NCBI RefSeq assembly: GCF_001194135.2
Contig: NC_068981.1
Span: 118,976,036 to 119,021,856 of the forward strand
Source: Octopus bimaculoides
Lineage: Eukaryota
Direction: 5' to 3'
Length of the DNA: 45,821 nucleotides
A program made the position numbers and the translations under genes. A model generated the notes under the pieces. It did no database searches and had not been told where the DNA came from. It was given only the letters and a program-made list of their open reading frames with translations. Positions 1-45,821 of the stretch are shown here, in pieces; within the stretch, counting starts at the first letter, position 1, and every line of letters starts with the position of its first letter.

Positions 1-129
1 GAAAATACACACAAATGAAGCCTAGGTGCTTCGCAACAAAATTATTTAAAAATTCCAACAAAATGTGGACAGTAAAAGGTCAAATAAACGTTTACCTTCG
101 CAGCCGATGTGACAGCACGTCCGTGAGAA

Positions 130-158
130 GAGATAGATAGATAGATAGATAGATAGAC

Positions 159-219
<61 letters not shown>
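130..219. repeat. (AGAT)n microsatellite; a second tract lies at ~470-533
   Basis: Directly visible tetranucleotide repeat; explains the LSIY-repeat ORFs. Confidence 0.97.
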
Positions 220-470
220 TGCACTTTTTTTACGTGATGGGTGTGGAGAATGGTGTTAGGCTCATGGTGTCTTCAGACACTCTGGGAATGGTGAGATAAG
301 TACAGTCAGTGTTTTGTTAACGTTTATGTTTTGTTGAAAACTATTGTAGGTCAACGCCTGCAGGAAAGGCAAGTATATACATACGTGCATGCGTGTGTAT
401 GTGTTTGTTTGGTTGGTTGGTTTTTGTGAATTTGCGTATGCGTGTGTGCGAGCGATAGCTAGAGAGCTAA

Positions 471-534
<64 letters not shown>

Positions 535-1489
535 CATACGTGTGGGTGGGGATAGTTGCGTGTGTATGTGTAGTTGTGAATGTGTCAGTTGTTTTAAAAT
601 TTACTTTGAATTACATTTATATGCTTGTATTTTGTTTTCTCACTGTTACTGTTGACGCCTTCATTACCGTAGTCATCAACGTCGTCGTTGGTGGTGGTGG
701 TATTGTTGTTGATGTGATTGCTTTTGGTGTTGTTTGCTTTTTTTTTTTAATAGTGTACTGTTGATATAATTCAAGTTGACATTATAACTCAATATTACCT
801 CAATACACAATAAAACTGAGTGCCTCTTTCGTTTGTCAAATTTCTGGAACGTTCTCTCAACGTACTACTTTAAATTACAGAACTGAAATCTTGATATTAA
901 ACTCGACTGAAGAAAAATCCATTAATGTCACAAAGAACTAAAAGAAAAAGTAGTCATAGAAGAAGAATATGAAAAAGAAGTAAATAAAAATGAATTGTGG
1001 AAAGCAGAAAAGAGAGACGATGAGAAGTAAAGAAGTGAATAAGCTGTCAGCTTTGGAAATTGCTGGATGGAAACAAAATATTAAGATTGCGTTGAATTTA
1101 ACACTTTTCATTCCAAAAATTTGTAAATTCTCACGCAATGATAGCACACAGTAGTTTACTTATATTTTTGGTTTCGTTTGACTTTTAAAAATTGTATTTT
1201 TTTATTTTTTACATATATTTTAAAGTTCGATACGGTGAGTGCTTGTGACGTTCATGGCTTTCTTACAGAGAAGTCATCGTATCGAACAGTAACTGAAATC
1301 GGAATATAGTCACGTCTGACTTGTTTCGTAAGACTCGCTGTCTACCTTACACGTTTCAATCATCGCCAAAAAACCACACGCTTATATAGTGGGGATAGGT
1401 ATAAGTAAATAAGCACCAATGTTTGGTTAGTACTTTATTTATGGTTCCTGGAAGATGAAGCACTGAGTGACCTTGATTAAAAGATTGCG

Positions 1490-1911
1490 TTCAAATTTTG
1501 GCACAAGGCCAGTAGTTTCTCAGGGGATCGACCCTAGTACTTGACAAGTATTTAATTTATCGATCCCGAAATGATTCGCAAAGTCGACCTCGGGGGAATT
1601 TGAACTCAAAACGTTAAGGCGGACGAAATGCCGCTAAGCCTTTTATCCAGTGTGCTAACGATTCTGCCAGCCCGCCGCCTTGATCTTAATTAAGATATTG
1701 ATTTCAAATTTTGGCACAAGGCCAGTAATTTCGGGAGATAGAATAAGTCAATTATATCGACCTCAGTGTTCCACAGGTACCTATTTTATCCACCCCGAAA
1801 GGATGGAAGACAAAGTTGGTCTGGCGGTATTCGAACACAGAACGTAAAGACAAACGAAATGCCGCTAAGCATTTCGCTCGGCACGCTAACGATTTCACCT
1901 ACTCGCTGCCT
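1490..1911 (-). mobile_element. Two head-to-tail tRNA-derived SINE copies (main SINE family of the window)
   Basis: Reverse complement starts GGCGGCGxGCTGGCAGAATCGTTAGCAC (A-box-like) and contains GAGTTCAAATTCC (B-box-like). The flank TGATCTTAATTAAxATATT is duplicated at 1681-1699 and 1912-1930. Confidence 0.85.
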
Positions 1912-1994
1912 TGATCTTAATTAAAATATTAACTTAATTATACAAACTTTTGTAAATCGCAATTGATATAAATATTATTAATGTTTCTCCACTC

Positions 1995-2160
1995 ACGTCT
2001 GTCTTTATGTTCTGAGTTCAAATTCTGCCGAGGTCGACTTTGCCTTTCATCCTTTCGGAGTGGATAAATTAAGTACCAGTTGCGTCCTGAGGTCGATCTT
2101 ATTGACTGGCCCTCTCCCCAAAAATTTCAGGCCTTGCGCCTAGAGAAGAAAAGAATATTT
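1995..2160 (+). mobile_element. 5'-truncated copy of the main SINE, inverted relative to the preceding pair
   Basis: gttctgagttcaaattctgccgaggtcgactttgcctttcatcctttcgg...ggccttgcgcctagagaagaaaagaatatt matches the reverse complement of the other copies. Confidence 0.85.
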
Positions 2161-2739
2161 CTCCATTCAATATTGGCAAAATAACAAAGTTAAATAAATA
2201 CACTAAATTGCTTTATGAACCGCTTATTTCTATTTGTAAGAACAGAAATTCATTATCCATAAATGAATTCCTTTATTCATAATATCAGGTATAAAAACTG
2301 TAATGCTTATAGCTGTGAAGCGTTACTGAAGCCGGGAAGTGTTCTGTGAAGCCTAAGTGTATCTACATACATCGATCTGCACAAGCTCCAGCCTATGAAG
2401 TATTGTTATATACCCCAAAGTAGCTCTGAGTAAACCTATGCTGTACAAAAATATTTCCTCCTATTTTTTATTTCGTGCATTGTACACTCTAGATTGCTTT
2501 ATTCAATTTGTCAATTTAAAAAAAAACGGTGGAATGTGATCTGAGAGAGATTTAGCTGCTATTTCTAACATGATGGACACCACGTAGACACATCATTATA
2601 ATCTCCAGTGTTGGATGATCTTGTATGGTCATATTGCAGTAATAATTGATTTTTAACCACAGAGAACGTTAGGTTATTTAGTCATACTAGCCTAATATCC
2701 GTCCTGCCGTTAGAGGAAATTAAATATGCGCAGAAATTC

Positions 2740-3130
2740 TCATTTCAAGCCTTTACAGAAAATTCAGATAGCTTACGTTGCATTAATACATCACAGTATC
2801 CAATGATCAAGATGTATGAGAGATTTTTAGTATGATCGTTATTTGTATTTTATAAAAGAAAGTTATATTGTATAACAAAAAAAACTATAAAAGATATCAT
2901 TCAAATCTAATCTACTTCTCTACAGAATTTCTGCATACACGATATTCTTGACAAGATATACATTTCCATTCTTCGCTTTTGCCATAACGCGAAGTCAACT
3001 TGAATTTCCTACCCTGGAGATAACTCAAAATAATGACTTGGTAATTCCCGTATTTGTTAGAGTTTTAATTCAAAATGAAAGCTATGCAAATATTGGTGTG
3101 TATTTCAGAACATTCCAGTCTCCTTTACAC
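2740..3130 (-). promoter_or_regulatory. Cassette U0: most diverged copy of the repeated promoter/first-exon-like unit
   Basis: caagatgtatgagagattttta (~2808) matches caagatgtataagagatatta of U3. Minus-strand donor CAAC|GTAAG at 2776-2772, weak X-box-like tttgccataacgcg at 2978-2991, and aattcccgtatttgtta resembling agttccagtgtttgtta of other units. Confidence 0.4.
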
Positions 3131-3381
3131 ATAGAGGAAAATAATTGAGCTTTGTTTGAACTGAGTTGACATATGTACATAGCAGTTATATGGTCATAAA
3201 CAAACAGATTTATTATATACGTATATACATTAACGTTAGGATATTTACGAAATTTTGTTCCTGTGCTTTTTTAACAATGTTTTAATGAAATATAAGCCAT
3301 AACGCTAGACCTGAGGGAAAAGGTGTTCCAAACGTATATATATATATACGTTCCAAATGTGTATGTATGTATGTATATATA

Positions 3382-3583
3382 NNNNNNNNNNNNNNNNNNN
3401 NNNNNNNNNNNNNNNNNNNNNNNNNNNNNNNNNNNNNNNNNNNNNNNNNNNNNNNNNNNNNNNNNNNNNNNNNNNNNNNNNNNNNNNNNNNNNNNNNNNN
3501 NNNNNNNNNNNNNNNNNNNNNNNNNNNNNNNNNNNNNNNNNNNNNNNNNNNNNNNNNNNNNNNNNNNNNNNNNNNNNNNNNNN
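3382..3583. other. Assembly gap (N run); other gaps at 16789-17523, 35492-36067, 40873-40972, 42655-42808 and 44619-45278
   Basis: N runs, mostly bordered by (TA)n or (TATG)n microsatellites. Confidence 0.99.
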
Positions 3584-4039
3584 AGTGCCAGATCTAACGT
3601 TTTCTTTTTTAAGATAGTAGAATTTGATTTGGGAATTTGCTGGGTATCTCGCCGGTCGTTGCGACCACCTAGAGGTTTCCTTGTTGATACGTACTAGTTT
3701 GGGTGTATTCTTCTTAATTACTAGCGGTTAAATGCAACTAGAGGAGTAAATTGTTATAGTTGAAGTTGTTTCTGAATGCCTAACAATATAATATTTATAC
3801 ACGTACAGGTATCCATAAAGTAATGAAAGCAATCAACACCCATACAGATAAACCCTTATATAGCTTACTATTAAAGCACTAAATAAACACAGATAAAATA
3901 TATAAATACATGCACATAAGGGACATGCTCTTTCCACTCTACAACCTTTTCCCACTTAATCCTGCTACTGCCAGTACTTATAAGACACTCGTAAGGATAA
4001 TTCTTCAAAAGCTGAAATAAAGGAAATGAAGGATGTATC

Positions 4040-5600
4040 TTGAATTGGACAAAATATTATAGTCTGGATCAGGCATGGGAATATCAGACTCTCCTTCTTC
4101 TCAAATTCATCGACTTCGATAAAGCTTTTGCTAGTGCTAATAGGAAATTGATCTGAGATATATTCTCCCTAAGTGGAATCCCCAATATACTCATTGATAT
4201 CATTCAACAGTTGTACAAAAATACTCAATGCCAAGTAATACACGATAGATTGTTAAAAAGTTTTTAAATGAAAACTGGGAATATTTTTGGTTGCTGTCAC
4301 AGATTTCATTGCATTTTCTTTTTTCTATTTTGTTTCAAACGCTTTCAAATGTCGTTATCTTGATTTAGTTGTGTATGCTAATGATGGAAATGAAATTCAT
4401 TTTTGCCATAGATTAATAGTTAATAGCTTTTCAAGTTTGCAAATTATGGGTAATTTTAGCCTATCGAAAGCCACCGTTATACCGTAAACTTCAAATTGGT
4501 GTTTGTTTCCATAGTAACAGACAATCTGTGACAGTAACCGAAAAGATCCAAAACTGGAGTAAAGTTGGGATGTCTCTTATCGTCGGGGATCTTCTTGATA
4601 GCGACTGACAGGGTGATGTGTCAAGATATTCAGGTCAAAAAGGAAAGATACAGTAGACACAAAAACAGGTGCTACAGGACCTAGGCCAGTCATAGGAAAC
4701 TGCGGCCCATAGGATTTTCTGAATAGCACGCCTAGCGAAAAATGACCATGAATTTCTTTAGTAGTATGGCCACCTGATGATAAACTATGTCTCATACAGC
4801 CTGCTTCTGGAAAAAAAAAAAAGGTTGCTCATGCCTGATCTAGGCTTTGCGGTTGACATTTGTCTAATATCCAAGAATATTCATCACAGACAGAGAAAGA
4901 CAGACAAGCTAAGAGAGGTAGCTATGAAAAACCAGACTGAGGGTTAATGTTGAAAAGACAGAAATCAGAAAAATTCAAGTCGATGACTCTGTCAAGGTTG
5001 AAAAATTACACGTCAAATGAAGTGTAACATTTAACTTGACTAGGAGGCATGATATCTACAACTAGAAGCACGTAAGATAACATCGAAGTAAGATGACAAA
5101 GAAATCGAGCATTCAACATTTTAAAGCCTGCCTGGAAAGCAAAGTCTCTGTGCAAACATTAAACTAAAAATATTAAGAGTAACATGAAGTTCGTCAGGCT
5201 ATGTGGTGTTGGTTCAATGCAATTGAATGCAAATATCCTCAAAAATATGTAAATAATTATAACTACCTCAGAAGAATCCTAAACATTAGCTATCCAGAAC
5301 CTTTGAGCAATAACGCTTCTAGAACAAAGACAAGGAGGAATCCATCGACCAACAAATAGCGAGAGGTGGGTGGAAAGGGGTTCGTCACACGTTAAATAGA
5401 CCATGGGTTTGTTTGACAAGGCAACCCTTATATTTGGACCCAAGACAGAAAATAAAGGAAGGACGCCCATGGAAGCGCTGGTAGAGAAGAGAAAGTGAAG
5501 AGGACAGAGATGATACAGAACCAGATGAAAAGTAAAGCTCATGGCAGAATGTGTTAGAAGACTGCTGTGGAGAAGTTACGTTCCACCATCAACATTTGAA
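4040..5600 (+). mobile_element. Decayed RTE-clade LINE (RT domain and 3' end) interrupted by insertions
   Basis: Frameshifted translation gives FIDFDKAFAS..GIPNILIDIIQQLY, KTGVKLGCLLSSGIFLIATD, QDLxFAVDICLIS and LRVNVEKTE, which are RTE-type RT motifs. Confidence 0.85.
4687..4837. mobile_element. hAT (Charlie-like) MITE inserted in the RTE RT domain
   Basis: Imperfect TIRs CAGTCATAGGAAACT / CAGGCATGAGCAACC and 8-bp TSD acctaggc (4679-4686) / atctaggc (4838-4845). Removing it restores the QDLxFAVDI motif. Confidence 0.8.
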
Positions 5601-5859
5601 AATATTAATTTAATATAGGTATAAAGTTTCCATTGTAATTTGTCATGATATATTGGTAGGATATATTGATATCATAGCAATATGATATCATATTGTGGTA
5701 TGTTTTGGATGTATGGTATTAAGAACATGTATCTTCAGTATAAAGTTCTGTATAAATGGCATACATTAGCTGTTAATGGTTCATGTATATCGCTAGTAGT
5801 GGAAACATTGATAAATCTTTTTTTTTTACAAGACCACCGGTAATTTTTTTTTTTTTTAG

Positions 5860-6150
5860 TTTGGTAAAGAGAGCTGTGAATATGGCTTTCGCAAGCCCAC
5901 CGACCCAGTAAGATGGACGTAGGTAACGCTCCTCATGAAAAGTTGAATGTCTACATCTGCAATGAGAAAAAACGTGTCAGTATAGAATTCTAGGCGGCTG
6001 GTTTTAAGGAAAAGTAGATGTATTGGGTCGTACGAGGCCTGGCTTGGCATGAGGCAATATGAATGACGAGATGAAAAATGATATGAATAGAAGTGATACG
6101 AGACTAGTTAGCTCCGAAGAGCAGAGGCCATTAGACTAGCGGTGGAAAAG
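5860..6150 (+). mobile_element. Probable RTE LINE 3'-end fragment
   Basis: Degenerate resemblance to the RTE C-terminal W.GHV.RM...GRP..W region. Confidence 0.45.
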
Positions 6151-6454
6151 GAGAGAAAACAACATGTCTTTGAACCAGAAATTGGAGAGAAATGGTGAGG
6201 AAACAACCACTAAAGCTGCCTAGTTCATCAGCAGTCAAAAGACTATGTACTGAACTAAATACTTTGGACGTCAACTAAATATTAGTATATTGCTTCCCAG
6301 TGTGCAGCTGAAGTGTGCGAACCACGTTCACACCTAGATTTCGGAGATATTCCCGCTACTCCTGTCTGCTTTAAACTCTTTTCGTTCATTCATTTCTTTT
6401 ACGAAGAGGTACTGTCTTTCACTATGCTTTTGGCTTTGTCAACCTGTTCCACGA

Positions 6455-6555
6455 AGGTGGCGAGCTAGTATAATCGTTAACACGCCGGACAAAATGCTTA
6501 CTGGCATTTATTTTGTCCATCTTTAAGTTCTGAGTTCAAATTCTGCAGAGGTCGT
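6455..6555 (+). mobile_element. 5' fragment of the main tRNA-derived SINE
   Basis: ggtggcgagctagtataatcgttaacacgccggacaaaatgctta...gttctgagttcaaattc. Confidence 0.75.
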
Positions 6556-6599
6556 GGAATATGTAGATCATATTCTCCGAACCAATTTAATCATTCAAG

Positions 6600-7000
6600 T
6601 CAGCGAGAAATATCAAGAAGTTATGAAATCAAGAAAGATTACCTTTCATGATACGTAAGGAGCCTGTATGTTGTCGTTCTATTTGCTAGAAATAGTACCC
6701 CGGGTTTCTCTCAAATCACACGCTAATTTAAGACAAATTAGACTGGAAAAATGACAGTATAAATTCAGGGTTGATCTGGGGTTAAACGACAACGTTAAAT
6801 ATTTAAATTCCATTAGAAAAATTTGTCAACTCTCATTAACAATCAGATATTTGAAAACGTGCCAGCTGTTCAATGTATTTTCATGAAAAATAAACCTCAA
6901 TCAGGTTGATGTCATAAAATATTTTACAGTTAGATATCATAATGTTGCCATGGCAACAAACACGTAATTAAAAAAAGCCGTTACAGTGAAAATTTTACTC
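6600..7000 (-). promoter_or_regulatory. Cassette U1 (exon-like part interrupted by a ~150-bp repeat)
   Basis: Perfect X-box at 6944-6957, aacaatcagatatt at ~6839, and minus-strand donor GAAAG|GTAATC at 6642-6637 in a context homologous to U3. Confidence 0.6.
6944..6957. promoter_or_regulatory. Perfect RFX X-box palindrome GTTGCCATGGCAAC
   Basis: Exact match to the established palindromic RFX-binding consensus. Homologous variants occur at 13493, 15262, 19400, 25618, 27735 and, degenerate, 10097. Confidence 0.7.
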
Positions 7001-8727
7001 TCTTTCCCACTTATGTTATTTATTCAGTTTCAGTGTGAATCTTACTCGTTCTTTCTCAAACTATTTCCCTGTACGTAAATCTTGTTCAGATTTTAGTGTA
7101 CCATATGTTACGCACGCATACATACGTACACAAAAGTCAATGTGTAACCGTGCTCTTTACAGCAGCGAGTTTGCTTGTTCAAGTTGTCAGGGTTTCACTC
7201 ATCTCGTGGCAATCTAAATATGCGGCCAGCTGGGTCATATGATCCAGTATTTTAGTCAAGTACATTGGACTATGCAACTTTTTAATCAATCAGCATCCTT
7301 CATATCGGTGCAAGAATTTCACCCAGAAGATTGTAAAAACAGGGGATTTTAGATTATTAACTTAAATCTACCATTTACCATAGTATTCCACATCAGTTGT
7401 AAGTTCAGTTCTTACATATAACATACGGACTTTTTAATCATCTCAGTGAAATGTATTTCTGATACTGAGAAAACTTACTCAACAGTTATTCCCTTGCATG
7501 GTGTACTTCTCTATATATCAAAGACACTTCTTTCGCAGTCTCTAATAGATTTTAAACTGAAACACAATTTATTGCTTTGAGTTATCAGACATTTTGTCTA
7601 TTGCAGTAAGTACTGACAATGTGTATTGATTAGTTTTAACTTTATTAGACCCATATAATTTCAGTTCTTTGTGATACCTTTTTTCTTTTGCTGTTCGTGT
7701 TCATGGAAACGCATCTGTGGATGTGTTGTGACCTAGAGTACTCTTTTAACGTAATTAAATCATTTCTATATTGGAGTTAGTCTTATCTTCTGTCTCCTTA
7801 TCATTTTTTATCGCCACTCACTACTACACTAAAGATGTACGAGAGAATGTATACATATTGTAATAATTAGGTAGATTCTTTAATGTTCTGAGCTCCATGC
7901 CCGTAATAATCGATTTTTTTTAATCATCTTTCTAGGTTCCATAAAAGAACAATATATATTCTAGTGTATATTCAGATTTATGTTCTTACGGTCATATTAA
8001 AAGTATTAGAAATATTTCGAAGTAATGACAAACAAGAACGTCAGCATTACATATAACTCCTAACAGTATCTGAAAGACATTCAATATGAGAGGAACATGT
8101 GGAGTGAACATAAAAACGTTATTAAATTATTAATCTTTTGCTGTGAAATATCTGTTAGATATCATGCGATAGGTTGTAAAAGAAACTGATGTATATGGTA
8201 TTTGAGAATTATCGACATGTGTAAAGATGGTACAAAGTTGCCAGGAAAGTGAATACATGACAGTTCCAGTTTTCAATAGTAATCAGTCAATTTATGCCAT
8301 CAATACCTATAAAAATTACTTCAACTGTTTCTTTTTTTAACCAGACGTCAGGCTCTTTCTTAATAAAGTGTAACAGAGAGAGTCAACTGACGAAATTTAT
8401 TTAGAATCACAAGACTAACTTTTGTAGTCGCAATTTTATCAACAAGAGGTGCTAAATTAAATAAAATGAACATCAAATACCAAATGTCATCCATGCCATA
8501 TATTTTCTTGATTATATTTTTCTTTTCCCCCCTCACCCCAAAAGAAAGTTTTTCATTTATTGATAACTGTGTTTAATTGTAATGTCATTAAGCTGCCAGG
8601 TCACACTTTTCAACGAAAGTCTTCCTTATAAATGTTTACCGTATGTACATTTAGCAATGTTAGAGATTTCTAGCAGAAGTACACAGTGACGTATTCTCGA
8701 TATTGATACCTGATTGGTACTTTATTT

Positions 8728-8953
8728 TACGAAGATGTGCAGAGAAGTTCCTGGCTTTGGGTAAAAGAAAATATAGGGGGATCAGTTAATTATGACTTTA
8801 TTCAACATATTCCCTTCTCAGACTCACATCACACTCTTATTGCAGCGGTCCTTCGGTTTTTTTAATCCCTGTAAAAGAACTCGGAAGGTTGGACTTCCAA
8901 CCAGGCCTTTCGCGACACCCTTAAAACCAGGAACTTTTCAGTACCTCCTCGTA
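8728..8953. mobile_element. Mariner/Tc1-type MITE inserted at a TA inside a SINE remnant
   Basis: TIRs of about 30 bp including the TA: tacgaagatgtgcagagaagttcctggcttt ... aaaaccaggaacttttcagtacctcctcgta. SINE sequence continues on both sides. Confidence 0.85.
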
Positions 8954-9479
8954 TTGATCCAGGAAGGATGAAAGCTAAAGAACTCGGAGAAACAACATAT
9001 TCATTTATTGCGTGGGCACAAGGCCATAAATTAGGGGTGAGGATTTTTTGTGATTAGATAAACCCCTGTACTTGATTGGTATTTTAATTTATCAAACTCG
9101 GAAATATGACAAACAAAATTCTGCTATCCAGTTCCCTTATAATAATGGTGATTTCTAAAGTTGGCACATAGTCACAGACTTTGGGAAGGTGGCAGTCGAA
9201 TCTGAGAACTTAACTGACAATTATTTTGTGGAACTTAAATTAATCAAAAACGAGTGTAACTTCTGTCAAACCCTGGATGTATGACATATTCTGCAGGTCG
9301 TACATGTGCCATGTAGAATATCATCATCTTTTCAATTCTGAAGTAAATTTTAAAGATAAAATCTTCTTGGGAGTTGCAGTCTTTACGGTATCGTTATTGT
9401 GTGGTCATAATGAAAACGTCAAGATCTGGAAGGTATAGCATTTGTGAAAATTTCAGTAGTTGGTCGATTAAGTAATCTC

Positions 9480-10470
9480 TGGTGGTGTGGGTACAGTTCC
9501 CGTGGTTGTGATATGTGTGGTGACTATATTCAGTTGGACCGAAGAAATGAATGTCAACAGTCTATATAAACATGGCTTGTAGTAAATATATTGTATATTT
9601 TTATGCATAAAATTTAGAGATTTTGTAAATTTTGGCTGCATTAAATATTGACTTCAGTGTAACAAGGATAACTTGAAAGTAAGAGAATACTCTGGAATGT
9701 AGAAACGAAACTAAATAACCTGATTTTCTGTCTTTGAAACAAAATACAAATAACATATGTTATATATGTGAGATTAAAGATAATTACTTACCAAGATGTG
9801 CAGCAGTGATATCAAGAAAACAGTTAAGAAAAAAACGTCAACTTTTCTCTTTAATAAAATATTGGGAAAACGCATTGAGCGTCCTTTGTTTTCCAATTTA
9901 AAACATATTAAGTAAGGCAGACATCAGTTGACGTCATTACACAAAGCATTGCAGTTAATGTTCTTTACTTTCTGACTTTTTATTCAATCCTACCCGATTA
10001 AATAAGAACCAGTCAAGTACTGAACAATCTGATTAATTGTATGGTCAGTGAGCAACGACATAATTCGTAGAGTACCGGCCAAATTCGGTGGGATGTGCTG
10101 TCATGGTATGTGATCAGAAACAGTGTTACATTATAAGAGACGTATTGAGAGAAACGATATTGCAAATTGAGGTCTAAGACGTGTGGAAAGAAAAGATATA
10201 CAAATTGAAGCTTAACTGTCTACACGACCTTATCTCGATTTCATAGTAGAAATTGGCCAACTTATTTATGTCACTAATACCTACAGCCAGAATCAAAGGA
10301 AATTTACATAAAATTCTTTATGATACAATCATTCCTAACTGATATTTATTCGAAAACATTCATTTTAACTAAGTACCAGAGATTTTGTAAAGAGTGGAGC
10401 AGATCAAGAACAATTCAGTCAAATCCTTCACTACCATATACCAAATGTGATACTTCATTTGTAAAACGAC
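9480..10470 (-). promoter_or_regulatory. Cassette U2
   Basis: Donor CATCTTG|GTAAGT at 9791-9786, full CRE TGACGTCA at 9929-9936, degenerate X-box gctgtcatggtatg at 10097. ttggctgcattaaatattgacttcag matches ctggttgcattaaatgttgactacag of U6. Confidence 0.6.
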
Positions 10471-11524
10471 AGAGACAGGAGACAGGAGACAGAACTAAAC
10501 TAAATAATGAATCTCATTATTCATGGAAAATGTCTTTGACCATGTAAATGCTAGATTAACCTTCCTTAATAAATCAACTTCGGTAATCACACATCTTTCA
10601 TGAGGATGGTGTTAAAATGTTTAATTAAAACACGTTAAAACTGAACATCTGCTCGTCTGCTTCAGTGAATTCTTTTATATTTACTCTAGTGCCAACAAGC
10701 TAGCATAATGATATCGTTTTAGCAGTAGCAAGTGTTAGTAGGAAATAATGAGCCACAGAATTCTCATTATAACCGTTCAACCAGCCAGAAATAGGCAACA
10801 CATTTCCTCAAATCAAAACCATGAAATAGGAATGACATTGTATAGTGCGTCAATGCAGTGGGATTTCAAACTGAACACATTGTGCAACTTCTTTAATTTG
10901 TAACTCTTTCCAGAAATTTTATCAGATTTCTAGGTTTTCTCTTGATTCGGAGATTGAGAATTAGTAGAAAAGTCATTGGAAATTTCAACTTTTGTTTCAT
11001 TTTCTCCCTTCTCATTCTGGCGGTAAATTTTAACATTTTGACTTTCTTTACAAAAGCTCGCCTTTACGAAAAGCATAAACACACACACACACACACATAC
11101 ACGTGTGTGTGCATGTGTATGTGTGTTTGTGTCTCCTTATTTACAAATTGTGTGATAGTTGTAAATGGGCGTTTCCGATCTCCCATGAAAATATGTCTGG
11201 CCATGAAGAAACATCGTTTAACTTAGAAACAGGTAACAGTTGGCTACAGGAAGGGCTTTCGGCTGCAGAACACCTGCCTCAACGAATTCCGTTCGACTCA
11301 TGCAAATATAGAAAAGTGAAAGTTTAATGAATGATGATATGCACAGAAAAACACACATATATGAAACCACACTTACATATAAACAACACGATTGCAGACG
11401 AAATAGTGTAAGTAAATGAAAATTTGGTTGCTCTTCCTAGCTTGCCCAGCGACCATCTAAATAACCCTAATGCGTAATCATTATGTTTGCAGCCACCACC
11501 AACGTTGTTATGTAAAACTCACCA

Positions 11525-11740
11525 CCTACATACATTCAAATTTTGGCTCAAGGCCAGCAATTTCAGAGCAGAGATTAGTCGATTACATCCACCCCAAGCT
11601 GATACTTATTTTATTGACTCCGAAAGGATGAAAGACAAAGATAACTTCGGCAGTATCTGAAATGAGTAAAAAAAAGCCGGAAGAAATGCCGCTAAACATT
11701 TTGGCCGATGCGGTAACAATTCTGCCAGCTCATCGCCTTC
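11525..11740 (-). mobile_element. Main tRNA-derived SINE copy
   Basis: ttcaaattttggctcaaggccagc...ccgaaaggatgaaagacaaag...ttctgccagctcatcgcc. Confidence 0.85.
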
Positions 11741-12354
11741 CAACATACATACTTAGATAATAAACATACACAATACTCAATTATAATGCATATTCTTTAT
11801 AAGTGAAATATTGAAATGTAAATTAATTTCTAAGATTTCACTACCCTACACTTTTTGTAATTCTAGTGAATGGTTATAAATCAATTTTGGCGTAGTTTTA
11901 CACAATTTCTGTCATACACATTACTTGATGTACAGTTTGAAAAATAGTAAACTATAAAAGTTTAATAGCTGAGATAATGACAATCTGTAAAAGTCAATAT
12001 TGATATATAAAAAAAATAATTGACCATCAATTATCATTTCTTGACATATCAGAATCCTTATCATGCCCGTCACTTAGAGGGTGCACTGGATGGCACTGCC
12101 CACCCTCGATTCCATGGTGCACCTTCAGATTTAGAAAATACAGTTCACAAAAATCTTTCTGGAATACAAAGAACATTCTGACGCACTCATTGGCACCAAA
12201 ATCTGGTGACGGGTCTGATCCTTATCATCCGCATACAGCTGTTATTTCAGGCTCCTTATCAGCACCATTTAGTTAGGAATTTGGAATCTGTTAAATGAAT
12301 CTATGCGTGAGGAGTTGTATTAGTTTATTGTTCGTTGTAGTAGGCTACGAAATT

Positions 12355-12550
12355 CTCACATTCTCTTGAATTCCTGTAATTCAGGCTGCCTCATGGTCCC
12401 AGCAAACAGAATGGAAAAGGCGTTGCCCCGAAGGATAGCGAGGGTGACAGCTGGAACTGTGACTTTGACAGTTCCACCTGCGGATAGCCATCGCTTCCCC
12501 AAAAGCGTTGAGCATGAATATGGTCCAAGGGACGAGAACGCAGAATACAC
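12355..12550 (-). mobile_element. 3' fragment of a CRE-like RLE non-LTR retrotransposon
   Basis: SLGPY...TLAILRGNAFSILFAGT resembles the CRE-clade C-terminal motif S(L/I)AIQRGNA.S(I/V)LGT; AATAAA follows the stop. Confidence 0.55.
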
Positions 12551-12699
12551 ACTTTTTTGTGTTTTTTTTTTCTTTTTTCATTATTTTATACATTAGATAT
12601 TTGATTGACCTCTCTAATTACTCGTGGAGTGTATCAAACAAGAAAATATAAAATCTTTTTAACTAATCAGCAGTTGTTTTGTCTTTGAGATGAAGTCTT

Positions 12700-14085
12700 A
12701 GATATATTATTAATAGTGTGCGGCCGACATGAACAGTGATGGGAGATTGCAAAATTTCTGAAGAGTTTGTCTGTATGGTGTTAATAAGTATCTTTTTCTA
12801 CTCTAGGCACAAGGCCCGAAATTTTGGGGGAGGGGCCAGTCGACTAGATCGACTTCAGTATGCAACTGTTACTTAATTTACCGACTCCGAAAGGAGTAAA
12901 GGGAAAGTCGGCCTCGGCGGAACTTGAACTCAGAACGTAAAAACAGACGAAATATCGCTAAGTATTTCGCTAAGTATTTCGTGCTAACGTTTCTGCCAGC
13001 TCACCGCCTCGGTGTTAATAAATATTATTGACCTAATTATCAAAGGTGTGATTTCTTGATGTCTTTGGTGAGTATCAATTATCTATAAAACGATTTTTGG
13101 TAAAAATATTTCGACCAAACATATGTTTTGATTTAATCAAATGTTTCTATTTTGATTCATTGTAAACTTTAGTTGGATTAAATGTTTCTTTCAATAGCAA
13201 AAAGAGTAACCATCATTAAAAGTTTTCTAATGTAATATTTAGTGCAATATCGATAAAACAAAATAGAAGACAAAATGTATTAAAAGTTATGTGAGTTAAA
13301 GGAAGATTTCTTACCAAGATGTATAAGAGATATTAGGAAATCTTATCTATTCCATGAACAATCAGATATTAAAAACGTATTAACTCTTTATACTTTAATA
13401 TCTTTTTTCTTTAATAAAATATAGAAGACTTTGCTAAGGAAAATATTACATATCATAGATATTTTACAGTTAACTGTAAGCAACAACTGTTTGTTGTCAT
13501 GACGACAGACACCTGATCAGACCGTTGTATTTTGCTGAAGAGAACAAGATATCGCATTGTAGTGTTAACACGTCATTATCGTCAATTCATACCAGAACTG
13601 ATTGTCATTTACTTCTCCTTGATGTTCATTTAAATAAGTTCCAGTATTTATTTTCAATGCAGATTCCCTAAACCAGTAAATATACAGCGTTTTAACAATC
13701 ATCGTTCTACGATCGACTCCTATCTCTACAAGTTCATGTGGTGGTGGTGGCACGAAAATTGCGACGCTTGCAAAAACAGTTTGGATGCATAACACAATTT
13801 CATTGTTATTGACATGTCTTTTCTTTCTTTCATTTCAGAACATTTCATTCTATTTTCATATTCATATTTAAAGTTCTATAGCATTTTCATTTTATTTCAC
13901 TATTTTTCTTTTTTTTATATGGGCTTTGTTATGTTTTTTCATAAAATTCATTTTATCTAAAATAATTCCTAAATTTTCCAAATATTTTCAGTTTCTGTCA
14001 AAAAATGGAAATTGTGACTTCATGTGTGTTGTATAACAGAGGCTTCCGAATGGCCTAAAACTTGAAACTTTAAGTGTTTATGAGT
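12700..14085 (-). promoter_or_regulatory. Cassette U3 (well preserved)
   Basis: X-box-like GTTGTCATGACGAC at 13493-13506, gaacaatcagatatt at ~13356, donor CATCTTG|GTAAG at 13314-13310, ACGTCA at 13570-13575. Aligns with U4 and U6 over about 1 kb. Confidence 0.7.
12790..13010 (-). mobile_element. Main SINE copy inside the intron-like part of U3
   Basis: Family sequence flanked by the TSD ggtgttaataa at ~12778 and ~13011. Confidence 0.9.
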
Positions 14086-14300
14086 GTAGGTGCATTGCTT
14101 AGTGGTTAGAGTGTTGGCTTCATGATCGTAAGATTTTGGTTTTGATTCCTGGACCTGGTGACGCGTTGTGTTCTTGAGCAAAACACTTCATTTCGTGTTG
14201 CTCCAGTCCACTCAGCTGGTAAAAATGAGGAACACTGCAGCGGACCAGCGTCCCGTCCAGGTGTGGAATTTATACGCCACACAAACCTGGAAACCAGCCT
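14085..14300 (+). mobile_element. Second tRNA-derived SINE type
   Basis: cttagtggttagagtgttggc...gattcctggacc head followed by gtgttcttgagcaaaacacttcatttcgtgttgctccagtccactcagctg core. Confidence 0.7.
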
Positions 14301-14329
14301 TACGAGTCTATACAGGGTCCTATCAGAAA

Positions 14330-14780
14330 TAATTGTCACTACACTTTCTGGTTAGACTCCCAAGCATAACCAACTGAGACTATGGATACTATTCGATCAT
14401 CTCGTTCTTGATCTACCCTTAAGTCTCTTGCTGGCTAACTTGGCTTGAAGAAGTCGTCTAGCGATTCTTTATTGTGACCTCTCAATGCGAAGAATTAGCA
14501 GCTCGACCTGGAGAGATCCCTCCTGATCTCCAAACTCTGCACCCTGTCGAGTAACGTTACCCCCAAAATCCTTCGTAGGAACTCCATTTCGACCGCTTTT
14601 ATTCGCAATGTACTATTTCCGTCATTACCGAATATTGATGACCGTAGGTAAGAATAAGCGCGAAAACTGAATTGAACAAAGCGTGTTTGGCTATTTTACC
14701 AACCTCTCATCTTCTGAAGATCGAATGCTAGAGCTGTCACATTACTGCACTGGTACCTGTAATTCTAACATCATATTTTG
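14330..14780 (-). mobile_element. Decayed RTE LINE 3' fragment
   Basis: Minus-strand translation ILTYGH...EMEFLRRILGVTLLDRVQSLEIR...KR..GRSRTR. Confidence 0.8.
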
Positions 14781-15049
14781 CTTCCTACTTTCCATCATTC
14801 GTGAATAAAGCTCCGAGATACTTAAACTTATTTATTTGTCTCAGTGAAATTCCACTAACATACACAATGCACTGGGTAGAATCAAAATGTAAGACTTAAA
14901 TGTGATATCGATAAAACGAAGTAGATGGCAATACATATTAAAAGCTATCTGAGTTCAAAGAAGATTCTTATTATGATATGTACAATATATACCATTCAGA
15001 AAATCTTAACTACTCCAAGAACAATTAGATATTGAAAAACGCAAATATT

Positions 15050-15210
15050 CTTTTCTACTCTAGGCACAAGGCCCAAACTTTTTAGGGAGGGGGCCAGTCG
15101 ATTAGATCGACCCCAGTACGCAACTGGTACTTAATTTATCGATCCCGAAAGGATGAAAGACAAAGTCGACCTCGGCGGAATTTGAACTCAGAACGTAAAG
15201 ACAGCCAAAA
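15050..15210 (-). mobile_element. 5'-truncated main SINE inserted into the exon-like part of U4
   Basis: 15-bp TSD aaaaacgcaaatatt at 15035-15049 and 15211-15225. Confidence 0.9.
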
Positions 15211-15583
15211 AAAAACGCAAATATTATATGTACTCAGATATTTTGAAGTTTAGCATCAGATGTTGTCATAACAACAGACACATGAACAAAAACGTTGTTA
15301 TATTTTGCTAAAAAAAAACGAGCTTATACGTTGTGGTATTAAGACGTCATTATCATCAAATCGTGCCAGAATGGATTGTGTCAGGTAAATCACCCTGATG
15401 TTCATTGACATGAGTTCCAGAATTTGTTATTGATCCAGATTCCCTCAGTTAGTAATTAATCAGCACTGCGACGCTTATCGCTTTACGATAGACTGGTATC
15501 TTTTCAAGTTCATTATGATAGCGCAGGTACGAAAATTGCGGCCTCTTCCGAAAACATATAGCGTAGCTATATGTTACGTTATA

Positions 15584-15923
15584 GTGGAGGCGCAATGGCC
15601 CAGTGGTTAGGGTAGCGGACTCGCGGTCATTGTGAGTGTTTATTGAGCGAAAACACCTAAAGCTCCACGAGGCTCCGGCAGATGGTGGCGAACCCTGCTG
15701 TACTCTATAACCTCAACTTTCTCTCACTCTTACTTCCTGCTTCTGTTGTGCCTGTAATTCGAAAAGGTCAGTTGTGTCACGCTGAATATCCCCGAGAACT
15801 ACGTTAAAGGTACGCATGTCTGTGGAGTGCTCAGCCACTTGCACGTTAACTTCACGAGCAGGCTGTTCCGTTGATCGGATCAACTGGAACCCTTGACGTC
15901 GTAAGCGACTGAGTGCCAACAAC
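15584..15923 (+). mobile_element. Third tRNA-derived SINE type
   Basis: Head ggcgcaatggcccagtggttagggtagcggactc, tail ...ggaacccttgacgtcgtaagcgactgagtgccaacaac, and TSD atgttacg(t/c)tat on both sides. Confidence 0.8.
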
Positions 15924-16433
15924 ATGTTACGCTATGTTTTTTTGTTTCCTTTTGGTAAATATTACATATTTCATATTTAAAGATTCATTTTATTTCATTA
16001 ATTTTTTTTCATTAAATTCGTTTTTATTATTTTCATTCAAACATTTTCTTTAGGTTATTTTTTTTTTGTATTCGTCAGAAAAAAAAATTTAGCTCTCAAG
16101 GTTTTGTAATGCATTTTTTTTTTTTCTTATTACATAGAAATTATGATTTCCTGTATGCCGATAATAGTGACTTCCGAGTGGCTAAAATTCCAAACTTTGA
16201 CAGTTTGTAAATTTTTATTAATAATTTGTGACATTTTCGTAATTAATATATCCGACTAAGTCAGTCAAGAAAATTTGAACAAAATCTGACATTGTAACCG
16301 ATAAGAGTAAGAGCCAATATTTGTTTCTGTGTGTGATTGTGGACATAGGACTGTGAAAATTTTATTGAAATATATTTTAACTGAAATTTCTTTGTAAGTG
16401 TACGTATTATAATACCAGCGACTTTATTTATTT

Positions 16434-18270
16434 ACTAGCAGTATAACCCGACCTTGTCCGGGTGTGACTTATTACGCCATCTACGATAAGTCTTGCTAGG
16501 TGAAAATCAACTAAAAAGGAAAGCCTTACAACGAAAAAACCCTTATGATGTAAATATGTTCATAATTCAAAAGACGATGAAGTTAATAGGGAAAGTCTGA
16601 AGGCTGTTTTGCATAACATTATTAAGCGTACGTAAATTTCATCTGTCTAATTGGCTATAGAAATGCTTGTGCAAAACAACTTTTTGCGCTGCCCTGATTA
16701 TACATAGCAGGGTAATCCCTTTTCGCAGGAGCTAGGACGGCAATTTGTGATGAAGCAATTGCTGGTGATCTGTTGCTACACAGTTCTGNNNNNNNNNNNN
16801 NNNNNNNNNNNNNNNNNNNNNNNNNNNNNNNNNNNNNNNNNNNNNNNNNNNNNNNNNNNNNNNNNNNNNNNNNNNNNNNNNNNNNNNNNNNNNNNNNNNN
16901 NNNNNNNNNNNNNNNNNNNNNNNNNNNNNNNNNNNNNNNNNNNNNNNNNNNNNNNNNNNNNNNNNNNNNNNNNNNNNNNNNNNNNNNNNNNNNNNNNNNN
17001 NNNNNNNNNNNNNNNNNNNNNNNNNNNNNNNNNNNNNNNNNNNNNNNNNNNNNNNNNNNNNNNNNNNNNNNNNNNNNNNNNNNNNNNNNNNNNNNNNNNN
17101 NNNNNNNNNNNNNNNNNNNNNNNNNNNNNNNNNNNNNNNNNNNNNNNNNNNNNNNNNNNNNNNNNNNNNNNNNNNNNNNNNNNNNNNNNNNNNNNNNNNN
17201 NNNNNNNNNNNNNNNNNNNNNNNNNNNNNNNNNNNNNNNNNNNNNNNNNNNNNNNNNNNNNNNNNNNNNNNNNNNNNNNNNNNNNNNNNNNNNNNNNNNN
17301 NNNNNNNNNNNNNNNNNNNNNNNNNNNNNNNNNNNNNNNNNNNNNNNNNNNNNNNNNNNNNNNNNNNNNNNNNNNNNNNNNNNNNNNNNNNNNNNNNNNN
17401 NNNNNNNNNNNNNNNNNNNNNNNNNNNNNNNNNNNNNNNNNNNNNNNNNNNNNNNNNNNNNNNNNNNNNNNNNNNNNNNNNNNNNNNNNNNNNNNNNNNN
17501 NNNNNNNNNNNNNNNNNNNNNNNGTTTCCTTCAAGATTCCTACATGCTCGAAATGTACATACATCAAGGTATTTTTGTAGAAAATTTCACGAAAAAATAT
17601 TCATTTTCCTGGAAGTTAAGAGGAATTTAAGTGGAATTTCCGAAAATTGTCCCCCACCCTCCTCTCAAAACACTTTCACCGCAAATTTTTCTATATTCGG
17701 AATCTACATAATAAATAATATATGCATAGAAAATTTCATTAAAAAATATTCATTATTCTGAAAGTTATGACCTTCCAAAGTCGGTGGGTACAACTCTGTA
17801 GTTATGCAACATTGACGAACGTGAATGATTGTGTTTACTTGCACGTGTATGCATTTGAGAGAGCGAGAGAGCGAGAGAGGAAGAGGGGGAGATAGAGAAC
17901 GGGAGCAATGTGTATGTTGTTGTCACAGATTACGTATGTGTGGTTGTGTGTGTTTTTACGTATCAATGTTATGAAAAATTAGTAATGACGTTGTATGTAT
18001 CACTTTCTCTCTCTGTTGAGCGCGTGTGTAAGAACGCTGTTCCAGGTAGAAGGGAAGAAATATAAAAGTTGCTAGAAACAACAGCCAAATCTCCCTTAAA
18101 TCACACAAAGTAAACGGAATTTTAAAAATCTAATTACTGCACTGGAAAGTTCAGATCGAGAAAATTCCATTGATGTAAAAATTTTTACGAAAAAGTGGAA
18201 AATGTGGATTTCTATAAACTTTTAAAAAGGCTTCACACAGACACACAACTTCAGCTTAATATATTAAGAT
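16434..18270 (+). mobile_element. Non-autonomous Helitron/DINE-like element spanning a gap
   Basis: 5' actagcagtataacccgaccttgtccgggt (short stem) and 3' acagacacacaacttcagcttaatatattaagat; internal ~38-bp direct repeat at ~17581 and ~17731. The two ends may belong to different copies because of the gap. Confidence 0.6.
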
Positions 18271-18549
18271 AACATTTAAAACAAAGAAACAGAGGTAAAG
18301 AGAGATAAGAAAGGAAAAGAAAGAAAAAATGGGGGTATGGCAGCAGAAGATGGAGGGGAGGGGATGATGGGCCACATACCGCAGAACAAATGGGTGTGCT
18401 CAGTCGCGTCCCCTGGTAATGACTTCGATGGCATTGCCACGGAGAATGGCCAGCAACATACGCATTTGTTTAACCAACAGCTGCAGATGTGTTAGACATC
18501 TTGGGTACACCCTTGATTACTCAGTTATATTTCCATGTCTGTAGATCAC

Positions 18550-19070
18550 TGGATTGTTAAAATAGTTAGAGCATCGGACATAGTACGTTGCGATGTTTCT
18601 ACGGTCTTTACATTCTGATTTCAAACGCCAAAGTCAATTTTACCTTCTCTTCTTCAAGGAACAAATATGGCTTTCATTACATTTCTATATCTGTAGGTTA
18701 CTGTATTGTCAGAAATGTTAGAGAGTCAGACAAATGACAATTTCCTTGCAATATTTTTTTTTCACTTATTTACATTCTGAGTTCAAATCCCGCCGATGTG
18801 CGTCAACTTTGCCTATAATCCATCCAGGTTCGATAGAATTAGCTACTAGTCAGGTACTGAAATCGATTTAATCGACTAACTTCTTCTTCAAAATGTTTGA
18901 AGCATTGTGCCTATGTTAGAAATAATTGACAGGCTGGCAGAACCGTTAGAGCATCCGACAAAATTCCTAGCGCTAATATTTTCCAGTTCTTTACATTCTT
19001 GAGGTCAAACCCTACCTAAACTAATTTACTCTTTAATCCTTTTGAAGTCGATTGAACACAGTATCACTCT
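18550..19070 (+). mobile_element. Tandem of old, diverged SINE copies; paralogous tandems at ~20700-21100 and ~22590-22930
   Basis: Repeated gttagagcatcggac(a)...ttacattctgagttcaaat motifs, with a shared aacagctgcagat.tgttagacat left flank. Confidence 0.7.
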
Positions 19071-19084
19071 AGTCCGTTGTTCAT

Positions 19085-19900
19085 TCAACAAGAGCACCAT
19101 TCATTTAAAAACAAATCTCTAATGTTGACCACAAAATAAAACTGTAAGAACACCATATCGATGAAATGAAATATATGGCAAAATACATTAAAAATTGAAT
19201 GAGAGCAGAGAAGACTTTTTACCAAGGTCTATACCAGTGAGATATTCGGGAAACCTCCAGAGAATCTCATCAATTCCTGTGATCAATGAGATATTAAAAA
19301 GCGTTTCAATTTTTTTTTTTTTTTTGTGTCATAAAGAATTCTTCACTGAAGCAAATTATAAGAGGTCAGATATTTTTCAGTTAATTGGAAGCGTCAAATG
19401 TTGCCATGACGACAGACACGTGATTAGAAAGACCACTGCATTGTGCTAAAGACAACACGATATGGCATTGTAGTATTAAGACTACATTGTAATCATTGTA
19501 GTCATTATCGTCAAATCGTGCCAGAGTTGATCGTGTCGTTTACATACGTCTGGAGTTCACAGATGATATAAGTTCCAGTGTTTGTTATCGATTCAGATTT
19601 CTTAAACCAGTAAATAAACGGTGTCTGTGGCACTCACTCTTCGGCGATCGACTCGCATCTCTGCAGGTTCATTGTAATAGCACAGAACAACTACGACTAT
19701 ATCAGCTGATATCAATGTAAACTTTAATTTTCTTTCCTTGCCGACCTTTGAAGACAGTAAATGTAAATCAACATTATGATGTCATCAACGGCTGTGTATT
19801 CTGTGAATTTATATATGTATGTTTGAGAGAGAGAGAGAGGGGTAGTGTAAATATGTGTGTGTGTACGCGCGCGTATGTGTGTACGTGAGTACGTGTGCTT
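19085..19900 (-). promoter_or_regulatory. Cassette U5
   Basis: X-box-like GTTGCCATGACGAC at 19400-19413, donor ACCTTG|GTAAAA at 19222-19217, gatcaatgagatatt, and conserved upstream block gtcattatcgtcaaatcgtgccag...agttccagtgtttgttatcgattcagatt. Confidence 0.7.
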
Positions 19901-20129
19901 CGGAGTGAATCGGAACGAGTAATTACTTTCGAAGAAAAAACGACAAATTTTGTAGTGTCAAAGGAGAGTCAAAGAATCTTGCAAACCAAATATATAAAAA
20001 AGATATAGAAAAAAATATTGAAATATGAAACTGTTTTTGTTTCCCTGTTCTCTCCAGTACAAGCAAAAAGAAAATGTACACAGAATCATGTTTTCCGTTA
20101 ATATATGTGAAAATATAAGACTAATAATA

Positions 20130-20555
20130 ATCATTTCTACTCACGGTACCAGGACTGAAATTTGTGGTGGTTTGGGGATCTACTCGACTACATCAACCCC
20201 AGTGTTTCACTAGTACTTAATTTACCGGCCCCGAAAGAATGAAAGGCAAAGTCGATCTCGACAGTATTTGAGCTCAGAACGTAGCGACGGGCGAAATACC
20301 CCTAAGCATTTCGTCCAGCGTGCTAACGATTCTGTCAGCTCACCGCCTTCAGTAGCAATAATAATCCTTTCTCCTGTAGACACAAGGCCTGAAATTTGGT
20401 GGTGGGAAGGGATAAGTTGATTACATCGACCCCAGTGTTTCACTGGTGCTTAATTCATCGACGCCGAAAGGATGAAAAGCAAAGTCAACCTCGGCGGAAT
20501 TTGAACACAGAATATAAAGACGGATGAAATGCCGCTTAGCATATCGTCCAGCGTG
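20130..20555 (-). mobile_element. Two head-to-tail main SINE copies
   Basis: Two family matches (cacggtaccaggactgaaattt... and cacaaggcctgaaattt...). Confidence 0.9.
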
Positions 20556-21923
20556 CGAATGGATGGTCAGGGTAATAAAGGCTTTGATCATAGATTTGCT
20601 CGATTATAACTGACCATCTAAGCAACAGCTACAGATTTATTAAACATATAGGGTTGAATGTTAGTTATTTAAATATAACTTCCATTAAATTTCCAAGTCA
20701 GATTCATTAGAGCGTCGGACAAAATAATTTGCAGTATTTTCACATTCTGAGTTCAAATGACTCCGAGGTCAATTTTGCTTTCAATCCACCCAAGGTTGAT
20801 AGAATAAAGCCCCAGTCAAGAACGAAGCAAATTTAGTCGACTAACAACTTACCCCGCAAACTTTCAGGCCATGTGCCTATGTTAGAAGCGATTAGGGAGG
20901 AAGAATCATTAGAGCGTTCGACAAGAGCCTTGCAGTAATATTCCGGCACCTCACGTCCTGAGTTCAAATACAGCCGAAATCAACCATGCCTTGCATACTC
21001 TCCGGTTTGGTGATATAAAAGTACCACTCATGTAATATGGGCTCAATGGTATCGACTAATCCATCTCCTATACAAATAAGACATTGAGCCTATACTAGAA
21101 ACAATTATTTTTTCCAAATCTATTATTGAAATTTCTATATCTACCTTTCCAATAGCCACTAGAATTTACAGCAACATTAACAGGAACCTCGTGCAGCTCT
21201 CCGGCTTACCAGCTCCAATAAATCCGTCTAACCCATGCTAGAATGAGAAACGGTAATGGTGATGATGGTAACGTTGATGATGATGATGATGATGACGATA
21301 ATGGAGAATTCTTTTCTAGCATGCATATTCACTATGAATGAAATACTGAGATTATGACAGTTACTTTCGATAGGATCCTATGAAGGAGATGCTTGAATAC
21401 CTTATACCCCCAACGATTCTCCGAAGAATAACGGGTAGAGAAGATGGATGGTTCGATCGACTGACCGAAAAGAATAAGGTCCGATAGATTTTTATGTATG
21501 GCTATGGACGTAAAATACTGAGCGGATGTTACTGAAGGACTTTTTTGTCTGTGGACCCACGTGTATGAAAGTATATCATAGTGTGTATATATCTCTGTAT
21601 ACATGTGCGTGTGTTTATACTGTGTATGTCTCTCTGTGTCTTCGTTTCCTTCTTTTATACAACATATTCTCGATGGAAAAATGATGGTTTGTTACTGTTC
21701 CCTAGATACAGACTCGATTAATTACAACGGAGAAATAATAATATTCTTTATGAGTTTGTGTTTTTGTTACGTCTCTCTTTGTTACGTCATCCTGCTTCAG
21801 ACTGGAATAGGACATAACAATAAGCAACAACAACGATGACTGGTTCAGGTTATTTCAATTTAATATAACCAACTCAATTCTACTTCCTTGAAACCGTTTG
21901 AGTAAATTATGACATCATCAATG

Positions 21924-21926
<3 letters not shown>

Positions 21927-21985
<59 letters not shown>
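21927..21985. repeat. (GT)n microsatellite; others include (CT)n ~26430-26550, (AC)n ~29320-29410, (AAT)n ~31062-31110, TA/TATG tracts ~35200-36615, and (GA)n ~45300-45332
   Basis: Directly visible simple repeats. Confidence 0.95.
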
Positions 21986-21987
<2 letters not shown>

Positions 21988-23044
21988 TCATCTAAATATT
22001 TAGTAGTAAAAATAATGATTCCTAAGTTAGTCATAAGGTCATATTTAGGAAAACGTTACTGATATTTATTTTAGTGAGATTGAAAGGATTAAATGTAAAG
22101 TTGGCCCTAACAGAATTTGAAATTAGAACATAAATGGTGTTGATTTATATCACAAGCTAGTTTGTCTGTTGATTTATCTACTCTGTCATTCAGTTGTGAA
22201 TAATTATAGACCATCCCTGAAGGATGGGAGAGAAACGTTGGCTGTGCAGAGCATGAATATTATTAATGTAACTAATGATAGCAAGTAGTGTAGTGTTTTA
22301 TATGCATCCTCGCATAGGACGAGTAAAGGAGCCTCCACGCAGTCGTTCGATCTGCAAGAAACACTATCAAATCTCTCATTTCTAGTTTAGAAAAGAAACA
22401 CACACAAGATAACGTGACCTGAGACATGTTATGAACAGGAAAAAATACTAGATGATCATGGCTGGTAATCTTTTGATCATATATCTGCTCACTACAACTG
22501 ACCTTGATCTAAACAACAGCTGCAGATCTGTTAGACATAATGAATTCAATCTTGATTATTAAAGATAACATTCGTTACATTTCCGTATCCGAATCGTTAG
22601 AGCATCGGACAAAATGTCTTTTTCGGTTCTTTACATTCTGAGTTCTACCTACGCCGAAATCAACATTGCCTTTAATAGATCCGAGGTCAATAGAAGAAAG
22701 AACCAGTCAAGTCAATACGAAGTAGATTTCATCGATTAACACCCTCCCCAAAACATTTCAGGCCTTGTGTTTCTGGTATAAATTATTGATGGTTTTGACA
22801 GAATCATTAAAGCATAAGATTAATTGCCTTGCTGTGTTTATTCCAACTCATCACGTTCTGAACCTTAAATACCACCGTGGGCACTCTGCCTTTTACACTT
22901 TCGGAGATTCGTAAATTAAAGTACAACCCAAGTATATATACACATAAACACACACACCTCTATATCTACCTTTCCAGTTGTAACTCCAAGCAAAATACAA
23001 ATTAATTTGAGATGCCACTACCTTAAATTTTTATAATATTGGCT

Positions 23045-23225
23045 TAAAACTTTGGCGCAAGTCCAGCAACTTCTATAGAAGGTAAGTCAATTACATCGTC
23101 CCCAGTACGCAAATGATACTTATCTTATTGACCTCGGTGGAATTTGAACTCAGAACGTAAAGGCGAACGAAATGTCGCTGAGCATTTTTGCCCTTCGTGC
23201 TAACGATTCTACCAGCTTGTCGCCT
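23045..23225 (-). mobile_element. Main SINE copy with internal deletion
   Basis: ttggcgcaagtccagc...gaatttgaactcagaacgtaaagg...ctaacgattctaccagcttgtcgcc. Confidence 0.8.
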
Positions 23226-23499
23226 TAAACCTTTTCGCAATATTAGTGATTGGCTATAAATCTAATTTGACACAGTTTTACATTATTTCTAACATCGGTT
23301 GATGTAGACTATGAGAAATATTGAAATATAATATATTTCTGAGGAGATTTCAGACTGAAAATACAAAAATATGAAAATATATTCGGATACGTAGTAAACG
23401 AAATTGATAATTAATTAATATTCCTTACAACATATCTGAATATTCAAGGATTTTAATATTTCATTCATTAAATATTTAACTAACTTCAATGTCTATTAT

Positions 23500-25163
23500 C
23501 CCGTAGATTATATCTAAGAAGAAAATACACCTCAGATTTTAGACCAGAATCTGGGTGTATTCATGTCGCTGAATAAGAAATAAGGCCTTCATTTTCTAGC
23601 GGCTCTAGTTTTTGAGATAATGCACTATCATTAAATGTACTTATCGCAAAGAAAAATGGATTTACTACCCTTCACGGTAGAAAATTCTTTCTTTTTTTTT
23701 TTGCAACGATATTCATGGCTTGCTAACGGAAGTGGTTACAGTAATCCCACGACTATCGCGGGTTTTACGCTCCAAAACCCACCGCGATAAGTGAAAATCC
23801 GCGAAGCAGAAACAGCACTGTGCTGTAAATTTTTGGTTTATTATTTTTCTAATTTGTATATATTTATTTTATTATAAATGCAAAACCACACCGCAGAGGA
23901 ATCGACGTAAGCTTAAATAATAAACATCGATAGGTGAACTGCGATATGGCAAGGGATTACTGTATATCAAAATATGAACTAAGTGAATTTCTAAATGAAG
24001 CTTAAAATTCGTGTTTCTTTTCAATAGCAACAAATGTGGATCAATCCCAAATGGTTACTTTAACTATGACGATTGAATAGCAGCAAACAATTGCCCTAGT
24101 TTTAAAGAAGATATCATACTACGATCACCAATGACTAATCTGTGTGGGTCTTAAGATGGTGAATTTTTTTCCTGGGTCAGCAGAGTAGACACAACAATTA
24201 CCGCTGCTTTTTTTGTCTTTGTGATAGTAGATCTAAGTATGCGAAAGCAACGTTCCCTGAGAGAATTTATGGTTGTTGGATAAAAGAATGTAATCTCAGA
24301 ACCTTGGTCGACAGAGATAAAACCATTTTACCACCACTGAACATCAAACTAGGTTTAACGAAAACTTTTGTGGAAAGCTTTGATAATGGAAGCAGAAAAT
24401 TTACAGTGCTGAGTATGGAGACGATAAAAGGCAGATATTTTCGACGGGCCACAAATCAGGGAATTCATGAAAGACCCACTTTTCTAAGAGACAGTGTACA
24501 AAGCTGAGGCAGATACATGATCTTCGTTTACGCTGGTTATAAGAATTTTTCTTAGGAGTCATACAGCAGATGACTACTCTGAACTAGTGAAGAACATTCT
24601 TCTTTCCATCAACTTAACTGTAATATGGACTTCAAAGTGCATTACCTTCCAAGCCATTTGGATAGTTTCCCAGGCAAACGTGGAGAGCTAAGTAATTAAC
24701 AGGGCGAAATAGGGAAGAAAGGTGAGCACTGGGATACCCATATGATGGCGGATTGCTGCCGAACCATTCGACGTGATTGTCTTGGTGAAACTCATCATAA
24801 GAAATCTCTAAAATGCAGCTTTCGTGAGAAGTCTGAATAAATGAATATTGTATCATAGACAACTTTCTACGCTCGTTTCACCATTATCTGATTCCATGTG
24901 TATAATTTAATCATAAATAAGTGTTTCCTTTTTGTATGAAGCCATTTTTTACCCAGAGGGCAACAATTATGATTTTTTTTCTCTTCAATCATTGTACCTG
25001 ATCCAGCCTTGTGCCCGGTTGTATACATAGCAATTAGGAGTATAACATATCTCAGTAACCAGAGCTGACAGAGAAAAACTGATGGAATATTTAGAACCAG
25101 CGACCAAACTTTACTTAAAAACAGGTCTGATGTTCCAGGTTCCAAATTCTGTGTTCCTCCGTG
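23500..25163 (+). mobile_element. Decayed Chapaev3-like (CMC) DNA transposon; left boundary approximate
   Basis: Frameshifted transposase remnants GLKMVNF, ILPPLNIKLGLTKTFVES, IFDGPQIREFMKD, KVHYLPSHLDSFP and MMADCC. Subterminal ctctagtttttgagata / tatctcagtaaccagag inverted pair; 3' terminus ...gttcctccgtg. The family assignment is from memory of these motifs. Confidence 0.7.
23739..23962. mobile_element. Tigger/pogo-type MITE nested in the Chapaev-like element
   Basis: ta|cagtaatccc...gggattactg|ta: TIRs with TA TSD. Confidence 0.85.
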
Positions 25164-25199
25164 TTACCGATGTGTGATCGGCTTAAAAACAAATCAGAG

Positions 25200-26400
25200 A
25201 TTACGAGATCTACTATGAAGTTTCTGAAGAGTTTAGTTGTATGATGTTCATACATAATAAAGATGTAATTATCATAATTGTGATTTCTTGATGTTTTTGG
25301 TGAATAGTAATTATTTATAACAGGTTTTTGGTAAACATATTTATACAGAACATATACCATGGTTATATTAAATGTTTCTGGTTGCATTAAATGTTGACTA
25401 CAGAATAGAAATGTAAAATTTTATACGATATCGATAAAATGAAATAGATGACATCAAGTTTTTAAAGTCGTATAAGCTCAAGGATGAATTCTTACCAAGA
25501 TGTATACTAGAGAGATATTAGGAGAACCTGCAGGAAATTTTATCTACTCCATGAAGAATCAGAAGTTTTCACTAAGGCAAATATTACATATTGATATTTT
25601 ACAATTAAGCATCAACTGCTGTCATGGCGACAAACACGAGATCAGAAAGCGCGTTACATTTTGCATTGTAGTATGAAGATATGAAGACGTCATTATCGTC
25701 AAATCATACCAAAAGTGGTTGTCATTTACATCTCCCTGGAATTCAAAGAAATAAGTTCCAATTTTTGTTATCTATTCAGATGCCCTAAACTAGTAAGTAT
25801 ACGTCGCTATGGTACTCTTGGTTCTTGGATCGACTCGTATCTCAACAAGATCAAATAGTGGCAAAAGTACGGAATTTACATCTCCCAAAAACAGAAAAAA
25901 ATAGGGCAATTTTATTGTCGTTGACATATTTTCTTTTCTTTCATTTCGCTACTTTTCATTGCATATTTTATCATATTTAAAGGTTCATTAAATTTGTTTC
26001 ATTTTTAAATGTGTTTAACGTTTTCTTTAATGAAGTTAATACTGCGTAAAATTCATTCGTACACATTTATTCATTAAATTCTTTAATTTATCAGAAGAAA
26101 AAGGAAACTTTCAAGTTTTCGTAGTCTTTTCCTTTTCTTGCCGTTTAAAACAGGAAAATTGTGACATCCGGTGTGTCTGTAATACAGACTTCCCCTTGGA
26201 TAAAATTTCAAACTTTGACGAGTTGTACATTTCTAAATATATGTCAAATGAAGATTATTATAATTAAACTACAAAATTACACCGGTGTAGAAAATTTGAA
26301 CAAAATCGAGCCCTGCATCCGACTGTCGATACAGAAAGGAGGAAATGTTACTGAGTTATATTTTTTATTGAAATTTCTTCGTGAGTGTACATCTCTATTT
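25200..26400 (-). promoter_or_regulatory. Cassette U6 (well preserved)
   Basis: Donor CATCTTG|GTAAG at 25495-25491, X-box-like GCTGTCATGGCGAC at 25618-25631, GACGTCA at 25686-25692. Colinear with U3 and U4. Confidence 0.7.
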
Positions 26401-26459
26401 CTAAGTGTGTGTGTTAACAGATGCGTGTGACTCTCTCTCTCCTTCTCTCACTCTCTCTC

Positions 26460-26539
<80 letters not shown>

Positions 26540-26849
26540 TCTCTCTCTCTTTGTTTCCTAAACTTCTTTCAAACACTGTATTGTCAATAACAAAATAATA
26601 GTGAGTAACAGTTTGCTAGCTATGGGCTTGGTTATGTCAAGCGTAAAATAATATCCTTCGTTCGTTTGCATGTTTGTGCATATCTCACTGTGTGTACTCA
26701 AGACTGATATGGGGCGAACAAAATAGCAACAATGAATACGACTTAAGATTTTGCCGCGGTCTAATAACTGAAACATGTAAAAAGTAAAGACAAACTTTTG
26801 ATTTTTTTTTTGTTGTTTTTGGCTTCCGTTAAATGTTCCTTTCGGTTGC

Positions 26850-27950
26850 AACATTCGTTATAAGTCTTCTACCGTTAACCACAAAATAAAATATCTAAAA
26901 CTGAATACGATATTATGGCAAAACGAAATACATACCAAAATGGTGTGAATTCAAGGAAAGTATTTGAAGTGAGTAAATGTAAATCATATTATGACGTCAT
27001 CAATGACTATATTATATTTGTAGGTATATATGCATGTATTTAAGTATGTCAGAGAGGGAGTGCATCTGTGTGTGTGTGTGTGTTTCCACGTGTAGGTGTG
27101 TGTGCGTGCGTGTGTGTGTGTGTGTATGTGTGTATAGGAGAGAATCGTAAGGAAGAATGTGATTCGCTGAAAAACTTTGTCGTAAAACTGCTGTATGCCC
27201 TCCGGTTTTATCCAGTATAAGCTCTTTAATTCAGAATTACATATGCAGACGGAATCTTCTATTCTATCAAGACATGTACAGATTTATCAAAAGTAATAAC
27301 GAGTTCCAAGTTAGCCTTAGGGCCACATTTGGAAGATACCACTGCTTAAATAATATAGAAAGGCTCTATGCTAACTTTGGCCCAAACCGGATTTGAAATT
27401 AGAATATAAATGATGTAGATTTATACTACAAACCGATTCGTCTTCTGATTTATCCACAAAGCATTTTGTCCACTGATTTACTTATTCTGTCATTCAGTTT
27501 CTTACATAAAACCGTGTTCTATGTAAGGAAGATAAAGTAGATTATGAAGGAAATAACATCCTTCAGGAGTCGATTGAATCGGCTCCTGAAGGATGAAAGA
27601 GAAAAATCTTATCAATTCCCATGAACAATCAGATATTAAAAATCGTGTCAACTTTTTTTGATTTAATAAAGAAGTCTTCGCTTAGGGAAATATTAGACGA
27701 TGTGTCATAGATAATTTAAAGTTAAACATCAGCTGTTGTCATAACGACGGAAACTGGAACAGAACGGCCGTTACATCGTGCGTGTTTTATTTAAGAGAAC
27801 AACATATTGCATTCAAATTTTAAGTCATCATCATCAAATCATACCAACGATGACTGTAACATTTACGCCTTTCTGAGTTTCAATGAAATACGTTCTAGTA
27901 TCCTGCTATTATCTATTCAGATTCATATTACAAATCAATATGCTTCCAAA
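26850..27950 (-). promoter_or_regulatory. Cassette U7 (rearranged, donor region missing)
   Basis: catgaacaatcagatattaaaaatcg at ~27620, X-box-like GTTGTCATAACGAC at 27735-27748, full CRE TGACGTCA at 26992-26999. ttaaccacaaaataaaa matches the intron-like part of U5. Confidence 0.6.
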
Positions 27951-29375
27951 ATTAGGACATACGCAAACAGCAATGCCCTATATAATTTTTAGCAATGTTT
28001 TGAAAACATGCTACTGGTGGACCAAATATAACGATATTAAATTATTATTTGGTAATACGAATTTAATATCTGCTCAGTCATCAATGTGGTTGACACAGTT
28101 CTTCAGTCACTCATCAAAATCTTTAGAACCGGAATTGCTCGTAAACTTCCTTGATACAGGACACAGTTTAGACCTCTCACCCATCATATCCTCTAGTAAA
28201 TTGCACAGTAGCAGTTCATAGTGATTTGTGGTTCTCACAAGAAGATATAAATTTGGACGTTTTATAAAGGCGGACTCCATCTCATTCTCAACACATTGCT
28301 ACACCCAAAAGGTCATTTAGTTGTTCTAGCAGTTTGTTTTGCGAAAAACTATGAATTTCAGTGGGGAGATGAACTTCGGATTCTTTTATTTTATTTTCTT
28401 CTCTTACCCTTTTTGCTGTTTCCATCAGTCTGCCACACCTGCTGATTTCCATCTCTTCTTCGTTGTCAAGAGACAATGAAGTGGTGCCGCGAATTATCGC
28501 TGTAATTGGGAGCCCCTCGATCTCCAGGCCGGCTCTTAGAACCTAAGACTTTACAATTGTATTTGACGCTTCCGGAGCTGCATCCAGTGTTACCCAAGGA
28601 AGAGCAACCTACGTGAACTACTGTTGCTGTTAGATAAAATCTCACACCCTCAAGTAAAACCCCTGGTACCTAGTAATACGCTACACTAGCTGAGGGTTTA
28701 TAATTTGTTACTGTCATTCTTGTGTTGTATTTTTAGCTGGAGTTTTCACCCAAAGGCACTATACGGGTAAAGATATAGAGACCTTTAGTTGGTATAGCAT
28801 CAGCATCCCCTTTACTTTCTTAGTGGTAATATGGAAAGAAAAGGCAGAACCAATATGTTTGGGAAAAGATTAATTACTCTAGCTGCTAAGATAGTGTTGG
28901 CAACAGTATTACACGGACTATACGTCTACATTCCAGATTTTCTTCCAGGGTTTACTCCATTAACATTATTCAAACTAAATGCAACTACAAAGCAATGACA
29001 CTATTTAATCCATGACTGAAGATTTTCGCACGCCAGTAGGCTTACATACTATATCTCGAGAGGCAAATCACCTCTGATCCCTACTAAATTTAACTGGGAA
29101 TTGCAGACACTTACCGTGTCAGTACAAATAGATATTATCTAGAGCAAGTGACTGGAGAGGGTATGTATAGTAGAAAAGGATTTATGCACTCAGCTGTCCC
29201 TTTTTCATTACTGTTAGGCAACTACAGTAAGAGGCTGAAAGCTGGAAGGTCACAAGGACATAGATTACTTTGCTGACATACAAGACACAACACGCCAATC
29301 ATTTTCTAATATAGACACTCACGCACACACGCATACACACACACACACACACACACGCACACACGCACACACACA

Positions 29376-29408
<33 letters not shown>

Positions 29409-30559
29409 GCAACATTTATACACAAGTGTGTTCGTGTGTTGTTATGTCTAAGACAATTGAAATTCGGTGAATAATGTTTATTTTATGGCACAATCATTGA
29501 GTTTTTCGGTTAAATAAATACCAATAATGTATCGGATTTCTTTCAAGAAATATTTTCTTTATTTCTTGCAAAAGGAATTATTTTATTGGATTTAAACCCA
29601 GTGTTTGTACTTTTGTGTTATACTCTAGTGACTCGACTAATATAATGCTGGTACTTATTTTATCAACTCTTGTCAAGTAAATATTACAAGTGATCCAAGC
29701 AGAGATTTGGTTGCTCTTTCTAACAGGTCAGAGGTCACATACTACCAGTAAATTCGGCTATTGTTGTTCAGCTTCTGATCGATCCTGATCTAGCCATATG
29801 GTCTACGGTGTTACAGTCAAAGCCATTCTGTCTTATTTTCCAGCGTAGTTCCTCTTACACTACACTTTCCAATGTATCATTCCATTTAAAATCGACAAGT
29901 GTGATCCGAAGTAGATTTTGCTACAATTTTAAGCGATTCATATGACAGCGTATAGACTCCCACGTTGATTCATTGAAAAGATAGTTTTATAATTCGAAGT
30001 GCCAGTTTTTACTTTACTGGCGCCGTGTGAAGAGCACGATCGCCACAATACTTCTCCTGAAGTCAATGGAATTAATTACTGATTAACAGAGGCGATCGAT
30101 TGCAAATAGGAGAGCAGGATGGAACACTTTTACTGCTTATATATCTTCACACGCGCGCGCACGCACATACACTGAACTTTAAAGGTTCAAACTAAATGTA
30201 ATTAACTCCCACACATTTAGTTTGAACCTTCAGCAATCTCCAATGTCTTAACTACCAGTTTACAATGTCGTGTTTTAGCTGTTGTTTCCTAAAAAACCGA
30301 GACCACACCCCAGTTTTTATTCCCAAATGATCAAAGCCTTTGCTTTTGCTTGAAGGGAAAACGATCATATTTTCTCATATTTTCTCCTCTAATAAGTTTT
30401 GTATCTCTGTCTATACATTAAAAAATTCGGTTGCTCTTCTCTATTTCCGCTTTCTATTTCTGTGAAATAATTTTTAAAATATTTACAGTATTTTTTGCAA
30501 TATATGGTTTCTATTTTTAAAGGATATATTTTATACATTACCCATATTTATTAAGGATA

Positions 30560-31061
30560 AGATGCTAACGATTCTACCAGCTCGCCGCCTTCTCTATAAT
30601 AACAATGGTGTCTAAATCAGGCAAAGACCAGCAATTTTGAGGGAAGAGGAATAGTCGATTCCATTGATTCCAGTACTTGACTGGTGCTTTGGTTTATTGA
30701 TCCTGGAAGGATGAAAGGTGAGGTTGATCTTAGCGGGGCTTGAACTCAGTATGCAAAGAATCTAAAGAAATACTGTAAATTATATTTTTCCGACTCTCCA
30801 ACGATTCTGCCAATTTGCCACCTTCTCTATAATAATTATAATAATTCTTTCTAACCTTAGCACAAGGCCTGGACTTTTCAGAGGAAAGTGAAGTCGATTT
30901 CATCAATTTTGGTATTTGACTCATACTTTGTTTTTATCAAACCCGAAAGGACGAAAGGCAAAGCTGAACTCATAGGAATTTGAACTCAGAACGTAAAGAC
31001 GGGCGAAATGCCGCTAAGCATTTTATCTGGTGTGCTAAGGATTTTGCCAGCTCACCACCTC

Positions 31062-31110
<49 letters not shown>

Positions 31111-31335
31111 TCATAATAATATTAATTCTTTTTACTAAAGGTACAAGGCCTGAAATTTTGGGGGAGGGATCTAGTCGATTACATTGACCCCTGTGTTTTA
31201 CTGGTACTTAATTTATCGACCTCGAAAGGATGATAGGCAAAGTCGACCTAGGCGGAGTTTGAACTCAAAACGTAAAGATAACAAAAGGCCGCTAAGCATT
31301 TCATCTGGTGTTCTAGGGATTCTGCCAGCTCACCA
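30560..31335 (-). mobile_element. Head-to-tail cluster of 3-4 main SINE copies separated by AAT-rich tracts
   Basis: Repeated family matches at ~30600-30825, ~30845-31060 and ~31125-31335. Confidence 0.9.
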
Positions 31336-31336
31336 C

Positions 31337-31494
31337 AAGAAGAAGAAGAAGAAGAAGAAGAAGAAGAAGAAGAAGAAGAAGAAGAAGAAGAAGAAGAAGA
31401 AGAAGAAGAAGAAGAAGAAGAAGAAGAAGAAGAAGAAGAAGAAGAAGAAGAAGAAGAAGAAGAAGAAGAAGAAGAAGAAGAAGAAGAAGAAGAA
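31337..31494. repeat. (AAG)n microsatellite of about 52 units
   Basis: Directly visible; explains the poly-K and poly-L ORFs. Confidence 0.98.
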
Positions 31495-32680
31495 ATGGAT
31501 ATCTCACGAAAGTAAAAAGGGTGATAAACTCAAAACTGAAGGGAGAGAAATACATACGATATTCTGCTGCTTCCCTGAACTGGACTGAGGAAGAACTAAG
31601 AGACAGATTGTAAAACCAGGAAGACAATGGCCATGTACGAGGCGCTACATCCCAGAGACAATGCCGATAGATTATATCTACCTCTGAAGGAATGAGAGAG
31701 GAATGATATCAATAGAAAACTGTGTAGAAAGGGCAAGACGTGATATAGAAGAGTATGTGGAAGCAACTCAGAAAGACTGACTTCAGCTACCAGAGGAGAG
31801 GAGAAAGAAGCTGTGGAGACGGCAACGAAATACAAGAAAAGAAGAAAACAACGAGAAACAGACATCTGGGGAAAAGAACTACACGATCAGCATCTCAGGC
31901 AAACGCAGAATGTTACAGCAGAGGAGTCTTGGTTAAGGCTGAAGAATGGAGAGCTTAAGAAAGAAACATGATGCTTCATAATGGTTGCTAAAAGCCAGTC
32001 ATTGTGGATGAATATCATTAATACCAAAATAGACAAATCCACGAAAAGTGCAAACTGCAGAGTATGTAATGAGAAAGAGGAATCCGTTATGCATAATAAG
32101 TTCCTTTGGCACAGAAGGAATATAGACGCAAACACGACTGTGTAGTAAGGCTCTACACTGGGACATATTACGGCAAAAAGGATTTTAGGTAGGAAGAAAG
32201 TAGTACGAACATCAACCAGAAAGTTTAATAGAGAACGGTCAGTATAAGGTTTTATGAGATTTTAATGTACAGACTGATGGCGAAATTCATGCTGGACAAG
32301 ATTTTATGATCCTGGACAAAGGGTTAAAAGAGTGCATAATCATAGATGTGACTATATCTGCGGACATGAATGTAGCGGTCAAAGGACAGGAGAAAATAGG
32401 AAAATACTAGGATTTGACTAGGGAAATACGACGACTGTGGAGGGTTTCTACAAAAGTAATCCCTATTGTTATAGGTGCTCTAGGTATCTTCACTAAGGAA
32501 TTTAACAGCTCCCTTACTGAAATTGGCGTTACTACAAGAGATGCATTAATTAAGATATCTGCTCTATTGTGAACACCAAGGATTGCAAGAAATGTCCTCG
32601 ATATCTAAGGGAACTGGTTATGACCCGGTATGAAAGACATTGATTCCAAATGTTAAACATTCATGCACACCATAAATAAT
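31495..32680 (+). mobile_element. 5'-truncated R4/Dong-clade RLE non-LTR retrotransposon
   Basis: ALHPRDNADRLYL, zinc knuckle NCRVCNEKEESVMH, KHDCVV, DFNVQTD, CIIIDV (RLE), VIPIVIGALG and RNVLDI-stop; many stops and frameshifts. Confidence 0.9.
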
Positions 32681-34503
32681 ATCAATCAGATATATTAGCT
32701 TCTAATTGGGATGGCTAATTACTAGTGAGTAAATAGTATTTCGTTTCAGTAGTATACTGTGATATAGATATATCTGAGTGTTTTACCCAACACTCTACAT
32801 GTAGAAATGTATAAAACTTATATATAGATAGATTCTTTATTATAGAATAACATATCTCGGGTACGCATGACTTTGTCTCTTGATTCAGATGCTAGTTCAC
32901 CACTATAGAACAGATCTTTTGAAACTGTCATTCATGCAGTGGACATGTCCAAGCAATCGATGCTATCATTGGCGCAGGAAAATGAAAATATAGAGAATGT
33001 CTACCCTCGTAAATACGTAAATGCTGAAGATCCTATTTTGCCCTTCAATCTCAAGGACGTTTCATATGAAAGCCCTAAAATCTGTGATCTTTTGGAGCGT
33101 ATGTTTCTCAGTCAGGCAGAAATGTGCTGAAAGTACAATCAGTGCACGCCTCGACCATACAAGATTTTCTCAGTTCTTTATTCTATATTTTCTGAGTAAC
33201 TTGAGAGATGAAGTACTCCAATGAGATAAAAGGCTAGAAAATAGAAGTTCTATTTGACACCAACAACTATTAACTTCCATCTCTCCTATACTTCTAAATA
33301 AATCTCTCAGTTTTGCGTAAAAAATATCGCTAAGCTAAGAAAAGAATACGGCAAGGAAAAACATTTATCAAGTTCAATCAGTTTCTCTGGTTCCGTAAAA
33401 CAAACTTCCTTATCTTTGGTACTAATGCATCTTTTAGGCTCCTAAAATTTGACAAATGGGTATCGTGTGGCGCTACAATGTCTGCTTGAGAGAGAGAGAG
33501 CTGTTTATATTGACTATTTTACTCATGCCGTTGATGTGGTCTGGAGAGGTTGTCTTTGTTTATATTGTTTGTGTTATTATTTTCCTTGCTGGCTTTTACT
33601 TGTCTGTGACTGTTTACTTGTCTGGATGTACTGAAAGTATCATAAACCACGTGCACTCAACGACAGGACAGTACCTTACTAATCAAAGATTGTTTAGTTT
33701 GATACAGGTGGTAGTGTCCCAAGGAGTTAAATAACCTCTCCCACCATCAGGAACCACCTTTGACACTGAGCAATGCGTCACTCTAGCTGAAAGCTTATAA
33801 CTGCTGTTTCTCATATTGTTTTGTAACTGAAGTTTCCTCACAAGGGCACTATATTGGAAAAAATTATAGAGAAACTTTTTGTGGATGTCAACACCTCCCT
33901 TCCAATCTTGCAGGTAATATCGTTCCAAATTTTGATTAAGACCAGCAATTTTAAAAGGGACTAGTTACGTCCATCCCAAAATAGTGAAAGGCAAAGTTGA
34001 TCTCGGTGGACTTTGCAGGCAGGAAGTATAACTGGAAGAAGTGCCGCAAAGCATCTTGTCAGGCGTGCTAACTGATTATGCCTGTTCACCAGGTAGCTGC
34101 ATTCCGTCTTTGCTGGTAATACCGAAAGGAAATGCAGAACCTATACGTTTGATTCAGGTTAATTGCAGTAGCTGCCAGGAAAGTGTTGGCAATAACATTT
34201 TCTTTCAGCGATTACCCTTTTAACTCTATCCAAATAAAAGGCAAACGCAAGACAGCATCACCAGCTACGTGAATTTTGATAGACTCTAAAACATTTTCTC
34301 ACGCCGGTGGGCTGACATCTTATATCTCTAGCGGCAGTCCTAGATGTAAAATTAGCATGAAACCGAGATTAAGAATAGCAACATACACATTCCCATTCGA
34401 CCGTTCTTCTTATGCTGTGTTAATCAGCAACGCCTTACTGACACACTAAACATTCACACACACATGTACGTATATGTGACTGTTGGTGAGCTTATATATG
34501 TAG

Positions 34504-34535
<32 letters not shown>

Positions 34536-34638
34536 TAATTAAGGGTATCTAAAAAATACCACTATGCTAGAGATAGCAGTCAAAACTTGACTCTAAAACC
34601 ACATCAAGTAATTTATACAGCACCAGGAGAAAACACAA

Positions 34639-35186
34639 AGGGACAATTACACTAGCAAGAAATTATTGGATATTCCCAGATATAGATTTCTGGCTTTGCA
34701 AACAATATACCCTGCCTCTTCAGTGGGATATTCACAGAAAGTACATAGTCGCAAATATATACAACATACGAGTATGCGCACATATACACACATATATGTG
34801 CACGTATGCACACGACCGGCTTAATTGTCCGTCTAAACTCCAGGTGCTATATGGTCAAAATACCAGAGCAGTGAATATAAGGACGAAGTAAATATATAAA
34901 TTGATATAAATAAGGATAAGATCGTTATTTAAAATACCCATCATATCAAGTGGCCAGCATAGGAATAAAAACCTTATAGGTAATAATTATTTTTAAAATT
35001 ATAATTAAATGTATCTATAACATGTATACGTGCGTATATGTAAGTATTCGTATGTTGTATGTATATATATTTGTAATTATGTACTTTCTGTGAATGTCCC
35101 ACTGAAGAGGAAAAGTATATTGTTTGCAAGGCCAGAAATCTAGATCTGGGATTATCCAATAATTTTTTGCTAGTCTATTTGTCCTT
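34639..35186. repeat. Long inverted repeat: arms ~34639-34800 and ~35021-35186, spacer ~220 bp
   Basis: aattattggatattcccagatatagatttctggctttgcaaacaatata...cagtgggatattcacagaaagtacata is the near reverse complement of tatgtactttctgtgaatgtcccactg...tatattgtttgcaaggccagaaatctagatctgggattatccaataatt. Confidence 0.92.
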
Positions 35187-35413
35187 AAGAGGGCCCTGTA
35201 TATTACATATATACTCTACATATATGCATATGCATATGTATGTGTTTATCTATGTATATGTCTGTATGTATGTATACATGCATACATATATGTACATACA
35301 TACGTGTACAATTATACGTGTATGTATATATGAGTATGATTATTATATATAGGTATGTATATATATATGTATATATATGTGAATGTATATATATATGTAT
35401 ATATATGTGAATG

Positions 35414-35445
<32 letters not shown>

Positions 35446-36105
35446 TATATATGTATATATATATGTATATATTTATATATATATATATATANNNNNNNNN
35501 NNNNNNNNNNNNNNNNNNNNNNNNNNNNNNNNNNNNNNNNNNNNNNNNNNNNNNNNNNNNNNNNNNNNNNNNNNNNNNNNNNNNNNNNNNNNNNNNNNNN
35601 NNNNNNNNNNNNNNNNNNNNNNNNNNNNNNNNNNNNNNNNNNNNNNNNNNNNNNNNNNNNNNNNNNNNNNNNNNNNNNNNNNNNNNNNNNNNNNNNNNNN
35701 NNNNNNNNNNNNNNNNNNNNNNNNNNNNNNNNNNNNNNNNNNNNNNNNNNNNNNNNNNNNNNNNNNNNNNNNNNNNNNNNNNNNNNNNNNNNNNNNNNNN
35801 NNNNNNNNNNNNNNNNNNNNNNNNNNNNNNNNNNNNNNNNNNNNNNNNNNNNNNNNNNNNNNNNNNNNNNNNNNNNNNNNNNNNNNNNNNNNNNNNNNNN
35901 NNNNNNNNNNNNNNNNNNNNNNNNNNNNNNNNNNNNNNNNNNNNNNNNNNNNNNNNNNNNNNNNNNNNNNNNNNNNNNNNNNNNNNNNNNNNNNNNNNNN
36001 NNNNNNNNNNNNNNNNNNNNNNNNNNNNNNNNNNNNNNNNNNNNNNNNNNNNNNNNNNNNNNNNNNNGTGTGTGTGTGTGTGTATGTATGTATATATATA
36101 TGTAT

Positions 36106-36163
<58 letters not shown>

Positions 36164-36619
36164 TTATCGCATGTAATTTTCCAGCCTATATCTAGGTGTG
36201 TGTGTGTGTATACACACACACATATATATACACATATACATATATACATGTATGTACGTACGTTCGTATGTATGCATATAATGTATGTATGTCATTCAGT
36301 TTTATTTCAACAAGATTTCTTGCCAATAGAGAAAGAGCCAGTTTCTAAAATAGATCCAAGGCGCTTTGATTCGAATATCAGTTACATCAACATGGTATTT
36401 TCGCATGCTTGCATGTGTATACGTGCAGTATTTCGAGTCAGTGCAGTATATGGTGTCAATATTTGGAGTCAGTGCCTGTGCAGATTTGTATGTATGTATG
36501 TATGTATGTATGTATGTATGTATGTATGTATGCATGCATGCATCTATGTATGTATTCATGTGTGTATGCATGCATGTATATATGTTTGTATGTATGCATG
36601 CGTGCATGTTTGCATGTCT

Positions 36620-38336
36620 CTTCTGTATTTAATCATTTAAATTCATCTGGAGAAGGAGCTGGTTTCTAACAAGGATAAAAGCTCCATCATATGAATGTAG
36701 ATAAAAAAAAACAATGTCACATTTTAATCCGGAGAAAAGTCTTGCATAATATTACTGTTCCATTTATGGATTGTATTTATAATCTGCGAATTAGATGGTT
36801 GATCTCTTTTCCTGAAAATCCAAGCTTATCCAGACTGACAGTTTGGCATTCATTTACAAAACCAAGTGCTCCAATTAGTATTGGTATAAACGTAAATTTG
36901 TAATCCAGATATAGAAGCTGAAAGTTTCGAAGCAGTTGTCGATAGTTATCTTTACACCAGCAGAGATATTTACATCAGCAGAACAGTTGACCTCATCCAG
37001 CCTGTTATGTTTACACTTGACAGATATTTTGATGGGAATGTTCCACCAGTATTCCTTGTACTGATATTTGTGTACGTATTCAATAACAGGAGGATTTTCT
37101 ATGTTTATTCCAGTCCGAATGGCATTGTATATTATTTTTGCGACAATGTCTTATCGTTTAGGGAGGTAGTACCTTGATGACATTTTTGGGCAGCTGCTAA
37201 TCACATGCGTGATGTCTTCCACCCTAACCCTAACCCTAATCTACATTTTCGATTGTATCTTGGAACTCCAAGGACTTGACTTCACTGTCTTTTTTGTTGA
37301 TTAGGTATTCAGTAGCAATCTCCTGTTCTTAGGTTGCAAATGCTTGGCTTCGAAGTGTGATGTAGCGGTCACGAAAACAAGAGAGGCTTCGTTTCATGCC
37401 AATGATGCCAATGTTATCTTCTTCGAGTCTACGAGAAACATACCCATACATGGTCTTCTTTTTTTTTTTTCTTTTTGGTATGCTGAGCGTTTCACTTCCA
37501 GGTCTTCTCTGAGGTATGCTTGCCCTGCTGATTTGGGTTTGTTTAGAAAGTCATCACGTAGGATATTGTTTTTCAGCACAAAGTTAATGTATTTATTTTG
37601 AGTGTTTTTGTTTAACAAGTGCTGTCTGAGAGACTATGCAATATTCCAAGGCTATGTGCACTGATCTCAATCTCCTACCTCCTTTATCTCTTCTTAGGTA
37701 GAGCTTGTCGATATCACTATTTTTGTTGAGATTTCCAGCTGACGTTAGAATCTTGCGGGTTTTAATGTCTATGAGTGGATTTCTTCTGAAAACCAGTCAA
37801 ATACCCCAAATGTTGGAATCAGCACTGGTATTACAAATGCATTGTAGGATATTGTCTTGTAAGAGGAGAGTTCGAACTGCCATATTTTTCTTAGTCTGGT
37901 GTAATATTCATGGATCACTCTATCTTTATTCACAGTAGCTTGGTATGATATGCTTTCATCAATGCCAAGATACGTGTAGCCTTCTTTGTGTGGGACAGGA
38001 GAGATAGTGAGACCATCGGTGCACAGGTTTTGTATCTGGTGGACTGATGTTCCTCGTTCAACAATCAAATGAGAACATTTCTTCTGGCCAAATTGCATTC
38101 TTCTGTCAGCTGAAAATGTTATTAATTCCAGTTGGCTTTTGCTGTTTATTACATAAACTTTTTTAGCCTAAATCTAAAAGAAATTATGGGTTACATTAAT
38201 ATTTCTTGCAGTTGCAGACCCTAACATGTAGTCATTTGTTTTTTGTAGCGGGAATGATAATGAGCTTAACGCCAAAATGAACAGAAGTGCAGAGAGACTA
38301 TCTCCCTGGATTATTCTCTTTGATATATTTAAGGCA
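36620..38336 (-). mobile_element. 5'-truncated R4-like RLE LINE, copy B
   Basis: IIQGDSLSALLFILAL, YTYLGIDE, EYYTRLRKIW..ELSSY, EDITHVISSCPKMSSRYYLP, KCKHNR, FTFIPILIGALG and CKTFLRIKM-stop. Confidence 0.9.
37222..37239 (-). repeat. Interstitial telomeric tract (TTAGGG)3
   Basis: ccctaa x3, located inside the zinc-knuckle coding region of LINE copy B. Confidence 0.85.
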
Positions 38337-38360
38337 TATGTATGTATGTATGTATGTATG

Positions 38361-40495
38361 TCCTCTTTCTCTTTTTAATTTAGAGCAAATTTTGACTGAC
38401 CACCGACTTGGTAGTAAGGTTGTGAAGGAAAGTATTTTGTTTTAGCCGTCAACCTTTAAATTTTAAGAAGGTCTTGCAGATTTTTATAGTCTCATACATC
38501 GTGATCGTTTGTAGCATATGAATTGAGGATTTGCATTCTCTCCTCAAGATTCCAAGTTCAGCCATACTTTGCTCCAGACAGGTTGACATGTATCATGTTA
38601 TTCTAGTTATAATGCGTTTGAAGCTGAAAGTGTATCTTGGGTACTGGATTTGAAAGCTCCTTATCAATGGTCTATAGATATCCTCTTTCTCTTTGCGGTT
38701 TTCTAACGGTATTCGTGCCCAGGGAGAAGCTGATTTCTACGACAGAACATATCTTTTCTTTGTGGTTGTACACAGTGATATCTGGCCGGTTGTGTTTTAA
38801 CTTGGTGGCTGTTTTAATTTTCAAGCTCCACCAGTACATTTTTTTTATCCATCGGTAACTTTGTCTGAAGGTATTCTCTTTTTTTTATTCTATCCCAGCC
38901 TATTCTGGCCACCGTATCATGCCTTATGGGAAGATAGTATCTGGAAAACATTCTTTTACAGTTGGCAATCATGTGGTTGAGGTCTTCAGTCTTGCTCTTG
39001 TACAGCCTGCATTTGTTGTCTATCAACGTTTTCTGCTTTTTATAATGTAGGTGGGGATCTCTTGTCCTTGGATTGAATTGATGTAGCCTTCAAAGTAGGA
39101 TGTCATAAACTTGTCGGCACTCCATGCCAAGCTTTTGACATGATCAGTCCCTCCCGTGGTTTATACTTTTCGTGCCAAGTATCCATGTACTACCTTCTCA
39201 GTGAACTGGCTCATATTTTTATTTTGTTCTTTTGATAAATGGCTTTTACCAATGCTTTTTGCTCCTTGGGGAGAGATCTGTATCAGCTCTTATTTCATAC
39301 CTCTCCTAAACTTCATTAGCTGTCTTTAATTATATTGTTAGTTTCATGGCCACAAACTTGGGCAAAATAGATACTGGTCTCTTTCCTCTGCTACAGATGT
39401 TGTTTCAGTGTCAAAATACGTGCTTCATATGATATTAGTACAAATATAAAATCACAGCCACCTTCCTTGCATGGGAAGTATAGCCTGTCTACATCTCCAT
39501 TGATGCTGAAGCTTCCAGCTTGCGATTTTGAACATCTATGTCATTGAGTTCTTGTAGTGGTCAGTTCAGAAGGCCAAATATAGGCGTGAGTACAGGCACT
39601 GCAAAGGTGTTGTAGGCAATATGTTTGTTGTAAGCTGAGAGTTCAGATGACCATATTCTCTTTACGCTCCTGAGGTATTCATTTCTGGTCATCTCCTTCT
39701 TTATAGGCCCATCATATCTGACATGCTCATCTTGTCGAGATACCTATAATTGTCACCTGACTGTAGAGGTTTGTATTGTCAAGCCGTTCATTTTTAGTCT
39801 TTCAGAGAAGAGCTCAATTTTTCCATGTTTTATTGTCAAAAATGCACATTTAGACTCATCAAACTACATCCCGATGTCTGTAGAAAACTTGGTTATAAGG
39901 TTCAATTGTCTTTTATGTGGTTGATATTTGGCCCAAACAATTTCAGATCGTCAAAGAAAAGATGGGAGATACTTCTGAATCCATTTCTCTGGTCACTGTT
40001 TTGTGATAGTGGATTTAATGAGAAGACAAAGAGTAACACTGACAAACTATCAGCTGAAAGATGCTTTCTAGTAATGAATGCTATCCGACTCAATTTGCTC
40101 CTTATCACTCCTAAGAAGCAAAGTGGTGTACCAAGTTTTGATCAGGCGTTCAGTAGCACTCAGTAATGGTTGTAGTACATTATCAAAAGCCTTCTAGCAG
40201 TCCAGCACATTACGGTTAAGTCCCTGCGATTTTTTGTTTTTTTTGTTTTTGTTGTTTTTTTCTTGGATCATTTTGTTAATTGTATAAGGAGGAGATTAGT
40301 TACAGTTGATAACCATTGGGGCAGTTCGTGTATGCCCTTGATACTTTCTCCATACAGCCGTATGGGATATCGCCTATAAAAGGTGAATTTCTTCGGCTAA
40401 TAGCCTGTTATGAGGTCTGGGCCAGGGGATTTCCTGTTTGACATTTTCTGTAGTAATGTTTCCAGTATTTCACCATCTGTTTTGTTTTGTTTTGC
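38361..40495 (-). mobile_element. 5'-truncated R4-like RLE LINE, copy A (related to but distinct from copy B)
   Basis: NRKSPGPDLITGY, SLSVLLFVFSLNPLS, ISHLFFDDLKLF, EYLRSVKRIWSSELSAYNK, KCRL..KTEDLNHMIANC, RHDTVA and HNRPDITV..CSVVEIS. Confidence 0.9.
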
Positions 40496-40836
40496 TTTGT
40501 ATTGTATTGTAATGTATTGTATTGCATTGTATTATATTGTATTGTATGTATGTATGTGTGTATGTATGTATGTATGTATGTAAAGAATGGATCATAAGAT
40601 GTTTATGTAAGCCTCGCACAGAGTATCACTAAGTACTGTAGAAACTCGAATCGTGAATTCTAATTTCTTCATCGGGATTAGGTAGAAAGTCAACTATAAA
40701 AACAATCATCATCGAGTGACTATGGAAGCAGAAAGACAGACACAATAACAAGCGTAAGAACTGAATTTATAGAACTGCATTCATCACGAAAATTTTCATA
40801 TGAATACATTTCTTACATCTGTAACTGTTTGTATCC

Positions 40837-40872
<36 letters not shown>

Positions 40873-41359
40873 NNNNNNNNNNNNNNNNNNNNNNNNNNNN
40901 NNNNNNNNNNNNNNNNNNNNNNNNNNNNNNNNNNNNNNNNNNNNNNNNNNNNNNNNNNNNNNNNNNNNNNNNATATGGTTACACATACACATGTGCGTAT
41001 GTGAGTGGGTTGTGTCTAAAACAATTGAAATTGTGCAGATTAAGTAAATTTAATGATATGATCATTGGGTGTGTTAATTATATAAATCACATAATATCTC
41101 GGTTTCATTCAAGCAATTATTTTTCGTTACTTATAAAAGAAATTCTTTCTCTGAAATTGGATCAAAATCTTTGCCTTTGGGAAAATACTAATACTTAACT
41201 TCAGTTCCTCTCCCATGCGAAACTTAAAACTTAACCTTAGTGTCTGTTTACAAAAGCAATTGCATAATTTTCCACATTTTCGTGGTTAATTTCCTTTTGT
41301 GAAATAAATTTTAGATTATATACCAGATTCATGCCCCTTTTTTCTTTTTATTTTTTTTC

Positions 41360-41730
41360 AGGTCGGATAGCTAGGCTCGGGCGGTTCCTTCCATCCTCAA
41401 CTTTCTTTCCACAGTCATCTTTTTCGAAACATACTGTGCGATAGGTATCTCTTTTCCAGCCTGATCTTACTTCTGAGGGAATAGTTAAAATAATTAACTA
41501 TATCTCGACTGGAAAGAAAGGTACCTGTCGTGATCCCTTTTCGCCCATGTCCTCCATACTGTTTCTTTCAGTATGGCCACAATGCAGAAAAAACTGTCCT
41601 TCTTCTGCCTGTTAGGGGAACAGGGTGGAACAATCTTGATAATCGATTCAACCGATAGCTGTACTCTTCCTGTCTTTGAACTCAGGCCACGCACATTCAA
41701 ACAGCCGACACTAAATCCAGCCATCCAAAA
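41360..41730 (-). mobile_element. L1/Tx1-like LINE fragment (start of ORF2 APE endonuclease) with internal deletion
   Basis: MAGFSVGCLNVRGLSSK matches the APE N-terminal motif (x-LNVRGL). Confidence 0.6.
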
Positions 41731-42614
41731 GGAAAATTAGAGATTACTTACTTTTAACTAGTGACTGAGGGATTGATCTCAGAGTTTTTGAGTATCCATC
41801 CTCCTCTCTCCTCTCTCTCCTCGTCGGTCTCAGGCGGTGTGGTCTACTAGTTTTGTTATCTCACACACTTTAAAAATGTTCTCTCTTCTATCTTTTAACT
41901 GTATGTACAGTTTGTTATCAATCCTTGCATATCCACTTGTACTATATGTTTTAGACATATAGTAGAAAAACACAAAACAACCGTGCAACGTTTCAAGTAC
42001 ATGAAACGAGCGAGCGACTTATGCGAACCTTGATATAACGGCCGTCTACGACGTTAACAGAATAAAGAGACCAGACTACGAACTTATTCTTTATTTGCCC
42101 CACAGGGTAGAACACAGAGGGGACAGTACAAGGACAGACAAAGTGGGGGGAAAAAAAGAAAACGAATGAAAAAGATGGAATTGCGTGCGGACAACGTCAG
42201 GCCGCTACTATTTATATGTAGTGGTCCCGTTTATTTTCGTCAGAGGGTGTTGTATTCTCGCCACAACACCAACCATGACTGTTCCATTATATTTTCATCA
42301 TAGTGCATCTGAACTACAATCTCCAATGAATACTTTCCTAAGACGGATAGACAAAGTTTGAAAGAAATTTGACTCCTTTTTCTGATGCATCGGGAGACAG
42401 AGTAGACTTACATGTTGCCTCGTTGAAAAGATAGTTCTAGTTCAAGGAGCCAGTACTTACTTTACTGGCGCCAAGAAGTGCATGATCGCTGCAACATTTC
42501 TGCTGGAGGTAACGGTACTAACTATTCACTGACAAAGAGCATCGATTATAAATACCTGAGTACAAAATATAGATTGGCTCTTTGTTATGCATTTGTATGT
42601 AATAGATTTCGTAA

Positions 42615-42650
<36 letters not shown>

Positions 42651-43949
42651 TATANNNNNNNNNNNNNNNNNNNNNNNNNNNNNNNNNNNNNNNNNNNNNN
42701 NNNNNNNNNNNNNNNNNNNNNNNNNNNNNNNNNNNNNNNNNNNNNNNNNNNNNNNNNNNNNNNNNNNNNNNNNNNNNNNNNNNNNNNNNNNNNNNNNNNN
42801 NNNNNNNNTATTGATTTCATATATCACAAAGCAAATTTTGCATGGAAGACGTATATGTCAGGTTAATCGACATCAGAATATATTATTCAGATATTCTTCG
42901 CACATAAATTCTTCAAACAAAATCACTAAATTTGTTTATCTAATTTGCATTAATATTCAGTTTAATGGTAGTGTCCTACTTTACACAGTGAGGTCATTTT
43001 TCTTCTTTCTCCCTATCTTTATCTCTTACACTTCTCTCTTTTCTTATAGATACATACGTACGTATGTGTGCGAGTGTGTGTGTACACGTGTGTGTGTCTG
43101 TGTCTGTGTCTGTGCGTGTCTGTGTCTGTCTGTGTGTGTGCGTGTGTGTGTGTGTGCGTGTGTGTGATCGTGTGCGTGCACGAAGACTATCTTGGTAATA
43201 TTCTGGTGCCGATTCACTTGACACACCTCCGACCTTCATGTACTTTTCACGAGCCAAACTCGTCAGTATACCAATGATATTCTAATGTTAGTTAACTCCA
43301 ACTCCAGATGTCATCTGACTTTATATTTTTGACTGCCCCAGATATTAAACTCACGCCTACTAGGCTTAAAGCTCCTAATTTTCATTGCTTAATTATCCTA
43401 CGGACAGTGGGGTAGTGAATATAAGCGCTAATGTCACGTGTAGCTATTGACGTCATAAGAATTTATAAACTTCAAAAGACCGTGAAGTAAGACTTTTTCT
43501 TTTGGAACGGTGGATAGCGAAGCCGATAAAGCTACAAATAACAGCGTGTGCGTTATTATCTGTAGCATTATCTGCTTCAAGATTCACCTTTCCAAAAAGA
43601 GTTAAGTGTAGTCTATACATGAATCTGTCAATTAATATTCTTGAAATGGACAACGGAATGAGAACTATGGGTTTAATCTGAATTCCTAGGACGTTATCGA
43701 AAACGACAGGCACCTGAAGAAGGCTGGAGGATACAACTGTTGAACTTAACTCTAACAACCAAGCTGAGCATAGTAATCTGAATATGCTATTGTAAGTTTA
43801 CAATAGTTATAAGCTGTTATTTGTCATGTGACCAGGCATATGCGTAACTGATCTCTGATGAAGCAACAATGAATACCAAAACTATTACAATCAGCTCCTC
43901 TTCTGAGCAGAAAGAAAAAGAGATGGGTTTAACTAGGGTGTCTACTTTT

Positions 43950-44350
43950 AGGCATGGCTGTGTAATATGGAACCACATAGTTTTGAGTTCAATGCCACTG
44001 TACATTCACTTGGGCAAGTGTCTTCTATTATAGCCATGAGTTGAACGAAGCTTTGTGAGTGAATTTTGTAGACGAAAACTGAGTGGAAGCCCGCCGCGTG
44101 TGTGTGCTTTTGTGTGTGTGTGTGCGCGCGCGTGTGTGTGTGTCCTTCTACTACCACTTAACAACTAGCATTACTTTGTTTACATCGCCGTAATTAGCGG
44201 TTAGGGAAAAGAAAGCCGGTAGAATAAGAACCAGAATATAAAAAAATAATTACTGGGATCGATTCGTTCGACTAAAATCCTTCAAGTTCAGACAAAAGGT
44301 GTCCCAGCTTGACTGCAGACCAATGACTGCAAAAATTAAAAGATAAAAGA
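43950..44350 (+). mobile_element. SINE with an internal (GT)n tract; an inverted 3' fragment lies at ~44400-44560
   Basis: ggcatggctgtgt...cttgggcaagtgtcttctattatagcc...gtagacgaaaactgagtggaagcccg...gatcgattcgttcgactaaaatccttcaag...aaaagataaaaga. Confidence 0.7.
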
Positions 44351-45294
44351 TATGCTTTTTCTAAATGCACACTGTCGTAAAAGAGAGAAAGCGGGGAGAG
44401 AATGAGAGAAACAAACAGACAGATAAACAGACATTTTGCTTGTGGGGCACCGCCTTGAAGAATTTTTAGTCGTATGAATCGACCCCAGGATTTTTTTTTT
44501 TTAGACTGTCAAGCGGTGACGGGGGGGGACAAACACAGACACAGGAACACACACACACGCACATAAGCATATATATATATATATATATATACAATTAAAC
44601 CTTGGGAGAGGCATTATGNNNNNNNNNNNNNNNNNNNNNNNNNNNNNNNNNNNNNNNNNNNNNNNNNNNNNNNNNNNNNNNNNNNNNNNNNNNNNNNNNN
44701 NNNNNNNNNNNNNNNNNNNNNNNNNNNNNNNNNNNNNNNNNNNNNNNNNNNNNNNNNNNNNNNNNNNNNNNNNNNNNNNNNNNNNNNNNNNNNNNNNNNN
44801 NNNNNNNNNNNNNNNNNNNNNNNNNNNNNNNNNNNNNNNNNNNNNNNNNNNNNNNNNNNNNNNNNNNNNNNNNNNNNNNNNNNNNNNNNNNNNNNNNNNN
44901 NNNNNNNNNNNNNNNNNNNNNNNNNNNNNNNNNNNNNNNNNNNNNNNNNNNNNNNNNNNNNNNNNNNNNNNNNNNNNNNNNNNNNNNNNNNNNNNNNNNN
45001 NNNNNNNNNNNNNNNNNNNNNNNNNNNNNNNNNNNNNNNNNNNNNNNNNNNNNNNNNNNNNNNNNNNNNNNNNNNNNNNNNNNNNNNNNNNNNNNNNNNN
45101 NNNNNNNNNNNNNNNNNNNNNNNNNNNNNNNNNNNNNNNNNNNNNNNNNNNNNNNNNNNNNNNNNNNNNNNNNNNNNNNNNNNNNNNNNNNNNNNNNNNN
45201 NNNNNNNNNNNNNNNNNNNNNNNNNNNNNNNNNNNNNNNNNNNNNNNNNNNNNNNNNNNNNNNNNNNNNNNNNNNNNNATATACATGCCTGTGT

Positions 45295-45338
<44 letters not shown>

Positions 45339-45821
45339 TAGATAGAAAATATAAAAGATTCAGTTATGAGAAAAGTTGAATTAGAAATTAATAGTACAAA
45401 ATATTAAAGACAGCAAATTATTCTTTCACGGTAGTTGTGCAATGATTGATTTGATAATTTGCATTTTAATAGCCTTATATCTTATTAACCTGTGTGCGGC
45501 TTTTTGTCGTGTCCGATGTAGTATGGCTTCTGTTTATATGAGATTCTCTATCACATTACATCACAATACATAAATATTGCTGATTTTTGGCATTCGCTTT
45601 CCAATCATAATACTCATTGATCGAATTATTGATTACCGATTATTTCACCCTTTGCTTTTTCTTCTCGTTTTTCTATTTTTATATTTTGATAGCTAACTGA
45701 ATCTTTCAGCTGTTCGATTTGTAAAATGAACAGCACATCATAACTGCATGTATACGTACACGAATATACATATACACGCATACACACCTACATGTGTATA
45801 TGTATATATATATATATATAT

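Follow-up and report, generated by a model that had tools for sequence, protein, structure and literature searches.

In the clustered protocadherins (Pcdh) of vertebrates and in UGT1A, long, coding variable exons are spliced to constant exons, and the S-X-X2-Y module of MHC class II consists of an RFX-type X-box, a CRE-like TGACG element directly 3' of the X-box and a Y element with an ATTGG (CCAAT) core. Nine tandemly duplicated alternative first exons have been described in Drosophila hydra, where experiments showed at least four copies of exon 1 to initiate transcription and to be joined to a coding gene downstream (PMC1904467). Functional X-boxes lie between -500 and +500 relative to the TSS, upstream or downstream of it, and function is predicted by conservation and not by presence alone (PMC5838959; PMC2375033). 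The window analyzed here, a stretch of 45,821 nucleotides of Octopus bimaculoides DNA, contains an array of five clear and two decayed non-coding units of about 1 kb, running in the same direction within 21 kb (Table 1). Like Pcdh and UGT1A, the array is made of head-to-tail homologous units, each of which carries a conserved element near the promoter (CSE in Pcdh, X-box here), whereas its units are non-coding, three of their donors are lost and splicing is not seen. It shares with hydra, the nearest precedent for what the preliminary description had proposed, the repeated tandem duplication, within one locus and in one orientation, of a short 5' unit and the presence of repeats beside or inside the copies (DINE-1 in hydra, a SINE here) (PMC1904467); in contrast to hydra, no start, junction or downstream gene is seen, and the RNA is unspliced and lies mostly on the 'promoter' side. 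The locus is best described as a duplicated regulatory or non-coding-RNA locus, and not as a demonstrated protocadherin-style promoter array.

The repeat itself and its confinement to one strand were confirmed, but the eight copies originally claimed reduce to five clear ones (at about 13.0, 14.9, 19.1, 25.2 and 27.6 kb, all on the minus strand and 63-76% identical) and two minus-strand relics, at 6.8 and 9.7 kb. The copy placed at 2.8 kb gives no unit match by nhmmer at E<=10; a lone CTTGGTAA near it lies at 3037 on the plus strand. Self-BLASTN aligned 13013-14071 with 25245-26216 (63%, E 2e-89), 13247-13737 with 19155-19672 (68%), 13436-13778 with 15214-15556 (70%), 13229-13397 with 14886-15062 (75%) and 13338-13683 with 27604-27941 (66%), and a profile HMM of the unit returned minus-strand matches for each copy and none in the remaining 25 kb of the window. 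According to repeat depth, u15 is broken by a SINE (15043-15210) and a high-copy element (15584-15965); it also carries a deletion of the segment past the X-box and an upstream block (15933-16403) homologous to 25927-26390. The AT-rich ATTAAA segment of u13 is missing from u25. Among the relics, u6 matches u27 (BLASTN, 66%, E 2e-8) and retains in the alignment a perfect X-box and the ATCTGATTGTT block, while u9 has a doubtful second piece at 10096-10182 (nhmmer E 3e-3 and 0.02 for the u9 pieces). The assembly gaps at 3382-3583 and 16789-17523 break up no unit; the latter, which has unique flanks, may conceal another copy and makes the u15-u19 spacing uncertain. The units are non-coding and contain no ORF. 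The earlier statement that no coding exon is recognizable between them holds, as none was found and no ORF of at least 90 aa has a credible Pfam match. Searches of the unit for Rfam matches, tRNA matches and a conserved RNA fold were likewise negative.

Table 1. Positions of the repeated units, their motifs and the overlapping RNA blocks in the window (a slash marks the putative splice boundary).
Feature	Position	Strand	Description
u6	6808..6985	-	decayed partial copy of about 180 nt, donor lost; nhmmer E 1e-14
u9	9735..9819	-	donor-block relic ACATCTTG/GTAAGT, X-box lost; BLASTN to u13 74%, E 3e-7
u13	13013..14071	-	fullest copy: TGACGATAATGACGT, X-box, TTAACTGTAAAATATCT, ttttccttAG, ATCTGATTGTTC block, CTTG/GTAAG; final 'exon' base 13315; BLASTN, profile HMM, alignment
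u15	14860..16403	-	interrupted copy, donor changed to CATAATAAG; BLASTN, nhmmer, alignment
u19	19104..19729	-	X-box and CTTG/GTAAA, final 'exon' base 19223; BLASTN, profile HMM, alignment
u25	25245..26390	-	X-box and CTTG/GTAAG, final 'exon' base 25496; BLASTN, profile HMM, alignment
u27	27566..27946	-	shorter, more diverged; X-box retained, donor lost; BLASTN, profile HMM, alignment
X-box of u13	13493..13506		GTTGTCATGACGAC on the plus strand, 14 nt
X-boxes of other units	6944-6957 (perfect GTTGCCATGGCAAC), 15262-15275, 19400-19413, 25618-25631, 27735-27748		homologous position
Donor-like CTTG/GTAA	13311..13318 (u13), 9788-9795, 19219-19226, 25492-25499	-	pattern search
Conserved TAAAATAT	13459..13466	-	part of the TTAACTGTAAAATATCT block; precedes the 13434-13438 RNA edge by about 30 nt in minus orientation
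TATA-like ATAAAATA	25965..25972	-	precedes the 25945 RNA edge by about 27 nt in minus orientation
RNA block, unspliced	13434..16677		left edge 13438 (organism A, run X13), 13434 (organism D, run X26)
RNA block, unspliced	23711..25948		organism D, depth 59 (run X26) and 35 (run X27); whole of u25 covered

The X-box recurs at the corresponding place in six units, and the pattern derived from these instances has no other occurrence in the window. All six match the RFX consensus GYTRYY N1-3 RRHRAC; restricted consensus sites in the window number 12 against 5 +/- 2 expected, with six at the homologous unit position, and about five consensus X-boxes per window are expected by chance. The X-box window is also the best-conserved set of 20 columns among the paralogues (0.82 vs a mean of 0.48, shuffle P 0.0004). 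From these sequence features we infer that the unit X-boxes are predicted RFX binding sites. The motif AATATCTGATTGTTC was found with up to two mismatches in five units, on the minus strand only, and with up to three mismatches at 10 places against 3.6 expected. The TGACGT half-site attributed to every unit is present in u13, u15 and u25 but absent from the rest, and the CTTG/GTAA donor stands in four of the seven units (minus-strand 9792, 13315, 19223 and 25496) but is lost in u15, u27 and u6; the X-box-to-donor spacing, put at about 120-180 nt, measures 122-178 nt. With its X-box, CRE-like TGACG and CTGATTG-type motif the unit recalls the MHC class II module, a candidate that was rejected for misfits in order and spacing: the TGACG precedes the X-box by about 64 nt, and the 'Y-like' motif, about 125 nt distant, has no ATTGG (CCAAT) core in any copy. 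The likeness to RFX promoters of ciliary and other targets extends to a 14-nt, largely palindromic X-box kept between species and paralogues and located at most 60 nt from an RNA edge in u13 and the u19-like copy and about 315 nt from one in u25, inside the functional range (PMC2375033, PMC5838959), whereas the accompanying RNA here is unspliced and non-coding, and 21 kb contain six copies of the predicted site.

Orthologues of u13, of u25 and of a u19-like copy occur in a sister species that has diverged by about 5%. In the comparison with this species the X-box falls within a 117-nt substitution-free run (13441-13557) and the u13 donor within a second such run of 112 nt (13243-13354), with a joint P of about 0.012 for both. 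The share of 31-mers between species is 0.44 in the core vs about 0.14 outside (P 0.001). For the core as pre-defined from the paralogues (13255-13626) the between-species substitution deficit is not significant (P 0.13), and the P of 0.005 for this deficit refers to an interval picked after seeing the data. The differences are the same in organisms B, C and D, which therefore amount to one independent species comparison. K2P distances of 0.29-0.48 among the four best copies far exceed the approximately 0.045 between species, indicating that the array is older than the species split.

Public RNA data show unspliced RNA over some copies only. The SINE-to-unique depth ratio of runs X13, X26 and X27 is about 100 times lower than that of DNA runs, which identifies them as RNA rather than DNA. 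The left edge of the u13 block lies 55-59 nt from the X-box, with no RNA on 13020-13433; the right edge of the u25 block lies at 25941 and 25948 in two samples, and in organism D the intervals 23252-23683 and 25988-26400, both covered by DNA contigs, show zero RNA depth. Organism D has an additional block at about 22100-23018, and organism A shows low-depth RNA patches in the u25 region. For u13 (in two species) and the u19-like copy, RNA lies on the 'promoter' side and ends 27-59 nt past the X-box, with the 'exon' at zero depth. RNA derives from at least four different units in organism D; in organism A expression is low and confined to 1 of about 17 RNA runs, and raw reads of three deep RNA runs have zero depth over u13 and u15. 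The RNA edges are reproducible within 4-7 nt across samples and species and fall at differing unit positions in different copies; since Logan contigs carry no direction, they are readable as starts or ends. Non-coding, unspliced, low-level and sample-restricted RNA together with a conserved regulatory core likens the locus to tandem lncRNA/enhancer-RNA loci, a generic class with no defining sequence features, membership of which is descriptive only. The fallback originally offered, a decayed tandem gene or lncRNA family, is closer to this evidence than an array of first exons.

Tandem duplication rather than transposable element (TE) dispersal, as argued at the outset, is upheld by the orientation common to 7/7 copies, by pairwise homologies that stop at differing places in self-BLASTN, with no sharp termini in common, and by adjoining non-unit segments duplicated along with the units. 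The search for copies beyond the locus was restricted to at least 80% identity; at that level, 12 million DNA contigs returned the locus itself and short partial matches only, and a 1.6-Gb DNA contig set returned the locus, one paralogue and short A-rich matches only, vs k-mer depths of 1e5-1e6 for the SINE segments. At this similarity the unit is no high-copy dispersed element. An ancient TE (e.g. solo LTRs or a non-autonomous LTR element) with its own TATA box, TSS and poly(A) signal would account for RNA edges within the unit, and the TATA-like box before the u25 edge, the ATTAAA and A-rich tract directly past the u13 edge and a 0.5-1 kb unit with transcription-factor sites point the same way, but against copies confined to 21 kb and absent from the window's other 25 kb such an origin is quite improbable. 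Use, restricted to a tissue or stage outside the sampled set, of an alternative promoter and non-coding first exon in each unit, spliced to shared exons of a gene left of the window, is unlikely, even though u13, u19, u25 and u9 have a suitable minus-strand layout (X-box, TAAAATAT about 30 nt before 13436 and a good GT donor 119 nt on), the u13 donor sits in a substitution-free run, a TSS predicted about 55-60 nt past the X-box coincides exactly with the 13434-13438 RNA edge and hydra offers a precedent for tandem alternative first exons (PMC1904467). It is the upstream side of that edge that carries RNA, with the 'exon' (13433-13315) at zero depth where its neighbourhood is expressed; the AG, 'exon' and donor of the u25 orthologue are read through in one contig in two samples, without contig break or joint, and a contig of a further paralogue crosses its donor unspliced. 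The junction reads expected at the four donors were found at none of them in the RNA runs examined, 3/7 donors are lost, 3.6-12.7 kb has no match in any indexed RNA run, and, in the sister species, 10 nt are inserted into the 'exon' 17 nt before the donor. The TAAAATAT stretch alternatively reads as a branch-point-like TTAAC, a pyrimidine tract and an AG (13435-13434), which with the 5' splice site would delimit a duplicated internal non-coding exon of about 119 nt and leave the X-box region intronic. The AG and its pyrimidine tract are kept in u13, u19, u25 and u27, TTAAC lies about 34 nt upstream of the AG and an organism D RNA contig ends exactly at its G (13434); nevertheless, this exon is neither covered nor joined to anything, both sites are read through in u25 and, with all three frames closed and a variable exon length, it has no coding rationale, making it highly improbable.

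Some credence, though limited, is due to a neutral relic, in which non-functional DNA underwent segmental or tandem duplication and is slowly decaying, the X-box is an inherited chance palindrome and the RNA amounts to background, either pervasive or intronic. Homology of about 60-65% continues well past the core, upstream and into the 'intron', and the co-duplicated non-unit segments, the SINE insertions and deletions in the copies, the weak and patchy unspliced expression and the non-significant test of the pre-defined core are all in its favour. It sits poorly, however, with the concentration of conserved columns at the X-box, with 6/6 X-boxes that have kept to the restricted RFX consensus through 0.3-1.0 substitutions per site, with two long substitution-free runs between species and with RNA edges that agree across samples and species. 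Our preference, held tentatively and with somewhat less than even confidence, is for an old local tandem duplication whose unit, either regulatory or a non-coding transcription unit, is centred on the X-box.

Under this preferred explanation, a non-coding segment of about 1-2.5 kb would have been duplicated in tandem long ago, at this locus alone, and its copies would be small non-coding transcription units or promoter-like modules that yield unspliced RNA in some samples. The RNA edges, which adjoin the X-box in u13 and the u19-like copy and in u25 lie about 315 nt upstream, would be transcription starts or ends; minus-strand transcription that starts near the TATA-like ATAAAATA, itself a candidate TATA box, and ends shortly after the X-box is slightly preferable to a start on the plus strand next to the X-box. 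Units u25 and u15, which have lost sequence after the X-box, are read through. Selection would have kept a compact cis-regulatory core, in which an RFX-type X-box, putatively bound by an RFX-family protein, is flanked by the TGACG pair, TTAACTGTAAAATATC and ATCTGATTGTT.

Repeat units were delimited by self-comparison of the window (BLASTN, with N runs and low-complexity sequence masked), followed by a search with a profile HMM built from the copies (nhmmer); these replaced a generic repeat finder, whose output was dominated by microsatellites, N runs and SINEs. The preliminary description had proposed about eight tandem copies of a ~1-kb unit on one strand. The common orientation stands, the unit HMM matching exclusively on the minus strand, and the number does not. 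Since the unit HMM detected no homology on either strand near 2.8 kb, where a further copy had been placed (the CTTGGTAA at 3037 sits on the plus strand), and since two copies are relics, the array consists of five clear copies (u13, u15, u19, u25 and u27, named by their kb position) and two relics (u6 and the weaker u9), spanning 6.8-27.9 kb in one orientation.

Homology extends beyond the unit itself. Several neighboring segments are duplicated on the same strand (see table), and the original duplicated segments exceeded 1 kb. A second diverged (63-71%) same-strand duplication set lies to the right of the array; taken together with the unit array, it makes the whole window resemble an old, decayed direct segmental duplication and not just a ~1-kb unit. 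The K2P distance is 0.29-0.48 among u13, u15, u19 and u25, larger for u27, and 0.75-1.05 for u6. Orthologues of u13, u25 and a u19-like copy, plus one further copy, are present in the sister species, and hence the array is older than the species split. Neither of the assembly gaps in this region (3382-3583 and 16789-17523) breaks a unit, and nothing here rests on reading frame. The gap at 16789-17523, between u15 and u19, has unique flanks and could conceal another copy; because of it, the u15-u19 spacing and the point where the 13.4-16.7 kb RNA block ends upstream are provisional. Further to the right, a diverged direct pair (60%) includes a 109-aa minus-strand ORF that matches nothing in Pfam at E<=0.1, and may be a degraded mobile-element fragment.

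Coordinates of the duplicated units, of segments duplicated with them and of other features (window positions)
Feature	Coordinates	Strand	Evidence or remark
u13 and u25	13013-14071 ~ 25245-26216		63%, E 2e-89; self-BLASTN
u13 and u19	13247-13737 ~ 19155-19672		68%; self-BLASTN
u13 and u15	13436-13778 ~ 15214-15556		70%; self-BLASTN
u13 and u15	13229-13397 ~ 14886-15062		75%; self-BLASTN
u13 and u27	13338-13683 ~ 27604-27941		66%; self-BLASTN
u6, relic	6808-6985 (180 nt)	minus	unit HMM E 1e-14
u9, weak relic	9735-9819	minus	HMM E 3e-3; 74% to u13, E 3e-7 (BLASTN)
X-boxes of six units, at homologous sites	6944, 13493, 15262, 19400, 25618, 27735		
Co-duplicated segment	15933-16403 ~ 25927-26390	same strand	
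Co-duplicated segment	11851-12648 ~ 23231-23527	same strand	
Co-duplicated pieces	19.7-22.2 kb ~ 26.5-27.5 kb	same strand	
Duplication set right of array	28629-29065 ~ 33726-34336; 29418-29583 ~ 40985-41148; 29834-30108 ~ 42290-42554	same strand	63-71%
Diverged direct pair	37738-38190 ~ 39505-39966		60%
ORF within direct pair	37769-38098	minus	109 aa
Inverted repeat	34641-34796 / 35184-35025		~160 nt, 84% identity; adjoins gap 35492-36067
Gaps outside array	35492-36067, 40873-40972, 42655-42808, 44619-45278		flanks mostly TA/TG-rich simple sequence
SINE-like copies	1526-1912, 1996-2159, 6454-6554, 11535-11739, 12782-13021, 15034-15210, 18736-19042, 20126-20559, 22591-22787, 23128-23226, 30597-31334, 33976-34082	both	~150-350 nt; 15034-15210 divides u15 (split at 15043-15210)
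Other very high-copy elements	14056-14246, 15584-15965, 23684-23971		k-mer depth 1e5-1e6 in DNA contigs; interrupt RNA contigs; 15584-15965 inserted in upstream part of u15
Long microsatellites	129-222, 475-535, 21927-21985, 26431-26558, 31340-31500		(GATA)n, (GT)n, (CT)n, (AAG)n

The description of the unit as tandemly duplicated, non-coding and distinct from transposable elements (TEs) is borne out by its same-strand copies, closed reading frames and absence of dispersed copies at >=80% likeness. None of the array's ORFs of at least 90 aa matches Pfam credibly, the only hit among ten ORFs searched being a sub-threshold chance match to PelG in low-complexity sequence. The putative exon is closed in all three frames, and the copies are separated by indels whose lengths are not divisible by 3. 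Candidate RNA genes were also considered. A small-RNA gene was rejected, as the units contain no Rfam family at gathering threshold and no tRNA; RNAalifold returned no consensus fold (-2.8 kcal/mol, 7 pairs contributed by the X-box palindrome alone, zero compensatory pairs); and Pol III transcription was rejected in view of T4+ runs inside the transcribed part on both strands.

Tandem duplication had been preferred over TE dispersal, and all seven copies indeed lie in one orientation within a single 21-kb stretch. When 12 million DNA contigs (a 1.6-Gb set) were compared with u13, only 19 attached, representing the locus, a single paralogue and short matches in an A-rich tract, in a search that reaches copies of >=80% likeness. 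In the same DNA data, the window's SINEs and other TE segments have k-mer depths of 1e5-1e6. The units have no common sharp termini in self-BLASTN: each pair of copies stops matching at its own points, and flanking sequence was duplicated along with the units. On these comparisons the unit appears to be neither a young nor a high-copy repeat, and derivation from an ancient TE is very unlikely. The SINE-like family itself (at least 12 copies in the window, both orientations) attains a k-mer depth of 1e5-1e6 in DNA runs; every RNA run also contains it in abundance, the reads deriving from copies elsewhere in the genome.

The X-box is the most conserved part of the unit. The 20-column window with the highest conservation among the six paralogues that retain it is GTGTCTGTCGTCATGACAAC, the X-box itself, with a mean pairwise identity of 0.82 vs 0.48 for the core; a window as conserved arose with a frequency of 0.0004 in 5000 column shuffles. 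The next-best windows are ATCTGATTGTTCAT-GGAAT, CAGTTAACTGTAAAATATCT and TGGTATGAATTGACGATAAT. All six X-boxes match GYTRYY N1-3 RRHRAC, the restricted consensus applied to RFX targets in Drosophila, and that of u6, a perfect palindrome (GTTGCCATGGCAAC), also matches the strict RTNRCC N1-3 RGYAAC from the same source (PMC2375033). The pattern derived from the units is absent from the rest of the window, and the restricted consensus occurs 12 times against an expected 5 +/- 2. Matches outside the units include 4505-4518 and 18068-18082 (GTTACTATGGAAAC and the palindromic GTTGCTAGAAACAAC), with about five expected by chance and no unit homology detectable around these two sites. In a metagenome scan the degenerate X-box 21-mer occurred at 54 loci, estimated to be of the order of chance; these loci hold no homologous units, since the unit HMM matched just ~30 nt around the X-box. 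A literature search on RFX and X-boxes in octopus returned nothing.

Other elements are less evenly retained. AATATCTGATTGTTC is found with <=2 mismatches in five units. The TGACGT half-site attributed to every upstream block is found in three units only, and the CTTG|GTAA donor occurs on the minus strand at 9792, 13315, 19223 and 25496, having been lost in u15 (which reads CATAATAAG instead), u27 and u6. The proposed X-box-to-donor distance of ~120-180 nt agrees with the measured 122-178 nt. In the MHC-II S-X-X2-Y module, X1 is immediately followed on its 3' side by a CRE-like X2, with a Y box (ATTGG) ~20 bp further on. An analogy with this module was rejected on order, spacing and the absent Y-box core, as in the units TGACG lies upstream of the X-box, and CTGATTGTT, ~125 nt away, lacks ATTGG in every copy.

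Conservation between species was assessed for u13. Runs labelled as three other organisms share one identical orthologue, ~5% diverged, and were therefore counted as a single comparison. Among the differences listed, none is a substitution within 13441-13557 (117 nt), which includes the X-box, or within the donor-bearing 13243-13354, which nevertheless carries a 10-nt insertion behind 13332; the joint probability of two substitution-free runs of such length is ~0.012. The share of sampled 31-mers is 0.44 in 13175-13560 vs ~0.14 elsewhere in 13000-14000 (P 0.001). The substitution deficit gives P 0.005 for the interval picked post hoc and P 0.13 for the core predefined from the paralogues. Constraint on the X-box region is hence likely but not proven, given the latter value, the modest significance of a single species comparison and differences taken from the listed rows. 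As in RFX X-box promoters, a consensus match is accompanied here, at the sequence level, by conservation of sequence and position between species, and the units qualify as candidate RFX-type promoter or enhancer elements with predicted binding. The 10 extra nt of the sister-species u13 (TTAGGAAAAC, plus strand) match a segment of u19, u25 and u9, so the putative exon of O. bimaculoides u13 has undergone a 10-nt deletion; such a deletion fits a non-coding unit.

Transcription was examined in three raw-read RNA runs and in contigs of six RNA or RNA-like runs. In the three 2026 raw-read runs of the same species (~12 million reads sampled each), u13 and u15 have depth zero, and all reads placed belong to SINEs and other repeats. 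Among ~17 indexed RNA runs of this species, X13 alone contains words from 13-28 kb, and none contains words from 3.6-12.7 kb; over 1-12.7 kb nothing coding or transcribed was found. X13 yields unspliced contigs at 13438-14186, 14184-14980, 15241-15580 and 15865-16462 (depth 9-15) and low-depth patches at 22.2-25.1 kb, with no RNA over u19, u25 or 13020-13437. In the sister species, a contig of RNA run X26 extends from 13434 to ~14182, its edge falling within 4 nt of that in X13, and a 480-nt X26 contig from the u19-like paralogue includes the X-box together with the upstream block and ends 27 nt beyond the X-box, where the DNA contig goes on. A single contig in X26 and another in a second run, X27 (depth 59 and 35), have one end at 23711 or 24057 and the other at 25941 or 25948; RNA depth is zero at 23252-23683 and 25988-26400, both spanned by DNA contigs. 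The two RNA contigs cross the entire u25 orthologue without interruption or joint, and its AG, "exon" and donor (25496) all lie inside them; a duplicated internal exon, which the flanking AG and donor might suggest, is the least probable reading of all. Another low-depth paralogue contig from the sister species likewise crosses its donor unspliced. The SINE-to-unique depth ratio of X13, X26 and X27 is ~100x lower than in DNA runs, identifying their contigs as RNA. Several units are thus transcribed in some samples as unspliced RNA with no donor used, and in two of them the RNA represents the supposed promoter side, ending just past the X-box.

The orientation of this RNA is less clear, as Logan contigs carry no direction and an RNA edge may be a start or an end alike. 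The directionless edges lie 27-59 nt from the X-box in u13 and the u19-like copy and ~315 nt from it in u25. The edge at 13434-13438 falls where a minus-strand transcription start site (TSS) would be expected, the distance being ~30 nt from the conserved TAAAATAT and 55-59 nt from the X-box, both of which precede it. It coincides equally with a minus-strand 3' splice-site look-alike (TTAAC ... ttttccttAG|), and ATTAAA and an A-rich tract follow 18-22 nt further on. At 25945, ATAAAATA is found ~27 nt upstream on the minus strand, and the X26 contig end at 23711 adjoins an A11 run on that strand. These hints mildly favour a minus-strand RNA that would start near a TATA-like box, ~315-410 nt upstream of the X-box, and end shortly past the X-box; where a copy is missing the AT-rich ATTAAA segment (u25, u15), transcription would then continue through it. 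The same contigs are explained about as well by RNA starting on the plus strand next to the X-box, which is compatible with the location of functional X-boxes between -500 and +500 of the TSS, positions downstream of it included (PMC5838959). The single RNA-DNA difference that emerged lies at 14419, where the X13 contig has C against T in the reference and in DNA run X4 (A>G if read on the minus strand); it reflects either A-to-I editing in a minus-strand RNA or a SNP, and is too weak to serve as strand evidence.

Clustered Pcdh and UGT1A are textbook variable-first-exon loci. The closest precedent for the proposed arrangement is hydra of Drosophila, in which nine alternative first exons lie in tandem (PMC1904467). 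The array shares with them tandem, homologous 5' units in the same orientation. In those systems, however, transcription initiates at each unit toward the exon, whereas in the available samples, whose data are strandless, the u13 "exon" has depth zero while its upstream side is covered in two species, the u19-like copy behaves alike, and the u25 RNA either begins ~315 nt upstream of the X-box or represents read-through. Likewise, each donor is there joined to a common acceptor, whereas here four of seven GT donors are kept and no junction from 9792, 13315, 19223 or 25496 to a common acceptor, as had been predicted, or any other joint at these sites is present in any RNA run examined. The proposal that the units are promoters with first exons feeding one gene, whose constant or coding part would lie left of the window, is thus contradicted wherever units are expressed; it survives only for unsampled tissues and is improbable. 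Whether the X-box modules are functional or the array is a decaying duplication, this attractive protocadherin-like reading should be pursued only with stranded 5'-end data in hand.

The best explanation, offered tentatively, is duplication of a regulatory or non-coding transcription unit built around the X-box, with which the conservation of the X-box among paralogues and the RNA edges beside it are consistent. Its main rival, a neutral relic with background transcription, would agree with the patchy RNA and the value for the predefined core, and is rather unlikely; the ancient TE and the duplicated internal exon are less likely than either. There is also a slim chance, slightly below that of the single-gene proposal, that this cephalopod locus is an array of alternative promoters under RFX control, with the X-box modules each firing in a different cell or stage (e.g. 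ciliated sensory cells or the germ line). The modules would produce either promoter-associated non-coding RNAs, as a family, or a non-coding first exon joined by splicing to a gene that lies past the left edge of the window. If true, this would be a non-coding analogue of clustered-protocadherin promoter choice, with RFX in place of CTCF.

If the locus is only a decaying duplication, it illustrates that promoter-like motifs and a GT dinucleotide, inherited by copying, can mimic an array of variable first exons. Should the X-box modules prove functional, one RFX-type unit is present here side by side in six naturally diverged versions, a convenient natural experiment on which flanking blocks count. 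The locus would then also be a candidate example of non-coding transcription specific to a lineage in a cephalopod, a group whose regulatory elements are still poorly characterised.
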